Below are positions 1-64,000 of a stretch of DNA of 64,000 bases, piece by piece. Source of the stretch: a virus. The translations under genes and the position numbers were made by a program. The stretch lies in IMG/VR virus record IMGVR_UViG_3300036768_000279, positions 32,001-96,000 of that record. The stretch is one strand, 5' to 3'. Positions within the stretch are counted from its first letter, which is position 1, and each line of letters begins with the position of its first letter. Below the pieces are notes generated by a model. The model made no database searches, was not told the DNA's origin, and saw only the letters and a program-made list of their open reading frames with translations.

Positions 1-158
1 ACGCCCCAGGGGACGTTCTCTATCTCGCAGACAACGGCAACGTTTCTCGTAACAACGGAACGTTCAACAATGGTGCTACTGCGAAGCGTTATGTCGTTGG
101 TAAGGCCCTGTCTGCCCTTGGCAGCGACGGATTCCTAAAGGTCCGTATTGACCTCTGA
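1..158 (+). CDS. Partial (5'-truncated) capsid decoration/cement-like protein
   Basis: Frame-3 translation APGDVLYLADNGNVSRNNGTFNNGATAKRYVVGKALSALGSDGFLKVRIDL*. It lies directly upstream of the major capsid gene and its C-terminus resembles ORF 2673-3245. Confidence 0.6.
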   Translation, partial: APGDVLYLADNGNVSRNNGTFNNGATAKRYVVGKALSALGSDGFLKVRIDL

Positions 159-170
159 TAGGAGCATGAC

Positions 171-1208
171 ATGAATTTCCAACGTTATCCGCAAGAAGCA
201 ATTGATGCACTGCGTGCTACGGCTCACGCCGATAGTGAAGTGCGTGCAAAGGCCCAGAAGGCGTTTGCTGCCGAGTTGCAGTGGCCGCTCCGTCAGGGCG
301 TGTTCGATCGTGACAACCTCGGTGGAATCTACGAAAAGCAGGTTCTCGCACCGGGTGCCCAGGCAAACTACCCGCTTGACTTCGTGAAGCCGGGTGATGA
401 AGATCAGTTCATCGCCTTCGCTATGCCGAAGCAGGGTCGCGTTCCTGAGCGTCACGTTGAGGGAGACGAGTTGTGGGTTCCGACCTTCCAGATCGCGAAC
501 TCAATCGACTGGTCTTTGAAGTATGCCAAAGAAGCACGTTTCGACGTTATCATGCGTGCTATCCGCGTGTACGAAGCTGGCTTTGTTCGCAAGATCAACA
601 GCGACGGTTGGCGTACCATCCTTGGTGCGGCTGATGGCCGTGGCATGGTAGTGACGGCAAACGGATCGGCCCCGTTCACTGGATCGACGCTTGTTCCTAC
701 TGCGGCTGCTGGACAGTTCACCAAGGAACTGATCAGCCGCATGAAGACGGCGATGACTCGTGGTGCTGGTGGTAACGGTAACGCAGGTCGCTTGACCGAC
801 GTTTACCTATCCATGGAAGCCATGGAAGACATTCGTGCTTGGGACGTGGATGAGATCGACGAGTTCACTCGTCGTGAGATCTTCGTTTCGAAGGAATACG
901 GCCTAGCTCAGATCTACGGCGTTGTTCTGCACGAAATGACTGAGTTTGGTGAAGGACAGGAGTACGAGAACTTCTTGAAGACAACTCTTGCTCGTTCGCA
1001 CCAGACTGTCAACTCTGTCACGTTGAAGGAATACTGCATTGGTTTGGACTTGAGCACGATGGACTCATTCGTGATGCCGATTCGTGAAGAACTCCAGACC
1101 TATGAAGATCCGTCCCTCTACCGCGAACAGCGTGCGGGCATCTTCGGTTGGATGGAGCACGGCTTCGCCGTTCTCGATCCTCGCCGCGTGCTGATCGGCG
1201 AGTTCTGA
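171..1208 (+). CDS. Major capsid protein (HK97-like fold)
   Basis: 345 aa, GGAG RBS, followed by a terminator. The C-terminal REQRAGIFGWMEHGFAVLDPRRV is typical of large-phage MCPs. Confidence 0.8.
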   Translation: MNFQRYPQEAIDALRATAHADSEVRAKAQKAFAAELQWPLRQGVFDRDNLGGIYEKQVLAPGAQANYPLDFVKPGDEDQFIAFAMPKQGRVPERHVEGDELWVPTFQIANSIDWSLKYAKEARFDVIMRAIRVYEAGFVRKINSDGWRTILGAADGRGMVVTANGSAPFTGSTLVPTAAAGQFTKELISRMKTAMTRGAGGNGNAGRLTDVYLSMEAMEDIRAWDVDEIDEFTRREIFVSKEYGLAQIYGVVLHEMTEFGEGQEYENFLKTTLARSHQTVNSVTLKEYCIGLDLSTMDSFVMPIREELQTYEDPSLYREQRAGIFGWMEHGFAVLDPRRVLIGEF

Positions 1209-1232
1209 TACTCGCTAGTCAGTGAATGACAC

Positions 1233-1263
1233 AAGGGCGGCGGCTACAAGCCGCCGCCCTTTT
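1233..1263 (+). terminator. Intrinsic terminator after MCP
   Basis: Hairpin AAGGGCGGCGGCT-ACA-AGCCGCCGCCCTT followed by TT. Confidence 0.85.
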
Positions 1264-1265
1264 CA

Positions 1266-1275
1266 TTAGTGTACT
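1266..1275 (+). promoter_or_regulatory. Putative late promoter TTAGTGTAnT, copy 1
   Basis: One of six copies, all at gene junctions; this one directly follows a terminator. Confidence 0.7.
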
Positions 1276-1296
1276 ATCTAACAGAAGGCGGATCAC

Positions 1297-2169
1297 ATGG
1301 CTGGCGAAACCAAAATCCTCACTGTCGGTCAGGCTGCATCAGCCCTTGACATTTTTCTATCCGCTAACGGTGCCGCTGTTAGTGGACAATATGTTGGGTT
1401 CCAGCTATTCGACGCAGCGAACGTCTCCGCAGTAAGTGGAGTGGCGTTAAATCCTGCACTTGGACAATACACTGGCTCTGGATTGATCCCAGCCGGATAC
1501 CAGCTTGGTAGTTGGCATATTGATTGGACTATCGTTACAGAGACAAATTCTGTTGTACGTGCCAGCGAACCATTCCAAGTTCAAGACCTAACAGTATCTA
1601 TTGGATTTGTGCCGCCAACGGACAAAACGGCTACCATCTACGACGCTGTACGCATTGACATTGGTGATCCAGAAGGTCATATTTTTGACGATAACTTCTT
1701 GCAGCACGTTTTGATCAAGGCCGTTCGAAGACTCAATCAGGCTCTTGGTCTGTCTCGTACTTCTAGACCAATAGGCATTCCGGGCGGATTCGGTGGCCCG
1801 AAGATTCAAGTTGCAGAACTGACTGTTGATGTTGAGGCTGGCACAATCTCCCCCAACAACGACGAGTTGTGCGATCTCATCATTTTGCAGATGGAATTCA
1901 TTATCATCACTAGTGAGACATCTGCACTAAAACGACTAGGTGCAGCTTTTGCTTCTGGTCCATTTGCAACTGTTGCTGGTGGTATTGGTAGTGAAGGTAT
2001 TTCTGTTACTAACGCTGATGGCGTAACAATCAATATCAGCACTGGTCGTTTGCAATTCCGTTCAACGCTACAACGTCTTGACGTTGAGACACGCGAAAAG
2101 GAACTAGAGACCGCAATCAAGCGTTTCCTAAGCAGAATGACCGGGAACATGGGCAAAATGATCTATTAA
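1297..2169 (+). CDS. Putative head-tail connector/neck protein
   Basis: 290 aa, follows the MCP. It has an N-terminal beta domain, then VRIDIGD...FDD.FL, which resembles head-tail adaptors. Confidence 0.5.
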   Translation: MAGETKILTVGQAASALDIFLSANGAAVSGQYVGFQLFDAANVSAVSGVALNPALGQYTGSGLIPAGYQLGSWHIDWTIVTETNSVVRASEPFQVQDLTVSIGFVPPTDKTATIYDAVRIDIGDPEGHIFDDNFLQHVLIKAVRRLNQALGLSRTSRPIGIPGGFGGPKIQVAELTVDVEAGTISPNNDELCDLIILQMEFIIITSETSALKRLGAAFASGPFATVAGGIGSEGISVTNADGVTINISTGRLQFRSTLQRLDVETREKELETAIKRFLSRMTGNMGKMIY

Positions 2170-2348
2170 TGTTTATTAAGAACTGCAAATACTGTCATGT
2201 CAGAGGCGGAAAACTAACTATTGATCATAAGCAACCAGTTTCTCGCGGAGGCACTGATAGTCCAGAAAATCTATGTGTCGCTTGTCATAAATGCAATTGT
2301 CGCAAGGGCAAGAAAACGGTAGCTGAATACATGGAGTATTTGTCATAA
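2169..2348 (+). CDS. Minimal HNH endonuclease (59 aa; absent from ORF track)
   Basis: MFIKNCKYCHVRGGKLTIDHKQPVSRGGTDSPENLCVACHKCNCRKG: CxxC, DH..P.SRGG, N, CxxCN. TAATG overlaps at both ends. Confidence 0.8.
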   Translation: MFIKNCKYCHVRGGKLTIDHKQPVSRGGTDSPENLCVACHKCNCRKGKKTVAEYMEYLS

Positions 2349-2689
2349 TGCTAGTTCACGCTCGAACCCCCCGCGGCATTCTCTACCTGAACAATGAACC
2401 AATTTACGGTAGAGAGACTGGCCGCGATCCTGCCGATGTCTCGTTCGCAGTATATGAGGCATGCAAGGATTGTTTGGAAGACGCAACATACCGCGAAGGC
2501 TATTTGCGAGAAAAGTTTGGATGGACTCAAGGCGAAATCGCATTTACTTACGGCGAATTAAGATGGTTGCCGGAAAGTACACTTCGTAAAATCGCTAAAG
2601 GCATGGGCCTTAATGAGGCTAAGCGTACAACTTCAAAGCAACTAGTTGAAGATATCAAAAGAGCACTAAGGGATGTCGTTAAGACCTGA
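2348..2689 (+). CDS. Hypothetical protein
   Basis: 113-aa ORF with GGAG RBS, in operon context. Confidence 0.6.
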   Translation: MLVHARTPRGILYLNNEPIYGRETGRDPADVSFAVYEACKDCLEDATYREGYLREKFGWTQGEIAFTYGELRWLPESTLRKIAKGMGLNEAKRTTSKQLVEDIKRALRDVVKT

Positions 2690-3245
2690 AAGACAGACTC
2701 AACAAGTTAACATTGACTACCAGTGTCCATGGACACAGGAGCGTGGTGGTATTTTGAGTTGGGTACAGGCTTCTGGTATTTACTTCGCAGAATACGCCTT
2801 CAATCCTAGCGGTGTTCATTCGATTGGAATTCAGCTAAACGATGTTGAGAATGTGAATATGACACGTCAGCCATTTCAGCAATACATTCGCAACATCGAC
2901 ATACCGATGGCTAGAGTTGGCGTAGCTACTCAGGGAGATTTTTTGACTGACTGGGTTTATCCCGTTGGTACAATCAATCCGGGAGATTTGGCGTATGCTG
3001 GCCCAAGCGGAATGATCACAAATTCTGCGTCTTTTGGCGGCGAAGTGGTTGGCAAATTCTTGAGCGTTCTAACACCCAAGCCTCATACTGTTACATTGCG
3101 TGGCATGGGATTCTCACGCCAGTATATCGACACTACCAAACCTTCTAAGCCACTTATCTGGGAAAACAATCCAGCGGATGCGATCCGTTTGGCGACGCCC
3201 GGATTCATTAAGGTACGCATTGATATGGGAGCGAGTCTAAGATAA
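2673..3245 (+). CDS. Decoration-protein paralog (virion structural)
   Basis: PGDLAY...VVGKFLS...GFIKVRID matches PGDVLY...VVGKALS...GFLKVRID of the 1-158 ORF. Confidence 0.55.
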   Translation: MSLRPERQTQQVNIDYQCPWTQERGGILSWVQASGIYFAEYAFNPSGVHSIGIQLNDVENVNMTRQPFQQYIRNIDIPMARVGVATQGDFLTDWVYPVGTINPGDLAYAGPSGMITNSASFGGEVVGKFLSVLTPKPHTVTLRGMGFSRQYIDTTKPSKPLIWENNPADAIRLATPGFIKVRIDMGASLR

Positions 3246-3784
3246 TGGTACAGATCACGCCCAATCAAGACTTCTCTACAGCAAGCGGAATTCTTAATTC
3301 TCCGTTTATGGAAGCTGTCTATCACTCCTTTATGAGTGAAGCTTTTGTAGATCTCGGACGTTCTGTGACGTTCCATCTGCCCCCCATCAAGGAGCAAGAC
3401 GTTCAGACTCAATCCCAAGCCGCCCCACAACAATACAATCCTTTCTTTTCAAGAGTGCCTGTGCCTGCCACGAATACACGCAATACTGGCTACAAAGTTA
3501 CGCCGCGTGACGTGACTTACAAAGCACAGATTGTCATTGGTCCATTGAGCAATGACAAGAGATTGCAGGGTATGGGTTGGCTCAATGAAAACGAAGCCAT
3601 GATCACTGTCGTGATTGAGGCTCTTGAACACGTAGTCGCCGCTCTTGCCGTTTCCATTGAGGGTCGTAGATACACCGTTGTCGAAACGAGACCGATTGGC
3701 TTTTCTGTACGCAGATACTTGATGGTTAAGCTACGTGCTATTCAGGAAACAGAAAACCCCTCTCCTGATAAGGTGGTAGGATGA
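3245..3784 (+). CDS. Putative head-closure/neck protein
   Basis: 179 aa, positioned in the neck module. C-terminal IEGRRYTV...RPIG pattern resembles head-closure proteins. Confidence 0.45.
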   Translation: MVQITPNQDFSTASGILNSPFMEAVYHSFMSEAFVDLGRSVTFHLPPIKEQDVQTQSQAAPQQYNPFFSRVPVPATNTRNTGYKVTPRDVTYKAQIVIGPLSNDKRLQGMGWLNENEAMITVVIEALEHVVAALAVSIEGRRYTVVETRPIGFSVRRYLMVKLRAIQETENPSPDKVVG

Positions 3785-4290
3785 TTACGCAAGTCAAGCA
3801 ATGTTCTAGATGTTATGGCTACAAGGATCTATCGGCTTTTCCTCAGAGCAAGAACGCAAAGGATGGCTTATATTCTTGGTGCAAGGTGTGCAATACAGCT
3901 AGTACGCAAAAATACTACGCCGCTAATCGTGATGCTGTCAACGTCAAGCGTCAAGCTAATAAACAAAAGAACAAACAAGACTGGCGTGCGTTTTTTATAC
4001 AACTCTATGGGGAGATGCCTCAATGCTCTATTTGCTTGAAAGCATTGGATTGGAATGCTGATGCAGAAACAAACTGTGGTACGGTAGTAAACTGGGATCA
4101 CCGTCATGGCAATCATGCGGCACATGTGAAGCCTGCCAATTGGCTCCATGGGCACTTATGTAACGAAAAGAACCAAGCTATTTGGCATTCATTTGATTTT
4201 GGTATTTTGTGTAACTACTGCAATGGTTCGTTACCAACCAATAATAGAATTCAGTGGCTTGAACAAGCCCTGAAGTATGCGAGGCAATAA
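3781..4290 (+). CDS. His-Me finger (endonuclease VII/HNH-like) homing endonuclease
   Basis: N-terminal CxxC...F...DGL..WCKVC zinc finger, then CSIC, WDHRH, LCNYCN. Confidence 0.7.
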   Translation: MITQVKQCSRCYGYKDLSAFPQSKNAKDGLYSWCKVCNTASTQKYYAANRDAVNVKRQANKQKNKQDWRAFFIQLYGEMPQCSICLKALDWNADAETNCGTVVNWDHRHGNHAAHVKPANWLHGHLCNEKNQAIWHSFDFGILCNYCNGSLPTNNRIQWLEQALKYARQ

Positions 4291-5315
4291 TGGGCTTAGA
4301 GTACAAACTACGTAGCTTACTCAAGCTTAATCTCAAGTTGTTTTTAGACATGCATTTTTTGCGTGAGTCTAGCTTTATCAATGTAGCTTCTGGTCAATTG
4401 TTTTATGACGGAAGCGACATGAGCGTTCTTCTTCCAGATACTCAAGCAGACGATACGTTGTACGGCGTCTCTAATGGTCAGGTGTGGCAATCGCCCTTTA
4501 GACAATTTGTCTATGAGTCTGGTGTACCATTGGATGGTACAAATGTCAGCACTCCACCATTGCAATGTTCTGGCGTATACATTCATGGTGCGTTCAGACC
4601 AACAAATGATTCTCAGTTTGGACATACTATTGACTACATTAATGGTCGCGTCATCTTCAATTCGCCGCAACCACTTGATCTCAAGGTTAACGCGACCTAT
4701 TCTGCTCGCGAAGTACGTATTGGCTTCGAACACGATTTCAATCAGCAATTCAATCGTGGATTCTTGGAAAGCAAGTTTGCCACGAATCCATTGACATCGA
4801 ATCAGCTAGTCTATCCATCTGGACAGGCACAACCATTTCCAGCCGTTTTCATTGAGGTAGACAATCGCTCAATGACGCCATACGAGCTTGGTAACCGTAG
4901 TGCTGTGATCCGAGACAAGGTTATTTTGCATGTCTGGGCACTAGACGATTTGCAGCGTGACAATATTGTGGACATCTTGACATCGCAATGGCGTAAGAGC
5001 ATTCCGATTATCAATTTCAATCGAGCACCTTTGCCGCTATCTGGGATTTACAACACCCTATCTCCTGAGTATGTGCCGTACCAGGAAATGCTGCGGAACA
5101 ACAAACTGATCACAACTGTGGGTTCCGGCACGCCAGTAGTCTATACGGCCTACATCACGGATATTGCAGCCGAGAACATTCAGGCAACAGCAGAGTATGA
5201 ACGTGCCATCGTGACATACGAAATGGATGTCTACCTAAACGCTCCAGTAACGCCTTTGGGTAGCTACTTTGGTCCTATCTCAACGATACCTACGATCGAG
5301 GATCCATTGGGCTAG
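4290..5315 (+). CDS. Putative tail terminator/tail completion protein
   Basis: 341 aa, before the major tail gene. PAVFIE...ILHVWALDDLQRDNIVDIL resembles tail-terminator proteins. Confidence 0.5.
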   Translation: MGLEYKLRSLLKLNLKLFLDMHFLRESSFINVASGQLFYDGSDMSVLLPDTQADDTLYGVSNGQVWQSPFRQFVYESGVPLDGTNVSTPPLQCSGVYIHGAFRPTNDSQFGHTIDYINGRVIFNSPQPLDLKVNATYSAREVRIGFEHDFNQQFNRGFLESKFATNPLTSNQLVYPSGQAQPFPAVFIEVDNRSMTPYELGNRSAVIRDKVILHVWALDDLQRDNIVDILTSQWRKSIPIINFNRAPLPLSGIYNTLSPEYVPYQEMLRNNKLITTVGSGTPVVYTAYITDIAAENIQATAEYERAIVTYEMDVYLNAPVTPLGSYFGPISTIPTIEDPLG

Positions 5316-5316
5316 T

Positions 5317-5326
5317 TTAGTGTAAT
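5317..5326 (+). promoter_or_regulatory. Putative late promoter TTAGTGTAnT, copy 2
   Basis: Exact motif in a 12-nt intergenic gap. Confidence 0.65.
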
Positions 5327-5327
5327 C

Positions 5328-5774
5328 ATGGACATGGGAAATTGTGGACGGAATGGCTGTAAAGAGTTGGTCTCTAGAATAAATCCTAAGACTGCTAAGC
5401 CATTTTTCTATTGCGAAACACACAGAACACAGAAGCATGCTGGTTTTCGATTGGCATCTTCTCGTATTGGCGAACGAAGACGCGACCAGTCAATCGACTA
5501 TAGACGCAAACTTCGTTTGAAATTTTTGGAAATGTATGGCGGTAAATGCATTTGCTGTCATATAGACGAGGAAGCATTTCTTGCTCTTAACCATATTCTA
5601 GAAGATGGTGATGAGCATAGAAAGCAAAGAACGAGCTATGGGATCTATATAGACGCTACAGCAAAATACGACCCCGATCGCTTTCAAATCCTTTGTCACA
5701 ATTGTAACTTTGCAAAGTATCGAAACGGTGTCTGTCCTCACCAACTAGTTGGGCAGAAGGGAATTCAATCATGA
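5328..5774 (+). CDS. HNH-like zinc-finger endonuclease (start may be 5334)
   Basis: YGGKCICC...LALNHI..DG...FQILCHNCN.AK..GVCPH, a common phage HNH-like family. The usual DH is NH here. Confidence 0.7.
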   Translation: MDMGNCGRNGCKELVSRINPKTAKPFFYCETHRTQKHAGFRLASSRIGERRRDQSIDYRRKLRLKFLEMYGGKCICCHIDEEAFLALNHILEDGDEHRKQRTSYGIYIDATAKYDPDRFQILCHNCNFAKYRNGVCPHQLVGQKGIQS

Positions 5775-7177
5775 CAAATAATCGCGTATTTTGGGCGATT
5801 GAACAGTTGGCTATTAAGGCAAACTCTGCACCTGCTACGAGCGGTGTGGCTGCTTTCAATGCCCGTAACTACGCTACAGGTGCAATTGCATCGGGCGTGA
5901 ACGAAGTCAACGGCCTCTGGGAAGTGCCGCGTGGCGTTCAAAGTGCGGGTATGAGCACTAAGTTCAATCTACAACAGGTTTTCCAGCTTGGTCAGATTGA
6001 GCTTTATGAATACTCGGAACGTCAGCCAGACATCGAAATGACAATTTCGAAGTGTGTGGACGGAACTAAGCCGCTCTTCTTGATGGTTACGGACCCATCG
6101 TTCACGGACATTGTTGGCAAGACAGCCAATTACCGTGTTGACGTTGCGTTCCAAATCTATCCAGATACGAAGTTCCGTGCTACCGGCAAGCCAGTGTCTA
6201 TCTGCACTTGTTCCGGTATGTACCTATCGAACATTTCGTACACCTACCCGATCGATGGCTTCGTCACAGAAGACATCACGTTGGTTGGTAACGACAAGAT
6301 CTGGGGCTCGTTCATCAACGTTTCTGGTGTAACAGCCGGAAACGGTGGAACGGAAACAATCCTACCGTTCCCGACGCCTGGATTTAATGGTAACATTGAT
6401 CCGAACGCCCCGGATGGCGGACCTTCTGGCGTATTCGGTCACGATGGTAACACTTCGGCTCTTGTCGAAGGCGGTGCTTTTGAAGTTGCTGGTGGTGCCG
6501 ATCGCTTCGGTATCATCGTGGTTGGTTCTGGCGTTGCTCGTCGTGAAGAAGTAGATATCAGCCACTCGATCTTGCCGCGAGACATCCCAGGCGTGACCAC
6601 ACCGAATATCTCTGGCATCAACGCCGCTTACGTCAATGGTGGATTCGGTGCTCAGGGACCGGGTACTGCTTCTAACTTCACGCAATTGATTGCTGACGCC
6701 AACACGGACTACATCGCTGAGCACATTCAGACAATCACTGTTTCCTTCGCGATTGCCCGTAAGGACATTTTCGAGCTTGGAAGTAAGCGTCCGTTCGTGA
6801 AGGTTCCAGAGTATCCTCTGGAGGCTACAGCAAGCATCACCGTGATCACCGCTCAGGGTGACCTTGTTGATGCAACGTCGAACATCGACTGTGGTCCTGA
6901 TAACACACGCGAAAGCAACACGATCATCATCCGTACTTGCGACGGTCTCCAAGTTGACCTTGGTGACGCTAACCGCTTGACGGGCATTGAAGTTGCTGGT
7001 GGCGAAGCTGGTGGTGACAACATGACTGTCACGTACAACTACTCAAGCTTCAACACGTTCTACGTTTCGCACGACTTCTTCCAGCCGAATCACCGTGTGA
7101 CGATCTTCGGTACTGGACGTAGCCGCTTCAACGTAGGCAAGCCGCCATTCCGTAGAAGCGACATCGGTCTCTTCTGA
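5771..7177 (+). CDS. Major tail (tube) protein
   Basis: 468 aa. GVQS...QVFQLGQIELYE...PDIE.TISK and KDIFELGSKRPF repeat pattern suggests two tube-like halves; upstream of TMP. Confidence 0.65.
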   Translation: MTNNRVFWAIEQLAIKANSAPATSGVAAFNARNYATGAIASGVNEVNGLWEVPRGVQSAGMSTKFNLQQVFQLGQIELYEYSERQPDIEMTISKCVDGTKPLFLMVTDPSFTDIVGKTANYRVDVAFQIYPDTKFRATGKPVSICTCSGMYLSNISYTYPIDGFVTEDITLVGNDKIWGSFINVSGVTAGNGGTETILPFPTPGFNGNIDPNAPDGGPSGVFGHDGNTSALVEGGAFEVAGGADRFGIIVVGSGVARREEVDISHSILPRDIPGVTTPNISGINAAYVNGGFGAQGPGTASNFTQLIADANTDYIAEHIQTITVSFAIARKDIFELGSKRPFVKVPEYPLEATASITVITAQGDLVDATSNIDCGPDNTRESNTIIIRTCDGLQVDLGDANRLTGIEVAGGEAGGDNMTVTYNYSSFNTFYVSHDFFQPNHRVTIFGTGRSRFNVGKPPFRRSDIGLF

Positions 7178-7293
7178 TACTCGTTGGTGGGCCGTGACAG
7201 GGGCAGGGGGGTAAGTCCTGTCACGGTCTGCTGACTTACAATTTTGTCAAGGTGCAAGGTTACCGCTAAGCGGGTGGTTTAGGAATGGAGCAT

Positions 7294-7326
7294 AAGGGAT
7301 GCACCTAATTGGTGTGTCCCTTTTTT
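7294..7326 (+). terminator. Intrinsic terminator after major tail gene
   Basis: AAGGGATGCACC-TAATT-GGTGTGTCCCTT followed by TTTT. Confidence 0.75.
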
Positions 7327-7329
7327 CGT

Positions 7330-8523
7330 ATGACTGTACAGGAAAAAATTCAGCAGCTACTTTGGGATAGACGCTACGTCCAAATCCCGGCGGAGTATGC
7401 TAAGCCGGGATACGAGTACGTCATCATTAAGGACATGACGACGGAAGATCGTAACATCCACTCTTTTGTGCGTCGTCGAGAGCTTGAGTCTGCACGCAAG
7501 CAGGGAGTACCAACTGAGGCAGAGCTTCTTGCGGAAGCCAAGAAAGTTGGCTTGTGGACAAGCGAGGATGATCTCGTCATGACTAAGGCCGACGAGCACA
7601 TTGCCTTCCTCGAAGCCGAGCAAAAGAAGCAAAAGTTCCTTGCTCGCAAGAAATCACTACAGGTACAAATCGACGCAGCCCTAGAAAAAAAGCGACTAAC
7701 GCAATCTAAGCGTAACGAATACTTCATTCACAGTGCGGAGTTCTACGCCAACGAAGTAGCCGCAAACGTCCTCGTCAGACGAGTCGTGTTCGATATTGAA
7801 GGAAGACCGTTGTGGCCCGACGACGCCTCTTTCCTTCATTCCAAGCACAATCATATCAACTTTTTGATATACGTTACAAACGAAGTTCTATCGGAGGGTA
7901 TTCTGCCGATTGACGAAATTCGTGAAGTAGCACGTCATCCAGAGTGGCGATTGACATGGGTTCTGCAACGCGAGAACCTACACACAATATTCAATCGTAA
8001 CATTGGTGATTTGAGTATCAATCAAAAACTTTTGATCTATTGGAGTCGTGTTTATGATTCTGCTTTGGAGTCTACAGATCCGCCTTCATTAGACATCATC
8101 AACGACGACGACAAATTCGATGAGTGGCTATCAAATCGTGAATTGAACGACAAGGAGTCAAGCAATTCTAAGCGTCTTGGAGCTAAGGACCACAACGAAC
8201 GCATGCAGCTACTTGATGGAGAATACAGCGAAACATGTAATTGTGGTGCTAAAGCCAAGAACGTCGGCAAGGGGCTTGGCGAACGTGTACCTCACACGAC
8301 AACTTGTCCATGGGGAACGTTCCGCAGATATACCCCACAAGAACGTGAACAGATCGCAAATCAAACGTATGCCCGTAACTCTGATCGTGTTCGTTCATTG
8401 CTTGAGCATGAACAGCAAACGGTCATCGAAAAGGGACAGGTCGAAGAACACCATCTACGTGGTACAAAGACACGCCACATTCTTGGTATGAAAACTGACG
8501 TAGTGTCTACACACAAGAAATGA
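7330..8523 (+). CDS. Hypothetical protein, possibly tail assembly chaperone
   Basis: ATG 7330 preferred because 7309 lies inside the terminator. Helical; shares a GxWTxEDD motif with 9072-9791; CNC...H...C near the C-terminus. Confidence 0.5.
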   Translation: MTVQEKIQQLLWDRRYVQIPAEYAKPGYEYVIIKDMTTEDRNIHSFVRRRELESARKQGVPTEAELLAEAKKVGLWTSEDDLVMTKADEHIAFLEAEQKKQKFLARKKSLQVQIDAALEKKRLTQSKRNEYFIHSAEFYANEVAANVLVRRVVFDIEGRPLWPDDASFLHSKHNHINFLIYVTNEVLSEGILPIDEIREVARHPEWRLTWVLQRENLHTIFNRNIGDLSINQKLLIYWSRVYDSALESTDPPSLDIINDDDKFDEWLSNRELNDKESSNSKRLGAKDHNERMQLLDGEYSETCNCGAKAKNVGKGLGERVPHTTTCPWGTFRRYTPQEREQIANQTYARNSDRVRSLLEHEQQTVIEKGQVEEHHLRGTKTRHILGMKTDVVSTHKK

Positions 8524-9068
8524 AAAAGCAAAATCAATCATTGGATCAACTCAGTAGGAGTCTTGATCGTAGATCGCGTCACCTTATGGTACAGACTCTA
8601 CAGAGATTTGAAGAGTCATTTCCAGACGTAGACAATACTCGTCAAGGACAAATCTTCAAGTCTGATCTTCGCAACATGTTTAACGATGTGATGCGTGCCC
8701 AGAGAGACGAACTGAATGATTACGAGGTCGAGTATCGCCCTCTGCGTATGACCGAAAACGGCACTTTAGCGATGACCCAATCTTTTATGCAGACCGTGCA
8801 GAAGGTTGAGTTTGGCTCTAGAGGGTCAGTTCCGTTCATGAAGATCTTCTCTAGCAAAGAGAACGCCCGTGTTTTGGACGCCATTCGTATGGAGTTCGGG
8901 GCCGGGGTATTAGACAATGAGGACGGTGGCCTTGTCCTTGAAATTGTTGGTATTGAATCATGCGTAAATTGTGTATTACCTATCATGGACAAGTACCGCC
9001 TGATGGAACAGGTTGGTGTTAAGTACCGTGAGTGGCGGCGTGAGGTTGTTAGACGCTATAGGAGTTAG
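8520..9068 (+). CDS. Hypothetical protein
   Basis: 182 aa, ATGA overlap. Confidence 0.65.
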   Translation: MKKQNQSLDQLSRSLDRRSRHLMVQTLQRFEESFPDVDNTRQGQIFKSDLRNMFNDVMRAQRDELNDYEVEYRPLRMTENGTLAMTQSFMQTVQKVEFGSRGSVPFMKIFSSKENARVLDAIRMEFGAGVLDNEDGGLVLEIVGIESCVNCVLPIMDKYRLMEQVGVKYREWRREVVRRYRS

Positions 9069-9071
9069 GGC

Positions 9072-9791
9072 ATGTCAGTGGAAAGAACGTTTCGAGCTGT
9101 AGACCGTTTTGGGGCACAGATGGACTTCGTAGTCACTACCCCAACTCTTGCTATCGAGAATGAGGGCGATCGTCAGTACCGAATCGCCTATAGCAAATCT
9201 CTGGCGGATGGCGTCTATCCACGCAACAAAATGCGTGAGGTCATGCGTTCACACGGTATGTGGACTGACGAAGATGACCGCATTATGCGTGAAGAGGTAG
9301 CAAACTTGGCTATCCTACAGATGGAACTTGAACAGGCTCAACTTAAGGGCGAGAATGACAAATGCCTTGAGATTGCGAAGAAGATGCGTCAGCATCGTTT
9401 CCGCATGTGGGAACTGTTTATGATTCAGCAAAGCGTGTACATGAATTCTGCTGAAGGTATTGCTGAGCTTGTGAAGGCTGAGGCTATTATGGCGGCCTGT
9501 ATACAGTTGAAAGCAACTGGTCAACGCTATTGGCCAACCTACACAGACTTCGTACGTGAACGCGACGAAAGCACTCAATCAACGGTTTATGTGAAGGCCG
9601 TTGAAGTTCAGAATCAGATCTTGCTTGAAATGCGTAACACCATTGAAGAGAGTCATCCTGAGAATAGATATCTCAAGGACGCAAAGCAAGCAATGTTTGA
9701 CCGAGACATTGAAGAGCGTGTGGAAGCCGAACTTGCCGCTCGCAAGCAAAGAGCATTGGAGAATGCAGATGGCAATCGAGTGGAGAATTGA
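9072..9791 (+). CDS. Hypothetical protein, possibly tail assembly chaperone (paralog of 7330-8523)
   Basis: AGGAG RBS; GMWTDEDD and SAE motifs shared with the 7330 ORF. Confidence 0.55.
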   Translation: MSVERTFRAVDRFGAQMDFVVTTPTLAIENEGDRQYRIAYSKSLADGVYPRNKMREVMRSHGMWTDEDDRIMREEVANLAILQMELEQAQLKGENDKCLEIAKKMRQHRFRMWELFMIQQSVYMNSAEGIAELVKAEAIMAACIQLKATGQRYWPTYTDFVRERDESTQSTVYVKAVEVQNQILLEMRNTIEESHPENRYLKDAKQAMFDRDIEERVEAELAARKQRALENADGNRVEN

Positions 9792-10419
9792 ACTGCAAAA
9801 ACCAATACTCACGCTGAACAAACATGCGTTTGACGCATGGGCATACAGTATGTCTGAGCTTGAGCTATGGATGCGAAAGGAACTTATTCCAGCTATGGTA
9901 CATGGCGGAATGGGAATTGTTGGCATCGCACAAATAGACTTCTATCGTTACGTTACAAGTGCTCGTGGATTAAGTGAACTTGGTATTGAAGCGTCAGAAC
10001 CTCCTAAGCTTTTGAAGGCTTATGAAACTACTGCATTCAAGATCAATGTTCAGAAGAGACAAATGACACTAGAGTTTGGCAATTACGCTAGATTGCGAGC
10101 AGCTACTCCTCACCCAGCAAATGGTACAGGACACTTGCATATTGATTCGTGGCTTGAGTGGGTTGATGGCAAAGAAGTCAATAGAGGATTTGTTCCTCGT
10201 TCCAAACTTGGCGGTCGTGCTGCTAAGTCAATTCGTTTGGGATCTCCTCTTGGTGGTTTGATGTTGCCGCGTGGTGCTTATGGTAGCGTTGGATTGTGGC
10301 GTTTTCCTTCACAACTGAGACACTATGAAGACAAGTGGTTCAAGCAGAATATTGATGTGATTCAAAAGGTCATCCTTGAGAAGATGATTGCTATCTTCGT
10401 AATGAAGCTGGTGACGTAA
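9769..10419 (+). CDS. Hypothetical morphogenesis protein
   Basis: ATG 9769 lies 7 nt after GGAG; directly upstream of TMP with a TAATG overlap. Confidence 0.55.
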   Translation: MAIEWRIELQKPILTLNKHAFDAWAYSMSELELWMRKELIPAMVHGGMGIVGIAQIDFYRYVTSARGLSELGIEASEPPKLLKAYETTAFKINVQKRQMTLEFGNYARLRAATPHPANGTGHLHIDSWLEWVDGKEVNRGFVPRSKLGGRAAKSIRLGSPLGGLMLPRGAYGSVGLWRFPSQLRHYEDKWFKQNIDVIQKVILEKMIAIFVMKLVT

Positions 10420-13400
10420 TGGCTAACAGAGTAGAACTCGAAGCAATTCTGAGGTTTGTTGGCGTCAAAGTAAATTCTGGCGTCTTCAATCAGATTAGTC
10501 GTGCTGCTGCCGGTATGCCCGGTCCAGTGCAGCAGTTCAATCGTAACCTCAATCAGAGCGTTAATGCTGCCAACAACGTCAACCGTGCTGTACATGGAGT
10601 GAATCAACAGTTGAGTGGTAGCGAAAGAGCGGCACGCCTCTTTCTACAGCGTATGGCACAGTTTGCCATCCTTCTCCCCACATTCGCTACTCTAAACAAG
10701 AGTATTCAGGGCGGCATCAAATTCTTGTTTGAATTTGACGCTGCCGTCAAAGACATCATTCGTATTGATATTGGCTCTCTTTCCGGCAAATTTGACGACA
10801 TTGCCAAGAGTGCTTTCAATCTTGCTACTCAATTTGGTTCGAGTGCTACTGAGGCCGCCAACACAATCAAAACGTATGTGCAGGCTGGTTATTCTCTTAA
10901 GGAAGCGAACGAACTAGCAGAGCTTTCATTGCTTGCTACAAAGTCATCAACTCTTGAAGCTGGACAGGCTGTAGAATTCTTGCTATCAGCTAGCAAGCAA
11001 TTCCGACTTGAGGGCGAAGGTCTAAAAAATGCCCTTGATGGTCTTGTTGCCTCGGAAGACTTGTCTGCCGTAGAAGCTCGCGATATTGCTGATGCCTTCA
11101 AGACTGGTGGTAACTCGCTTGCTGAATTTAGTAAGGACATCAATGACTCAATTGGTCTGATTTCGGCTCTTAGAGAACAGACCCGTAAGTCAGGTAATGA
11201 AATTGGTACCTTCTTCAAGACATTGCAGACACGTATTTTCGCTGCTGGCGAATCGCGTACGGCACTTGAAAGTCTTGGTGTATCTGTTCAAAACCTAGAT
11301 GGTAGTCTACGTCCTACGCTTGCGGTATTGAATGATCTCAAGGTGTCGTTCGACAGGTTGAATGAAGCTGAACAGGCCAACGCTGCCAAGGCAATTGCTG
11401 GCGTTCGTCAGTTTGAAGAACTCATTGGTACGCTCAATTCATTGGATCGTGCCAACCAACTCGCCGCTGCCTCTTCAAACGCTGCCGGTGCAGCACGTCG
11501 TAAGGAAGGGGTTGATGCTACCAAACTCCAACGTCGTCTTGATGATTTGATTGTTGCTGGTCAAAAGCTCGCCTATGCTTTGGGTGAAGCAGGCAGTTCT
11601 GACTTTTTCAAGAACGCCCTTAAGAGTGCAACGTTCCTTGTTGACAGCTTGACTGAAATTGTCAAGCTTCTAGACAAGTTCAAGGTGCCAATCCTACCTA
11701 TTCTTGCTCCTCTCGCTCTTAAGGGGATTGATAAGGTGTTTGGTCTTGGCTTGACTGGTGCTCCAGGCAAGGGCGGTGGTGGTGGCGGCGGGGGTGGTGG
11801 TGGGCCACTTAGACAAAATACATCTGACTTGGCTGCAAATACTGCGGCATTAAGACAGCTTACAAACGTCATCAGTGTTCTTGCACAGGACATTAAACTT
11901 GCTAGCGGAGCATTGATGAATCAGGTCGGTGCTTCACAGGTTGCCGTTGCAGCAACTAATGTGCAAACACAAGCAACCAACGTTCAGACACAAGCTACAC
12001 AACAGGCTACAGCGGCAACACAAACCTTTGCTCAAAAAATGAAGGCTGCTCTCAACACGCCACTCGGCAAGGGTGCGGGTGCTGGAGAAGGCTTGAAGTC
12101 AGCGGCACTGTTTGCCGCATTGACAATTGGAGCATCTGCTGTTACTGCTGGATTGAACACTCTAGCTGACAAGCTTGGTGGCAATAGTTCATTTGCCGGT
12201 TCTTTGACTAAGGCTACTAGTGCAGCAGCACAAATGGGTATTCAATTTGCTGCATTTGGTCCTGTAGCCGCTGGCGTTGCAGCCTCTCTTGGTGCCTTGT
12301 GGGATGTTAGTATTAGATATGTTGAAACACTACAAGATATGGACAAGGCTACACATGAAAACATCAAATCTGTAGAAGATAATGCGAAGCAAGAACTTGG
12401 TGTTGGCAAGGCATCGAAATCACAACAAGCCCTTGCTGCCTTTAGTACAGGATTAGAGGGACGAACACAAGAAAACGTTAACTACGACGCCCTTTTCAAG
12501 GGCGTATTCCAAAGTTTAGATGATGGTACAAAGAAACTTTTAGGTGATTCTAACACCCTGAAAGAAGTGTATCTAACTAATAGCAAAATAGTTTTGCAAA
12601 CAGTACAGAATTCTATCACTGGTGCAACCGAAATTACTGAAAAGTATGTCAAAGGTGCTGGCGAAGATTTGATCAGATCGTGGGCAATGCAAGATAGTGC
12701 AGCCGTAAAAAATGTAGCCGCTCTCCAAGAGCTACGTGATTCATACGACGCATCCGGCAAGAGTTCGAAGTCATATAAAGAGCAACAGGACTTGTTAGAG
12801 CAAGCATACGGCAGACTTGCTCATGGTGCCGCTGAAGCAGCCAAGCAAGTACAGTTCTTGCGTATGACGTTTGATGACATGAAGAAGCTTCAAGACCTGA
12901 TCGCTTCTGCTCAAGACGTTAACAACATGAATCGTGATATCTTCAATCAATCCAAGAGCCCAGAAGATTTGGCTCAAGGTATTGATGAACTATCTCAAAT
13001 CGCTCGCAATGCTCAGACAGATCTTGCAAACGCTCAAAAGGCTTTTGAGGATCTGCTGTCAACACTGCAAACCGCTGGTTCAGATACGTCGCAGTTTGGT
13101 GCTTTTAAAAGCATGGATGACGCCAAGAAATTCCTGGCAGATCTTGGCCAATTGCTGTCTAAGCCAAATAATGGCGGTGCCATTGCTTCGTTCTTGGGTG
13201 ATCGCAAGCTCACGGACGCCCAGAAAGAATTCGCAAAAGAGTATATCAAGATCGAAGAAAATCGCGTCAAGGCATCCTTGAAGGCCAAGGAAGCCGAAGC
13301 GGCTTTTAGTAGCGAAGCGTATAAGCGTAGCCTGGAAGAAACCAAAGCTCAGAAGGAAGCCTCTGTGAAGGCTGCCGAGTCTCTTGGCAAGTTCCGTTCT

Positions 13401-15743
13401 GAGCTTGCAAAAGTTGGAGCACAAGCAAGCACAAATGGCGACATTGGCCTTGTCAATCAAATTGCTGGACTCAAGAGCGAAGACGTACAGAGAGCATTGG
13501 CTGGAGGATCAGATCTACCCAAGGTTTTGCAGGATGTCATTGCATCGACGTTTGTTGATGGTGTAAAACGAGCAGAAACCGATCTATCTCAGATTGCTGA
13601 TGAGTTGGCATTTGCTGTGGCTCCTGTCAATAACCGTATTCAAGAGCTACACGACGAGATTGCTGCTCTTGGTGACGTTGCACCAAACACAGAAAAGGCC
13701 ACAAAGAAGGCTCACCTACAACAAGAACTTGCAGCCAAGTCTCTTGAAAAACAGAACATTGAGCAGGATGCTTACGTCAAGAGTCTTGAGGGTCTTCAAA
13801 AACTTACCACAGAAACGAAGAAGGCTCAAGAAGAGGCTGCACGGGCAGAGGCAGATCGTCTCAAGAAGACTCAAGCTCTTACCGACGCCACATACAACTT
13901 CGCCAAGTCTGTGCATGATGTCAACAAGAGCTTCGAAGAGTTTTCAAAGCAGCGTATTGATGATTTGGCAGAGAAGCAAGCCGGTGCCTATGACGAACTC
14001 AAGTCTGTCGAACAGGGAGTTCTGAGTGCGACGCAGGATGTTTCGGCGGCATACAAGGACTACATTTCGACTATCATTCAGGTAAATGGGGCTATCGCTG
14101 AAGCCAAGATCAAGTCTAATCTACTTGGCCGTGATATTGGCATGCTCAATGGTAGTATCGTATCGTTCCAAGACAAGCTTGGCTCTCTAGATAATGCATT
14201 CATTAGCGTTCTAGATGACGCCAACATGAAGTTGGAACAGCGTATCGGTCTCGAAAGACAGCTAGCCGAACAGACATTATCATTCTTGCAACAAGCACAG
14301 GATCAGATTACATCTGCTGGCATCAACGTTTTCGGACAGTCGGCCCAAGAAAACCAAGGACTCCAGAAGGGTATCGCCGGTCTAACATACGTGGCCGAGA
14401 AGCTTGGAGGATCGTTCCAGAACTTCTTGGGCATGGACTCGCAACAGATCCAGGGATTGTCTCAGGAACTCCTCAACTTGCCAGTCGAGTTCCGCAAGCA
14501 AATCCTCGACGCCCTTTCATTCCTTCCAAGCTCTACATCGATTGGTGGATTTAGTGCCGACCAATTGAAGCAGGCTATTGGACAGATTGGTGCGGGTGTG
14601 GCTCCAGAAGAGGGTCTGCCAGCCATTTCTGAACTCACTGCTCAGCAAGTTGAGCAACTCAAGATACTTGGTCAGCTTGGAACTGAGGAAGCCAAGATGC
14701 AACTAACTCAAGTGTTGGCGGCACAGAAGCAGCTTGAGAAGGCTCAAGAGCAACTTGACATTGCCAAGCTTCAAGAAGAGCGTGCTCGTGACGGTTTCGA
14801 GCAAGTGCGTATGGCGGTACTTGACGAAATGGCGGTTCTGGATCAAGCAAATACAGAACGTCGCGATCTCTTGCAGAAGGTGATTGAAGCTGATAACGCT
14901 AATACATTGCACGACATCGAAAACCAAGCCCAGTTGTTTGCCGACCAGAACTCGGTGTTCCGTGAGGTTGGCGATCAAATTGTTCAGGGCGTTGGACAGG
15001 CTATTAGTGCCAAGATGTCTATGATTGAGGCACAGACATCACTCAACAATTTCAATACAGCACAAAGCTTTGGCAACCAAGCTAAGGGATGGATTCCTAA
15101 CTTCGCTGCTGGTAACCTATCGCCTAGTGAAGCCGCCGGTCTTTTGCAAGCTGCTGCTCGTGAAAAGCGAGCTATGCCGAATGGTGCTCAGTTGGCTGTG
15201 GCCAACACAAAGGAAGCCATCATTCCTATGTACAAGAACTTCGCTGGTGGTAACGAAGGCGGCAGTGCTATCGCAGCAAGCATCAACACAATCCGTACAC
15301 TCGACCAAACGATGGTCGCTGCCATTGCCCGTTCTGTGACAAGTACATTGTCACAGCTACAAAGCAATACTGGTAGTGAGCAGGCACTCGACAAGATTGC
15401 TGGTCTATTGACTGATCTTAACACAAGTATTGGTCAAGTACGTGATTCGAGCATTGCTATTAAAACCAATACAGCCGGTCTTGCTGGTACTACAGGATCC
15501 AAGACTCCTGGTGCAGCAGCGACAACCGCACAGGAAATCAATATCAATCTTCAAACAAATCAAAACAGTAGTGTGCAAATCACTGGTCTTGAGAGTTTGC
15601 GAGATCAACTCAAGGCCGCTCTATCCGAGACAACGGACAAGCAGGCGGCTAAGACAATTGAGGTTTTGATGGTTCAACTAGAACCTATTTTCCAAGCATT
15701 GAATGAGCGTGGCATCATTAGCTCGTTTGGACAGTCGAGATAA
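10419..15743 (+). CDS. Tail tape measure protein
   Basis: 1774 aa, Ala/Gln/Leu-rich coiled coil. TP901-like TMP core TRKSGNEIGTFFKTLQTRI...LESLGVSV...DGSLRP...AGVRQ. Confidence 0.9.
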   Translation: MANRVELEAILRFVGVKVNSGVFNQISRAAAGMPGPVQQFNRNLNQSVNAANNVNRAVHGVNQQLSGSERAARLFLQRMAQFAILLPTFATLNKSIQGGIKFLFEFDAAVKDIIRIDIGSLSGKFDDIAKSAFNLATQFGSSATEAANTIKTYVQAGYSLKEANELAELSLLATKSSTLEAGQAVEFLLSASKQFRLEGEGLKNALDGLVASEDLSAVEARDIADAFKTGGNSLAEFSKDINDSIGLISALREQTRKSGNEIGTFFKTLQTRIFAAGESRTALESLGVSVQNLDGSLRPTLAVLNDLKVSFDRLNEAEQANAAKAIAGVRQFEELIGTLNSLDRANQLAAASSNAAGAARRKEGVDATKLQRRLDDLIVAGQKLAYALGEAGSSDFFKNALKSATFLVDSLTEIVKLLDKFKVPILPILAPLALKGIDKVFGLGLTGAPGKGGGGGGGGGGGPLRQNTSDLAANTAALRQLTNVISVLAQDIKLASGALMNQVGASQVAVAATNVQTQATNVQTQATQQATAATQTFAQKMKAALNTPLGKGAGAGEGLKSAALFAALTIGASAVTAGLNTLADKLGGNSSFAGSLTKATSAAAQMGIQFAAFGPVAAGVAASLGALWDVSIRYVETLQDMDKATHENIKSVEDNAKQELGVGKASKSQQALAAFSTGLEGRTQENVNYDALFKGVFQSLDDGTKKLLGDSNTLKEVYLTNSKIVLQTVQNSITGATEITEKYVKGAGEDLIRSWAMQDSAAVKNVAALQELRDSYDASGKSSKSYKEQQDLLEQAYGRLAHGAAEAAKQVQFLRMTFDDMKKLQDLIASAQDVNNMNRDIFNQSKSPEDLAQGIDELSQIARNAQTDLANAQKAFEDLLSTLQTAGSDTSQFGAFKSMDDAKKFLADLGQLLSKPNNGGAIASFLGDRKLTDAQKEFAKEYIKIEENRVKASLKAKEAEAAFSSEAYKRSLEETKAQKEASVKAAESLGKFRSELAKVGAQASTNGDIGLVNQIAGLKSEDVQRALAGGSDLPKVLQDVIASTFVDGVKRAETDLSQIADELAFAVAPVNNRIQELHDEIAALGDVAPNTEKATKKAHLQQELAAKSLEKQNIEQDAYVKSLEGLQKLTTETKKAQEEAARAEADRLKKTQALTDATYNFAKSVHDVNKSFEEFSKQRIDDLAEKQAGAYDELKSVEQGVLSATQDVSAAYKDYISTIIQVNGAIAEAKIKSNLLGRDIGMLNGSIVSFQDKLGSLDNAFISVLDDANMKLEQRIGLERQLAEQTLSFLQQAQDQITSAGINVFGQSAQENQGLQKGIAGLTYVAEKLGGSFQNFLGMDSQQIQGLSQELLNLPVEFRKQILDALSFLPSSTSIGGFSADQLKQAIGQIGAGVAPEEGLPAISELTAQQVEQLKILGQLGTEEAKMQLTQVLAAQKQLEKAQEQLDIAKLQEERARDGFEQVRMAVLDEMAVLDQANTERRDLLQKVIEADNANTLHDIENQAQLFADQNSVFREVGDQIVQGVGQAISAKMSMIEAQTSLNNFNTAQSFGNQAKGWIPNFAAGNLSPSEAAGLLQAAAREKRAMPNGAQLAVANTKEAIIPMYKNFAGGNEGGSAIAASINTIRTLDQTMVAAIARSVTSTLSQLQSNTGSEQALDKIAGLLTDLNTSIGQVRDSSIAIKTNTAGLAGTTGSKTPGAAATTAQEININLQTNQNSSVQITGLESLRDQLKAALSETTDKQAAKTIEVLMVQLEPIFQALNERGIISSFGQSR

Positions 15744-15745
15744 TC

Positions 15746-17263
15746 ATGGGTGACTTAATATCCGTCGTTACAAATCCACCGCAATCTGCGGTTGAAGTCT
15801 TCTATAATGGCAAGAAGATCGTACCCGCTCCGTTGATTGATTGGACGGTGGAATCGCAATTCCGTAATGACGGCACTCGTGTTGACAACATCAACCGCCT
15901 GACACTAACTGGCACAACTCTTATTGTACCATCTGGTAGTTATGAACAGATGTACATTAAGATGCAGGCGTTACGTGACACGTTTGCGGAAGATTATAAG
16001 GATCTTGTTATTCTTGCCGGTCCTGGCAATAGAACACTCACACAAGGTACGGTTATTTCGTCTGGTTTGCGTCCTCGTGTCAACAGCCTGAACATTGCAC
16101 CAGATACGCAGGTACAACGTTTTGACTGGACGGTTGAACTACAAGACCTTGTTGCCGCCTCTGGCGTCAGCGGCGTCACTTCTAGTCTCAGTAACCAATG
16201 GTCGTTCCGCGAAGACCAAGATACCTGTACGCTACGTGTTACTCACCAAGTAAACGCAGAAGGTCCAGAGAACGAACCTGATAAGTTCTTGCAGGCTATG
16301 GCTGCCGTTAAGCCATTGCTTGGTATTGACAAACTTCCAATCCACATACCATATTTCGCTCAACCGAACTTCTCTGGTTTGTTCGGAATGACCCATCCTT
16401 CGAACCCGGCTGGTGGTCCGGTATTCGAAGTCTCCGTCGAACGCGAAGAGGTTGCTGACGTTGCTAATGGTAGCTACTCTGTTACAGAGCAGTTTACGAT
16501 TGTCAGTGGAGTACCATTCTACTTCACTTCCAAGACCGAATCGTTTGAAGAAGACGCAAACGGTATCGCACAAGTCACTATTGCTGGTTCTGTACAAGGA
16601 CTGGGACGTACACTCACTCCTTTGGACGCGGAAGGCGGCGTTGGCTACTTCCGAGCTGCTTCTGGATTTGCGAACTACGTACGCCCACAATTACCATGGA
16701 TTGCGTCTGGCGTATATCTGAGATTTAAGAGCGGTAGTGGTGGAGCCGGTGGAAGTGGTCTAGCACTTAACAACCCGACAGCGTTCTCTATTTCTCAGAA
16801 CAAATGTCGTGGCTCGATTGACTTCTCGATTACATATACTGACAACCCAAATGCGAACCTACCAAGTGGTATTGCAAGCAAGTCGTCTAGTGTCAATATT
16901 GTAGAGGGTACTAGAGTTCAAGCAAGTCATGCCATTCCGTTCCGTCGTCTTGGAAGCATCATCCAAGATATCAAGACAACTACAGACGGCACGATCAGTA
17001 TCCAGTGTCAGGCCGTAGCCAAGAATACTGGCAACAATACGGCTGATACGAATCTTGCTATTGCATTTGTGCAGAACGAACTAAATAGACTCAAAGACAT
17101 TTATGCCAACTCTGCAAACTTCGTGACCTTGCGTATTACGGGACTCAATCAACAAATTAGCGACGTTGATCGTAGTTGTAGTGTGACGCTCGAATACGGC
17201 TTCACGGTTGATCTGGCTACTGTACAAGCCGTTGGATCTACGATTACGCTAAGGACTTTGTAA
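15746..17263 (+). CDS. Tail-tip/distal tail structural protein
   Basis: 505 aa, beta-rich, immediately after TMP. Confidence 0.55.
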   Translation: MGDLISVVTNPPQSAVEVFYNGKKIVPAPLIDWTVESQFRNDGTRVDNINRLTLTGTTLIVPSGSYEQMYIKMQALRDTFAEDYKDLVILAGPGNRTLTQGTVISSGLRPRVNSLNIAPDTQVQRFDWTVELQDLVAASGVSGVTSSLSNQWSFREDQDTCTLRVTHQVNAEGPENEPDKFLQAMAAVKPLLGIDKLPIHIPYFAQPNFSGLFGMTHPSNPAGGPVFEVSVEREEVADVANGSYSVTEQFTIVSGVPFYFTSKTESFEEDANGIAQVTIAGSVQGLGRTLTPLDAEGGVGYFRAASGFANYVRPQLPWIASGVYLRFKSGSGGAGGSGLALNNPTAFSISQNKCRGSIDFSITYTDNPNANLPSGIASKSSSVNIVEGTRVQASHAIPFRRLGSIIQDIKTTTDGTISIQCQAVAKNTGNNTADTNLAIAFVQNELNRLKDIYANSANFVTLRITGLNQQISDVDRSCSVTLEYGFTVDLATVQAVGSTITLRTL

Positions 17264-17264
17264 C

Positions 17265-17825
17265 ATGGTGAACTTCCCGTCAGTTGAATGGATTCAGCAA
17301 GATCCGACAACGGATCCGTCTGGTTTCCGCCATCTAAAGCAGACCATCTATGGTTTCGTGCGAAATGTAGATACTAGTGCTGGTGGCGTTCTTGACTTTG
17401 GAAGCATGAATACTACTGGCTCTGGTGCAATTAGCGACACCAAACTAGTCTATGCTCGTGTTTCTAGTATGGGTGACGCTAGTGGCGTGTACAACATGCG
17501 ATTCTTTATTACGAACGCCTCTGCGTTTACTGCTGGCACGTATCGCTTCCTGGAAAAGAAGAGTTTGCACTTCATTCCAAACTTGCAACTCGATTCTGGA
17601 GCGGACAACACGCCAACGAACGTACCAACAAACGCAAACTTCTCTGGCACAATTCAGACTCCATACTGGCAATCAGGTCAACCATGGATGAGTGGTATCC
17701 TAGATCAGGATGTGAGTCAGTATGTATACTTGGCCGTTGAGGCTGACGTGAACGTACCGATTGGAACCAAGGGTGGAGCCGGTGCTGGTACATTCCGCTT
17801 CCGCCTTCTATATGATTTCTCGTAG
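17265..17825 (+). CDS. Virion structural protein (paralog of 18855-19496)
   Basis: C-terminal SQYVYLAV...VPIGTKGGAGAGTFRFRLLYDF. Confidence 0.5.
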   Translation: MVNFPSVEWIQQDPTTDPSGFRHLKQTIYGFVRNVDTSAGGVLDFGSMNTTGSGAISDTKLVYARVSSMGDASGVYNMRFFITNASAFTAGTYRFLEKKSLHFIPNLQLDSGADNTPTNVPTNANFSGTIQTPYWQSGQPWMSGILDQDVSQYVYLAVEADVNVPIGTKGGAGAGTFRFRLLYDFS

Positions 17826-17838
17826 ACGAGTCGATACA

Positions 17839-17848
17839 TTAGTGTACT
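17839..17848 (+). promoter_or_regulatory. Putative late promoter TTAGTGTAnT, copy 3
   Basis: Exact motif in an intergenic gap. Confidence 0.65.
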
Positions 17849-17855
17849 CATAATT

Positions 17856-18704
17856 ATGAGCAAACACACACACAACAGAGCGTTTTTTGACGTTCTTACG
17901 CCTCTTAGTTGCTATTGGGCTGGTTTCATAGCCGCTGATGGATCTATCTATGCACCAAATGGCAATATTCGTATAGGATTATCTGAAAAGGACAAACAAC
18001 AAATTGAGTTGTTCAAGTCTGCTATAAAATCAAGTAGTCCAGTACGTTGTTTTGATACTTCAAATGGTTATAGGTGTGCTCAAATAGATGTCTATGGAGC
18101 GTATGAATGTCAGCAAGTCCTACAGAAAACATTCAATATAACTCAAGCCAAAAGCAAAACTCTTCGGCCTCCATTGCTTGAAAATGAAAAAGACGTTCGT
18201 CACTTTATACGTGGTTATATGGATGGCGATGGATCTATTTCGTTCAATCAATCATCGAAGTCTCCACACTGGACCGTGAGTTTTGTAGGCACACAAGAAA
18301 TGTTGCAATGGATCAAACAACAAATACAACTTTATGTGATTGGCGTGGGCAATCCATCTGTTTGTGCTGACCGCAATATATTCCAAATCCTATTTGGTGG
18401 TTGGCAAGTACGTCCCATTCTTGATTGGCTGTATCAAGATTCTACACCTCAAATACGGTTGGCACGTAAGCATCAAAAATACCTAGAGGTTTTGAATTTC
18501 TATTCAGCAGAAAAACGCAAATACGTCTCCAGATATCGTGGCGTTGACTTTTTCAAGCGAACTGGCAAATGGAAAGCTGAAATCAAGAAAAACAATCAAC
18601 GTTATCATCTTGGCTACTTTGCTACTGAACGTGAAGCTGCCCTGGCTTACAACGACAAAGCTCGCGAGCTTGGTTTGCTCGAAAGATGTTACAGTGTCAG
18701 CTAA
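17856..18704 (+). CDS. Free-standing LAGLIDADG homing endonuclease with C-terminal AP2 domain
   Basis: YWAGFIAADGS and FIRGYMDGDGS motifs; AP2 signature SRYRGV...KWKAEI...YHLGYFATEREAALAYND. Confidence 0.88.
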   Translation: MSKHTHNRAFFDVLTPLSCYWAGFIAADGSIYAPNGNIRIGLSEKDKQQIELFKSAIKSSSPVRCFDTSNGYRCAQIDVYGAYECQQVLQKTFNITQAKSKTLRPPLLENEKDVRHFIRGYMDGDGSISFNQSSKSPHWTVSFVGTQEMLQWIKQQIQLYVIGVGNPSVCADRNIFQILFGGWQVRPILDWLYQDSTPQIRLARKHQKYLEVLNFYSAEKRKYVSRYRGVDFFKRTGKWKAEIKKNNQRYHLGYFATEREAALAYNDKARELGLLERCYSVS

Positions 18705-18876
18705 CGACGACATCGTACTGAAAAAGCTTGGTGAACCAGAAGAAAAAAAGCTTCCGGTTGGTATCTATGTCATTGAATTTGATGGCCGTGCCGTCTTTGT
18801 GCGACGAATGGGCGGTCGTTTCATGCCTGTGTCAGCACAGGAACAAGAAGAGCTATGTCAACGATTTCGCCTCTAG
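18694..18876 (+). CDS. Small hypothetical protein
   Basis: GTG start, 60 aa; fills the gap between adjacent genes. Confidence 0.45.
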   Translation: MSANDDIVLKKLGEPEEKKLPVGIYVIEFDGRAVFVRRMGGRFMPVSAQEQEELCQRFRL

Positions 18877-19496
18877 TTCGCGTCTTCGCGTGGGATGTTG
18901 CTGAAATTGCAAGCCCGGTTGGTGGTCGCACCATGCCGGGTGGACAGTTTGCGTTCAAGTACATGGTCGCTTCGGGATGCATGACGGCAGATCCACTCAA
19001 TCCTGCCACTACATCCGGCACTCTACTTTTCGAAGGTACGAAGTTTGACCTTACATCATTGCCTCTGCCGCCGTACTTAGAGTCTAAACCAGCATGTCTA
19101 ACGTTCAACCTAGCCAATAGTGGTGTGGCCATCTCAGACTTGAAATTGTTCCTGATTGACGACTCTGCCCTGAGAGTTGGCGTTTGGTATGGTGTTGGGT
19201 CTGGGCTCGTGCAAGTCAAGCAAGGCGGAAGCAACTGGCTGTACAATTTGACGATGCCTTCGGGCTCTAATCCAGTTTTGACCACAAGCATTCCAAGCCT
19301 GCCCAATGTACGCCGACAAGATGGAACCTGGGCTCTCGCAGGACAGAGCGATAGCGATTCGTCTGAGTTCATATACCTAAACCTCATCCTGCCACTTGGT
19401 TTTCCGTTAGGCAGTTTTGGCGTCTGTGGATCTGGTCTACTCAGGTTCGGATTAGTATTTAACTACTGGTCCAATGACTACCTGCTATCTTTTTAG
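18855..19496 (+). CDS. Virion structural protein (paralog of 17265-17825)
   Basis: C-terminal SEFIYLNL...FPLGSFGVCGSGLLRFGLVFNY. Confidence 0.5.
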   Translation: MSTISPLVRVFAWDVAEIASPVGGRTMPGGQFAFKYMVASGCMTADPLNPATTSGTLLFEGTKFDLTSLPLPPYLESKPACLTFNLANSGVAISDLKLFLIDDSALRVGVWYGVGSGLVQVKQGGSNWLYNLTMPSGSNPVLTTSIPSLPNVRRQDGTWALAGQSDSDSSEFIYLNLILPLGFPLGSFGVCGSGLLRFGLVFNYWSNDYLLSF

Positions 19497-19502
19497 TGTA
19501 TT
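19493..19502 (+). promoter_or_regulatory. Putative late promoter TTAGTGTAnT, copy 4
   Basis: Overlaps the TAG stop of the upstream gene. Confidence 0.6.
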
Positions 19503-19558
19503 CTCTCGTGGGTCTAGCACCCGAGTCAAACGTTTGATTTTCCACAAGGAGGCCATTC

Positions 19559-19744
19559 ATGGCAACTTTCAATTTCACAAGTAGCACGAACAACGCCAAC
19601 GTTGTACTGTGGAGCTTCGGAACAAAGCTTGAGAAGCATTCCGATCGCGACGCAGTTTCAACGGCCCGTGGGGGTTTGATCAGTGCGGTCAATAACCTCG
19701 GCACAGGCGTAGCTGCGGGCGAGCCGTTCACCATCCTTGGATGA
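19559..19744 (+). CDS. Small (61 aa) putative virion protein
   Basis: Strong SD AAGGAGG, with its own promoter motif upstream and a hairpin downstream. Confidence 0.7.
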   Translation: MATFNFTSSTNNANVVLWSFGTKLEKHSDRDAVSTARGGLISAVNNLGTGVAAGEPFTILG

Positions 19745-19765
19745 TTGAACCTCGTTGAGTGCTAA

Positions 19766-19794
19766 CAAGGAGCCCGCTTCTGGCGGGCTCCTTG
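19766..19794 (+). terminator. Stem-loop/terminator
   Basis: CAAGGAGCCCGC-TTCTG-GCGGGCTCCTTG, perfect 12-bp stem but no clear U-tract. Confidence 0.6.
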
Positions 19795-19796
19795 CG

Positions 19797-19806
19797 TTAG
19801 TGTATT
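19797..19806 (+). promoter_or_regulatory. Putative late promoter TTAGTGTAnT, copy 5
   Basis: Immediately after the hairpin, the same layout as copy 1. Confidence 0.65.
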
Positions 19807-19857
19807 ACTATTTCGAGGCGTAGCGTTTCGCTTAGCCTTGGGTGTAAGGGGTAGTAC

Positions 19858-20322
19858 ATGGTCAACGCTTCGTTTGAACACGAGGGCAATCTCGGCTCTC
19901 TCAAGGTGGTTACACACTTTGACACTACGCACGTCATTTCTTGCGAGAAGCGAGACGGCGAGTCGTTCCGTTTGGGCGGAACAGCAGTTAACGAAGTCGC
20001 CGTATTTGAAGGTGTCGTACTCAACCTTCCCCTTTCTACTTTTCGAGCGTTTGCGTCTAATGGACGTATTTTCGAGAGTAAGGGTATTTTGTCTCCAGAA
20101 AATTGGAGCGACGCAGATTTGCACTGCTATGTGCATGAGCATTATCCATTGGACATGGAGGGCAAAGAGCCAACTTGGTTTATTGCTAGTCATCCGCTCC
20201 AAAATGCTCACCACATCTTCATCAATCTTGATGTGTTAGATGGCGGCGGCAATGTTATCAAGAGATATCGAGTATCTCCTTTTACAGGCGAGCACGTAGT
20301 ATTGGAGTACGTACATGGCTAA
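19858..20322 (+). CDS. Hypothetical protein
   Basis: 154 aa, overlaps the next start. Confidence 0.6.
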   Translation: MVNASFEHEGNLGSLKVVTHFDTTHVISCEKRDGESFRLGGTAVNEVAVFEGVVLNLPLSTFRAFASNGRIFESKGILSPENWSDADLHCYVHEHYPLDMEGKEPTWFIASHPLQNAHHIFINLDVLDGGGNVIKRYRVSPFTGEHVVLEYVHG

Positions 20323-23300
20323 CTTCCTCAATGATGGCTCGCTGATTGGATTTTGGCCGCTCAATGAACCTAGCGGCTCTCCAATCTTTTTGAACTATTC
20401 CCCAGCACGCTCCCGTCAACCTAGTGGCATCTCGTTCGATTTTCACGTTGCCCAAGCCGAATCTGAGGCCGCCGCACAAGTCAAATCTGTGTGGCCAGGT
20501 ACTGCTACAGTGTTCAATCCTGAGTCTGGAGTCAACTACAACGGCTTCATGGTTCAGGGTTACTGGAAGCTTGGTACGGACTCTTCGCCATACAGCAGGT
20601 ACCTAGTTCTTGGTAATGGATGTTCACAAGTTCGCGAACAAACACTTTCACAGAACGTTGCACAAAGTGGTATTACTGTTGGTATTTGGGTATATCCAAA
20701 CAGCAACGGATACCTGAATTTCTATACAGACGCAAACACTGCTTCGTATAATGGCGAAACAGAGGGCACACGCTGTCACATGTTGTTTGGTCAAAAACAA
20801 TTTGCTCAGCTTGGTGGTTGGCAAATTGGAATCTCTGGTGCTATGGATCAGGGAGCACAATTCAATTCTGCCGCTAGCAATAGACAGTTGACGGCATATG
20901 CAAGCATTGAACGTAATGCCGGTAGTCCAACTGTGCTTCGTACTCCAATTGAATCTGGTAGATATACCCACCTTACATTCACGTTCCGTTATCTTGATGG
21001 TACTACAGACCAAGTAGTTTTGTACAAAGATGGACGTGTTGCTGCGAGCGGCACAAGCAATACTGGTGCTGGCGGAGCAAGTGCAACGTGTTTGGCAAAC
21101 TCTAACTTGACTGGTAGAGCTGTTACAATTGGTGGTGGCGATAATGCTAATACCGGTACAAACAATTATGGTGGTACGTGTGGATGGAATCACCTTGTGT
21201 CTGGAGCGTACATCTTTAGACGTGTGCTGCACGAGGGCGAAATCCTCGATCTTCATAATGGACAAACGCTCCAACCACTTGAAGGCAATAGAAAACACCC
21301 AATCAAAGTTGAATTGACAGACAGTCAATTACTTGCCTACTATCCATTCCGTTCGGTTGGATGGCCAGATGTATCTAAAAATCACAGACCATTGATTGGT
21401 CAAAAGGACGAAGGACCGAGCACAACTATCATTCCGATTCCTGGTCCTTTCAAGGCCGGGGCGATGCTTAACAATGGTACAAACCAATCAAACCATGTTG
21501 TAGCAACTAGCGGCTTGATTTACGACATGATTAATGCTCGTAGTTGGACTATCGGCATGTTTGCTGGACCAACTAACGGTCTTGGTCGCCCGAGTAACAT
21601 GTTGTTCTCGATGGGATCTGTTTCTGCGACCACAACGGTTGGTGCCCCTGCCGCCATTACAACATCAACATTTGGCATGGCATTAACAGAATTCGGTGCT
21701 CCAAACAGAATTCGTTTCTCTGCCTATCCTCTTGGCGATATCACAGCGTCGGTATTCAATATTGATACCGCGACCAGCGGCTACTATCGTGGCGTTTCGC
21801 ATCATTATGCGGTTGCTTACGATGACTCTACAAAGGGCATTGCTGTTTACGTTGATGGACATTTACAGGGAAGCGGCACGCTTGCACATTCGCTAAGTGA
21901 TCAGCTTTTACGATTGGCTGGTAGTGGGTACCCTTTGATGTTTACGAATGGCGTATCAGACACAATTTCTGATGCGGCTAGCCACGGAACTCTAGCTGCC
22001 GGTGGACAGGACTTGTTTGTTGGTCCTATTATTGTAATGGGCCGTGCGTTACTACCGGAAGAGATCATGTACGTTGCTCAAAGCGGCATCGATACTACGC
22101 CAACTTGGAGAACTCCACACGATCCAAGACTTGTTGGTTATTGGCCGTGTACTGATTTCAAGCTTGATGACGTTATTGCAGAAGATCGTGCCCGAGTATG
22201 GGAGCCATTCCCAGGCAATTTGTCTCGTGGTGACACAACCACTAAGTGGGCGGCATGGTATGTAAGTCCACGCTTCAATCAATTTGGAACTCGTACTACA
22301 CCAGCGGCACTAGACAGCTATGGCGTTCTTGGCATTACGTCTGGCATTTTTGGAGTGCATGGTCTAAGTCCTGGCACTGCTGTCGTGGCCGATGCGTCAC
22401 CAGCCAGGTCATCGATTGCTAACTTGGCTCTGCGTTACAAGCCGGTGAACGAACAGAATAACTTGGCGTGTCAAAATCCGATTGGAGACTTTGTTCTTGG
22501 ATATGAAGTAACTCCAAGCGGTAATATTCCGGCTACACCATTTGGTTTGACAGCAGACAATACCAAGTTTGAATTCAATTCAACATTGCACGTATATGGT
22601 AATCTTGCCGGTTCCACAACCGATGGAGAAGTGCGTTCGTTCTTAACGACAGTAGACGCCGCTCAGGGTTCTGGTGTTTCTATTGTTTTCGCTTCACGCA
22701 CAGGCACATTTTCGGCAGCTAACTACACTGCATTAATATCTGGTGTATTGCCTTATGGTATTCCAAGCAAGGTTTTGCTTCACGCTAAGTTTGATTCGCC
22801 ATACAACGTTAATGCTGATGCCGCTGGCACTACTCCACTTACACTATCGCTTTGGATCAATGGCAACCTTGCTTCTAAACGCCGCATGACGGCAGCTACA
22901 GCAAGACTATGGACGGACAATACAGCCGATAGCAGTGGCGACGACTTCTTGTTGGAGTTCGGCGGCGAAGCGGGCAATGATACACTGACGACTCAAATTT
23001 CTCGTGATGGTGGTCTGGGAGAGATTTACATGCGTGAGATCTTCCTCATGCGTGGAACATTTGACAAAGATGAAATTCAGGCTTTGGCAACAAGCGGTAT
23101 TCAAAACCCAAGTATTGCTGGATACACTCCAACTCTACCCAAGACGCAAGTCACTGTCTTTGATTCAAATCTAGAAGGATATTGGCGATTCAATGGATTT
23201 GCTGGCGGCGGGTCTGGAACTACAGACCTGAGCTTGAAGTCGCATCATTTGACGCCACTCGCAGAACAGAAAAATAGAGCTGGTGCTGCTAATCAAGCTA

Positions 23301-25132
23301 CGAGATCATTTACGTTCTTGCCTGGACCGCTGAAAAACTCAGACTTGTTGGTGCAGTGCAGTGGCTTGACTTACGCAAATGGTAGTGCTGGTACTACAAA
23401 TTTGATTCCTCCATTTGCTGTGTCTGGATCGTATTTCGACAGTCCACAAAACGGATTCTCGGTTGGTTTCTTTATGGCAAAGAGAGCCAATGCTGTTACC
23501 AACAATGTGGACCCTATGCTTGTGTATGGTCTTGTTAATGCTACAAATTCCACAAACACTGCAATTGATTTCAATCGTGGTTGGGCAATTGTTGGTGACG
23601 ACAACGGCAACATTAAAATGGTGATGTCAGTGGGTGGTGGTGGTTACTACGATAATCCCACCGTAGCGGTGCCTATTCAATCTGGTCAGATCGTTTGTGG
23701 TACTTACGATAATGACAGTCCATACGAAGATCAAACACGCTTCAACAACTATCTATTTGGCAATCCAAAACCACCGAGGTTGGATTTCTGGAACCATTAT
23801 TGTTGGACGTGGGATCCTACACAAAAAGAACTGAAGTGTTTTGTCAATGGTCAAGAGGTTGATCGCAAGGGAACAAAATTTGCGGTTGATCCATTGAACG
23901 GTGGTCCTGCATCAGGCTTGAATCCAATTGTGCCAGTCAATCCAGCGGCTCGCATGATCACGTTCTTGTCGCACCAAAATGCCTCTCCATGGGACTTTAG
24001 TGCATCCGCCTTGCATGATGAACATTCCATCATTACTGACGTTTTCTATTTCTCTCGTCAACTCACTGAAGCTGAAGTGCGTTACATTTCTCAAAATGGG
24101 ATCGATGGTGCAAACGGCACAGCAACAAGCGGAACGATCGGTGGATACATTCTAGGATCTATGCAGGCGTCTGGTTCTATTGGCGGTTATCAAAGAGGCT
24201 TGGACACCACTTCAGGCATCTTTGGTGGCTTCAATTTCTCTGCTGAGGCGGCGTCCGGTATTATTGGAGGATACATTTCCGGCGTCACGTTCTTTACGGC
24301 TGCACCATCTGGATCGTTCGGCGGATATATCCGTGGATACGATTTTGGATCAGGTCTCTTTGGCGGATTTATCAAGGGTGCTGGAACACTAAGTGGTATC
24401 CTTGGTGGATTCATGCTTGGAGGTCTTCGTGGAAGCATGCAATTCGATGGCGGATTCACAGTACAAGCTTTTGCCGCTAAGGACTTCGACTCGCAAGTAG
24501 TCATTCGCCAGAATACGACATCTGACTTTGATGCCAAACTAGTCATTTTCCAAGCCGAAACCGGACCACTTGTAGATATCATTGTTCCGTCAAGAACCGT
24601 AAGTGGAGTAACCGCCCCATTCAACCAATACTTTGTTGGTGCTGCATCAGGCACACAAGGCAAGTCTATCGTACAAACACGCTGGACATTTGGAGACTTG
24701 ACGCCATCTGTTTCTGTTTCGCCAAGTGGTGATGGATTCTATCCAGTTCAGCATTACTATGCTGGTAGCGGATTCTTCATTGCCAAGTTTGAAGCAATCG
24801 ATTCGAATGGCATCCATGGATCGGCTACACGCATTATTAATGCCGCATCTGGCATTGATCCTGTGATTGTCAGCCTATCTGGAGTGCCACGTTCTGGCAA
24901 TGCTGCACTGACAGTGGATTTCGTGACGACAGTTGATATTTTGCCACCTGGGGTAGCCATCAATACAAGTCTGTTGAACTTTGATGATGGACAGTCTACG
25001 ATTACGCTCAGCCCGACTCACGTCTATACAGAACCAGGAACTTACAAACCAATCTGGATTGTTCGCGATTCTCGTGGCGTGATTTGGTGTGATAGCCTCG
25101 AAGCCGGTAACGACTTCTTGAGAGGGGTCTAG
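20315..25132 (+). CDS. Large tail fibre/adhesin: four LamG (ConA-like) modules, Gly-rich repeat, two PKD domains
   Basis: Module starts LIGFWPLNE, LLAYYPF, LVGYWPC, LEGYWRFN; LYKDG/VYVDG/WING/FVNG; PKD motifs WTFGD and NFDDG...HVYTEPGTY. Confidence 0.75.
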   Translation: MANFLNDGSLIGFWPLNEPSGSPIFLNYSPARSRQPSGISFDFHVAQAESEAAAQVKSVWPGTATVFNPESGVNYNGFMVQGYWKLGTDSSPYSRYLVLGNGCSQVREQTLSQNVAQSGITVGIWVYPNSNGYLNFYTDANTASYNGETEGTRCHMLFGQKQFAQLGGWQIGISGAMDQGAQFNSAASNRQLTAYASIERNAGSPTVLRTPIESGRYTHLTFTFRYLDGTTDQVVLYKDGRVAASGTSNTGAGGASATCLANSNLTGRAVTIGGGDNANTGTNNYGGTCGWNHLVSGAYIFRRVLHEGEILDLHNGQTLQPLEGNRKHPIKVELTDSQLLAYYPFRSVGWPDVSKNHRPLIGQKDEGPSTTIIPIPGPFKAGAMLNNGTNQSNHVVATSGLIYDMINARSWTIGMFAGPTNGLGRPSNMLFSMGSVSATTTVGAPAAITTSTFGMALTEFGAPNRIRFSAYPLGDITASVFNIDTATSGYYRGVSHHYAVAYDDSTKGIAVYVDGHLQGSGTLAHSLSDQLLRLAGSGYPLMFTNGVSDTISDAASHGTLAAGGQDLFVGPIIVMGRALLPEEIMYVAQSGIDTTPTWRTPHDPRLVGYWPCTDFKLDDVIAEDRARVWEPFPGNLSRGDTTTKWAAWYVSPRFNQFGTRTTPAALDSYGVLGITSGIFGVHGLSPGTAVVADASPARSSIANLALRYKPVNEQNNLACQNPIGDFVLGYEVTPSGNIPATPFGLTADNTKFEFNSTLHVYGNLAGSTTDGEVRSFLTTVDAAQGSGVSIVFASRTGTFSAANYTALISGVLPYGIPSKVLLHAKFDSPYNVNADAAGTTPLTLSLWINGNLASKRRMTAATARLWTDNTADSSGDDFLLEFGGEAGNDTLTTQISRDGGLGEIYMREIFLMRGTFDKDEIQALATSGIQNPSIAGYTPTLPKTQVTVFDSNLEGYWRFNGFAGGGSGTTDLSLKSHHLTPLAEQKNRAGAANQATRSFTFLPGPLKNSDLLVQCSGLTYANGSAGTTNLIPPFAVSGSYFDSPQNGFSVGFFMAKRANAVTNNVDPMLVYGLVNATNSTNTAIDFNRGWAIVGDDNGNIKMVMSVGGGGYYDNPTVAVPIQSGQIVCGTYDNDSPYEDQTRFNNYLFGNPKPPRLDFWNHYCWTWDPTQKELKCFVNGQEVDRKGTKFAVDPLNGGPASGLNPIVPVNPAARMITFLSHQNASPWDFSASALHDEHSIITDVFYFSRQLTEAEVRYISQNGIDGANGTATSGTIGGYILGSMQASGSIGGYQRGLDTTSGIFGGFNFSAEAASGIIGGYISGVTFFTAAPSGSFGGYIRGYDFGSGLFGGFIKGAGTLSGILGGFMLGGLRGSMQFDGGFTVQAFAAKDFDSQVVIRQNTTSDFDAKLVIFQAETGPLVDIIVPSRTVSGVTAPFNQYFVGAASGTQGKSIVQTRWTFGDLTPSVSVSPSGDGFYPVQHYYAGSGFFIAKFEAIDSNGIHGSATRIINAASGIDPVIVSLSGVPRSGNAALTVDFVTTVDILPPGVAINTSLLNFDDGQSTITLSPTHVYTEPGTYKPIWIVRDSRGVIWCDSLEAGNDFLRGV
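24125..24432 (+). repeat. Seven imperfect peptide repeats SGxxGG[YF]xxG
   Basis: TSGTIGGYILG, ASGSIGGYQRG, TSGIFGGFNFS, ASGIIGGYISG, PSGSFGGYIRG, GSGLFGGFIKG, LSGILGGFMLG. Confidence 0.85.
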
Positions 25133-25134
25133 GC

Positions 25135-28100
25135 ATGAACATTCTTGTATCTAATGGCATTGTTGTTAGCGGCGTAGGTGTGCCGCTCAATGGCATTGCA
25201 TTTCCATCTGGTCAGTTTGGTTCTGGCGTGCCGGGATCTCAACTAGCAGCTTTCTTGTCTTCTGCTAATGCTACGTTTGGTTTCAATCTAACTCCACACA
25301 ACCTACAAACTGAATGGATTCCCGTTGGTCCTCCAGAGACCTTCCATGGTGCTAGCGGACAGTTGCCAGAAATTGGCAAACCAATGGAGATTTTCATTGG
25401 CGACTTCTACTTCCGTGGCAGTGTAGTTCACTCAGATTACACAACAAGTATTGGTGGAACGATTGTAAATGTGACATTAGAAGATGATCGTCGCTACTTG
25501 CGTCGCGTCAAGGTTCATACAGAAGATCTTGGTCAGAGCGTACCAAGCGGCGTTGTATCTGTTGCTAGAGCATTCCGAATTCTGAATGGTCTTGAGGACG
25601 TTGACGGCAATCCATCAGAGCCTCTTGTAAAGGAATATGATCGCATCCTTCAATTCGGTGGTACGTACGATCAAATCTTGGCGGCTATCGACCTTGCTTA
25701 CAACGAGGGCAATTGTTCGATTCCGGTTTCTATTCTGCCCACGGTAGAACAGATTGAGAAGAACATTGGCGGAACTGTAACGGCCATTCGTTTTCAGTTC
25801 AATCTAGACACACTGGATGACGTGCTTTCGCGTGTATTGCTAGATACTGGTTATGACTGGTACTGGAATATGGATGCACAGCGTGTCGCACTTATCAACA
25901 AAAAGAAACAGTTCGACATTAGTGAAGCCGATATCCTGAATCTGGTGTCGCAGTTTGGTAGTGCGTCTGGACTAAACGAAACGAAACAGCTTGGCTTTGG
26001 TCAAGACGTTGTTCCAGATCCAACACGCTTCCGCGTTCTTGGCGGACACCAAGAAGGCTTCATCAACTCTCATTTGTTGAGTCCAATTGATGGCATGGAT
26101 ACGTCCGCATTGGACGGCAATGTTGTATTCACTAAGGCATGGGACAAACTGAGTGTTGGATTCTATGACGCTGATGGCTTCTTCCGTACATACCGACCAA
26201 CAGAAAAGGAATTGCAGCTTGCGTTGGCGGGCATTGAGCAATGGACATACTACAAGATCTATCAGACGGCTAGCGGCACAGCGAACCCTCCAGGATACGG
26301 ATACCCACCTGACAACGGCTCGATCGCCGCTCAAGACCCATCATTCCAAAGTCGTCTTGATCCTAACATGCCGCTTGCTGGTATTGCTACTGGAGCAGCC
26401 GAGTCTGGTTTGAGGGTGATCAGCAATCGTCGAGACCAAGAACAAAACTGGGTAATCGCTTTCTACAATCGAGTACGCGATCATGCATCACGTCACTATG
26501 GACGCTCGTATGTGGCTGAGGGCTTGTTGTACAATCAAGCTTCCGGTCTTTTCCAGCTTGTTGATGCTGCATGGGCAAATATCGAAAATCAGGTACAGGG
26601 ATATTCTCTATCTGCTTCTGGTACAGTTACAACAAGCGGCGTGTTCGTAGAAGACTATGAAATCAATCGTGCTCTAGGTCCGATAAGTCCATTCGTGACA
26701 GATGATTTTAGAGTTCGTGCATACTGTGTTCTGCCTCGCGATACGGTGTATGGTCCTCTTGGCGACGACAATCCAGCAAGCTTTGCAAACTGGACGGAAG
26801 ACGCTCCGCCATTCAATCCAAGCGGAGACGGCAGACACTACATTCCGATCACTTTGCAGGACGTTGGTGATCGTGTCATTGACCCGCATAGTGAAGCAGA
26901 CCTTTACGGATTTGAGTCATATCCAAAAGGCACATTGCTTTGTCAACTACCAATCAACGCCGGACCATCTGGCGGGATTGTGAATGATGGTATCATCTTC
27001 AATTTGGCTACGATGTTGACAACTGTCAACAAGCTGACCGGCTCTGGTTTGCTAGATATCATCAATCCATCGCAAGTCTTGAATGTCTATGACGCACTCT
27101 CTGGAGTGGCTATTCCGGTACAGTCGCGTCTGCGTTACGGCCAAACATATCCAAGTCAATGGGTATTGGGCGACCTCCATTATGAGCGTCACGAAGACGT
27201 ACAGCTAGACGACCAGTTTGTACCGTGGGCTTTCTCGCCAGAGGGAAATCAAACATCTCTCCAGATCATGACGGATCGTGCTATTCGTCGTGTACAGGGC
27301 AAAATTGTGCCGAAGTCGTCTTCTCGCTATGCGGATTTCCAGCAAGTGGGATTGCCACTATTGTCCTTTGATGCATTTGCTGAGCAGAACATTGGACCAT
27401 CGGGTCTGTACGGCGAGATTTCGCACGGTGTTAGCGAAATGAACATCAGCTTTGGCGTCGATGGTTTCATTACACGCTACAAGATTCAGTCTTACTATCC
27501 CAAGTTCGGTCGCGAGGCCCCACTGGGTGAACGTGTGCGTGCCCAGCTAAACGGCATCCTCAATCCAATCGATTTCGCCGATCTGCAACTTCTCGACCCA
27601 AATCCGGGCAAGCCATCGAACCCGGCACTACCGGGCGATACGTTCGCACCACCGATCTTTTTCGACGCAGAGCAGAATGCTGTGCGTGTAACGATTACTG
27701 AAGTCAACAATGTTTTCACACTTTCAAGCACTCCCGGTACCGCTATCGATGAACGCTATCGTGGTATCGACCAGCACGCTTACACGAAGCCGCCTATAGC
27801 TCTGAGTTCATCTAACATTGATTTCCGTGAGGGGGCAATTTGTATCGATGGATTCTTGAACATAGGCGATAAGGCAGTCTATCACACCGACAACTTCCAG
27901 TTGCCAAATGGCAACACTATTCTAAGGTATTTCACACAAGGGCGTCCATTTGCCAACGGAACCATTGTTCAGATCGAACGTGTCAATCCAAGCAATACGT
28001 CTAACTATGACGTAACGATTGTTGGTGGCACGGCATCTAGAGCTATCTTCAATCTACCAGTTTTGAATGGCACAGTGACAGTTGGAGACAGAACTACATT

Positions 28101-28449
28101 GGCAGCACAAGGCAATGCCAAGATCATTCCTGGTGAAATGGATGGTACGGTTTACCTCAATGGAACTACTTCAAGTGCCGCTGGTGTTGTGCCTGTAGAA
28201 ATCACGTCTATGTCAGATCAGGGACTCGTAACAGCAAGAGCTACATGTCGTCCATTGAACACGGATGGTCAGGTCGTTAGTTCTGGAACGATCTATTCTA
28301 ACGTTATTCCGATTCCATTCCCACAGTTTGCTTCATCTGGCGACAGAGGATTCTTGGCAAGTGCCGTTGTTCCAAGTGGCTCTTTCGGTGCAACAGCTAC
28401 AGCCAACTTCATCGAAATTGTCAAGCCAGCCTTCTTTAGATATCAGTAA
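25135..28449 (+). CDS. Large tail-tip/hub structural protein
   Basis: 1104 aa, in the tail module, beta-rich. Confidence 0.55.
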   Translation: MNILVSNGIVVSGVGVPLNGIAFPSGQFGSGVPGSQLAAFLSSANATFGFNLTPHNLQTEWIPVGPPETFHGASGQLPEIGKPMEIFIGDFYFRGSVVHSDYTTSIGGTIVNVTLEDDRRYLRRVKVHTEDLGQSVPSGVVSVARAFRILNGLEDVDGNPSEPLVKEYDRILQFGGTYDQILAAIDLAYNEGNCSIPVSILPTVEQIEKNIGGTVTAIRFQFNLDTLDDVLSRVLLDTGYDWYWNMDAQRVALINKKKQFDISEADILNLVSQFGSASGLNETKQLGFGQDVVPDPTRFRVLGGHQEGFINSHLLSPIDGMDTSALDGNVVFTKAWDKLSVGFYDADGFFRTYRPTEKELQLALAGIEQWTYYKIYQTASGTANPPGYGYPPDNGSIAAQDPSFQSRLDPNMPLAGIATGAAESGLRVISNRRDQEQNWVIAFYNRVRDHASRHYGRSYVAEGLLYNQASGLFQLVDAAWANIENQVQGYSLSASGTVTTSGVFVEDYEINRALGPISPFVTDDFRVRAYCVLPRDTVYGPLGDDNPASFANWTEDAPPFNPSGDGRHYIPITLQDVGDRVIDPHSEADLYGFESYPKGTLLCQLPINAGPSGGIVNDGIIFNLATMLTTVNKLTGSGLLDIINPSQVLNVYDALSGVAIPVQSRLRYGQTYPSQWVLGDLHYERHEDVQLDDQFVPWAFSPEGNQTSLQIMTDRAIRRVQGKIVPKSSSRYADFQQVGLPLLSFDAFAEQNIGPSGLYGEISHGVSEMNISFGVDGFITRYKIQSYYPKFGREAPLGERVRAQLNGILNPIDFADLQLLDPNPGKPSNPALPGDTFAPPIFFDAEQNAVRVTITEVNNVFTLSSTPGTAIDERYRGIDQHAYTKPPIALSSSNIDFREGAICIDGFLNIGDKAVYHTDNFQLPNGNTILRYFTQGRPFANGTIVQIERVNPSNTSNYDVTIVGGTASRAIFNLPVLNGTVTVGDRTTLAAQGNAKIIPGEMDGTVYLNGTTSSAAGVVPVEITSMSDQGLVTARATCRPLNTDGQVVSSGTIYSNVIPIPFPQFASSGDRGFLASAVVPSGSFGATATANFIEIVKPAFFRYQ

Positions 28450-30605
28450 TGACACTCGCATCAGGACAGCTACCGTACAACTACGATCACGGAAAAGGAC
28501 GTTTCCGTGTTCCAAATCCGTATTCATCAATACATCCAATTGGACCGTCTGGAGTTCTATTGGAACAGGCATTGTTCGTTCTAACCGCAGAACGTCGCAA
28601 GCTATTGAAGTTTAGCTTTGGCGAAGGCAACAACTATCTGTATGATGCTTTCGTCTACGTTAACCCTGTTATTGCTCCATCAGGGCCGTATGAGCCCAAA
28701 GCAAATGGATCAACGATTGGCAATGCGGTGTATCCTGGTGCTGCGTTTATCATCGATCACATTCAAGACTTGCGATATGCAATGAACCAGCACTTTTCAT
28801 TCATTTCGCAAGATACTAATCTAGGAAGCGATGACTATAGAGCTGCATGGCTACAAGCTTTGTATCCAGAAAGCCCTAGTGGTTTTTTGTTTGCAACAGA
28901 TCCCGATACTGGCAATGATGTGACTGGTCATTGGGCACATCGTGCTCCATCAGACATTGGGGCATTTGTAGACTATACATTACCTGAAGTGCTTGGTGCA
29001 TCAGGAATTTTGTACGACATTGATTTTGGAGAATTAATGTGGAATCCCCCACCGCACTTGTCGAGTTTTGGTAATGACACGATGCATTCTCGAAAAGTCG
29101 ATGGTACGAACGATACGTTTTCTGTACAGCAATTCCCCATTTTTCCTGCTTTTCAAAAGACCAACGGAGACTTGGTGACATTGACTGGTCGCGAACCAGA
29201 TGTTATTCCACAAGCTTCTGATTATCAGATTGATCACATTGCTTCTGGTGCCATCAGATTCGATGGCTACGCCCTGTTTAGCAACACCAAGTTATTTGTG
29301 GGTCGTAATGGCAACATCTTCAACACCACAACACCAGATTTTACAGTTGACGCCGAAGGTCATCGTGTTGTTCTTGATGGCGGTAACGTTGCCAGCTCGC
29401 GTATATTTGCTTCGCCGTCTGCACAAACATCCGGCGTCTATCGTATAGCGGCCAAAAATCGTTTCGCTGATTTTCCTACAACTACTATTGAATCTGGCAA
29501 GATGAGCTTTTGGCCAACGATTACATCGTATTGGCCAAATTCCGACGCTGTTGTACAGCCGTATGGCCAAACACAAGTTGTGGGCTATCTTGGCTATCAT
29601 GTATTTGATGATTGTTTGTGGCAGACGGACGTTTCGTTCAATCAATCAGTGACCCCAGATACGGGGTTCTGCTCTGGTTTGGCGATTATGTCTCCGTATA
29701 CAGGACACCCATTATGGGTGCGTTACGCAGATCAGACAGCCGTTGATTCTATTCCACTTGCGGGCTTTCCTGCGAAAAAAAAGAATTGGTCAACTGGCAA
29801 GGGATTGGAAAGGGTTACTACAAACGACATTCGTCGTCTACACCCCAACATACAACACGATGCTACGCTTGTATCTGGTCAATTTATTATTATGCAATAT
29901 AATGATATGCTTGACCTTACAACGTCTTTTGCTACAACATCAGACAGTGTTGAAACTGGTCTAGTAGACAACGTTCCGCTTGGTGTTGGTTCGTCTACTA
30001 CTATTGAAGTTAATGATTTGTGGCGTGATGATGTAACTGGCGAATACTGGATTGCAAATAGCAATTTTGCTGGCTTTGATGTTTGGAAATTCGACTCGTC
30101 TTTTAAGTACATCAATAAATACATATTCAATCCAAATAGCGGTATTAACAACGCTCGTGGTTTCTTCATGAATGGCAATCACTATCTATTCCATGGCGAG
30201 TTTGGTGCAACAGGCACAACTCACATTCGTGGTAGTGGCATCTATCCTGTACGATTTGGTGCAGACGGTACCGAGCCCTATGACAATACTAGTAACCAGC
30301 CGCAAGTTGGTGTACTGTGGATTTGGCCCAACGAGGGAAAATTCATTAATGGTGCTCCATTTCTTGGCACAAGACGTTTTGCCGAAATTCTTGATATGAT
30401 ATACGTGCCGTCTGCAACGCACGTTGTGCCTGGGGTATATGCCTTAGTAAGATGGGCAAGAGCAGAAGGTAGCTTCAATGACTTGTATTTGTTGCGTCTT
30501 GAGGAAACTACTGACGCCTGGGAAATTCGTGCCGTCACGGAATTGGACACATCGTTTTTAAGCCCAAATCAAGGTAGGCGAGAACTCTTATACATGACCT
30601 ATTAG
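28449..30605 (+). CDS. Tail-associated structural protein
   Basis: 718 aa; the more AT-rich C-terminal half may be a variable receptor-binding region. Confidence 0.5.
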   Translation: MTLASGQLPYNYDHGKGRFRVPNPYSSIHPIGPSGVLLEQALFVLTAERRKLLKFSFGEGNNYLYDAFVYVNPVIAPSGPYEPKANGSTIGNAVYPGAAFIIDHIQDLRYAMNQHFSFISQDTNLGSDDYRAAWLQALYPESPSGFLFATDPDTGNDVTGHWAHRAPSDIGAFVDYTLPEVLGASGILYDIDFGELMWNPPPHLSSFGNDTMHSRKVDGTNDTFSVQQFPIFPAFQKTNGDLVTLTGREPDVIPQASDYQIDHIASGAIRFDGYALFSNTKLFVGRNGNIFNTTTPDFTVDAEGHRVVLDGGNVASSRIFASPSAQTSGVYRIAAKNRFADFPTTTIESGKMSFWPTITSYWPNSDAVVQPYGQTQVVGYLGYHVFDDCLWQTDVSFNQSVTPDTGFCSGLAIMSPYTGHPLWVRYADQTAVDSIPLAGFPAKKKNWSTGKGLERVTTNDIRRLHPNIQHDATLVSGQFIIMQYNDMLDLTTSFATTSDSVETGLVDNVPLGVGSSTTIEVNDLWRDDVTGEYWIANSNFAGFDVWKFDSSFKYINKYIFNPNSGINNARGFFMNGNHYLFHGEFGATGTTHIRGSGIYPVRFGADGTEPYDNTSNQPQVGVLWIWPNEGKFINGAPFLGTRRFAEILDMIYVPSATHVVPGVYALVRWARAEGSFNDLYLLRLEETTDAWEIRAVTELDTSFLSPNQGRRELLYMTY

Positions 30606-30611
30606 TGTATT
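30602..30611 (+). promoter_or_regulatory. Putative late promoter TTAGTGTAnT, copy 6
   Basis: Overlaps the TAG stop of the upstream gene. Confidence 0.6.
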
Positions 30612-30697
30612 GTTACGTGCGTTGGTATTTTTACCATAGCAGTGCAGGGTCAAACGTTCTCTCGTGAGATAGTTGCCCATCACGTAGAGGAAAACAC

Positions 30698-31357
30698 ATG
30701 GTAAGTGGAATTCGTTTTTTTGCATGTTCTGGAGCTATGGGTGGAACTCCGGCCACTCGTGCAACTCCAAACCTTGAGATCTTCAACCTTGAGCCGGGTG
30801 CTACCAACAATCCTAACCGCATGGGATTTTTCGGTTCTGCTGGTGCTCCAAACAGTGCGGTCATTGTTGGGCAGTATCAAGATCGTACTCACCGCTGTGA
30901 CGAGACTGGCGTTGACTTTGGGGCGATGATCAATGTCAAATTCACTGGTGCAACTACTGCCAGTGTCTCTGGCGTTCCATTCACGGCCGGATTGCAGAAT
31001 ATTTCACGTAGCTCCGGCACCCTGCTTTGTCGTTTCACGGAACCGAATGGTACGGCTGTAATCACTCAGAACGCTACGTTTAGTGCAATCAATCTCACGG
31101 CTGGGTCTGGTGCCCCGAACGTGTCAGATCTCGTGAGTACGGGTATTACCATCAAGGCTGCACAACTTCCCGATACACAAGGTTTTGCCGGTAGTACATC
31201 TTGGCAGAACATCGATAGCAGCGGTTCTGCTCTAGCCCTCAACGCTCAGAACGGTACGGCGAGCGTACACGACTTCCATTTGATCATCAGCGGTACTCCG
31301 ACTGCCGCCGGACGCAAGGTGAACTTCGCATACTACATGCAACTTGAGTATCTGTAA
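30698..31357 (+). CDS. Putative virion structural protein
   Basis: 219 aa, Ser/Thr/Gly-rich; GAGG RBS, own promoter motif and terminator. Confidence 0.55.
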   Translation: MVSGIRFFACSGAMGGTPATRATPNLEIFNLEPGATNNPNRMGFFGSAGAPNSAVIVGQYQDRTHRCDETGVDFGAMINVKFTGATTASVSGVPFTAGLQNISRSSGTLLCRFTEPNGTAVITQNATFSAINLTAGSGAPNVSDLVSTGITIKAAQLPDTQGFAGSTSWQNIDSSGSALALNAQNGTASVHDFHLIISGTPTAAGRKVNFAYYMQLEYL

Positions 31358-31401
31358 TCGGGCCGAAACGGCCCGAAAGATGGCCCGATTTAGAGTCTAT
31401 C

Positions 31402-31432
31402 TGGGGGTGGTGTAAGCCACCCCCAATTTTTT
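31402..31432 (+). terminator. Intrinsic terminator ending the structural module
   Basis: TGGGGGTGG-TGTAAG-CCACCCCCA followed by ATTTTTT. Confidence 0.8.
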
Positions 31433-31459
31433 CCGCCACTTGGATGGTCGGCTGTCATA

Positions 31460-31963
31460 ATGGAAGTGTCAACCGCTGTGCTGGTATCACCTGCGGATCT
31501 GATAGCCATGACGTTAGCCTTTAGCTCGAAACATCCCTTTGTGCCTAACCCTTCTAAGGACTCGAATGCGAGTCGTTGGATTGCTTCACTCTCAGACGGA
31601 ACTACCGTTTTTGAGGATGTGACGCCGGGCGAAAAGTCAGCCTGGATTCGTCTGAGGGAGTATGTGGCTTTGCACAAGCTCAAGGTTACTAACCTACGCT
31701 TGGAAGCATACGGGCATCGCGTAGTGCTCATGCCCTACAAGGACGAATTTGGCAATCCCCAAATCAATGGGTATTGGCATTCAAAGAAGGCTGGAGCATT
31801 GCTCAACGCTGGACCTATTGGCCAGATGTACTGGAATGGCATTGGTCTAATCAAGGGACGCGAGATCCATGTGACGTGGGTCGATCAGTCGGGCAACGTC
31901 AGCTACGAAATAAAGCAGTATCAGGAGGGCAATCCCGCCTGTATTGTGAACGATGCAGTATGA
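31460..31963 (+). CDS. Hypothetical protein (start may be 31508)
   Basis: WIASLSDG.TVFED...SAW.RL, a pattern typical of large-phage hypotheticals. Confidence 0.6.
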   Translation: MEVSTAVLVSPADLIAMTLAFSSKHPFVPNPSKDSNASRWIASLSDGTTVFEDVTPGEKSAWIRLREYVALHKLKVTNLRLEAYGHRVVLMPYKDEFGNPQINGYWHSKKAGALLNAGPIGQMYWNGIGLIKGREIHVTWVDQSGNVSYEIKQYQEGNPACIVNDAV

Positions 31964-32397
31964 AGTACAAGTCGATCACTACGCCTGATGTAGAGCACGA
32001 CGAAGCCAACATTTTGACGGAAATGTTGTGGCTGAATCGCGATCTGCGTACAGACATCTTTCCATGGCGTGGAGATAACGGCAAAGAGTGGGGGCGGTTC
32101 GTATCAGCTTTCAAGAAGCTGATGGGACCGTCATTTGGTCTGTCGGCTGAGCAGTTGGCGTTTTACGTTTACAGGTGCAAGCCTCACTACATCAATCCGC
32201 CAGAGTTTGCCAAAATGGCGGTCGTGGCCCGCAAGCTATTTCGTCGTTATAATATCGACGAAGTATGTAGACTCTATTCAGATCAACGCCGCGAGTCCAT
32301 GAAGCCAGGACTCGAAAAAGCATCATACAAGCAAGAGAAACCGAAGTCATTCCTGACCTTTTTGAAGGAGCTAGAACGTGGCGAAGTCAAAGACTGA
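31960..32397 (+). CDS. Hypothetical protein
   Basis: ATGA overlap start at 31960. Confidence 0.6.
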   Translation: MKYKSITTPDVEHDEANILTEMLWLNRDLRTDIFPWRGDNGKEWGRFVSAFKKLMGPSFGLSAEQLAFYVYRCKPHYINPPEFAKMAVVARKLFRRYNIDEVCRLYSDQRRESMKPGLEKASYKQEKPKSFLTFLKELERGEVKD

Positions 32398-33538
32398 AAA
32401 GACAGAAGAGCCTAAGATCGCGGACGCCGTGTCGTTTGGATTTTTTAGCGGTGAAATCACTGATGAAGAAAAGGGTGTGCGGGTCTTCGAGGCCAGCAGC
32501 ATGAAAGACCCTGAGCCAAACAAGAGCGGCTCGATTACTTTGGACTACGATCTAGTTGTTCCTTTTCCAGAGGGTCGTATTGTTGAGATCTTTGGGGGGG
32601 AAGGTACCGGAAAGACGACGCTAGCTCTTGAAGTGATTGGTCAGGCTCTTACGAGTGATCCCAAGAAGATTGCGTTATTTGTCAATATGGAGAAGAGTTT
32701 GAACGTCTCTCTCATGAGAACGATCCGCACCCTTCGTCCATTCATTGATGATGCAATTGCCAAACAAGACGGGTGCCGTCTTTGGATTGTGAACGCAACG
32801 ACTGGCGAACAAGCACTCGAAGCACTCAAGCAGTTTGCGTATATGGTACCTCACGGTATTGGTGTTCTTGACTCCATTGATGCAGCACAACCCGAGACTG
32901 TTCTTGCTGGCGAGATTGGCGAGAACCGTGTTGGTAATCACGGCAAGCTTATGTCAGACGCCATGCGTAAGCTAGTCGGTATTGCTGAAGCCAACAGTGT
33001 ATGTCTCATCTTCATCAATCAGCTTCGTGACAAGATTACTATGTATGGTGACCCAGCCGAAACTCCTGGCGGCAAGGCTGTGCGATTCTATGCCACACAG
33101 CGTTTGCGTCTCAAGACGCCCACCAAGGCTGATATGATTACCGTTGCAGATGGTGAAGTTATTGGCAAGATGATCAATTACAAGATCATCAAGAACAAGT
33201 TTGCTCCAGAAGGCACAGAGAATTCATTTCCGCTACTCTTCAAGAACGGCATTTTCCGCGAACAGGAACTAGTCATTCAGTGTTGTAATTTTGGCATCTT
33301 GAAGCTTGGTGGCAAGGGTGGCAAACAAGTCTACTTGCCAACTCTAGACAGAAAGTCAAATGAGTTCGTCAAGAAGGGTGGCGAAATCGAGGGCACTTGG
33401 ATGAGTCAATTCAACGCTTCGCGTAAGCTGTTGTTGGATCCAGTCTTGACTTCAAAACTCAATGAAGAACTCATGAAGATCATTAACAGCACTCAAAATT
33501 CATCTGGCACATTTGATGAAGTTCAAGACGCTGAATAA
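32378..33538 (+). CDS. recA: RecA/UvsX-like recombinase
   Basis: GRIVEIFGGEGTGKTT (Walker A), VLDSID, IFINQLRDKI..YGDP.ETPGGKAVRFYA, KNKFAP. Confidence 0.93.
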   Translation: MAKSKTEKTEEPKIADAVSFGFFSGEITDEEKGVRVFEASSMKDPEPNKSGSITLDYDLVVPFPEGRIVEIFGGEGTGKTTLALEVIGQALTSDPKKIALFVNMEKSLNVSLMRTIRTLRPFIDDAIAKQDGCRLWIVNATTGEQALEALKQFAYMVPHGIGVLDSIDAAQPETVLAGEIGENRVGNHGKLMSDAMRKLVGIAEANSVCLIFINQLRDKITMYGDPAETPGGKAVRFYATQRLRLKTPTKADMITVADGEVIGKMINYKIIKNKFAPEGTENSFPLLFKNGIFREQELVIQCCNFGILKLGGKGGKQVYLPTLDRKSNEFVKKGGEIEGTWMSQFNASRKLLLDPVLTSKLNEELMKIINSTQNSSGTFDEVQDAE

Positions 33539-33947
33539 CAAGGAAGTAAGACTTGAAATCTTGCCTAGCCGTTATCCTGTTAGGTCGAGAACTCAGTCTA
33601 AATCGCTAGGGCAATACAATCTAGGACGTACTATTCGAGCGATCTATGGTATGCATGCCTTGCTTCTAGAAGAATTTCCTATTCCAGATGAGCGTCTGTT
33701 TCTTGACTTCTACATGCCACACCACAAACTTGCGTTTGAGTTTCAGGGCGACCAACACGACACATTCAACAAGTTCTTCCATGGCGACAAGAGCGGCTTT
33801 GAGCGTTCTCAAGCACGCGACCAAAGAAAGAAAGCTTGGTGCGTTCTGAACGAGATTATGCTGGTTGAGGTTCGCGGTACGCTATCGACCGACCAACTCA
33901 AAGCTTTAATTCAATCACAAAGAGCGGATCATGAAGAACACGATTGA
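33516..33947 (+). CDS. PD-(D/E)XK-type endonuclease (DUF559/Vsr-like)
   Basis: EEFPIP...LFLDFY...LAFEFQG.QH...RDQRKKAWC..N.I.LVEV. Confidence 0.7.
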   Translation: MKFKTLNNKEVRLEILPSRYPVRSRTQSKSLGQYNLGRTIRAIYGMHALLLEEFPIPDERLFLDFYMPHHKLAFEFQGDQHDTFNKFFHGDKSGFERSQARDQRKKAWCVLNEIMLVEVRGTLSTDQLKALIQSQRADHEEHD

Positions 33948-34151
33948 AAAATTCTGGCAGAAGGTCGAGCAATGTGTAAGGTGATGTATGGCGAGTCTAA
34001 TCCATCATCTAAACTGACCAAGACAAAGATGCGGTATATGCGATGGCTAAGACATAAAGGATGGACTCTCGCTGCACTGGTTCAAAAATACGGAGTGTCT
34101 ATTGCTACCGTTCATAGAATTGTGCATTATGTTACCTGGAGAGAAGTATAA
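33931..34151 (+). pseudogene. HNH homing endonuclease remnant, catalytic core deleted
   Basis: MKNTIEKFWQKVEQCVR* (33931-33984) plus MYGESNPSSKLT...LVQKYGVSIATVHRIVHYVTWREV* (33984-34151): the N-terminal FWxKV and C-terminal HTH of phage HNH HEs. Confidence 0.7.
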
Positions 34152-35647
34152 TGTCCAATATTGCAGCCGAGAAGGTATTTTTGGCGGGCGTCATTGCGAA
34201 CCCGACCAAGTTGTTTGACTATCTCGACTATCTAGATGAGAATGACTTTCAGCACGCGGCCACAAAGATGACATTTGAGGCTGTGCGTTCCTTGATTCTA
34301 AACAAGGAAGCGACAAGCCTAACCAAAGCCAAGCTAGTTGCGGAAGCCAGGGCTCTTGGTCACCAGAATTACTTGTCGGCTACCAAGGACGGTAAGTGGA
34401 TTGATGAATTGTACGAAGAAAAGGTTGAGGAGCAAGAACTCACCGAACTCTTCTTGGAGATCAAGCGTCAAACACTGAAAGAGAATTACAAGCGAGCCTT
34501 TGAGGAAACTAGCAATTATCTGACCACTACGTCGGATCCGCTATCTGTTATGATTGGTAGGGTTGAAGACTCTATCATCAGTCAAGTCAATTCACTTGAT
34601 CGTGGCGAGAATGCTCCAGTGCTTCTGACAAAGGGCATCTTCGAGTTCATCGATGATCTGGCAAACGACCCCGGTAATTTAGGTATTGACCTTGGTTATC
34701 CAGTATGGCAGGATCGTATTGGTCAGTTCCGAAATGGTTCCGTAACTTTGGTGGTTGCAACCGCCAAGGCTGGCAAGTCTCAGTTTGCGTTGCGTGCTGC
34801 TCTGAATACCGCACGCAAAGGACTGCCGGTCATATTGTGCGACAGCGAACTTAACAAGAATGACCAGCAAATTCGTTTGGTGGCTATGATGGCCCGCGTG
34901 CCATTTCAGTACATCGAAACTGGTTTCTGGAAGATGACACCAGAGCAGTTGAAGACTCATGGCGTCACTGATGAGCAGCAGATTTCACACATCATGGAGT
35001 GTGGTCGTCGCCTTCGTGATCCAGAGCTACGTCAGCGTGTTCTGGCACTACCTATTACGTACCAATCCATTTCTGGCATGGACGTGCCAGCAGTCATTCC
35101 GCATCTACGTCGTTGGATTCTCAAAGACGTAAAGCCGGATCGTACTACCAAGAACGCACAGTGCCTGGTTGTATATGACTACATTAAGCTCGCTACCATT
35201 ACAGACCTTAAGGCCAATCGCAACATTGCTGAATGGCAGATGCATGGTATCAATGTAGCATTGCTACACGATACCATGAAGCGATACAATATTCCCTGTC
35301 TAGCCTTCGGTCAGACAAATAATGAGGTCGATGAGGGCATTCAGTGCGTTGCCGGTGGTAAGCGTATCAGCGAAAACGTCACGTCAGTCAGTTACTTGAA
35401 GAAAAAGACAGACGATGAAAGAGCGTTTGATGGGAATGGTTCTCACCTTGTACGTGTATTTGCTACCCGTTATGGTGCGGGCACTCCGATTGGTCACATT
35501 AATTTCGATGCTGATCTAAGTTGCGGCGATTTCAAGGAAATCGGACTAAGCACGGTCAACTTCAACGAAGAGCGTCAGAAGCGTCTAGACGAATACAAGA
35601 AGGGCCGCGATGCAAAGAGAAAGAATGATGACGACGAGGATGACTGA
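34151..35647 (+). CDS. dnaB: Replicative DnaB-like helicase
   Basis: N-terminal AEKVFLAGVI...LDENDF; Walker A ATAKAGKS; DSEL; VVYDYIKL; GQTN; RYG. Confidence 0.88.
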   Translation: MSNIAAEKVFLAGVIANPTKLFDYLDYLDENDFQHAATKMTFEAVRSLILNKEATSLTKAKLVAEARALGHQNYLSATKDGKWIDELYEEKVEEQELTELFLEIKRQTLKENYKRAFEETSNYLTTTSDPLSVMIGRVEDSIISQVNSLDRGENAPVLLTKGIFEFIDDLANDPGNLGIDLGYPVWQDRIGQFRNGSVTLVVATAKAGKSQFALRAALNTARKGLPVILCDSELNKNDQQIRLVAMMARVPFQYIETGFWKMTPEQLKTHGVTDEQQISHIMECGRRLRDPELRQRVLALPITYQSISGMDVPAVIPHLRRWILKDVKPDRTTKNAQCLVVYDYIKLATITDLKANRNIAEWQMHGINVALLHDTMKRYNIPCLAFGQTNNEVDEGIQCVAGGKRISENVTSVSYLKKKTDDERAFDGNGSHLVRVFATRYGAGTPIGHINFDADLSCGDFKEIGLSTVNFNEERQKRLDEYKKGRDAKRKNDDDEDD

Positions 35648-36686
35648 AACAGAGAAGAAGGCGTTGCGGAACCACGCGAACCGCAACATTACCTACTTAC
35701 TCGACAAGCTCGCCGTCAGCTATACTGATCGCGGGAATGGACTCATTCAATCTTGCTGCAAGTGTCAACAGCACGGTGGAAATCGCGACAACCCAACTGC
35801 CTTTAGTTGGCGTCCCGATCTAGGCAAGTGGGTTTGCTGGACACACCATTGTGAGGAGTTGCGTGGCAATGACATCTTTGGGCTTGTTAGTAGTATTCTA
35901 GGAACTAACTTTGCAGCGTCGGCTAAATGGATCCATGATCGTTTGGCAGAGAAAAGCGTTGACGTTACACAAGAGGCGGCACCGCCCGAGAATTTACATC
36001 GTGGCACAGCACTACATACCCACGAACCACTCAAAGAAGATAACCTGCGTTTCCTGCAAATGGACCCAGCGTATCTCATTCAGCGTGGATTTAGCAAGGA
36101 AGTTCTACGCGACTACAACGCAGGACTGTGGCAGCGTCCTGGGACATTCATGAATGATCGTGTCGTATTCCCTATTCGCGACCATGACGGATTCTTGGTT
36201 GGCTATACGGGACGCACCATTCATTCAGAACAATACTTCTTGGAAAAGGGCATTGAGTATCGCAAGTGGATTCATGGCCGTCACTACAATCTATGGCCAA
36301 AGCGTGGCGAACTACTTATTAGTTCCTTGCTCTTCAACTTGAATAGAGCCAAGCGGTATATGGGTCATCAGAAGAAGATGATTGTTGTAGAAGGTCCGCT
36401 GGACGGCATGAAACTAGAAATGGCTGGAATACACAATTGGGTGGCAACGCTAGGAACCACTTTTTGTGCCAATCACCGCACCCTTTTGGTCAAGTATGGC
36501 GTAACTGATTTGTACGTCGCATATGACGATGATGAGAACGAGGCTGGCGAGAAGGGCCTCATGCGACTCAAGCGTGTCGTCGGCGACATTTTCAATGTTC
36601 ACAAGGTCGATCTCCTCAACGCACACGATTGCGGCGACCTGACAGTAGAACAACTTCAACTCATTTTCAAGGGGATCGGATGCTGA
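35640..36686 (+). CDS. dnaG: DnaG-type primase
   Basis: N-terminal Cys/His zinc-binding region; DRVVFPIRD..G.LVGYTGR; TOPRIM VVEGPLD, VATLGT, YDDD.AG. Confidence 0.9.
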   Translation: MTETEKKALRNHANRNITYLLDKLAVSYTDRGNGLIQSCCKCQQHGGNRDNPTAFSWRPDLGKWVCWTHHCEELRGNDIFGLVSSILGTNFAASAKWIHDRLAEKSVDVTQEAAPPENLHRGTALHTHEPLKEDNLRFLQMDPAYLIQRGFSKEVLRDYNAGLWQRPGTFMNDRVVFPIRDHDGFLVGYTGRTIHSEQYFLEKGIEYRKWIHGRHYNLWPKRGELLISSLLFNLNRAKRYMGHQKKMIVVEGPLDGMKLEMAGIHNWVATLGTTFCANHRTLLVKYGVTDLYVAYDDDENEAGEKGLMRLKRVVGDIFNVHKVDLLNAHDCGDLTVEQLQLIFKGIGC

Positions 36687-37648
36687 AACTCAAGTCATGT
36701 TCGCCGTCACGTATCAAGACATTTGATATGTGCAAGTTCAAATACTGGCTGACATATCATTGTCCAGATGTAAAACTCAAGTCGAACTGGGGGGCTGCTC
36801 ACGGTTCGCTGCTTCATGACATCTTAGAGAATCTTGCCAACAAAGAAGACACCGATTGGATGAGCCGCTTGTATAGAGGATATGCGGGCGAGCTTTCTAC
36901 TCTAGATCGCAATGGACAGCCCGAGATCATGGAGAGTCCGCTCGTGTGGGCAAAGTCCAAGGACTATCAAGACAAGAAGCCATACTGTGATACATGTCCT
37001 TACAAACAGGAAGAACGCTGCGGTATTTCCAAACAAGCCTTGTCCGAGCTAACTGGATGTCCGCGTTATCTGTTTGATATTTCTGTGTCTATGCTTGAGT
37101 CAACTATCAAGCGTTACCAGGGCGGCATTTGGGACAAGATGCTACGAGACGCCAAGGGCGTACCAATTGGAACAGAGTATTCCTTTGAAATCAAGATCAA
37201 GGGTACCGACGTACCTTTGATCGGCATTCTGGACCTCGTGATCGAGGAAGACCCTGAGACTATTCACATCATTGACTACAAGAGCGGTGCATGGGTACAG
37301 AATTACGCCGAATGTCGTGAGGACATTCAAGTCAAGATCTATTCGATGGCAAGCCGCAAAGAGTTCATTGAAGACGTGAACAATAAGGGCTACAAGTACA
37401 AGAATGTCATTTTGACGTTCGACTACTTTGCCAGCAATCCAATCACCCTCGCTTTTACAGCGGATGAGGACGCTGCCACCGAAGTGTGGACGGCAAACAA
37501 GATCAACGAAATTCAGAACACTAACTGGATCGATCGTATTGTGAGAAGCAATGACGACTTTACCAAGCGTTGGGCCTGGAAGTGTCGATCTCTTTGTGAT
37601 ACGGAAGTGTGTGCTTCCAAGTGGAACGGAAAGTTCAAGGCTGAATAA
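36680..37648 (+). CDS. Cas4/RecB-like PD-(D/E)XK exonuclease
   Basis: SPSRIKTFDMC..KY, G.LLHDILE, GILDLV, IIDYKSG, Q..IY, C-terminal CRSLC....C. Confidence 0.85.
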   Translation: MLKLKSCSPSRIKTFDMCKFKYWLTYHCPDVKLKSNWGAAHGSLLHDILENLANKEDTDWMSRLYRGYAGELSTLDRNGQPEIMESPLVWAKSKDYQDKKPYCDTCPYKQEERCGISKQALSELTGCPRYLFDISVSMLESTIKRYQGGIWDKMLRDAKGVPIGTEYSFEIKIKGTDVPLIGILDLVIEEDPETIHIIDYKSGAWVQNYAECREDIQVKIYSMASRKEFIEDVNNKGYKYKNVILTFDYFASNPITLAFTADEDAATEVWTANKINEIQNTNWIDRIVRSNDDFTKRWAWKCRSLCDTEVCASKWNGKFKAE

Positions 37649-38226
37649 TGATGGCACGAATCTCAAAAGACTGGGTTGACGCATATTTTGCGTATGGCGT
37701 TGACGTTGCTAATCGCAAGGTATTTTTGTTTGATGATGTTGACTCCAATAGCATTGGTGCCGTCATTAAGGGACTTTACTTGATGGAGGCACAAACCGAC
37801 AAGAAGCCGATCGAACTTTTTGTAGGATCTTTTGGTGGCTCCGAGTATGACATGTTCGCCCTGTATGACGTATGTCGCACTCTCGTCAGTCCTATTCATA
37901 CGACGGCTATTGGCAAGTGCATGTCTGCTGCACCATTGCTTGTTGCTGGTGGCGAAGAAGGACATCGTTATGCTACTCCCAATACCATGTTCATGGTACA
38001 CGAAGCATGGGAAGACTTCGGTGCCAAGCGTATGGATGAACTAAAGATCGATCTCAAGCACTATGATGAATTGGCGTATCGCTGGGGCAAGCTTATGGAG
38101 AAGCACAGCAAGAAGTCATCTAAGTTTTGGTTAGATCTTTGCAAAAAGGCTGGCGACACTTACTTCAATGCCGAAAAGGCTTTGGAGTGGGGATTGATCG
38201 ATCATATCTGGGATGAAAAGGAATGA
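37648..38226 (+). CDS. clpP: ClpP-like protease subunit
   Basis: SFGGS, IGKCMSAA (Ser), FMVHE (His), DTYFNAEKALEWGLIDHI (Asp). Confidence 0.88.
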   Translation: MMARISKDWVDAYFAYGVDVANRKVFLFDDVDSNSIGAVIKGLYLMEAQTDKKPIELFVGSFGGSEYDMFALYDVCRTLVSPIHTTAIGKCMSAAPLLVAGGEEGHRYATPNTMFMVHEAWEDFGAKRMDELKIDLKHYDELAYRWGKLMEKHSKKSSKFWLDLCKKAGDTYFNAEKALEWGLIDHIWDEKE

Positions 38227-38227
38227 T

Positions 38228-38911
38228 ATGGCTAAATCATTGGTACGCATTATTTGTTGGAAGCGTTCACACGTTACCGAATTGGCTATGAACAAGGCTC
38301 AAGAGCAAAAACTTGAGTCTGACATTCCCAAGATGAAGAAGGTCTGTCCAGATTGTAAGCCAGAAAATTGTTCCATCACGATCGTGAATGGTGCTACCGT
38401 CTTCAATCCATCAAAGGCATATCGTTGTGAGCGAGGTCATTTGAGCCTAATCGCTCCGTTAGGTGATCAACTAAACATCTGTTTTGGGCCAGATCGCGAG
38501 GAGTGCGTAAACATTTCCGGTTCGCTGTCTGACTTGCCGAATCTGATTGACACAGGGGACATTGCTTGTAATCATGTAGTGGATGGAAAGCCATGCGACT
38601 GTAAGCTTACGCCTATCGACAACTTCCAGTTGAGCTATCCTTCCGCTCCCGCCATCAAAACTAGAATGCGAATCGGCGATTTGTGGGATCGTCACGGCAT
38701 TGAGCCCGTACGTTCGGGCAACTATGACGGACAAGGTGGCTACAACGAGAGCCGCAGCCAGAAAGCCCACAAGGAGCGTTTGGCACGCATGGCAAGACGA
38801 CGCAATATTTCAAAGGATCGCCAGCCGGGCAAGGTGATCAACAAGGCCACGAAGACGGATTATGGACGCCGCGACAAATCGTCCGTAAATCCAGACAGAC
38901 TAGTCGAATGA
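38228..38911 (+). CDS. Cys-rich hypothetical protein
   Basis: CPDC, YRCERGH, C.H.....PCDC; basic C-terminus. Confidence 0.6.
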   Translation: MAKSLVRIICWKRSHVTELAMNKAQEQKLESDIPKMKKVCPDCKPENCSITIVNGATVFNPSKAYRCERGHLSLIAPLGDQLNICFGPDREECVNISGSLSDLPNLIDTGDIACNHVVDGKPCDCKLTPIDNFQLSYPSAPAIKTRMRIGDLWDRHGIEPVRSGNYDGQGGYNESRSQKAHKERLARMARRRNISKDRQPGKVINKATKTDYGRRDKSSVNPDRLVE

Positions 38912-41900
38912 ACTTCACACATCTAAGCGTTCATTCTAAAGCGTCGATGCTATATGGATCGGCGAACGTCAATGACATCATCAAGCGTGTCAAGGAATTG
39001 GGGCAAACATCTGTCGCTTTGACGGACTACTCCAATCTCTTCAATGCTATTGAGTTCTATAAACAAGCCAAGGCCGCCGGTATCAAGCCCATTTTGGGCG
39101 TTGATGTCTTCTTCTGTGAAGATGCTGAGCAACTACGCATCCAAAAGGTACGTCAGGTTTCCCACCTGATCTTGTTGGCGGAGACGGACGCTGGATGGAA
39201 GAACATTGCTCGTATTGTTTCAGAAGCAAACAATGAGGTCAATTACTACTACAATCCTCGCGTTGATTTCAAGCTTCTCGAAAAGTACAAAGAGGGTGTC
39301 ATTTGCTTGACGGGTGGCAGTCTTGATGGCGTGATCGCGAAGCACCTGTACGACAAGCCTACAGAAGACGGCACGGGCGTTGAGCCTGCCGCTATCTTCA
39401 AGGCAGAAGGTCTGGTGCGTCGCTTCTTGAAGATTTATGGACCATCCAACTTCTTCTTGGAAGTTCAGTTTACTGGACTGTCTCAGCAAGAACAGATCAA
39501 TGCTCGCTTGCGTGCCATAGCACTCAAGTATGGTATTCGCACTGTTGCAACTGGCAATGTTCACTACGTGCATCAGCATGATGCCGAGTCTCACAAGACA
39601 CTGCTTGCTATGAGCGAGAATGCCTATAGCAAATTGACTTACACAGATTTCTCTCATGAGGAATACTATATCAAGTCTCGTGAGCAACTGCTTGCAGCCG
39701 GTTTGCAAGAAGCAGAACTTGACATCACGAATGAAATTGCCGCACGTTGTAATGTCAATATCGACATTAGTAAGCGTCGTTTACCCAAGTACGCCTTTGT
39801 CCCCGAAGGCAAAACGTCTGACGAATACTTGGCTGAGCTAGCCAACGATGGTTTGTCACGTCTTCCTAAGGTCGCTGGATCCGACCAAGAATATCAAGAC
39901 CGTCTTGATCGCGAACTAAACGACATTCGCGAAATGGGATTCTCTGATTACTTTCTGATCGTTCACGACGTGATTTCATGGGTGCGTAGCAAAGAGATTC
40001 TGCTAGGACGTGGGCGTGGTTCCGCTGGTGGCAGCTTGGTGAGCTACGCACTGGGAATTACAGAGATTGACCCGCTACAGTACGGCCTTATTTGGGAACG
40101 CTTCCTTAACAAGGGACGTGGCGGGTTGCCAGACATCGATACGGACGTTCCGCGTTCCAAGCGTCAAAAGGTTTTGGAGTACATCCGCAACCGTTTCGGT
40201 GCTGGCAACGTTGCACAGCTTGTAACGTTCAATGGTCTACAGGCCAGGGCCGTTCTCAAGGAAGTGTTCCGCGTCTACAATATGCCGTTCGATGAGGCGA
40301 ATAAGATTACGGCACTGGTGCCAGCTAAGAACGACGAGCACGTAGCTATCTCTCTAGATGAAGCTATTGAGTCAGTCAAGGAACTCAAGGAATACTCCGA
40401 GAAATACAAGCCGTGGTTCACGATTGCCCGTGCTCTTGAAGGCTGTTACAAGTCAACCGGCATACACGCGGCTGCTGTAGTTATCTCTGACGTGCCGTTT
40501 GCAGACAGTGCATATCCTCTTACTCGTTCCAAGGACGGCGACCTCATCTTTGGATGGGATATGAATACTGTTGATGCTCTCAGTTTGCTCAAGCTCGACA
40601 TTCTGGGACTCAATACGCTTGACGACATTCAAGTCACTATGGATTTGGTCAAGGCACGTCGCAAGATTGAAATCTCACGCCAAAGTGTGCCGCTTGACGA
40701 TCCGTTGACTTACGCCATGATTGGTCAAGGTTTTACGGTTGGCGTTTTCCAGATCGAAAAGCAGCTTGGTCGTACGTGGAGCAAGAATCTTAAACCCGAG
40801 AATATTGACCAGCTTTCCGACTTGGTATCTCTGATTAGACCAGGGCCTATGGAAAGCGGCATGCATACGCAATACCGTGACGTAAAGATGAGGGGTGCTG
40901 AGCCAACCTACATTCATCCTTCTCTTGAACCGATTCTCAAGAATACATATTCGGGTTTGTTGTATCAGGAACAGGTTATTGAAATCTGTCGTGTACTTGC
41001 TGGCATGTCTCTTATTGATGCCGACAAGGTACGTAAAGCCATGGGCAAGAAGAAGCCCGAAGAAATGAAGAAGTGGCAAGAAGTGTTCACTTCTGGCTGT
41101 AGCAAGAATGGGATTGATCCAGATATCGCATTGTCGATCTGGAGCTATATTGACAAGTTTGCTGGCTATGGCTTCAATAAGTCACACGGCGTTGGTTACG
41201 CCTTGATGGCGTACGAAACAGCTTATCTAAAGGCAAACTATCCGGTTGAATTCTTGTGTGCAAAACTCACAAACTCCGATGGCGAAGCCGAGAAACTGAG
41301 CAGTTTAGTTTATGACGCCAAGCTATTCAACATTGAAGTTACGCCTCCTCGTGTTACGCACGCCAACAAAGACTTCGATGTTGTGACGGACAATCATATT
41401 GCGTTCGGGCTCACGGCCCTTAAGGGCGTTGGCGTTGCAGCCGTTTCCGACATGATCAAGATGTCCAAAGGACTCAAGACATTCGATGAGATCATTTGGA
41501 AGTGGGCAACAACTAAGAGCAAGGTAACAAGTGCTACCATGATGGCGTTCATCAAGGGTGGAGCTTTTGATGACGTTCAAGAACATCGTGTACGCGGCGT
41601 TGCTCGATTGAAGTTGCTCGACAGTCTTACTGACAAGGAACGCGAAAGTATTACACACCTACGTCGAATCGAAACAGACATTACAGACTGGGTGCGTTTC
41701 GTGCGTTCGCTTGCTGACGATGCTAAAGTCGATCAGATTAAAGAGAAGTATGGCGTAGCCATTCCAAATGTGCGTCGTCGTACTACGATTAGAGAACTCC
41801 TACAGGAGTATGATGCTGGAGAACTGTTTGACAGTAAGGCACAGCGTATTGCCTGGGAACAATTCTATCTAGGCATCTCTCTCAGCGGTAGCGAAGCTGA

Positions 41901-42195
41901 CATCTACAAGGCACGCCACAAATGCGTGGACCTCGTAAAAGGTGCTTCCGCTGGCATGACTTTTGAAATTGCCGTATGCATTGATGGCGTTCGAGAGATC
42001 ACCACTAAGAAGGGCGACGCTATGGCCTTCTTGACGGCTCGCGATAACACCTATCAGATGGACAACATTGTTGTCTTCCCGAGAACCTTTGCGGCATGCA
42101 AGGGGCTTTTGGAGTCTGGTAACGTCATTCGGATTAAAGGCAAAGTCGATGATCGTGGATCGTTGATTGCCGACGTTGTGGAAAGACTTAAATGA
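38908..42195 (+). CDS. dnaE: DNA polymerase III alpha subunit
   Basis: PHP domain, GRGSAGGSLVSYALGIT, PDIDTD, GIHAAAVVI, KLDILGL, FAGYGFNKSH, OB domain TKKGDAMAF. Confidence 0.96.
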   Translation: MNFTHLSVHSKASMLYGSANVNDIIKRVKELGQTSVALTDYSNLFNAIEFYKQAKAAGIKPILGVDVFFCEDAEQLRIQKVRQVSHLILLAETDAGWKNIARIVSEANNEVNYYYNPRVDFKLLEKYKEGVICLTGGSLDGVIAKHLYDKPTEDGTGVEPAAIFKAEGLVRRFLKIYGPSNFFLEVQFTGLSQQEQINARLRAIALKYGIRTVATGNVHYVHQHDAESHKTLLAMSENAYSKLTYTDFSHEEYYIKSREQLLAAGLQEAELDITNEIAARCNVNIDISKRRLPKYAFVPEGKTSDEYLAELANDGLSRLPKVAGSDQEYQDRLDRELNDIREMGFSDYFLIVHDVISWVRSKEILLGRGRGSAGGSLVSYALGITEIDPLQYGLIWERFLNKGRGGLPDIDTDVPRSKRQKVLEYIRNRFGAGNVAQLVTFNGLQARAVLKEVFRVYNMPFDEANKITALVPAKNDEHVAISLDEAIESVKELKEYSEKYKPWFTIARALEGCYKSTGIHAAAVVISDVPFADSAYPLTRSKDGDLIFGWDMNTVDALSLLKLDILGLNTLDDIQVTMDLVKARRKIEISRQSVPLDDPLTYAMIGQGFTVGVFQIEKQLGRTWSKNLKPENIDQLSDLVSLIRPGPMESGMHTQYRDVKMRGAEPTYIHPSLEPILKNTYSGLLYQEQVIEICRVLAGMSLIDADKVRKAMGKKKPEEMKKWQEVFTSGCSKNGIDPDIALSIWSYIDKFAGYGFNKSHGVGYALMAYETAYLKANYPVEFLCAKLTNSDGEAEKLSSLVYDAKLFNIEVTPPRVTHANKDFDVVTDNHIAFGLTALKGVGVAAVSDMIKMSKGLKTFDEIIWKWATTKSKVTSATMMAFIKGGAFDDVQEHRVRGVARLKLLDSLTDKERESITHLRRIETDITDWVRFVRSLADDAKVDQIKEKYGVAIPNVRRRTTIRELLQEYDAGELFDSKAQRIAWEQFYLGISLSGSEADIYKARHKCVDLVKGASAGMTFEIAVCIDGVREITTKKGDAMAFLTARDNTYQMDNIVVFPRTFAACKGLLESGNVIRIKGKVDDRGSLIADVVERLK

Positions 42196-42407
42196 ACTAC
42201 GAATACGACTTTCACGACATTGGTCTAACTGAGGATCAGCGTCGGCTTGTTGACCTTGGAATGGTCAAGGTTGAGGACATCAGTGCCCGAATCAAAGAAA
42301 TCGTGAACGAACGGGCTAAGCAAGGATGGGAACCGCTCTACCCATTCACTGTGCCACTTCTGTGGTTCAGACGCATTCCTCCTACTCAAAAACGTAAAAT
42401 TCGCTGA
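42192..42407 (+). CDS. Small hypothetical protein
   Basis: 71 aa, NERAKQGWE motif, ATGA overlap. Confidence 0.6.
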   Translation: MNYEYDFHDIGLTEDQRRLVDLGMVKVEDISARIKEIVNERAKQGWEPLYPFTVPLLWFRRIPPTQKRKIR

Positions 42408-42433
42408 CAGTCTAGTCAGTCGGTGTCATCATA

Positions 42434-42799
42434 ATGTTTGACTATGCAACGGTCCATATGCTTGGACGGGCTACTGGCGAAGCAGCCTTTTCAAGATCGG
42501 AAGATGGTCGCATTGTGAAGGCTGTATTCACAATAGCGTGTAACGTACCAATACAGCGTAACAACGAAAAGATCGCCAAGACTATCTATCGTACAGTCAT
42601 GGTGATCGGATCATATGCCAACTACGTAAGCAAGTGCCAAGAAGAGGACGGCCTCAAGGGACGCTTGATAAGCGTTGTTGGAATCATGGATGACGAAAAG
42701 TATACGGAAAATGGCGTCGATCGATACCGAGAAGTTACTCGCGTGTCACCAAGCGGATTCATCAAGATCATGGACCGGAGGGTGAGACATGATGGTTGA
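42434..42799 (+). CDS. ssb: Single-stranded DNA-binding protein (OB fold, no acidic tail)
   Basis: VHMLGRAT...FTIACN...KGRLISVVG....EKY...G..RY. Confidence 0.7.
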   Translation: MFDYATVHMLGRATGEAAFSRSEDGRIVKAVFTIACNVPIQRNNEKIAKTIYRTVMVIGSYANYVSKCQEEDGLKGRLISVVGIMDDEKYTENGVDRYREVTRVSPSGFIKIMDRRVRHDG

Positions 42800-43448
42800 T
42801 GTTCCCGACGATGCCGTAGCTCAGGTTCTCGAACAGTATCATCCGTTCGTGCGGCACATTGCAAAACGTGCCTGTCATTCCTCTTCTGCCCTAGACATCA
42901 ATGACCTGTATCAGGTTGGTGACATGGCAGTATTAAGAGCCGTTCGTGCTTATGATCCGTCTTCTGGCCGCAACATCAAGTCGTTTGTTACGAATTCAAT
43001 TCGTAATGCTATCTTCAATGAAGCCGCTCGTTTTCTCGGCGTTCTGACTGTCGATTTCAGAACTACAAATTTGGCATCTATGGCGTCTAAGATGCACGAA
43101 AAGGGAAAGAGCGATGAAGAAATCGCTACGGCTCTGACAGAGAAGTATGGACGCAATTTCGACGCTGCACATGCCCGTGATCTACGCATCACGTACAATC
43201 GCAGACATTACTCTCAAGTCCAAGAAGACCTTGCTATGGAAGGCATTGAAAATGACTTGTCCATCAAAGATCTCCTAGATAGCGTCGTCAAAGACGAAGC
43301 GGATCGTATTATCCTTGACAGACGCATTTTTGGCGGCTGCTCTATTGAGCAGATTGTTGCCATTCTTCACATTTCAAGAAAGGCTGTTTCCAAGAAGGAA
43401 GCATGTCTTAAGACAAGAATCAAGCGAGCCCTTGAGGACGCGGCATGA
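42789..43448 (+). CDS. RNA polymerase sigma-70 family factor
   Basis: Region 2 DINDLYQVGDMAVLRAVRAYDPSSGRNIKSFVTNSIRNAI; region 4 HTH SIEQIVAILHISRKAVSKKE. Confidence 0.85.
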   Translation: MMVDVPDDAVAQVLEQYHPFVRHIAKRACHSSSALDINDLYQVGDMAVLRAVRAYDPSSGRNIKSFVTNSIRNAIFNEAARFLGVLTVDFRTTNLASMASKMHEKGKSDEEIATALTEKYGRNFDAAHARDLRITYNRRHYSQVQEDLAMEGIENDLSIKDLLDSVVKDEADRIILDRRIFGGCSIEQIVAILHISRKAVSKKEACLKTRIKRALEDAA

Positions 43449-45253
43449 CATACAAGAAGAGAATCCTATTTGTTGGCGAAGCCAGCTTTCTGAACACTGG
43501 TTTTTCAACATACTATCGTGAGCTATTGCCTCGTTTGGCTGCGACCGGCAAATACGAGATTGCTGAACTTGGCTCATACGCCCGTCAAGATGATCCTCGC
43601 GTGAAGGAATTCATTGCTGGTCGTTGGCGTTTTTACGGCGTTATGCCGATGACCGAGGAAGAGAATCGGGTGTTCCAGCAGCCTAATCCTCATCCGCGAA
43701 CTCGCGGTCAGAATACGAATCAATTCGGCGAGTATCGTTTTGCTCACGCTGTGGCCGATTTTAAGCCAGACATCGTGATCGACATTCGTGACTGGTGGAT
43801 GTTGGAATTCCAGGAACGCAACGTCTTTCGTCCATGGTACAAGTGGATTGTGATGCCTACAGTAGACGCCGAGCCCCAACAGGAAGAGTGGGTGCAGACG
43901 TACGAGAACGCCAATATGGTGTTGGCATATTCTGACTATGGCATTCATACTCTACGTCGTCAGTCGTCGCTGACCCCAACCGGCAAGCGTGCGATGAAGA
44001 TCTTCCCCAAGCCGATGCGTCCCGGCGTAGACATTAACTCTTTCAAGCCAGTGGACAAGAAGACGATCCGTGAGCACTGGAATTTGGCCGCTGACATTCC
44101 TATCATTGGAACTGTTATGCGTAACCAGAGTCGCAAGCTATATCCTGATTTGATTGACGCTTTTGCGTTGATGAAGAACAAGTACAAGGGAGAGCCGCAA
44201 GTAGACAAGGCCGTGCTCATGATTCACTCATGCTGGCCGGATAACGTCTATTCGTACGACTACCCACGCCACATTTTCCGTCTGGAACGTTACGACTGGA
44301 TGCCGAATCACAAGAAGGGTATCCGTGGAGACATTCTGCAATCACTGTACTGCTATGCTTGCAAGCAGGCGTCTATGACGTTTGCCGCCAATCTGTGGGG
44401 ACGCCCTATTCAGGAGGGTCGCATCAAGATGCCGTGCTCATATTGTGGAGCGACCGAAGCTTCGCCGCCGAACACAAGCATGGGCTTTGATCGTGATGCT
44501 TTGGCTAAGCTGTACAACCTCATGGATCTCTATGTGCAGTGCTCTATCTGCGAAGGCGACGGGATGCCGATTCAGGAAGCCAAGGCTTGCGGCGTGCCCA
44601 CACTCGTAGTCGATTACACGGCCATGCGAGAGAAGGGACGCTACCCCGATTATTCTCATTTCGAGGAGTCTGGTATCAATGAACGCAATTACACTTGCCA
44701 CAAGGGCGGTGATGTAATCAACGTTGGTCGTTACTACTATGAACCTGAAACGTCATGTAAGCGAGCATTGCCTGACATTGCGGACCTTGCACGCAAGATG
44801 CGTAACATGATCAACGACCCAGAGCGTTTGAAGCAACTTGGTCGAGAGGCACGAGAATGTGTTGAGGCTAACTACGACTGGGATAAGTTGTGGCATCAGT
44901 GGGAATACGTACTCGATAACGTCAAGATTCTTGATCGTAACGATACATGGGATCGTCCCATCGCTCAAATTGACGATGTTCACGCCGTGCCTGTTCCGGC
45001 TAACTTGAGCGACGAGCAATACGTTCATTGGTTGTATTTGAACGTTCTCAAGTATCCGTCCGTTGATACGGAAGGTGCCAAGATGTGGATTTCGCACCTA
45101 CAACAGGGCGTGACACGCGATCAGTTGATGCAGCAGTTTGTTGCTATTGGTAATCAACAATCTAGTGCTAGCAAGATTCGCGATCAGATTCGTCTAGAGG
45201 TCGGCGGCAAGTTGGCGTCTCAGCCCGCGAAGAAGACTCAGGAGTTCGTATGA
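43445..45253 (+). CDS. GT-B (GT4-like) glycosyltransferase with Zn-ribbon insert and DUF4214-like C-terminus
   Basis: TGFS, VMRNQSRK, LYNLMDLYV.CS.CEGDGMPIQEAKACGVP, YDWD; C-terminal LSDEQYVHWLYLNVL...D.EG...W...L..G.TR. Confidence 0.85.
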   Translation: MTYKKRILFVGEASFLNTGFSTYYRELLPRLAATGKYEIAELGSYARQDDPRVKEFIAGRWRFYGVMPMTEEENRVFQQPNPHPRTRGQNTNQFGEYRFAHAVADFKPDIVIDIRDWWMLEFQERNVFRPWYKWIVMPTVDAEPQQEEWVQTYENANMVLAYSDYGIHTLRRQSSLTPTGKRAMKIFPKPMRPGVDINSFKPVDKKTIREHWNLAADIPIIGTVMRNQSRKLYPDLIDAFALMKNKYKGEPQVDKAVLMIHSCWPDNVYSYDYPRHIFRLERYDWMPNHKKGIRGDILQSLYCYACKQASMTFAANLWGRPIQEGRIKMPCSYCGATEASPPNTSMGFDRDALAKLYNLMDLYVQCSICEGDGMPIQEAKACGVPTLVVDYTAMREKGRYPDYSHFEESGINERNYTCHKGGDVINVGRYYYEPETSCKRALPDIADLARKMRNMINDPERLKQLGREARECVEANYDWDKLWHQWEYVLDNVKILDRNDTWDRPIAQIDDVHAVPVPANLSDEQYVHWLYLNVLKYPSVDTEGAKMWISHLQQGVTRDQLMQQFVAIGNQQSSASKIRDQIRLEVGGKLASQPAKKTQEFV

Positions 45254-46509
45254 AGCTATTGTTCACCGGCCCCCTTCTAGACTTCTCTGGATTCGCTCAT
45301 GCGTCACGCATTTTCTTGCGTACACTTGTGCAGGATTCGAATATGGAAGTTGTGGCTCGTGCCCTCAAGTATGATCAGCTAGATGCTGGACAGAGGTTCG
45401 TTCCAGAGTCTTGGCTTACTAAGGCTCTAGAGCGGGACTTGCAGGGCGTTGATATGGCCATTCAAATGACGACGTGTAATGTTGAGGCCGTGCCTATTCC
45501 AGGCATTCTGAATGGCCTATACACGTTTCTTGAGAGTAGCCACATGCAACTTTCTTGGGTTGCGAAGGCTAATGAATTCGACTTCCTCATGGTGCCCTCC
45601 AAAGCCAATGGCGAAGCTATGTTGAATTCTGGCGTAACGAAGCCAATCATCGTATGCGGTCTTCCTTGTGATGCGGACGTTTACGCAAAGGAATATGAGC
45701 CGTACGTTCTTGAGAACGCTGGAGATCGTACGATCTTCTACAACATCTGCCAACTGAGCAATAAGAAGGGCATTGATGCACTCTTGCGTGCTTATTATGC
45801 TGGCTTCTGGGATAGCCCAGATGAGGTTTTGCTAGTTCTGAAAACCTACATTCAGATGTCTAATCGTTCCAACGAATTGGAGCAAGTGAAACGATACATT
45901 CAGAACATCCGTGAGCGTTGTCGTATTCCTGTGTCGCGTTTCCCACCAGTGTTGCCTCTCGTTTTTACTATGAGCGATACAGAGATTAATGGTCTGCATA
46001 CTCGCGGAGACGCCTACGTCTGTTCTTCGCGTGCAGAGGGATGGGGCATTCCCGTCTTTGACGCACTTGGTTTTGGCAAAACTGTCATCACCAATTCCGC
46101 TGGCGGCATGGGCGATTTCGTGACACGCGATAATGCCCTGGTGTATGGCGGTATGCCAACTTACTTCTTTGACATGCCACACGGAGATCCTGGTTTGTAC
46201 ACGGGTGTCGAACAGTGTTTCGAGCCGTGTATTCCAGAAATGGCTATGGTCATGCGTAACTTCCACTTGCTCCGTAAGGGCAACAAGGAAGGCGTACTGG
46301 ACGCTGGCAATAAAGAACAGTGGGAGGCGGTCCTGACGCGACGCAACAACGCCAAGCTCGTTGGACAGAAGTACGACTATCGTCGTATCTCTCCAATTAT
46401 CACAACTCAACTACATTCTCTTCTCAAGATCTGGAAACAGACAGGAACGATCGTATTCAATGAAGCCGTCCAAGAAAGTAGCGAAGCTCAATCTTCGTCC
46501 GTGTCTTGA
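45250..46509 (+). CDS. GT4-like glycosyltransferase
   Basis: SGFAHASR, KKGIDALLRAY, DAYVCSSRAEGWGIPVFDALGFGKTVI. Confidence 0.88.
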   Translation: MKLLFTGPLLDFSGFAHASRIFLRTLVQDSNMEVVARALKYDQLDAGQRFVPESWLTKALERDLQGVDMAIQMTTCNVEAVPIPGILNGLYTFLESSHMQLSWVAKANEFDFLMVPSKANGEAMLNSGVTKPIIVCGLPCDADVYAKEYEPYVLENAGDRTIFYNICQLSNKKGIDALLRAYYAGFWDSPDEVLLVLKTYIQMSNRSNELEQVKRYIQNIRERCRIPVSRFPPVLPLVFTMSDTEINGLHTRGDAYVCSSRAEGWGIPVFDALGFGKTVITNSAGGMGDFVTRDNALVYGGMPTYFFDMPHGDPGLYTGVEQCFEPCIPEMAMVMRNFHLLRKGNKEGVLDAGNKEQWEAVLTRRNNAKLVGQKYDYRRISPIITTQLHSLLKIWKQTGTIVFNEAVQESSEAQSSSVS

Positions 46510-46816
46510 GAACGAAATGCGGATTGCACGTCCGCAACTCGGTCAAAAGGCAGATTACGGAGGGGGTCGCACAGCGGCCATCCATCTGTTCTGTTTGTCA
46601 TGTATGGGCGGCAACCGCTCAGACGTTGTAGCTTGTAAGTCTTATTCGTGTCCGCTATGGCAGTTTAGACCGGGCGGAAAGAAAGGTGTTCAGCCTCCTG
46701 GTATTCCAACCGCTGAACAATACAAAACATTGATCAATGCCAAGGTCAGCGACAAGCAGCGTGAAGCTGGACGTAGATTGCGTGAAGGCGATGACGGTGG
46801 TGGGGGCGTACAATGA
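46460..46816 (+). CDS. Small Cys-rich hypothetical protein
   Basis: AIHLFCLSCMGG...V..C....CPLWQFR. Confidence 0.6.
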   Translation: MKPSKKVAKLNLRPCLENEMRIARPQLGQKADYGGGRTAAIHLFCLSCMGGNRSDVVACKSYSCPLWQFRPGGKKGVQPPGIPTAEQYKTLINAKVSDKQREAGRRLREGDDGGGGVQ

Positions 46817-47820
46817 ATCAGATGTACTATGAACCTCAAATGAAGTCGATTGCGGAGCGAGTGAATCGCAAGCCGCGTCTGGTGCAATGCATTCAGATGT
46901 TGAACGAAGAAGAATTTGCACCACTCGTCTTGCGTTCCATTTACGATCAGGTTGATAGGATTCTCGTGATTGAGGGAGCGGTGCAAAATAATCCGAGATC
47001 TACTCCAGACGGACATTCGATCGATAAGACACGTGAAGTCCTAGCGGACTTCAAGGCGAATCATGACCACAAGAAGAAGATTGTAGTTATTTCCATCAAC
47101 AAGCATTGGAAAAACTTGGAGGAAATGAAGCAGACGTTCTTGGACATGTCTATGCCGGGCGACTGGATATTGATCAATGATGCGGACGAAATTTATCGCC
47201 CGGAAGATATTGAACGTCTTCGCAGGGCTATTGAATTGAATCCTACGGCCTGTGAATTTGTGCCGAACTTCCTGCATTTCTATCGTGATTTCAGTCACGT
47301 TGCCGTGCCCGGACCTGAATGGCAGCCACAGCATCAACGTGTTTTCAAATATGTTCGTGGCATGAAGTACAATAGTCATCCAGTTGTGACAGATCCGGCT
47401 GGACACTGTACTTATTTCTCGCCGCACTATCAGCATCGTAGAGTCATGCTGAACGACTTCTTCATCTATCACTATGGCTACGCTCGTAGTAACATGGATG
47501 AAATCATGAAAGCTAAACAAGAATACTATGAGAAGGAATTGGCTACACACGGTGGAGCCAACAAGAAGTTCGACCAGAAGGTTAAGGATTGGTTTGCTGG
47601 CACAGAGCCGGTTCTGTATTTTGACGGTCAACATCCTGCGGTTATGGATAAGCAAAGCGTTAATGTTCAGGTTCCGCGAAAGCCACATGAGCGTACGTGG
47701 CGTGATGATCCCTTCTACAGCAAGGTACTTGCTGGTGAGGAATATGGCAATATTTGGTTGTGTATGACTCGTCAGTCTGTGCCACACATGCATCATTATC
47801 ACAACGGAATGAAGGTCTAA
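46813..47820 (+). CDS. GT-A (GT2-like) glycosyltransferase
   Basis: NEEEF...LRSI...VD.I.VIEG, S.D.T, WILINDADE, IYHYGYA. Confidence 0.85.
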   Translation: MNQMYYEPQMKSIAERVNRKPRLVQCIQMLNEEEFAPLVLRSIYDQVDRILVIEGAVQNNPRSTPDGHSIDKTREVLADFKANHDHKKKIVVISINKHWKNLEEMKQTFLDMSMPGDWILINDADEIYRPEDIERLRRAIELNPTACEFVPNFLHFYRDFSHVAVPGPEWQPQHQRVFKYVRGMKYNSHPVVTDPAGHCTYFSPHYQHRRVMLNDFFIYHYGYARSNMDEIMKAKQEYYEKELATHGGANKKFDQKVKDWFAGTEPVLYFDGQHPAVMDKQSVNVQVPRKPHERTWRDDPFYSKVLAGEEYGNIWLCMTRQSVPHMHHYHNGMKV

Positions 47821-47918
47821 TCATGCTATTACAATGCACGAAAACGACCCAGAGCATAGTCCGTTCAAGACGCTGACTTCAATTCTCTCGACTCCAAAAC
47901 ACGCAGACAGTATTTTGA

Positions 47919-48101
47919 GTGATGAAATACGTAGCAGATAAAGACTGGTCTGACGACTATGAAGAGCGAGAGGCTAGAGATAACGCCCGTATTCGTCGTC
48001 AGCAGAAGATCGACGCGAAGAAAATAATTCGTGACAAGAAGCGTTCTGGCACCTACTACGAACTACCTCAGTGGCAAAGAGAGAAGCTAGAAGATGACTA
48101 A
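47919..48101 (+). CDS. Small charged hypothetical protein
   Basis: 60 aa, overlaps the next start. Confidence 0.45.
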   Translation: MMKYVADKDWSDDYEEREARDNARIRRQQKIDAKKIIRDKKRSGTYYELPQWQREKLEDD

Positions 48102-48933
48102 ATTGTCATATCTTGTATCGACGTATGACTCTGGTCATTATCTTGATCGGCACATTGCTGATTTGATCGATAGACAGACGGATCCCGATTTCGAGATTGT
48201 CATCATGAATCCAGACTCGCCTGGAACAGATGGCATCATTGCCCAAAAGTGGGTAGGAATTGATTCTCGTGTCAAGTATTTGTATTGGCCAAAACGAGAA
48301 TGGTATGGCACTTCATGGCTTCGTGCTTGGCAGTGTGCGACCGGCGATTTCGTTGTCAATAGCAATACAGATGACTACCATCATCCAGAGTTCACTGCTC
48401 AGTTTCACAAGTACATGAGCTTTGCGACCAGCGGTATGCACGCTGGCCGCAAGATTGGATTCGGTTATGCTGGCATCAGCGTGATTGATGACAATGGCAA
48501 GCCGCTTGGCGGTGGCATTAAGCCGCCATTCGACTTTGAACTAATGAGCCGCGAATGCTGGGCTGGTCCTCAGGTTTGTTGGAGAAACGACGAAAGCTTC
48601 AAGAAGTCTCTAGACTGGGATTTGATGTTCCAGCGTTCCAAGGAATACAGATCGGCGTTTGATTACTGGCTATGGCTATACTTTATGTCCTTGGGGTACC
48701 ATGGTTATGTGATACCACAGGTACTAACGGTTTATACTCAAAGACCTGGATCGATCGAGAACAGCAACAAGTTCGCCAACAATTACGAAACTTACTCTGC
48801 CATTTCCGAGTTCTTCGGTCATCATTTCAGGGGACAGTTGAAGCATGCTATCGAGTTTGAAGACTTCAAGAACCGTCCTCCGCGTGAGGCGTGGATTGCG
48901 ACTATGCAGGCAGGTAAGAAATGGCGAGCATGA
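48094..48933 (+). CDS. GT2 glycosyltransferase
   Basis: SYLVSTYDS..YL, FEIVI..PDSPGTD, ATGDFVVNSNTDD, AFDYWLWL. Confidence 0.85.
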   Translation: MTKLSYLVSTYDSGHYLDRHIADLIDRQTDPDFEIVIMNPDSPGTDGIIAQKWVGIDSRVKYLYWPKREWYGTSWLRAWQCATGDFVVNSNTDDYHHPEFTAQFHKYMSFATSGMHAGRKIGFGYAGISVIDDNGKPLGGGIKPPFDFELMSRECWAGPQVCWRNDESFKKSLDWDLMFQRSKEYRSAFDYWLWLYFMSLGYHGYVIPQVLTVYTQRPGSIENSNKFANNYETYSAISEFFGHHFRGQLKHAIEFEDFKNRPPREAWIATMQAGKKWRA

Positions 48934-49214
48934 GTAAAAATCTGTGGTATCGTATTGTCGCTGGCAGTCTACTGAAAAAGCTTCAGGATGCGGATATTCG
49001 CATTCACACTTTACTGAACACTGTTCATGTTCACAAGGTTCGCATTACCGAACTTGAAGAAGCTGCCAAGAAGTCAAAGTCTGATGCTGATATTGCTGTT
49101 CGCGTCATTCGTGACTTAGAAGCTGAGGTTGCACGACTACGTGCCGACAAAGCTGCATTGTATCCAGAGCTTGATAGATTGCGTGCAAAGTTAGCTAAGT
49201 TCAACCAAAGATGA
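48930..49214 (+). CDS. Coiled-coil hypothetical protein
   Basis: Heptad pattern; ATGA overlaps. Confidence 0.55.
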   Translation: MSKNLWYRIVAGSLLKKLQDADIRIHTLLNTVHVHKVRITELEEAAKKSKSDADIAVRVIRDLEAEVARLRADKAALYPELDRLRAKLAKFNQR

Positions 49215-50296
49215 TCAAGGTATTGCACTATCTCCGCCATCTTGGTTTAGGCGGTACCGAGAAGACGTGTCAATTGTTTTTTGAGCACGCCGACACTAGT
49301 CATTTTGATGTCGCTGTAGCATACGATGTAAACGGCTCTCATCCACGAAAAGAAGAATTTCAGAAAGCCGCTTTAGTTTGTGGTGGCAAATTGTTGGGAG
49401 TGGATACCAAAAACCACACCGATGGTCGCGACCTGCAAAGGGTGATCGATACGTTTAAGCCAGACATCTTACACGTATATCGCAGCGGCTATCACGAATT
49501 CCCTAGTCCTGGTCATGACATTAGTGTGCCGCATTTCATTGAGACCAATGTGTTTGGTTTCTATGATGGCAATAGACATATCGACAGGTCGCTTTTCATG
49601 AGCAAATGGCTTATGCACAATACGGTGCGTCAGCTAGGCGTCAAGCCTGATCGATTTGACTTCGTGAATAATCCTGTAGAGCGTCCATGTACTGGCGATC
49701 AGTTTGAAATTGCTGCACGCTGGAAATCGGAAGGAGCTATTGTTGTTGGACGTTGTGGGCGTCCCGACAATGGCATTTACAACGCCGTCAATGTAGATGC
49801 CGTGCGATTGCTGCGAATGCAAGGATATGATATTCGCTTCTTAGTTGTAGCCCCACCGTCCAATATGCTACACGATTTGTCACGTTACGACATTCCGTTC
49901 TACATGATAGAGCCGACAGTCAATCCGCTCGTTCTAAGCATGTTCTACAATAGCGTAGACATCTATACCCATGCCCGTGCAGACGGCGAAACGTTTGGCG
50001 TGAACATTGCAGAGGCTATGATTCACGGCAATCCTGTTATTACACATATTGCTACACCAAGCGTTCCGGGCATGGGAGTGTTCCAGTCACAAACAGAGCT
50101 AGTAGACAACAACGTTACGGGCTTGGTAGTCAACAATACACCTGGAGAATATGCAGAAGCATTGAAGACCTTGATTGACGATCAGAAGTTGCGTCAGTCT
50201 ATGGGCGAATTCGGCAGACGTAAGGCCGAAGCCGAATATGAGGTTAGTGTGTGTATGCATAAGCTCGAAAGTATCTATAGAGAGATTGCACAATGA
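49211..50296 (+). CDS. GT4 glycosyltransferase
   Basis: LGLGGTEK, DIYTH...GETFGVNIAEAMIHG.PVI, ELVDNNVTGLVV. Confidence 0.9.
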   Translation: MIKVLHYLRHLGLGGTEKTCQLFFEHADTSHFDVAVAYDVNGSHPRKEEFQKAALVCGGKLLGVDTKNHTDGRDLQRVIDTFKPDILHVYRSGYHEFPSPGHDISVPHFIETNVFGFYDGNRHIDRSLFMSKWLMHNTVRQLGVKPDRFDFVNNPVERPCTGDQFEIAARWKSEGAIVVGRCGRPDNGIYNAVNVDAVRLLRMQGYDIRFLVVAPPSNMLHDLSRYDIPFYMIEPTVNPLVLSMFYNSVDIYTHARADGETFGVNIAEAMIHGNPVITHIATPSVPGMGVFQSQTELVDNNVTGLVVNNTPGEYAEALKTLIDDQKLRQSMGEFGRRKAEAEYEVSVCMHKLESIYREIAQ

Positions 50297-51447
50297 ACAA
50301 GATTCGCGTCGTTCACCATTCGAAGACAGTAGGCTTTAGCGGCACAGACCGCACGTCCCAGTTGTTTTGCAAGTACCTAGCTCAGAGCGATAAGTACGAG
50401 CCGTTTATTGTCTATCGCGAAGGCGATCCGGCAAACAACCGCTTGGACATTGTGCGATCGTGGATCGGCGACGATCACGTAATTCCCTATCAATGGACAC
50501 CAGGAAAGAAGGGACAGCAGCCGCCCTATCTGCCGGAGTCTGACAATCTCTACGACGTTTTGAAGGCGATCGATCCACAAATTGTTCACGTCCACAGAAG
50601 TGGCTATACAGAGTGGCCGTGCTTCCGCTACATGGCACCCAAGGCCAAGTGGATTGAGACTAACATCTTCGGCTACAAGGACAATTCTCCAGAGCCGCAG
50701 ATTGATGTTAACATCTATATTTCGCAGTACATCCTAAACACAGCCCTTCGTGCTGGCGGGCCGAACGGCCCCGTGCTATACAACCCGATCGAAATGCCGG
50801 TTCTCGGGCTCTCGCCGGAGAGCAAGGAAGCTGCCCGCGAACACCTTCTTTCAACTTTCAAGCTACCTCACAACGCTGTATTGCTTGGACGTGTAGGTAG
50901 AGCAGACAACTTTGATCCAATCTCATTGAGAGCGTTCAAGGCAGTTGAGGAGTCGTATCCTAACGCCTACTACATTGTTGTTAATCCATGTCAAGGATGG
51001 CATGACACGGTACGACAATTGGGAATCAAGAATGTTCGTTTTTCAGGGCCGATCGTTGATGATGCCGACCTATCAAGATTCTACACAGGACTTGACATCT
51101 ACGCTCATGCTCGTCATGATGGAGAGTGTTGTCCGTGTAACATTCAGGAAGCCATGATGCACGGGCTACCTGTGGTATCACACGAAAGTATGATCTTCAA
51201 CGGTCAATCTGAAATCCTTGCTGAGAGTGGATTTGTTGTTCCTGTTGGTCACCACGAGGCATATCGCGACGTGCTTATGCAACTGGTAGAGAATCCAGAA
51301 ATGGCGAGCGAGGACGAAAAGTCTCGTGTACGTCTGCGTTCTCACTTCGGACGCGAAGGCCGTCGTCGTGCTATGCGTCACTTTGAAGCGAGCATCGTTA
51401 CGGGACAACTTGCCAAGATCTATGACTGGGTATTGAAGAACAAATGA
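50293..51447 (+). CDS. GT4 glycosyltransferase (tandem paralog of 49211-50296)
   Basis: Shared HVxRSGYxE, IETNxFG, GRxGRxDN, DIYxHARxDGE, EAMxHG.PV. Confidence 0.88.
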   Translation: MNKIRVVHHSKTVGFSGTDRTSQLFCKYLAQSDKYEPFIVYREGDPANNRLDIVRSWIGDDHVIPYQWTPGKKGQQPPYLPESDNLYDVLKAIDPQIVHVHRSGYTEWPCFRYMAPKAKWIETNIFGYKDNSPEPQIDVNIYISQYILNTALRAGGPNGPVLYNPIEMPVLGLSPESKEAAREHLLSTFKLPHNAVLLGRVGRADNFDPISLRAFKAVEESYPNAYYIVVNPCQGWHDTVRQLGIKNVRFSGPIVDDADLSRFYTGLDIYAHARHDGECCPCNIQEAMMHGLPVVSHESMIFNGQSEILAESGFVVPVGHHEAYRDVLMQLVENPEMASEDEKSRVRLRSHFGREGRRRAMRHFEASIVTGQLAKIYDWVLKNK

Positions 51448-52106
51448 AGCTGATCACATTCTCTCTTTGGGGCGATAGCCCCAAATATTGCATCGGTGCT
51501 CTCAAGAATGCCGAGCTTGCTAAGACCATCTATCCAGGCTGGACATGTCGCTTCTATCTGGGGACATCTGTCCCCAGAGAGATCGTTCATAAGCTGGCCG
51601 CTATGGACAACACGCATATTGTGTGTATGAATGTAGCCGGGGATTGGCGTGGCATGTTCTGGCGTTTTGAAGCCGCTAGTGATCCCGACTGCGAAGTCAT
51701 GATTAGCCGCGATTGCGACTCGCGGCTAGGGCTACGCGAAAAGGCTGCTGTCGATGAATGGATGGTTAGTGACAAAGGCTTCCATACCATCCATGATCAC
51801 TTCCATCATAACGTACCGATACTAGGAGGATTATGGGGCAAGAAGCGTGACTGCTTTCCAGAATTTAGCATATTTCTTGATGCGTGGCACCAGGAAGATA
51901 GATGGCAAACCGACCAAGACTTCCTTACCCAGGTTGTTTGGCCGCGAGTAGCCAATCAAACTATGAATCATTCTGAATTCCACACGCACATATGGCCCGC
52001 CAGACCAATTCCATTGCCACGTAGTGGTCGTGAGTTTATTGGTGCTACATATAATGAACATGATATCATTGATGTAGAGCAGCAGAGATTATTGTATGGT
52101 AGGTAA
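51444..52106 (+). CDS. Putative GT-A-fold glycosyltransferase-like protein
   Basis: FSLWG..PKYCIGA...IYPGW, MFWRF, ISRDCDSR (DxD), ILGGLWG, DQDFL...VWP. Confidence 0.6.
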   Translation: MKLITFSLWGDSPKYCIGALKNAELAKTIYPGWTCRFYLGTSVPREIVHKLAAMDNTHIVCMNVAGDWRGMFWRFEAASDPDCEVMISRDCDSRLGLREKAAVDEWMVSDKGFHTIHDHFHHNVPILGGLWGKKRDCFPEFSIFLDAWHQEDRWQTDQDFLTQVVWPRVANQTMNHSEFHTHIWPARPIPLPRSGREFIGATYNEHDIIDVEQQRLLYGR

Positions 52107-52457
52107 GAGACGCTATGTTTGTGATGATCGTATGACGCTGGAGTCATGTTATTGGGCTGGCTTTATTGCATCGGATGGCCACATCAATCCTGTGCCTCAT
52201 GGACTTGATCTAATTCGCCAATTGAATGCCGCATTAGACTGAATGGCGTGCATAGTTGGCTTGAAGCACTTGAAAAGAGATTCAACATTACGACCGCCAA
52301 GACTAAAACGTTACAGCCCCCAGCACTAAGTGGCAATCGTTTATGGGCCTTTGTTATTGGCTTTTTGGATGGCGATGGCTAAAGGAACTCTTGGATCGTG
52401 AGTTTCCTCAACAAGATTGATGTTCCCAAGCTTCAACGAAAGTGGTGTAAGGTATGA
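52096..52457 (+). pseudogene. Decayed LAGLIDADG homing endonuclease
   Basis: Fragments CYWAGFIASDG / RFNITTAKTKTLQPP / FVIGFLDGDG* / DVPKLQRKW, with stops, a frameshift and deletions. Confidence 0.85.
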
Positions 52458-53521
52458 TTCGTAAGGGATATTCATTTGACGACGTGTTGTTGGTGCCTCG
52501 GTATAACGACATTCCTAGCCGAAAGGACGTAGACACGTCCATCAAGTTTGGTGAACTGCATCTTAGTATTCCAGTCCTTTCGGCGAATATGGATACCATT
52601 ACAGGATCCAACATGGCTCGCGAGATTGCCAATCTTGGTGGTCTTGGCGTTCTTCATAGATTCTGTTCGATTGAAGACAACATCAAGATGTATTGTGAGT
52701 CTATTGATAGACACTACACCGACCCAGTTGCACAATATGGCATTGTGCCCCAATCGTATGAACGTCATACCGTCGTATCGCTTGGAGTGAATGAAGGTCT
52801 TGAACGTTGCGAAGCACTGTATCAAGTTGGTGCTCGCTACTTCTGTGTAGATGTGGCACACGGTCACACAAAAGCTATTGGCAAGTTTGTTAAGCTACTC
52901 AAGAAGCAATACAGCGACATCTTTGTTATCGGCGGCAACGTTGCGACGCATGCCGCCGCTGATTATCTGGCGTCGTGTGGTGCTGATGCAATCAAAGTAG
53001 GTATCGGTCCTGGTAGCGTGTGTACCACACGCATTAAAACTGGTTGCGGCGTGCCGCAACTCACAGCTATCATGGATTGTGCTAAAGTTGACCGCATCAT
53101 CATTGCTGATGGCGGCATCAAGACGCCGGGTGATGCCGTCAAGGCGTTGGCTGCTGGTGCTCACGTTATTATGCTTGGTGGTATGTTAGCTGGATGTGAC
53201 GAAACCCCCGGTGAAGTACAAGATGACCACTATCCCTTTGCGGGCAAGCACAAGCTATTTCGAGGAATGGCCTCGAAAGAGGCTCAAGAAGACTTCATGG
53301 GTTCTATGGCAGGCTGGAAAGCCGCCGAAGGTGTACAGATCAAAGTACGAGCCAAGGGGCCAGTAAAGAACGTGATTGCGGATTTGATGGGCGGCATTCG
53401 ATCAGGCATGACGTATTGTGGTTCACGCAACATTGAAGCCTTGCATCGCAATGCCGAATTCATTGAAGTCACGTCAAATTGTGTGAAGGAAAATACGCCG
53501 CACGGCGAAGGAAGACTATGA
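52454..53521 (+). CDS. IMP dehydrogenase/GMP reductase family protein (no CBS domains)
   Basis: [64 protein letters not shown]. Confidence 0.9.
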
Positions 53522-53658
53522 ACAACATTGTTGATAAATCGGCTCTAGATTTCTATAAAGACAAAAGTCGTCCTGATGGCATTTCGTCTCGTTGCAAAAT
53601 TTGTGACAAACAAAAGCAGGAACAATTACAGAGACTAGGCAGATTGTTACAGCCATGA
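53518..53658 (+). pseudogene. Remnant of endonuclease VII/HNH-type HE (N-terminal zinc finger only)
   Basis: [34 protein letters not shown]..., homologous to FPQSKNAKDGLYSWCKVC of 3781-4290. Confidence 0.65.
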
Positions 53659-54557
53659 AAATTCTTGTTTCGTACCGAGCGATTCCTCAGTCGCCCGGTT
53701 GGGCGACGGGTGATTGTGTAGTGCGTGCCTTTCAGGCATTGGGGCACGATGTCACTCCGTACGGTAATTACTATCAGACGCAGAAACGTCTGGAGGATTG
53801 TAACGTACTCGCAGATGACTGGGATCTATTCTTATTTCTTGAATGTGGCGACGGCGATCCAGTCTACACAGAGCTAGCCAACATACGAGCACGTAAACGT
53901 GCGAGTTGGTTCTTTGACGCAGCCCTGTATCCTCAGCACTGGCTAGCCATCCTTCGCCTATTTGAGTTTGATGTCAACTTCATTGCCAATAGCACAATGC
54001 TATATGACAATCTCAATACAGAGTACCTGCCATATGCAGCAGATCCAGCACTACACTATAGATCCTATAAAGAAAAAACACGCGATTTTCTACTCATCGG
54101 ATCTGATAGGCCAGAAAGACGCAGACTTTACGATCTCATGAAAAGAGCTTGTCCAGATGCTAGAATAGATTTTATTCATGGTGTCTTTCGTGAAGCATAC
54201 ATTGATGCGTTAGCCTCTAGTCATTATGTGATAAATGATGTTGCTGGCGGTGGGGCGGGTCTTTTACCAATGAGATGTACGGAAACCATGGCGGCAGGTA
54301 GTGTATTACTGAGTGTGCAAGACCCGGCACTGCCGACCATTGGTACTAACTTAGAGCACTATATTAATTTTCGAGACGAGAATCATCTTTTTGGCACAGA
54401 GGTTAATGGCACTAATCACTTTCATCATATGTTTGCTTGTGGAGAAAGCTTCTCTAAGCGAATTGCATTGACTGGACAACAACATTGTCTAGAACATCAT
54501 ACATATCGTAATAGATGTCAAGCCATTCTTCAAAGACTTTTTCCATATGAGACGTAG
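53655..54557 (+). CDS. CgeB-like GT-B glycosyltransferase
   Basis: YLPYAADP, IGSD...RR, YIDALASS..VIN, MRCTETMAAGSVLL, HHTYRNRC. Confidence 0.8.
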   Translation: MKILVSYRAIPQSPGWATGDCVVRAFQALGHDVTPYGNYYQTQKRLEDCNVLADDWDLFLFLECGDGDPVYTELANIRARKRASWFFDAALYPQHWLAILRLFEFDVNFIANSTMLYDNLNTEYLPYAADPALHYRSYKEKTRDFLLIGSDRPERRRLYDLMKRACPDARIDFIHGVFREAYIDALASSHYVINDVAGGGAGLLPMRCTETMAAGSVLLSVQDPALPTIGTNLEHYINFRDENHLFGTEVNGTNHFHHMFACGESFSKRIALTGQQHCLEHHTYRNRCQAILQRLFPYET

Positions 54558-55185
54558 GCAATACTCAGTCAATGACGATTTCTTTTCTAGTCCAACCCCA
54601 TTGAACTCTTATTGGGCTGGCTTTATTGCGGCGGACGGTTGCGTGCATGAAGACAAGTATTCCAAGTGGCTTGAAATTAGTATTGATTATAAGGACATAG
54701 ATCATGTCGCTCGGTTTTGTGAGGATGTTGAGTACAATGGACCTATTGCTAGATACGATCATATAGTGCGTGTTGTTATTTATAGTAAACAAATAGTTAA
54801 TGATCTTGAACGACACTTCAATATCACTCAACGCAAATCTTTGACATTACGGCGTCCTCATTTGTCAGATATCAATTCTCTTGCGTATATCATAGGATAT
54901 ATTGATGGCGATGGTTGTATTTACATTAAAGACAATAAATATTTAGGTTTGAATGTTGTTGGTACAACAGATGTGCTTGAGTTTATGATTGAGAGATTTA
55001 AGACAATGACAACGTGGCCCACGCATTGTAGACAGTCGTCTATCCGGCCAGCTACTAATTGTAAAACTAACATCACTAAGCAATATGCTATAGTCGGTGA
55101 TCATTGCAAGACAATACTGTCTAAACTCAATGCTATGGACGTACCAAAAATGAGTCGTAAGTGGCGTCATGTTTCTTCCAAATAG
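54547..55185 (+). CDS. Free-standing LAGLIDADG homing endonuclease
   Basis: YWAGFIAADGC and YIIGYIDGDGC; AT-rich. Confidence 0.88.
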   Translation: MRRRQYSVNDDFFSSPTPLNSYWAGFIAADGCVHEDKYSKWLEISIDYKDIDHVARFCEDVEYNGPIARYDHIVRVVIYSKQIVNDLERHFNITQRKSLTLRRPHLSDINSLAYIIGYIDGDGCIYIKDNKYLGLNVVGTTDVLEFMIERFKTMTTWPTHCRQSSIRPATNCKTNITKQYAIVGDHCKTILSKLNAMDVPKMSRKWRHVSSK

Positions 55186-55186
55186 C

Positions 55187-55276
55187 GATGGACAAAACGT
55201 GGTTTTGCGTGATCATACTTATGGCCGTCGTTGTGCTACCATTCTAGAAAAGCTGTTTCCACATGAAAGAGTCTGA
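55187..55276 (+). pseudogene. Displaced duplicate 3' end of the 53655-54557 glycosyltransferase
   Basis: DGQNVVLRDHTYGRRCATILEKLFPHERV* versus TGQQHCLEHHTYRNRCQAILQRLFPYET*. Confidence 0.8.
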
Positions 55277-55937
55277 TACAATCAGTGTTTTGATCTGCTG
55301 TCACAGCGTCGATCATGAGCATGATGTGCTTCTGCAAGAAGCTCTTGAGTCTTTGACTCGACAGACATATCCGAATTTTGAGACCATTCTAGTCCTTGAT
55401 CAATGCCACGAAGACACGAAATGGACCGCTGAGCCATACAAAGACATTCTGAATCTCAAGATTCACGAACGTCCTCACAAGCAAGGATTGGCAATTGCCA
55501 AGAACTTTGGACTAGCCCATTGCACTGGGCAATGGGTTGCTTATCTAGACGCTGACGATCAGTGGATGGATTGCAAGCTTGAATGGCAACGCAACTTCTT
55601 GCTAGAAAATCCAGGCGTTGATTTCTGTTTCACAGAAGTATGGGATAGTACCGGTGGCGTACTCACCCCCAACTGCTTCAAGGTGGGACAATACGAAACC
55701 CATTCGGCAATTGCTGCTGCTATGCCGCGTGAAAATGTAGTATGCCATGGATCAGCATTGATTCGCAAGCTGGCCATCGATTCACTTGGTGGATATCGAA
55801 CAGACCGTTCTCTTCTGGGACGTGAAGACTGGGATTTGTGGAAGCGTGCTATTACTAGTGGATTCACGTTTTACAAGATTCCAGAACGTCTATACATCTA
55901 TTCGATGGGGACAAGCGTAACACGCGGCGAAGTATGA
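55263..55937 (+). CDS. GT2 glycosyltransferase
   Basis: ISVLI, ALESLTRQTYPNFE, GLAIAKNFGL...GQWVAYLDADD, EDWDLW. Confidence 0.92.
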   Translation: MKESDTISVLICCHSVDHEHDVLLQEALESLTRQTYPNFETILVLDQCHEDTKWTAEPYKDILNLKIHERPHKQGLAIAKNFGLAHCTGQWVAYLDADDQWMDCKLEWQRNFLLENPGVDFCFTEVWDSTGGVLTPNCFKVGQYETHSAIAAAMPRENVVCHGSALIRKLAIDSLGGYRTDRSLLGREDWDLWKRAITSGFTFYKIPERLYIYSMGTSVTRGEV

Positions 55938-56905
55938 AAGTTCTGTATGTTGGTTTGAAATACAATTACGGGAAGCATAACGAGGGCTTCTCGTATGAAC
56001 ACATGAATATCGAGTCCGGTATTCGTAACTGCGTTGCCCGTGACATGTTTGATGCTGAATACTGGTATCCAGATTCGTATGAATATCAGCCTTCCGCAGA
56101 AGAAGTGTTCACTGAAAACAAGTTCGACGCCATCTTCCACGTTGCTTTTAATGAATCTCTAGATCTTCCTGAGGGTGTAGCAAAGCTAGCACTCAAGCAG
56201 GATATTCCAGTTATTCAATGGGACTGTGACGCAAGTTGGCGATTCAGTAACTGGATCTTGCCACGCAAGAATCGTGTCAGTCATTTCGTGACCACTCACT
56301 CAGCGACGTTGCCGTTATATGAGCGACACGGCATGAAAGTGATTAAATCACAATGGGCTGGCTCTCCCAAGTATCAGCCCAATCGCAAGCTATACAAGTA
56401 TGATGCGACATTCGTTGGCCAGAAGCATGGACAGATGCCGAATGGCAAATTCTGGCGTAGCGAAATTATCGATCAGATGATGGCCGCAGGTATCAAGATT
56501 GACCTATTCGGCAATTACTGGGATGGCTATACAAACTGGCATGGTTATCTAACCGACTTCAATGAAGTGATCGACGTGTTCAATGCGTCTCGTGTCAATT
56601 TGAATCTATCTAATCCATGGCATCATGGCACTATGCCACAAATCAAGGGAAGACATTTCGAGATTCCGCAGTGTCAGGGCTTTCAAATCAGTACACCAGC
56701 AGATGATCTAGAGTCGTATTTTGTTCCAGGCAAAGAAATCATCATTGTCAATACCGTGACAGAGTTGATTGAAAAGACGCGGTACTATCTCAATAATTCT
56801 ACTGAACGCGAAACGATTGCGTTCGCTGCTCGTGAACGTATGTTGAACGAGCATCAGTGGCATCATCGCTTCCAGAAGATATTCAAGGAAGTTGGTGTGC
56901 TATGA
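55934..56905 (+). CDS. CgeB-like GT-B glycosyltransferase
   Basis: YDATFVGQKH..R, SRVNLNLS, IKGRHFEIP.C.GFQI, YF..GKEII, EHQWHHRF. Confidence 0.85.
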   Translation: MKVLYVGLKYNYGKHNEGFSYEHMNIESGIRNCVARDMFDAEYWYPDSYEYQPSAEEVFTENKFDAIFHVAFNESLDLPEGVAKLALKQDIPVIQWDCDASWRFSNWILPRKNRVSHFVTTHSATLPLYERHGMKVIKSQWAGSPKYQPNRKLYKYDATFVGQKHGQMPNGKFWRSEIIDQMMAAGIKIDLFGNYWDGYTNWHGYLTDFNEVIDVFNASRVNLNLSNPWHHGTMPQIKGRHFEIPQCQGFQISTPADDLESYFVPGKEIIIVNTVTELIEKTRYYLNNSTERETIAFAARERMLNEHQWHHRFQKIFKEVGVL

Positions 56906-57438
56906 TCAAGCTCAATCTAGCGTCTCACGGCGATAACCGCGAAGGGTTTATTAATATTGATTTCGATCATCCTACAGCAGATCTCAAGGCGGACGTAACC
57001 GACCTTCCGTTTCAAGACGACTCTGTTGATGTGATTCTTGCATATCATATTTTGGAACACTTTCGTGCTGGTGAATACGAGCCACATCTTGCAAATCCAT
57101 TAAATCCAAAAACAGCAATGGCGGCTCTTGGAGAGTGGCGTCGCGTTTTGAAGCCGGGCGGCAAGCTAGAAATCAAGGTGCCTGATTTTGAAAAGATTGT
57201 TTGGCTATACTATAACTATCCGCAATGGGCCAGATCAGAGTCGAGCGTTAATGCACCGTTTGCAAGCTATAGTGACTGGATTATTTCGAATGGACAGCAT
57301 CAATGTCTGTTTGACAAACGGACAATGACAAAGCTACTGACGGTCTGCGGTTTTACGAACATCACGTTCCTAGACGGGCAGCCAGTCGCGTCGATCAATC
57401 GAGCCAATCTTGAAATGTACGTGGTGTGCAGCAAATGA
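56902..57438 (+). CDS. SAM-dependent methyltransferase
   Basis: KLNLAS...GFINID, LPFQDDSVD.I.A.HILEH, EWRRVLKPGG.LEI.VPD. Confidence 0.85.
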   Translation: MIKLNLASHGDNREGFINIDFDHPTADLKADVTDLPFQDDSVDVILAYHILEHFRAGEYEPHLANPLNPKTAMAALGEWRRVLKPGGKLEIKVPDFEKIVWLYYNYPQWARSESSVNAPFASYSDWIISNGQHQCLFDKRTMTKLLTVCGFTNITFLDGQPVASINRANLEMYVVCSK

Positions 57439-58070
57439 ATTACATGACACGTAAAGACAATCACGACTTCATGGACCCCGAGCATATCGCGAGGTTCCTG
57501 CGTAACCATCGTACCGGCACAGATAATCTTGGTCGGCATCGTCTCGCCGAAATGATTCGCGAACACGACAATCCCACCGTACTTGATGTTGCGTGTGGTA
57601 CATGCGTCAACTGGGAAGTATTGAAGGGGTTGCACGTTCAATGTCGCTATTTTGGGCTAGATCGCACACAGAAAATGCTAGATCACGCCAGAAAACTGTA
57701 CCCTGGCGAAATTGAATTAAAACAGGGCTATATCCAAAGTATTCCATTTCAAGATAATTCTTTTGATGTTGTCGTTGCTCGTCACATCCTTGAGCATTTA
57801 GGCGAGGGGTATGAAGCGGCGATCAAAGAAGTCTATCGAGTTGCCTCCAAGGAAGCGATCATTGTTCTATTTGTTGATCTGGCTGACATGCCTGCGGACG
57901 TAATCAAGGAGTCTGAGCCAGATGAGAATGGATGTACGTATTTCTGGAATACCTACGCTCACGACAAATTCATGGCATTCCTTGGAACATTGGGGTGTCG
58001 CGTAAGCGTTGAGTACGTGCCCACGCCCGGTGCCGCTGCAAATGACACAATTATTCGATTGATCAAATAA
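57435..58070 (+). CDS. SAM-dependent methyltransferase
   Basis: VLDVACGT, GLD, IPFQDNSFDVV.ARHILEH. Confidence 0.88.
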   Translation: MNYMTRKDNHDFMDPEHIARFLRNHRTGTDNLGRHRLAEMIREHDNPTVLDVACGTCVNWEVLKGLHVQCRYFGLDRTQKMLDHARKLYPGEIELKQGYIQSIPFQDNSFDVVVARHILEHLGEGYEAAIKEVYRVASKEAIIVLFVDLADMPADVIKESEPDENGCTYFWNTYAHDKFMAFLGTLGCRVSVEYVPTPGAAANDTIIRLIK

Positions 58071-58315
58071 TGCCTAAGTTGCTAGATCTACATGGCAAAC
58101 GTTTTGGTCGCTTGATGGCTACCAACCACATCAGCAGTCACTTAGCTGGGCCCAAAAGACTCTGTTATTGTGGATGTATTCGCAGGAAACCAAGGGGATA
58201 TGCGGCTAGAAATGTTGTACTCAAGAGATACAAGAAGCATGCTAAGGGCACAATGAAGTTCACGGACTTTCGTTCTTGGGCAATGCGTATAGCTAAAGTG
58301 GTGGATACATGGTAG
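58070..58315 (+). pseudogene. Internally deleted homing endonuclease remnant
   Basis: DLHGKRFGRL...LCYCGC...RYKKHAK..., fragments of the GxRFGRL/CxCG phage HE family, only 81 aa. Confidence 0.6.
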
Positions 58316-59154
58316 ACGTTACTTTTGGTATTCTTAACTACAACCCTGATGCAGATGGTCCAGCAACGGCGGCTTTTATTGCTGCTGTTGAATCTCTTGC
58401 TGCCAATCGTAGCAAGAATCTGACGAGCGAAGTATATCTGATTGATCAGGCTAGTCAGCCTGAGTTGACGGCGAATCTTGCCGCTAAGTTTGGGTTCCAG
58501 GCCGTGTTATTGCGGAGCAACGTGGGGATAAGTCGTGGTATCAACCTGCTCGCCAATATGGCTCGCGGGAAGTTTGTGTCGCTCGTAACCTCCGACGTGA
58601 CATTCACGCCTGGATTGGACGACACGTTGGTCTCGGCTCTTCGAGCCGATCCAACAATCTATCAGATCTGTCCAGTATCGGATAACTCGTCGCTAGATCA
58701 CCAACGTGCTCCGCATGCTCGCGAAGATGGCATCCTGTTGCAGAACATTGTGCAAGAGTTGACGATTCAGTTTTGGCCACGTACCGTCTTTGAAAAGATC
58801 GGATACTTCGACGAACGCTGGAAGGCGTGTTACGAGAACATGGACTTCGCACTCAGAGCGTTTATTGAGGGTGGCTCAGTTGTAGTTCACCAGGGTGCAT
58901 GGTGTCATCATGAACACAACGGCACCACAAAGAGTGGTGCAATTCACAAGGCTTACGACGGCTATCTGCCCATGCCAAATGGACTTACGCACGACCTGTT
59001 GGGACAGATGTGGCGTAACAAGTGGCCCAATCTTGAGAGATACATGAATCATTATGAGACGTTTACTAAAGACATGGGTCCGACGCGGGCGGCAATGTTT
59101 CATGCGTATAGCAAGAACGTGTATCTACCGTATGTACAAGAGGTCACTTACTAA
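58309..59154 (+). CDS. GT2 glycosyltransferase
   Basis: ILNYN, IDQAS, NVGISRGIN...ARGKFV..VTSD, FEKIGYFDERW...YENMDFALR. Confidence 0.88.
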   Translation: MVDVTFGILNYNPDADGPATAAFIAAVESLAANRSKNLTSEVYLIDQASQPELTANLAAKFGFQAVLLRSNVGISRGINLLANMARGKFVSLVTSDVTFTPGLDDTLVSALRADPTIYQICPVSDNSSLDHQRAPHAREDGILLQNIVQELTIQFWPRTVFEKIGYFDERWKACYENMDFALRAFIEGGSVVVHQGAWCHHEHNGTTKSGAIHKAYDGYLPMPNGLTHDLLGQMWRNKWPNLERYMNHYETFTKDMGPTRAAMFHAYSKNVYLPYVQEVTY

Positions 59155-59155
59155 C

Positions 59156-59746
59156 ATGAAACGTTATGACATTATTCGATACCTGATTGAAAAGCGTGGA
59201 TACAAGTCCTATCTTGAGATCGGGGTGCTTGGAAACGAAACGTACAATAGCCTGCCGCCTTTGGATGTGAAACACAGCGTAGACCCTAATGGTCAAGCGG
59301 TTTTCAACATGACATCGGATGAGTTCTTTGCTAACCATTGCAAGCAGAGTTACGACATAATCTTCATTGATGGTCTACACCTTGCAGAACAAGTTCAAAG
59401 AGATATCGAAAACTCATTGACACACCTAAACGACGGTGGCATAATAGTTGTGCATGACTGTTTGCCCTCTGCGGAGTACGAGCAGTTACGAGAAGGCATT
59501 AGTGGCAAACCATGGACAGGCGACGTATGGAAGGCGTTTGCGGCCATGCGAGCTGATCGTCGTGATTTGATTATGCGTGTTGTAGATACGGACTATGGAT
59601 GTGGACTGATTGAGCGTGGCGTTGACCCCTGTATGCTTGTTGAGCTTCGTCCAATCGACGGCTACACTTGGGATTTCTTTTGCAAGCATCGTAACAAGAT
59701 TATGGGTGTAATCACCGTGGAGCAATTCCTTGGACATTGGCAATAG
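59156..59746 (+). CDS. Class I SAM methyltransferase (Methyltransf_24-like)
   Basis: SYLEIGV, TSDEFF, YDIIFIDGLH...V..DI.NSL..L..GG.IVVHD, WTGDVWK. Confidence 0.85.
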   Translation: MKRYDIIRYLIEKRGYKSYLEIGVLGNETYNSLPPLDVKHSVDPNGQAVFNMTSDEFFANHCKQSYDIIFIDGLHLAEQVQRDIENSLTHLNDGGIIVVHDCLPSAEYEQLREGISGKPWTGDVWKAFAAMRADRRDLIMRVVDTDYGCGLIERGVDPCMLVELRPIDGYTWDFFCKHRNKIMGVITVEQFLGHWQ

Positions 59747-60245
59747 ACACTGGATTGAAGCTGAGGCCGCAGTACGCATGCCCTTTACCAAGGATATGCG
59801 AGTGCTTGAAATTGGTAGCTGGATCGCTCCTGGTCAAGAAGATATTATTTGCCGAAAGACAATAGCACCACAAGTACTAGAGTATATTGGCCTTGATATG
59901 CAAACGGGACCGGGCGTTGACGTGGTTGCAGATGCCAAAGCCATTCCGTTCCCCGATAATCACTTTGATGTGATCATCAGTACAGACTGCTACGAACACG
60001 TTGATTGGCCTCGTGAAGTAACTCATGAGGCTTTTCGTGTTTTGAAGCCGGGTGGCATCTTCTATCTCACATCAGTCTTTGACTTTGAGATCCACGGTTA
60101 TCCAGATGACTTCTGGCGTTTTACGCCGAACTGCATCAAGCTACTACTCGAAGACGCTGGCTTTGAAATGGTAAGCAATGGCGGCGTTGGTGGTCCTCAC
60201 AATAAACGTCCTTGCATCGTGCGAGGGATCGGACGTAAGCCATGA
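59730..60245 (+). CDS. SAM-dependent methyltransferase
   Basis: VLEIGS, YIGLD...GPGVD, FDVIIST..EH, RVLKPGG, HGYPDDFWRFT. Confidence 0.88.
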   Translation: MDIGNRHWIEAEAAVRMPFTKDMRVLEIGSWIAPGQEDIICRKTIAPQVLEYIGLDMQTGPGVDVVADAKAIPFPDNHFDVIISTDCYEHVDWPREVTHEAFRVLKPGGIFYLTSVFDFEIHGYPDDFWRFTPNCIKLLLEDAGFEMVSNGGVGGPHNKRPCIVRGIGRKP

Positions 60246-61159
60246 AAGTCTTAGTTACTGGCGGCAATGGATTCGTTGGCAAGCATGTCGTTTCGGTACT
60301 GCGTGCCGAAGGTCATGAGGTCATAGCACCTACAAGTGCTGAGATGAACCTATTCTCTCAATTCCAGTACGAATCGCCAGACACTGGCTTACTGTATTGG
60401 TTTTCCAATTGCGATGCCGTTATTCATCTTGCTGCCATTTGTGGTGGAATCGGCATCAACAAAGACAACCCCGGCAAGTTCATGTATGAGAACTTGCAGA
60501 TGGGATTGAATGTTATCGAGGCGTGTCGCCTTGCCGGGGTTAAGAAGCTTGTCAACCTCAGCACCGTCTGTTCATACCCCAAGCACACACCAGTGCCATT
60601 TCGAGAGAGTGATATCTGGAATGGCTACCCAGAAGAGACCAATGCTCCATATGGTATCGCCAAGAAAGCTATCGTAGAGCTTGGTATTGCATATCACAAG
60701 CAATATGGTCTCAACGTAACGAACCTTGTGCCAGTCAATATGGCTGGTGAGCACGATCACTTCGACTTGTATTCGTCACACGTACTACCAGCCATGATCC
60801 GCAAGTTCGAAGAGGCTCAAGACGTTGTGGTACTATGGGGAACTGGCTCTGCCTCTCGCGAGTTCCTATATGTTGGCGACTGTGCGAGAGCTATCGCCAT
60901 CGCTATCGAGAAAGACACTGATCCGCAGCCTATCAACCTTGGAACTGGACAAGAGATCACTATCAAGGAATTGGCGGAGACTGTCAAGAGAATTGGTGGC
61001 TATACCGCTACCATTGTTTGGGATAGCACAAAGCCCGATGGACAGCCGCGTAGATGTCTAGATGTTTCGCGTGCCAAGAGTGTTCTAAATTGGGAGGCCA
61101 CAACATCAATCCAAGATACTGTCGCCAAGACAATCAAGTGGTATCGCGATGCAAAGTAA
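60242..61159 (+). CDS. fcl: GDP-L-fucose synthase (epimerase/reductase)
   Basis: VTGGNGFVG, HLAA.CGGI..N...PG, STVCSYPK, TN.PYGIAKK, SHVLPAMIRK, WGTG...REFLYV.D, KPDGQPRR.LD. Confidence 0.93.
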   Translation: MKVLVTGGNGFVGKHVVSVLRAEGHEVIAPTSAEMNLFSQFQYESPDTGLLYWFSNCDAVIHLAAICGGIGINKDNPGKFMYENLQMGLNVIEACRLAGVKKLVNLSTVCSYPKHTPVPFRESDIWNGYPEETNAPYGIAKKAIVELGIAYHKQYGLNVTNLVPVNMAGEHDHFDLYSSHVLPAMIRKFEEAQDVVVLWGTGSASREFLYVGDCARAIAIAIEKDTDPQPINLGTGQEITIKELAETVKRIGGYTATIVWDSTKPDGQPRRCLDVSRAKSVLNWEATTSIQDTVAKTIKWYRDAK

Positions 61160-62171
61160 AACTGCAATCATCACTGGCGTGACCGGCCAAGATGGCTTCT
61201 ATCTCGCCCACTACTTGCTCCAGTTGGGTTATCGCGTCGTTGGCATTCGTCGTCGTACGTCTATGCCAACAGACGGACGCCTCCGCACGCTACGTGGAAG
61301 TCCCAATTTCGTTGTAGTTGACGGAGACATTTCTGACATTTCAAGCATTCAAGATGCCGTTCGAAAGTTTCAACCCGACGAGTTCTATCACTTGGCTGCT
61401 CAATCGCATGTTGCTATGTCTTGGAAGTATCCAATTACCACATGTGAACTGACGGGACTTGGTGTTCTGAACTGCCTTGAGGCCATTCGTCAAGAGAAGC
61501 TAGATTGTCGCTTCTATTTTGCCGGTTCAAGCGAACAGTTTGGGAATCCAATCCACAACGGCAAGACAGCGAGCTTGAATGAAGATACGCCGATGGAGCC
61601 CGAATCGCCTTACGCTGCCGCTAAGGTATTCGGGTTCAATATTACACAGGTCTATCGTCGCTCATTTGGTATGTACACCGCTTGCGGCATCTTGTTCAAT
61701 CATGAGTCTCCACTGCGTGGCGAGGAGTTCGTAACCCGCAAAATCACGAGCAATCTAGCCCGCGTGAAGTGGGGACTGCAAGAGCATGTTGAATTAGGCA
61801 ATATGGACGCTTGCCGCGACTGGGGATTCGCTGGTGATTATGTGCGTGCTATGCACGCCATGCTACAGCTTGATGAGCCAGATGACTTTGTAATCGCAAC
61901 AGGCAATACGTATTCCGTACGTACATTCTTTGATGCCTGCTGCAATTTTTTCGATCTGGAACCGGAGAAGGTCTACAAGATCAATCCTGCTTTTAAACGC
62001 CCCAAGGATGTTGAGGTTTTGTTGGGCGACAGCACCAAGGCTAGAAAGAAGCTCAACTGGTATCCGCAGTGTGACTTCAATCAGCTAGTACACAAGATGT
62101 GTCGGTATGACTTCCACTTGCAATCTCCCGACCCCGCGTTTGTCCGCAAGGCAGACGAATTCCTTTTCTAG
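61149..62171 (+). CDS. gmd: GDP-mannose 4,6-dehydratase
   Basis: ITGVTGQDG.YLA..LL, PDE.Y.LAAQSHV, SSE.FG, SPYAAAK, GILFNHESPLRGEEFVTRKI, LGN.DA.RDWG. Confidence 0.96.
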   Translation: MQSKTAIITGVTGQDGFYLAHYLLQLGYRVVGIRRRTSMPTDGRLRTLRGSPNFVVVDGDISDISSIQDAVRKFQPDEFYHLAAQSHVAMSWKYPITTCELTGLGVLNCLEAIRQEKLDCRFYFAGSSEQFGNPIHNGKTASLNEDTPMEPESPYAAAKVFGFNITQVYRRSFGMYTACGILFNHESPLRGEEFVTRKITSNLARVKWGLQEHVELGNMDACRDWGFAGDYVRAMHAMLQLDEPDDFVIATGNTYSVRTFFDACCNFFDLEPEKVYKINPAFKRPKDVEVLLGDSTKARKKLNWYPQCDFNQLVHKMCRYDFHLQSPDPAFVRKADEFLF

Positions 62172-62179
62172 GAGTTATC

Positions 62180-62866
62180 ATGAATAAAAATGAAGATAAG
62201 CACGAGATCACTGAACGTGAGAAGCGTGCATGGAAAGATGGGGCCAAGCCTCGTAGACGTGAACGTCCCAAGCTTACAATGCCGCAGAGAATTGAGTTCT
62301 TGAAGCTAATTGCACAGCTTGCAAGCAACTCAACGTTCGAACGGAAGCTTGGATTGGACCCAGCAGACATTGAATACTACAAGAAGCAATTCGATGTTGA
62401 GAATCAAGACGATGCACGTCGTTTGTACAAGCGTCTTGAGATTGCTATGGTCGAGGGACGCGAAGAAGTCATCATCAACGAGACGAGCAAAGCTCGTGCT
62501 GCCGAAGAGACCGCTAATCTCAGGCTCAAAGAGCTTGAGTTGCGTCGCACTATTGAGAAGCGTGAAAAGGCCGTAGGCACACCTGACGGCAACAAGGTTC
62601 GTGCAGAAGATGCCGAACGTCAGCAACGTTTTCAAGCTGAGCAAGAAGCTAAAACAGCAGAGGCTCTAAGCAAGAGCGAACCCTGGTCTCTGCCTCTCGC
62701 AGGTTCTGAGTCTGATAGACGCGGCATCATTGACCGCTTCCGTAGAGATCTTGAGAATTGCGGTATGCAGTTCTGTATCAACAAGTATCACGCTTCGCCA
62801 ATGCAATTGAAGGCGGAAGCGAATAGACTCAAGCTTCGCGTGAATTGGGATCGCGTTAAGCGATAA
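62180..62866 (+). CDS. Hypothetical coiled-coil protein
   Basis: 228 aa, AGGAG RBS. Confidence 0.65.
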   Translation: MNKNEDKHEITEREKRAWKDGAKPRRRERPKLTMPQRIEFLKLIAQLASNSTFERKLGLDPADIEYYKKQFDVENQDDARRLYKRLEIAMVEGREEVIINETSKARAAEETANLRLKELELRRTIEKREKAVGTPDGNKVRAEDAERQQRFQAEQEAKTAEALSKSEPWSLPLAGSESDRRGIIDRFRRDLENCGMQFCINKYHASPMQLKAEANRLKLRVNWDRVKR

Positions 62867-63585
62867 TGAAATTGACGAAGCAAGGTTTACAGGAACTCTA
62901 CGATACAATGTCGTTAGATGAAATGGCAGCCTATACGGGCATGCCAAAGTCCACTCTGTATTATCACATGAAGAAGCTGGGCGTCGTTCGCAGAAACAAG
63001 AGCGACGCTCAGCGTAAGCATATCGATACTGCCGGGCATCAAAGACTTGGTAGTCATCATTCGCTAGAAACGAAGGAAAAGATTTCCACGGGCACGAAGG
63101 AGTTCTGGGAGTCTGAACGTGGCCAAAATCAGAAGGCCGTGTTACGTAAACTACGTCGTCAAGAATGGGCAAATAGCACGAGCAAGAAGCGTGCGGACGT
63201 GATTGCACGCCTCCAGGAAGCTCACCGGCCAGAACCCGGCGAGCTTTCAAATTTCGGCAAGAAGCTAGCCGACTTTCTTTCGGGCCGCGAACGTGTTTCT
63301 ACCGGAATCCGGCTGACGAACGATCACGTCTCTGACATCATACTAGAGGACAGGAAAGTGGTTGTAGAGCTTATCCTGCCTATTAGTATCTATGGCGAGC
63401 AGCAGCAACATCGACTTGAAGAGCGGTACGAGCGTATCACACAACATTTGAATGCTGCTGGCTATCGCGTCATGATCGTTGAGGACAAGTCAAACTCAGT
63501 ATCCCGGGCCCGCTGTAAGCGTGTGTACGACCAACTTTGTCTCTTTTTTGAAGAGACGCAACCAGTGAAGACAATCGTTTCATGA
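62866..63585 (+). CDS. HTH + NUMOD3 + Vsr/DUF559-like domain protein (HE-derived)
   Basis: MSLDEMAAYTGMPKSTLYYHMKKLG, HHSLETKEKIS (NUMOD3), DIILEDRKVVVE...L.AAGYRVMIV. Confidence 0.6.
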   Translation: MKLTKQGLQELYDTMSLDEMAAYTGMPKSTLYYHMKKLGVVRRNKSDAQRKHIDTAGHQRLGSHHSLETKEKISTGTKEFWESERGQNQKAVLRKLRRQEWANSTSKKRADVIARLQEAHRPEPGELSNFGKKLADFLSGRERVSTGIRLTNDHVSDIILEDRKVVVELILPISIYGEQQQHRLEERYERITQHLNAAGYRVMIVEDKSNSVSRARCKRVYDQLCLFFEETQPVKTIVS

Positions 63586-64000
63586 CCATTACACCCAAAA
63601 CTCAGCGTTACGGAACCAACTGGGAAGAGCAATTCCAGGCATCGGAAGTAGGAGTCCGTAAGGAAGACGGCAAAGAAATGAGGGTAGTGTACCTTCGTGG
63701 CTTGCAACGCCTGGCCCAGGAAGCTGGTATTGTACGTAGTCGCTGCCAATTCAACTTCATTCCCAAGGATCAGACTGGCTCTGTTGGTATCATGCAGGCC
63801 GTCTACGAAGCTGAGTTTTCGGATGGTACTATTTGGGTTGGTACCGCTGACTGTAACTCGGCTAATACTTCTGGCAAGTTCATGGCCTACCCAACTGCTG
63901 TTGCCGAGTCGCGTGCAGAAGCTCGCTGCTTACGCAAGGCATTGAATATCGGTATCATGTCGTCGGAAGAAGTCGGATTTGTGGATGGCGGGGCGATTGA
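63582..64000 (+). CDS. Partial (3'-truncated) putative single-strand annealing protein (Rad52/ERF-like)
   Basis: MTITPKTQRY...YLRGLQRLAQEAG...GTADC...AYPTAVAESRAEARCLRKALNIG..SSEE; open to the window end. Confidence 0.55.
   Translation, partial: MTITPKTQRYGTNWEEQFQASEVGVRKEDGKEMRVVYLRGLQRLAQEAGIVRSRCQFNFIPKDQTGSVGIMQAVYEAEFSDGTIWVGTADCNSANTSGKFMAYPTAVAESRAEARCLRKALNIGIMSSEEVGFVDGGAI

Follow-up and report, generated by a model that had tools for sequence, protein, structure and literature searches.

Ser-Gly (SG) dipeptides are conspicuously frequent in the tail proteins encoded in the window, the 64,000-nucleotide stretch of phage DNA analysed here, and an island of glycan genes follows the tail module. 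Are the SG serines acceptor sites for the phage's own glycosyltransferases (GTs), as proposed in a preliminary description that treated SG as a candidate O-glycosylation sequon, or does the motif have another role? The source phage is uncultured and has a 148-kb genome.

In the 12 proteins classed as outer (neck, tail, baseplate and fibre; 6018 aa), SG occurs 123 times against 49.1 expected from composition-preserving shuffles (2.5-fold, z = 11.5), although SG counts helped to decide which proteins fell in this set and which among the 'other late' ones. Among the 400 dipeptides SG stands out most in the set, and it ranks first of 400 when the open reading frames (ORFs) at 1297–31357 are pooled (129 versus 66.2, z = 8.35; the runner-up dipeptide has z = 3.6). 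Enrichment in the outer proteins rises to 6.4-fold for SG[VIL] and to 8.6-fold (z = 19.6) for [APVTGC]-S-G-hydrophobic, in agreement with the small-S-G-hydrophobic context claimed earlier. GS, NG and DG are flat in the same set and TG is depleted (0.67), which points to a pattern that has a direction, requires Ser and extends over several residues, and not to a general liking for turns.

Other origins of the excess can be ruled out. Serine codons at SG are drawn from both codon families in the proportion found in the rest of these genes (36% AGY), placing the signal at the protein level, and TCN/AGY switches occur at 28 of the 77 SG serines that are at least 80% conserved; a DNA-level cause is thereby excluded. 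Regional S/G-rich composition fails as well, since shuffles confined to 10–40-residue windows leave the observed/expected ratio (O/E) at 2.25–2.43 (z ~11) and SG outnumbers GS by 123 to 58 (p = 1.5e-6). Internal repeats or paralogy are not the source, the one block of 14-aa repeats holding only ~8 of the 123 sites. Nor is SG a general property of tail proteins or β-turns, as indicated by the values for T4 (O/E 1.04) and T5 (1.25) tail proteins and by the flat NG and DG counts.

Over the whole genome, the enrichment is limited to the tail module and to fibre genes past the window (genome positions 102938–108628). The SG-rich proteins of the window, with observed against expected SG counts, are as follows:

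1297..2169, + strand: 290-aa protein adjoining the major capsid protein (MCP), possible decoration or neck protein; mildly rich, 4 against 2.2 (family pooled over 4 genomes, with no G012 ortholog, 14 against 7.2)
2673–3245 and 3245–3784, + strand: two small proteins of the head-tail connector region; with orthologs pooled, 9 against 3.5 and 6 against 2.4
4290..5315, + strand: 341-aa core tail protein; 6 against 1.6, p = 0.003 (pooled over 5 genomes, 25 against 8.7)
5771..7177, + strand: 468-aa core protein, putative tail tube by position only; 7 against 3.5 (pooled, 30 against 14.9), with no SG past residue 281
15746..17263, + strand: 505-aa protein after the tape-measure protein (TMP), in the distal tail protein position; 12 against 3.8 (pooled, 51 against 17.4)
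17265..17825, + strand: 186-aa β-sandwich tail protein; 7 against 1.7 (pooled, 29 against 8.5)
18855..19496, + strand: 213-aa tail protein; 6 against 2.6 (pooled, 32 against 8.3)
20315..25132, + strand: 1605-aa protein of the tail tip or a fibre, in which Pfam finds Laminin_G_3 and PKD domains; 39 against 16.8, with 5 TG and 18 GS
24107..24409, + strand: about eight 14-residue repeats (S-G-x-x-G-G-Y/F) within the 1605-aa protein, aa ~1265–1365, read from the translation
25135..28449, + strand: 1104-aa baseplate hub with a gp27/VgrG/Mu gp44-like fold; 19 against 7.9
28449..30605, + strand: 718-aa tail-tip protein; 12 against 4.6
30698..31357, + strand: 219-aa core tail protein; 7 against 2.3

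The 1605-aa protein retains 31 SG against 13.8 expected when the repeat block is removed. Foldseek matches the 1104-aa protein to hub proteins with probability 1.0, and the fold of the 186-aa protein has no significant match in the PDB.

The SG-poor late proteins of the window comprise the following:

171..1208, + strand: MCP, matching the PHROG major head protein; 0 against 1.2 (pooled over 5 genomes, 3 against 5.9)
7309..15743, + strand: four ORFs before the TMP and the 1774-aa TMP itself, internal/assembly proteins; 0 against 3.0 and 6 against 10.8

Pooled, the 'other late' proteins, MCP, TMP and chaperones among them, have 6 SG against 18.4 expected, and the MCP, portal, terminase, TMP and 7330 families pooled over five genomes have 39 against 59.9; replication proteins are neutral. 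The contrast drawn in the preliminary description between outer and internal proteins therefore holds, with the motif restricted to the neck, tail and fibre proteins of the outer set. Its manual counts, offered as approximate, proved exact: 7/186 (17265), 7/219 (30698), 12/505 (15746), 19/1104 (25135) and 39/1605 with 5 TG and 18 GS (20315) for the rich proteins, and 6/1774 (TMP), 5/1095 (DnaE), 1/498 (DnaB), 0 (MCP) and 0 in the four ORFs before the TMP (7309–10419) for the poor ones.

The excess is a property of a clade. Among related phages of 140–183 kb it amounts to 2–3.5-fold (1.6-fold for the hub), even below 35% identity, and it is shared by more than 10 unrelated protein families; replication families of the same clade have an O/E of ~1 at the same depth. 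SG serines are 85% conserved versus 47% for other serines, and 77 of 102 SG serines versus 63 of 277 others are at least 80% conserved. This extra conservation is restricted to S and G, with flanks at the average level. The two residues are kept or lost jointly (G is kept with probability 0.96 where S is kept, versus 0.59 once S is lost), and S is seldom replaced by T. In the 505-aa protein, 7 of 10 clade-fixed SG columns are common to relatives below 40% identity, and some SG columns are retained down to 26% identity. For the 718-aa protein, SG serines are 77% conserved, other serines 22% and the family mean is 34%. Relatives of the 219-aa protein at 24–40% identity keep 5–11 SG each, partly at shared columns and partly at new ones that include lineage-specific insertions. 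Distant hub homologs (24–33% identity) mostly have an O/E of 0.6–1.4, with P0134 (1.75) and P0135 (1.97) as exceptions. The absence of the excess from T4, T5 and most distant hub homologs calls for a trans-acting factor specific to the clade. On sequence evidence, the interpretation that we favor, at not quite an even chance, is that small (A/P/V/T/G/C)-Ser-Gly-aliphatic is a selected surface tag and the probable sequon of a phage-encoded, soluble, Ser-specific O-glycosyltransferase.

AlphaFold2 (AF2) models are available for the hub (pLDDT 78) and the 186-aa protein (pLDDT 92.4). All SG serines in the two models, 19/19 and 7/7, lie outside regular secondary structure, as compared with 62% of the other serines (26/26, p = 6e-5). 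Several SG directly precede a strand. The flanks are apolar, with 5–9% charged residues versus 16% in the background, and Asp is found once at position −1 against 6.7 expected. This apolar, charge-poor setting also fits a packing or turn role, as does a level of conservation above that usual for surface glycosites. The motif could thus be a clade-specific loop or turn idiom, in which Gly makes the turn, Ser caps it and the aliphatic residues begin a strand, or it could pack subunit interfaces, with no covalent modification and a different target for the glycan island. We regard this structural or assembly role as unlikely but serious. The very high conservation per site agrees with it, as do the S-G-x-x-G-G-Y repeats, which resemble a solenoid-type structural repeat. 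Backbone physics is universal, however, and the excess is missing from T4 and T5 tail proteins and from most distant hub-fold homologs. NG and DG, the classical pairs in turns, show no enrichment and TG is rarer than expected, SG is not significantly drawn to residues immediately ahead of a strand (31% for SG versus 26%), the motif is carried by more than 10 unrelated folds, and a neutral structural idiom does not predict depletion in other late virion proteins.

The glycosylation reading draws its enzymes from the island, in which Pfam identifies eleven GT-domain proteins at 43445–59154:

43445..45253, + strand: lead GT of family GT4 (Glycos_transf_1; Pfam) carrying a four-Cys cluster as an insert and DUF4214 at the C-terminus, overlapping the stop of a sigma-factor gene
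45250..51447, + strand: five further GTs (Pfam), namely GT1 at 45250, GT2 at 46813, GT2 at 48094, GT1 at 49211 and GT1 at 50293
52454..53521, + strand: IMPDH/GMP-reductase family enzyme (PF00478, E = 1e-101), with homologs in 3 of 4 distant genomes
within 53655..60245, + strand: four more GTs (Pfam), at 53655, 55263, 55934 and 58309
within 53655..60245, + strand: four SAM methyltransferases (Pfam), at 56857, 57426, 59054 and 59730
54547–55185, + strand: LAGLIDADG gene interrupting the island (Pfam)
60242–61159, + strand: GDP-fucose synthase-like epimerase/reductase (Pfam), a clade core gene
61149–62171, + strand: GDP-mannose 4,6-dehydratase (GMD; Pfam), a clade core gene

Five diverse complete genomes share a core of 26 genes, which includes the Zn-ribbon GT4 (GT4-602), GT2-335, GMD and the epimerase; the GT2 at 46813–47820 is a clade core gene. 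Outside replication and packaging, the core enzymes are glycan enzymes only. GMD is present in 10/10 long near relatives and in 4 distant complete genomes, and its nearest bacterial homolog was uninformative as a hint of the host. The cysteines of the lead GT4 cluster (C303, C306, C331 and C334) are invariant, and the gene carries inteins in some relatives. All five diverse genomes of the core comparison have this GT, as do 5 more relatives, of which four are records from the sister clade (MCP 46–47% identical). Its matches on long viral contigs all fall in contigs tied to the clade by hub or MCP (the short L145, L150 and L151 excluded), and cultured phages yield a single weak match, in S-EIVl. 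The island GTs and methyltransferases have no predicted membrane segment, the criterion being a 19-residue stretch as hydrophobic as a membrane helix, and Pfam scans of the island returned no flippase or polymerase family. The IMPDH/GMP-reductase enzyme may supply guanine nucleotides for GDP-sugars. A late-promoter motif common to island and tail genes was not found; TTAGTGTAYTA marks structural genes only.

Under the favored interpretation, the tag would mark those neck, tail-tube, baseplate and fibre proteins of the clade that face outward and would be the acceptor for a cytoplasmic, soluble, Ser-specific protein O-glycosyltransferase of the phage, the core GT4 with the Zn-ribbon-like insert (43445–45253) being the best candidate for the initiator. 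With the GMD/epimerase pair and the four methyltransferases, the remaining soluble GTs might then extend the sugar to a methylated 6-deoxyhexose-containing glycan, giving a glycan coat on the tail, and internal or lattice-forming proteins (TMP, chaperones, MCP and portal) would avoid the motif. The 'hundreds of SG sites' of the preliminary description are an extrapolation.

Some observations count against glycosylation. The MCP is exposed yet untagged. The solved structures nearest to the lead GT4, at weak scores, belong to ordinary GT4 enzymes acting on small molecules or lipids. In the sister clade (G016, G017), a homolog of the lead GT is present with only a weak, partial excess: three or four tail families are SG-rich, among them the 341-aa core tail protein (9 against 2.0), and several large S/G-rich virion proteins are SG-poor (e.g. 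12 against 27.3). This lack of a broad excess also suits a structural role. The independent cultured cyanophages S-SKS1 and S-SCSM1, which carry gmd/fcl and GT islands, show no comparable SG excess, so such islands alone do not imply SG tags. Of the earlier assignment of the sites to the phage's own island, the existence of a large set of GTs, methyltransferases and GDP-fucose enzymes with no predicted membrane segment is borne out; the proposed action on SG serines is weakened by the sister clade and the cyanophages.

Glycan genes and SG excess occur together in 17/17 relatives examined as whole records. These relatives form one clade, and their co-occurrence represents one evolutionary event rather than an independent correlation. 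Profile scans of viral contigs with hub, lead GT and MCP returned one super-clade and the sister clade, with no GT-less relative; single-protein scans with distant hub homologs gave nothing or one locus, and no cultured relatives were found for MCP or hub.

The island may instead glycosylate phage DNA, a host envelope component or a small molecule, the SG excess being unrelated, which we consider improbable. Phage GTs are known to act on DNA and on host surface glycans (PMC12619734). The cyanophage islands that occur with no SG excess are in keeping with such a target. The genome has no hydroxymethylase of the thymidylate-synthase type, the island lacks predicted membrane segments and, in its Pfam scans, flippase or polymerase families, and on this reading the SG signal stays unexplained. 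To our knowledge, eleven GTs and four methyltransferases also far exceed the needs of known DNA sugar modifications. That some other trans-acting factor reads the serine, whether by phosphorylation, acylation, host glycosylation or non-covalent binding of a tail-specific chaperone or assembly factor, is quite improbable: a Ser-specific, pair-unit, outer-protein-specific pattern does need some reader and leaves its identity free, but, glycan enzymes aside, no enzyme that would modify proteins, such as a kinase or an acyltransferase, was found in the 26-gene clade core.

Extended to the whole group, the glycosylation reading would describe a clade-wide system of large uncultured aquatic siphophages, in which the sequon directs an intein-prone Zn-ribbon GT4 to more than 100 loop sites on a dozen outer tail proteins, ten further GTs and four methyltransferases build a methylated deoxyhexose coat, and internal virion proteins have evolved sequon avoidance. 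We advance this broader scheme, which is built from sequence comparisons, with more reserve. If correct, it would give bacteriophages their first described case of protein hyperglycosylation directed by a sequon. We know of phage virion glycosylation shown so far only for a few mycobacteriophages, on C-terminal tails, and a Ser-Gly sequon in phages did not turn up in our literature search. Sequence data could then reveal glycan shielding of tails throughout a phage clade that is large, abundant and uncultured, with a bearing on surface binding and on how tails evade recognition by hosts or predators, and the enzymes would make up a new soluble system for glycosylating proteins specifically at Ser, which glyco-engineering might exploit. 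Even a purely structural motif that is ~9-fold enriched, two residues sharp and conserved across unrelated folds demands explanation.

The analogy to eukaryotic proteoglycan xylosylation raised in the preliminary description does not hold. Ser-Gly is the core of that acceptor and Ser is preferred over Thr, but acidic flanks are needed; here acidic flanks are depleted and Asp is avoided at −1. Xylosylation uses UDP-xylose, whereas the sugar-nucleotide genes here are GMD and a GDP-fucose-synthase-like enzyme, and no xylosyltransferase-type Pfam family occurs among the island proteins. General O-glycosylation in Bacteroidota accepts Thr and proceeds by lipid-linked transfer outside the cytoplasm. 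Its sequon, D-(S/T)-(A/I/L/V/M/T), is unlike the motif described here, in which Asp is depleted at −1 and TG is depleted, and the island encodes no predicted membrane protein.

The cyanophages S-SCSM1, S-SKS1 and P-SSM2 are likewise large aquatic phages with GMD and GDP-fucose synthase beside GTs. Their gmd/fcl islands are accessory, whereas the four glycan genes of the present clade are as conserved as replication and virion genes, and these cyanophages have no detectable hub homolog.

In the bacterial cytoplasm, TibC adds sugars to serines of TibA and leaves threonines unmodified; among the mapped sites is N-S-G-G (PMC4358343). The TibC/AAH (BAHT) enzymes, with substrates TibA and AIDA-I, resemble the proposed system in being soluble and cytoplasmic and in acting on many serines of a β-rich surface protein, and the short sequence repeats of the substrate are comparable to the 14-residue repeats of the 1605-aa protein. 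The Ser/Thr choice here is seen at the level of sequence (SG 2.5-fold, TG 0.67-fold). The enzyme families differ, the island containing GT1, GT2 and Glyco_trans_1_2 families (GT4 for the lead) and no Glyco_transf_9-type domain. BAHT enzymes use ADP-heptose and one substrate protein; here the candidate sugar is probably GDP-derived and the motif, as a sequence signal, is found on more than 10 unrelated virion proteins.

In mycobacteriophages Che8, Corndog and Myrna, soluble GTs encoded by the phage are reported to O-glycosylate its virion proteins within the cell, on C-terminal extensions of capsid and tail-tube subunits, and so to form a glycan shield (Freeman et al. 2023, as cited in PMC12619734). 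The present phage also encodes GTs, predicted to be soluble, but its candidate sites are scattered over loops in tail, baseplate and fibre proteins, with no SG in the MCP. The GT set is also much larger and is joined by a sugar-nucleotide pathway and methyltransferases.

Chlorovirus PBCV-1, a eukaryotic virus, encodes GMD and GDP-fucose synthase together with sugar methyltransferases and several soluble GTs, uses no membrane export and modifies a non-canonical acceptor motif. GMD, a GDP-fucose synthase-like enzyme, soluble GTs and methyltransferases are found here as well, with no export machinery detected in the island. Chlorovirus glycans are N-linked to the MCP, whereas the candidate glycans of this clade would be O-linked to serines of bacteriophage tail proteins.

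Ser-Gly (SG) is the most over-represented of the 400 dipeptides in the open reading frames between positions 1297 and 31357. The SG counts of the preliminary description, which had reported enrichment in neck and tail proteins, were all exact on recount, and the excess persists against composition-preserving shuffles within each protein (129 SG versus 66.2 expected, z 8.35, all ORFs of the interval pooled). The second-best dipeptide reaches z 3.6. In the same pool, observed/expected ratios (O/E) are flat for NG (1.17) and DG (1.10), and TG is depleted (0.71); SG in non-structural genes is at 0.93. The 12 enriched proteins (6018 aa) contain 123 SG versus 49.1 expected (z 11.5), with marked context preferences: 64 SG[VIL] versus 10.0 expected, 46 [AP]SG versus 6.7 and 55 [APVTGC]SG[hydrophobic] versus 6.4 (z 19.6). 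SG O/E stays at 2.25–2.43 when shuffles are confined to 10–40-residue windows, and SG outnumbers GS by 123 to 58 (p 1.5e-6). The two serine codon families contribute to SG sites in the proportions seen at other serines, which places the signal at the protein level. The protein starting at 20315 has 31 SG versus 13.8 expected without its 14-residue repeat block. This block (aa ~1265–1365, window 24107–24409) comprises ~8 tandem 14-residue repeats of the form S-G-x-x-G-G-Y/F, each with one SG, and is probably a solenoid-like fibre segment.

The window covers bases 32001–96000 of an IMG/VR virus record that is 147,927 bp long with direct terminal repeats, and the gene order in the window is as follows:

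171–1208: major capsid protein (MCP), first in the order
After the MCP: neck and tail module, including the 1774-aa tape-measure protein (TMP)
25135–28449: baseplate hub, with a gp27/VgrG/Mu gp44-like fold
After the hub: replication block, with RecA, DnaB, primase, PD-(D/E)XK nuclease and DnaE
Between the replication block and the glycosyltransferase island: sigma factor gene
43445–62171: glycosyltransferase (GT) island, ~19 kb, with 11 glycosyltransferase-domain proteins, 4 SAM methyltransferases, an IMPDH/GMP-reductase homolog, a GDP-fucose-synthase-like enzyme and a GDP-mannose 4,6-dehydratase (GMD)

Neither the MCP nor the hub has detectable homologs in cultured phages. Across the ~150 ORFs of the genome, SG enrichment is confined to the tail module and a fibre block outside the window (genome 102938–108628). 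The other late-module proteins (MCP, four ORFs preceding the TMP, TMP, small ORFs and an HNH endonuclease) contain 6 SG versus 18.4 expected, in a grouping drawn up partly after the counts were seen; the functionally defined subset (TMP, the four ORFs, MCP and HNH) gives 6 versus 16.4. Orthologs of the MCP, portal, terminase, TMP and the 7330 family, pooled over five genomes, contain 39 versus 59.9 expected. The HNH gene (17856–18704, within the tail module) and a LAGLIDADG-like gene (54547–55185, within the GT island) are homing endonucleases inserted into otherwise tightly packed operons. The sequence TTAGTGTAYTA (at most one mismatch) occurs six times versus 1.2 expected, at 1266, 17839, 19493, 19797 and 30602 (all +) and also at 54298. 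Five of the six immediately precede structural-module genes, two of these directly after GC-rich terminator hairpins, which makes the sequence a possible late promoter element. No copy was found where the GT island begins; the island overlaps the sigma factor gene there instead.

The SG excess is shared by relatives. In 33 viral contigs with a hub 62–90% identical, tail proteins show a two-fold excess and adjacent replication proteins are at ~1. Among more diverged phages, recovered with a profile of distant hubs, the neighbours of the hub are strongly SG-rich and the hub itself may be SG-neutral. SG-rich ORFs cluster in the tail and fibre modules of four complete diverse genomes (150–176 kb), with the remainder at 1.0–1.3. 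By family, tail proteins keep a 2–3.5-fold excess in all identity bins down to <35%, the hub is at 1.6-fold in the lowest bin, and DnaB, primase, nuclease and RecA range from 0.3 to 1.8. A generic property of tail proteins is ruled out by T4 (22 tail, baseplate and fibre proteins, O/E 1.04), T5 (eight tail proteins, 1.25) and distant hub homologs. The latter, of the same fold at 24–33% identity, mostly lie at 0.6–1.4 (P0134 and P0135 reach 1.75 and 1.97), and the fold therefore does not require the excess.

Individual sites are also conserved. SG serines are retained in 85% of comparisons among near relatives versus 47% for other serines, and 77 of 102 are at least 80% conserved versus 63 of 277; codon-family switches (TCN/AGY) occur at 28 of these 77. 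The excess conservation falls on the two motif residues only (S +0.26, G +0.31), with average flanks. Glycine is kept with probability 0.96 when the serine is kept and 0.59 when it is lost, the baseline for other glycines (0.73) lying above the latter; the two residues behave as a unit, and regional divergence may contribute to the pairing. Depth varies by family. Seven of ten SG columns in the 15746 family are ancient, being common across 26–37% identity, and the hub shows turnover, with 16 near-fixed columns and only one shared. Members of the 30698 family at 24–40% identity each retain 5–11 SG, some of them new and within lineage-specific insertions.

The 26 genes common to five diverse complete genomes comprise packaging, virion and replication genes and four glycan genes: a GT4 (43445–45253), a GT2 (46813–47820), GMD and an epimerase/reductase. 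Apart from these four, the shared set contains no enzyme that would modify proteins. GMD is present in 10 of 10 long near relatives, and several GTs occur in each of the five distant records analysed, of which four are complete. Four invariant Cys mark an insert in the GT4, which ends in DUF4214; two distant relatives encode it as a fusion with additional GT domains (1021 aa, G011:C1:81220–84285, L073–L074; 1171 aa, G012:C1:77644–81159, L082–L083). Several of its homologs (among P0179, P0181, P0219, P0224, P0275, P0281 and P0288) are 785–981 aa long with LAGLIDADG or intein-splicing Pfam domains. Inteins usually mark an indispensable gene, and this invasion suggests that the GT4 gene is indispensable. 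Every long viral contig that matched the GT4 in a scan was one already tied to the clade through its hub or MCP, with a few short contigs falling outside that check; cultured phages gave one match, a weak one. Hydrophobic stretches of the kind expected for a membrane helix are lacking in the island proteins; the IMPDH-like enzyme alone has a borderline case. Pfam scans of the island found no flippase or polymerase families, and the genome has no thymidylate-synthase-family hydroxymethylase. The IMPDH/GMP-reductase gene (52454–53521; full-length, E 1e-101), conserved in three of four distant genomes, may increase the guanine-nucleotide supply for making GDP-sugars.

Taken together, these findings appear to require a reader of small-S-G-aliphatic that acts in trans and is specific to the clade: the motif recurs in more than ten unrelated folds, is serine-specific and behaves as a pair, is avoided by internal late proteins and is missing from other phages, and the universal turn pairs show no enrichment. 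The glycosyltransferases, predicted to be soluble, are the sole clade-core enzymes that would be able to act as this putative reader. For these reasons we rank serine O-glycosylation of outer tail proteins first, tentatively and at somewhat below an even chance. A purely structural or assembly motif ranks second and seems rather unlikely. Other readers of the motif, or an unrelated function of the island, are less probable still. Two proteins were modelled with AF2, the hub at pLDDT 78 and the 186-aa beta-sandwich tail protein (17265–17825) at pLDDT 92; all 26 of their SG serines lie outside regular strands and helices, versus 62% of other serines (p 6e-5), with no significant bias toward the residue just before a strand.

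As to the candidate link with glycosylation, glycan genes are present in every relative whose whole record was examined; none of these phages can serve as a negative contrast, and they amount in effect to a single evolutionary event. A sister clade recovered through the MCP (G016 and G017; MCP 46–48% identical) has a lead GT4 homolog at 30–32% identity, and its SG-rich proteins are the orthologs of 4290, 5771 and 30698 plus one other ORF only. With the GT present and the excess much narrower, the idea that the excess follows this one GT gene holds only in part. Several large Ser/Gly-rich virion proteins of the sister clade are SG-poor. Three large Ser/Gly-rich ORFs of G017 fall markedly short of expectation (C1:28218–33629, 41611–44856 and 44866–48474; 12 versus 27.3, 6 versus 13.8 and 6 versus 12.6 expected), the reverse of the pattern in tail proteins, and may reflect motif avoidance. 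Sister-clade TMP homologs of 3868 and 4694 aa (G016:C1:37830–49436, L269–L270; G017:C1:57120–71204, L278–L279) would imply tails of extraordinary length, provided that the usual scaling with TMP size applies. The cultured cyanophages S-SKS1 and S-SCSM1, which have gmd/fcl and GT genes, lack a hub homolog and are independent of this clade; they show no comparable SG excess (genome-wide 1.2, large virion proteins 0.4–1.9).

Literature searches returned no report of such a Ser-Gly sequon in phages, and the analogy to proteoglycan xylosylation drawn in the preliminary description fails on the acidic flanks. The glycosylation machinery of chloroviruses is a viral precedent, and together with mycobacteriophage virion glycosylation it is the closest one. 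The mycobacteriophage case is as cited in PMC12619734. The closest working analogue, TibC/AAH, belongs to a different enzyme family; it glycosylates TibA in the cytoplasm on serines but not on threonines, one site being N-S-G-G (PMC4358343).

Follow-up and report, generated by a model that had tools for sequence, protein, structure and literature searches.

The locus examined here raises the question of why the gene for a phage glycosyltransferase (GT) should have two ends, one in place and one stranded behind a homing endonuclease gene (HEG), and what this says about the history of the enzyme. The window, by which we mean the whole 64,000-nt stretch that was analysed, corresponds to bases 32001-96000 of a 147,927-bp IMG/VR virus record, which is metagenome-assembled and has direct terminal repeats, the phage genome being about 148 kb in size. 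The surrounding genes are co-oriented, mostly overlapping, and code for glycosyltransferases and methyltransferases; the GT itself is within a 19-kb glycan island. Comparison of 53000-57000 with the phage GenBank collection by blastn gave no match, and no promoters or terminators above shuffled expectation were found at the locus. The genes of interest are the following:

50293-51447, GT4-like gene
51444-52106, 220-aa gene
52454-53521, IMPDH/GuaC-like gene
53655-54557, + strand, glycosyltransferase (GT), 300 aa, PF13524
54547-55185, + strand, free-standing, two-motif LAGLIDADG ORF (HEG), 212 aa, PF14528, phrog_4645
55263-55937, + strand, GT2-family glycosyltransferase (GT2), PF00535 (E 4e-19)
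55934-56905, second PF13524 gene

The HEG starts from an ATG inside the last codons of the GT, with an 11-nt overlap and in another frame. Those last codons have a counterpart immediately behind the HEG. When the resident tail (54474-54554) is aligned without gaps to this orphan copy (55190-55270), 14 of 27 residues and 48 of 81 bases (59%) are identical; a search of the 64-kb window in six frames gave no further 27-residue stretch with as many as 10 residues in common with the resident tail. The start codon of the next gene is found at the same place in both tails, the HEG ATG (54547) being part of ...CCATATGAG... and the GT2 ATG (55263) part of ...CCACATGAA.... The original prediction, which had described two diverged tails with an ATG embedded at matching positions, is confirmed on these counts. 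It was also right that a copy of the tail follows the HEG, but the onset it proposed for this copy (55187) has to be moved: DNA homology with relatives places it at about 55172, within the final codons of the HEG, which gives the orphan a length of 105 nt (55172-55276).

Close relatives, all of them metagenome assemblies, were retrieved from IMG/VR and are of two kinds: L010, which is the closest relative without the HEG, and the five contigs of the L005 clade, to which we return below. In L010, the GT is a single ORF, with which an orphan-type tail is continuous, and this tail overlaps the start of GT2. About 13 more distantly related viral contigs with the same GT-GT2-GT3 order have one tail each, of the orphan type, and no HEG. 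The stranded tail had been expected to be contiguous with the GT in HEG-less relatives, and this is what L010 and the 13 or so other contigs display. The GT-GT2-GT3 order is conserved in about 15 contigs, the start of GT2 overlaps the end of the GT in most of those with a single tail, and dozens of related GT proteins end in ...LFP[YH]ER[V]. The comparison shows directly that a single orphan-type tail overlapping GT2 is the ancestral layout. The identity of the orphan can be seen just as directly, since its DNA is 88% identical to the GT tail of L010, versus 59% to the resident tail.

This bears on an explanation that the original prediction had itself named as the alternative, namely that the orphan is the remnant of a separate GT which has since been lost. 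The island does contain another PF13524 gene (55934-56905) and many other GTs from which such a remnant could derive. The orphan, however, has its 88% DNA identity with the terminal part of the L010 orthologue, which is found at this very position and overlaps GT2 in the same manner, and an extra GT between GT and GT2 occurs in no contig (about 15 were compared, syntenic and with one tail each). The tail of the paralogue gives no match either, and nothing else in the window attains 10/27 identities. We therefore regard a lost paralogue as so improbable an origin that it can be set aside.

The same comparison shows how far the replacement extends. The window and L010 are homologous in DNA over 53652-54047 (80.8% identity); homology is then lost, and is back at 55173 (76.7% identity overall, 88-93% over the first 400 nt). 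From this break and resumption it follows that 54048-55172 stands in place of about 356 nt of L010-type sequence. Replacement of the 3′ end of the GT, as originally proposed, is thus real, but it is not limited to the last 28 codons and encompasses the whole C-terminal domain (about 510 nt, 54048-54557). The gene and the two tails can accordingly be divided as follows:

53655-54047, + strand, N-terminal (acceptor-side) Rossmann domain of the GT, native, 80.8% DNA identity to L010
54048-54557, + strand, 'type B' C-terminal Rossmann domain of the GT and its two last helices, replacement, no blastn match to L010
54474-54557, + strand, resident tail within the GT
55172-55228, + strand, orphan native GT tail, decaying part, homologous to the GT tail of L010
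55229-55276, + strand, orphan native GT tail, conserved part, with the GT2 start codon at 55263 and the upstream-frame stop at 55274-55276

In the protein tree of the N-terminal half, the window sequence lies inside a shallow type-A clade and shares 88% identity with P0125. In the tree of the C-terminal half it groups with the L005 type (support 100/98) on a long branch, with P0142 as sister and a position outside the type-A clade (98/98). A clade of the window and L010 is rejected for the C-terminal half by the AU test (p-AU 0.001), and in the loci set, where the flanks are 90% identical to L010, the two C-terminal halves are separated by a path about 20 times as long. At the level of sequence, the trees and alignments directly identify 54048-54557 as a foreign allele, designated type B. 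The type-B sequences of the window and of L005 are only 72% identical, and at this identity they give no sign of a recent type-B transfer between the two. A further claim, that the cassette had moved between genomic backgrounds, was considered and dropped, as the AU test does not reject a window+L005 clade either for the N-terminal half of the GT (p 0.21) or for the N-terminal half together with GT2 (p 0.41).

The composition of the region changes at the breakpoint. GC3 goes from 0.47 in the N-terminal half of the GT to 0.28 in the C-terminal half, with a step at the breakpoint, and GC is 0.486 in the former, 0.41 in the latter and 0.38 in the HEG, the value for the whole window being 0.475. 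In a sliding scan, 600-nt GC is at or below 0.40 at only two places in the window, which are its two intact LAGLIDADG genes. The impression that the upstream copy of the GT end and the HEG are AT-richer is borne out by both the GC/GC3 values and the scan. GC and GC3 of the window's type-B domain and HEG are moreover lower than in L005, though the genome of the window is the GC-richer one. The low values common to the type-B domain and the HEG suggest that the two arrived jointly.

The swapped segment corresponds closely to a structural unit. The GT matches PF13524, a CgeB-like family, with an E-value of 1.7e-7, and its AF2 model (pLDDT 93, pTM 0.91) has a GT-B fold with two Rossmann-like domains, the N-terminal one ending around residue 125 and the C-terminal one beginning at 143, with the boundary or linker at about residues 126-142. 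According to this model, the breakpoint (at about residue 131) would fall in the inter-domain linker of the GT-B fold. The best Foldseek matches of the model are GT4-type enzymes (7QSG, PimA, MshA, BshA), with E-values down to 8e-11. All 31 columns that are invariant in the family (30 aligned members, including the GT of the window) are present in the chimera, also in its C-terminal half, and the chimeric GT is probably intact and functional. In GT-B enzymes, it is the C-terminal domain that binds the nucleotide-sugar donor, and the unit exchanged here would thus be the donor-binding domain together with the two closing helices.

The product of 54547-55185 is a putative two-motif, monomeric LAGLIDADG homing endonuclease. 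It scores 26.6 bits against PF14528 (cut-off 22.5), 20.1 bits against PF00961, which is below the cut-off of 23.1, and has an E-value of 3e-27 with phrog_4645. Motif 1 (YWAGFIAADG, residues 22-31) and motif 2 (YIIGYIDGDG, residues 114-123) retain the conserved acidic residues, and both align to PDB 2DCH (E 3.5e-5). This structure, deposited as a putative homing endonuclease, is presumably that of I-Tsp061I, which we take to be encoded in an archaeal rRNA intron. The HEG resembles this I-Tsp061I-type monomeric protein in having two LAGLIDADG motifs with the same spacing in one chain of about 210 residues, although the overall sequence similarity is low. There are 438 homologues of the HEG, the nearest being P0002 (59% identical). 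Most of the close homologues carry an extra N-terminal domain of about 50 residues, and the window has a short form lacking it. The idea that this short form is a truncated, decayed gene was rejected, as related phages have, at another site, a short form that is intact and starts in the same way.

At this second site, the junction of the 220-aa gene with IMPDH, the short-form LAGLIDADG gene of L033 and L038 is intact. It begins at the ATG which serves IMPDH in L014, where the HEG is absent, and its end supplies IMPDH with a new start in the form of ATGA. The window itself has a frame-broken remnant of the second-site HEG at 52096-52454. Since the HEG at the second site also takes an embedded ATG, capture of start codons at overlapping gene junctions recurs in this HEG group, with two sites so far. 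At both sites in this phage family, the endonuclease gene takes an ATG lying within the 3′ end of the gene before it, the start of the downstream gene being supplied anew. At the GT/GT2 junction, the originally proposed takeover of translational coupling by the HEG likewise fits the sequence.

The two parts of the orphan have fared differently. Its first part (55172-55228, 57 nt) has 13 differences to L010, distributed over the codon positions as 4/4/5, with 8 nonsynonymous codon changes and 1 synonymous one. The corresponding distribution is 9/6/50 for the N-terminal half of the GT (44 synonymous, 13 nonsynonymous) and 18/7/88 for GT2, which is 91% identical to its L010 orthologue; the first part of the orphan differs from both (Fisher p = 2.6e-4 and 8e-5, respectively). 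Its per-site divergence of 23% is close to the third-position divergence of GT2 (26%), and it thus drifts as a pseudogene. From these patterns, the first 57 nt of the orphan decay neutrally, released from coding constraint, and the pattern of decay itself is directly visible in the alignment. In the last 48 nt (55229-55276), by contrast, all 48 positions are identical to L010, while third codon positions of GT2 differ by 26%. This block is probably kept as the translation-start region of GT2.

The L005 clade complicates the order of events. In its five contigs, which lack the HEG, the GT has a resident-type tail immediately followed by a decaying orphan tail. The first nucleotide of the latter is the same as in the window; one nucleotide has been deleted from it in L005, and L007 has other indels. 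The clade has no remnant of the HEG, and no homologue of the HEG was found in the whole records of five relatives, of which one is 96% complete and one is a complete genome; the same search method gave four matches in the window's own genome. The original prediction required HEG-less relatives to be free of the resident tail. To the letter this fails in the L005 clade, but the very same contigs also have the orphan tail at the same junction, and the clade would therefore represent a post-event or empty-site allele rather than a naive one. Derivation of the L005 junction from that of the window by microhomology deletion was also considered and set aside, the sequences being too diverged to decide. 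The HEG is directly seen to be polymorphic at this site, as L010, the L005 clade and about 13 other contigs lack it. IMG/VR scans with the HEG and with its closest homologue, P0002, found no further contig with this HEG at this site, leaving one genome, that of the window, which carries it there. When metagenomes were scanned with a type-B profile, nothing beyond the already known L005-clade contigs was recovered.

The L005 clade also bears on whether the two tails are real. As the record is a metagenome-assembled viral genome and the 48-nt block is identical between strains, an assembler could have been misled into joining reads of a type-B, HEG-carrying strain to type-A reads inside the conserved tail, which would have created a false duplication. 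Such a chimera is very unlikely because the same two-tail layout and right junction recur in five independent assemblies from several samples. Besides, the junction at about 55172 is upstream of the identical block, and the orphan has substitutions of its own.

A more serious alternative follows from the same contigs, as their type-B domain and orphan tail occur with no HEG, and the rearrangement could therefore predate it. Recombination between type-B and type-A sequences, with no endonuclease involved, would then have given a chimeric GT and a left-over type-A tail (the L005 state), and the LAGLIDADG gene would have been inserted later, in the lineage of the window, at the stop/ATG junction where it captured the embedded start codon. 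The L005 clade is explained as well by this order as by joint entry: five HEG-less contigs have both tails with the same right junction, and a nearly complete genome among them has no HEG homologue. The space between the two tails is occupied precisely by the HEG-specific segment (about 54547-55170), and elsewhere a related HEG is cleanly inserted at an overlapping stop/start junction with no duplication. Nor does the AU test reject that type B was inherited vertically from a common ancestor. On the other hand, illegitimate recombination with no endonuclease must then have fallen exactly where an HEG later landed, and the window's type-B domain and HEG are alike in their unusually low GC/GC3, suggestive of joint arrival. 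P0002, the nearest homologue of the HEG, and P0142, the GT with a C-terminal half that is sister to type B, are each found on a single 84,544-nt Logan contig, which is probably the same one for both. Tail duplication beside an endonuclease ORF is also a known signature of endonuclease-driven insertion (PMC3630166). The HEG may have been the cause of the swap or a later arrival; we consider the later arrival to be possible but rather unlikely.

The explanation which we favour, and which we hold to be reasonably probable, is that the locus is the equivalent, in a phage, of the mobile ORFs with a replacement C-terminus known from fungal mitochondria, and that the type-B domain and the HEG entered together. 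The ancestral gene would have coded for a GT-B glycosyltransferase ending in a tail whose last codons held the ATG of GT2. A cassette made up of a diverged, AT-rich allele of the GT C-terminal domain and a free-standing LAGLIDADG gene would then have been copied into the locus, with a homologous left crossover in the inter-domain linker (about 54047) and an illegitimate right joint 105 nt before the native gene end (about 55172). About 356 nt of the native C-terminal domain would have been lost in the process and its last 105 nt stranded behind the HEG, with the chimeric GT left intact and the HEG translated from the ATG within the new tail. What remains of the native tail would survive because its last 48 nt still provide the start region of GT2, while the rest drifts neutrally. 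The L005 clade would have the same arrangement, from which the HEG has most simply been lost. We infer from this arrangement that the HEG and the C-terminal domain arrived together, and further that the HEG would cleave native alleles and that the new allele would resist cleavage.

Joint entry of this kind has precedents in fungi. Mobile endonuclease ORFs (mORFs) which bring a replacement C-terminus have been described for atp6 of Allomyces macrogynus and for atp6, atp9, cox2 and nad3 of Glomus (PMC3630166). In Glomus and Allomyces the order is gene core, inserted C-terminus, LAGLIDADG ORF and native C-terminus, and the native copy is nearer to relatives than to the insert (PMC3630166). C-terminal partial duplications of cob and atp6 flanked by HEG ORFs are likewise known from Endoconidiophora (PMC6279837). 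The locus of the window shares with the mORFs the succession of host core, foreign in-frame C-terminus, LAGLIDADG ORF and downstream native C-terminus, as well as a native tail that resembles the inserted one less (59%) than it does relatives (88%) and is freed from coding constraint. It differs in that the host is a dsDNA phage and not a mitochondrion, that a whole catalytic domain (170 codons) of the GT is replaced, and that part of the orphan is unchanged, since it carries the start of the next gene. The phage HEG is also a separate ORF in another frame with an 11-nt overlap, whereas atp6 of Allomyces and Glomus has the endonuclease fused in frame, although such in-phase fusion is not universal among the fungal cases (PMC3630166, Table 2). 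Cleavage has been shown for the Allomyces element, while the phage HEG is known here from its sequence.

Free-standing HEGs are also well known in phages. In T4-like phages and ICP1 they include the Seg and Mob endonucleases, and are associated with 'intronless homing', marker exclusion and HEG islands (PMC2988022, PMC2790892, PMC10448857). They cause co-conversion of the flanks and are located at boundaries of genetic exchange (PMC2988022, PMC2790892, PMC10448857). The HEG of the window is similar in being an intergenic phage endonuclease gene of polymorphic presence at a boundary where similarity breaks, with flanking gene sequence that is apparently co-inherited, but it is of the LAGLIDADG type and not GIY-YIG, HNH or T5orf172. 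The T4-like and ICP1 papers were found to describe neither a native gene end left stranded nor the replacement of an enzyme domain, and the text of the T4 review contains neither 'duplicat' nor 'LAGLIDADG'. More generally, no phage precedent for a stranded gene end or a replaced domain beside an HEG was found in the literature searched, which leaves out most subscription journals and is weak evidence of absence. The family of mechanisms is thus a familiar one, and what is new is that it is found in a large environmental phage, with a whole GT-B domain as its cargo and an orphan of which part is conserved.

It is known that free-standing HEGs carry flanking markers along from one co-infecting phage to another. 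The footprint here is more specific: the exchange comprised a complete catalytic domain, its limit coincided with a domain boundary, and the former gene end persists as a dated relic. If it was the endonuclease that drove the exchange, phages would have in selfish elements a means of shuffling the donor-sugar domains of their GTs. The locus also offers a natural allele series for studying target choice and immunity of a LAGLIDADG enzyme, with a naive (L010), an invaded (window) and an invaded but HEG-less (L005) form. Going further, HEGs of large environmental phages could be vehicles for swapping whole domains of glycan enzymes: the HEG would cut the common allele at the GT/GT2 junction, repair would drag in the neighbouring nucleotide-sugar-binding domain from a diverged donor and so change the sugar used, and the stranded tail would be kept as a relay ORF (55169-55276) passing ribosomes from HEG to GT2. 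Taken as a whole, this is a tentative proposal which we think unlikely to hold in full. The ORF in question has 35 codons, beginning 14 nt before the HEG stop and ending 10 nt after the GT2 ATG; that it could relay ribosomes to GT2 is speculation, as such a length is not unexpected by chance and the L005 clade lacks it.

The window has a third LAGLIDADG gene (17856-18704), at which a tail duplication was looked for and none was found. As a separate observation, the genes flanking this third LAGLIDADG gene are distant paralogues of each other.

Besides the HEG lying between the glycosyltransferase genes GT and GT2, the window contains two further LAGLIDADG genes and a short ORF of note:
52096-52454, second LAGLIDADG gene, a frame-broken remnant flanked by the 220-aa and IMPDH/GuaC-like genes
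17856-18704, third LAGLIDADG gene, 282 aa, with 34% identity to the HEG between GT and GT2
53479-53658, short ORF of 46–59 aa with a CxxC pair, between the IMPDH/GuaC-like gene and GT

An intact, 212-aa orthologue of the remnant is present at the same site in two related phages (L033 and L038, positions 1302-1940), and in L014, which carries no HEG there, the two genes flanking this site overlap. The IMPDH ATG of the empty site corresponds to the start codon of the second-site HEG, the 3' end of which provides the new ATGA start for IMPDH. In the HEG-less L005 clade, the IMPDH/GuaC-like ORF (2387-3652 in L005) is extended at its N terminus by about 100 aa. This extension has a weak match to HNH_3 (E 7e-4, under the cut-off), and it may be that in this clade an endonuclease of a different type is fused or adjacent at the junction where the window carries its dead LAGLIDADG gene. 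The product of the third LAGLIDADG gene has an AP2 DNA-binding domain at its C-terminal end (PF00847, E 8e-8). With a GC of 0.40, the gene forms the window's other low-GC spot; a look at its surroundings revealed no duplicated tail.

The GT/GT2 junction accepts other insertions as well, since in the distant relative L031 a Methyltransf_24 gene (PF13578, E 2e-14; 3878-4540) is inserted there. To the right of the HEG, window positions 55229-55600 were compared with 3967-4340 of L010, the closest relative without the HEG. The final 48 nt of the orphan tail do not differ, and identity over the first ~350 nt of GT2 is 88–93%, clearly above both the 68–85% found farther downstream and the 81% for the N-terminal half of GT. 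This high identity could mean that conservation peaks locally, or that the tract was exchanged recently. GT3 is a mosaic: in its 5' part (55934-56200), around 56042-56130, identity is 63–85% to L007 and L009 but only 35–48% to L005 and 27–45% to L010, a difference which points to further recombination breakpoints in the glycan island. The content of the IMPDH-GT spacer varies strongly among the relatives: the short CxxC ORF of the window, for which no Pfam match was found, lies where L010 has two unrelated genes and L005 an IscA-like gene.
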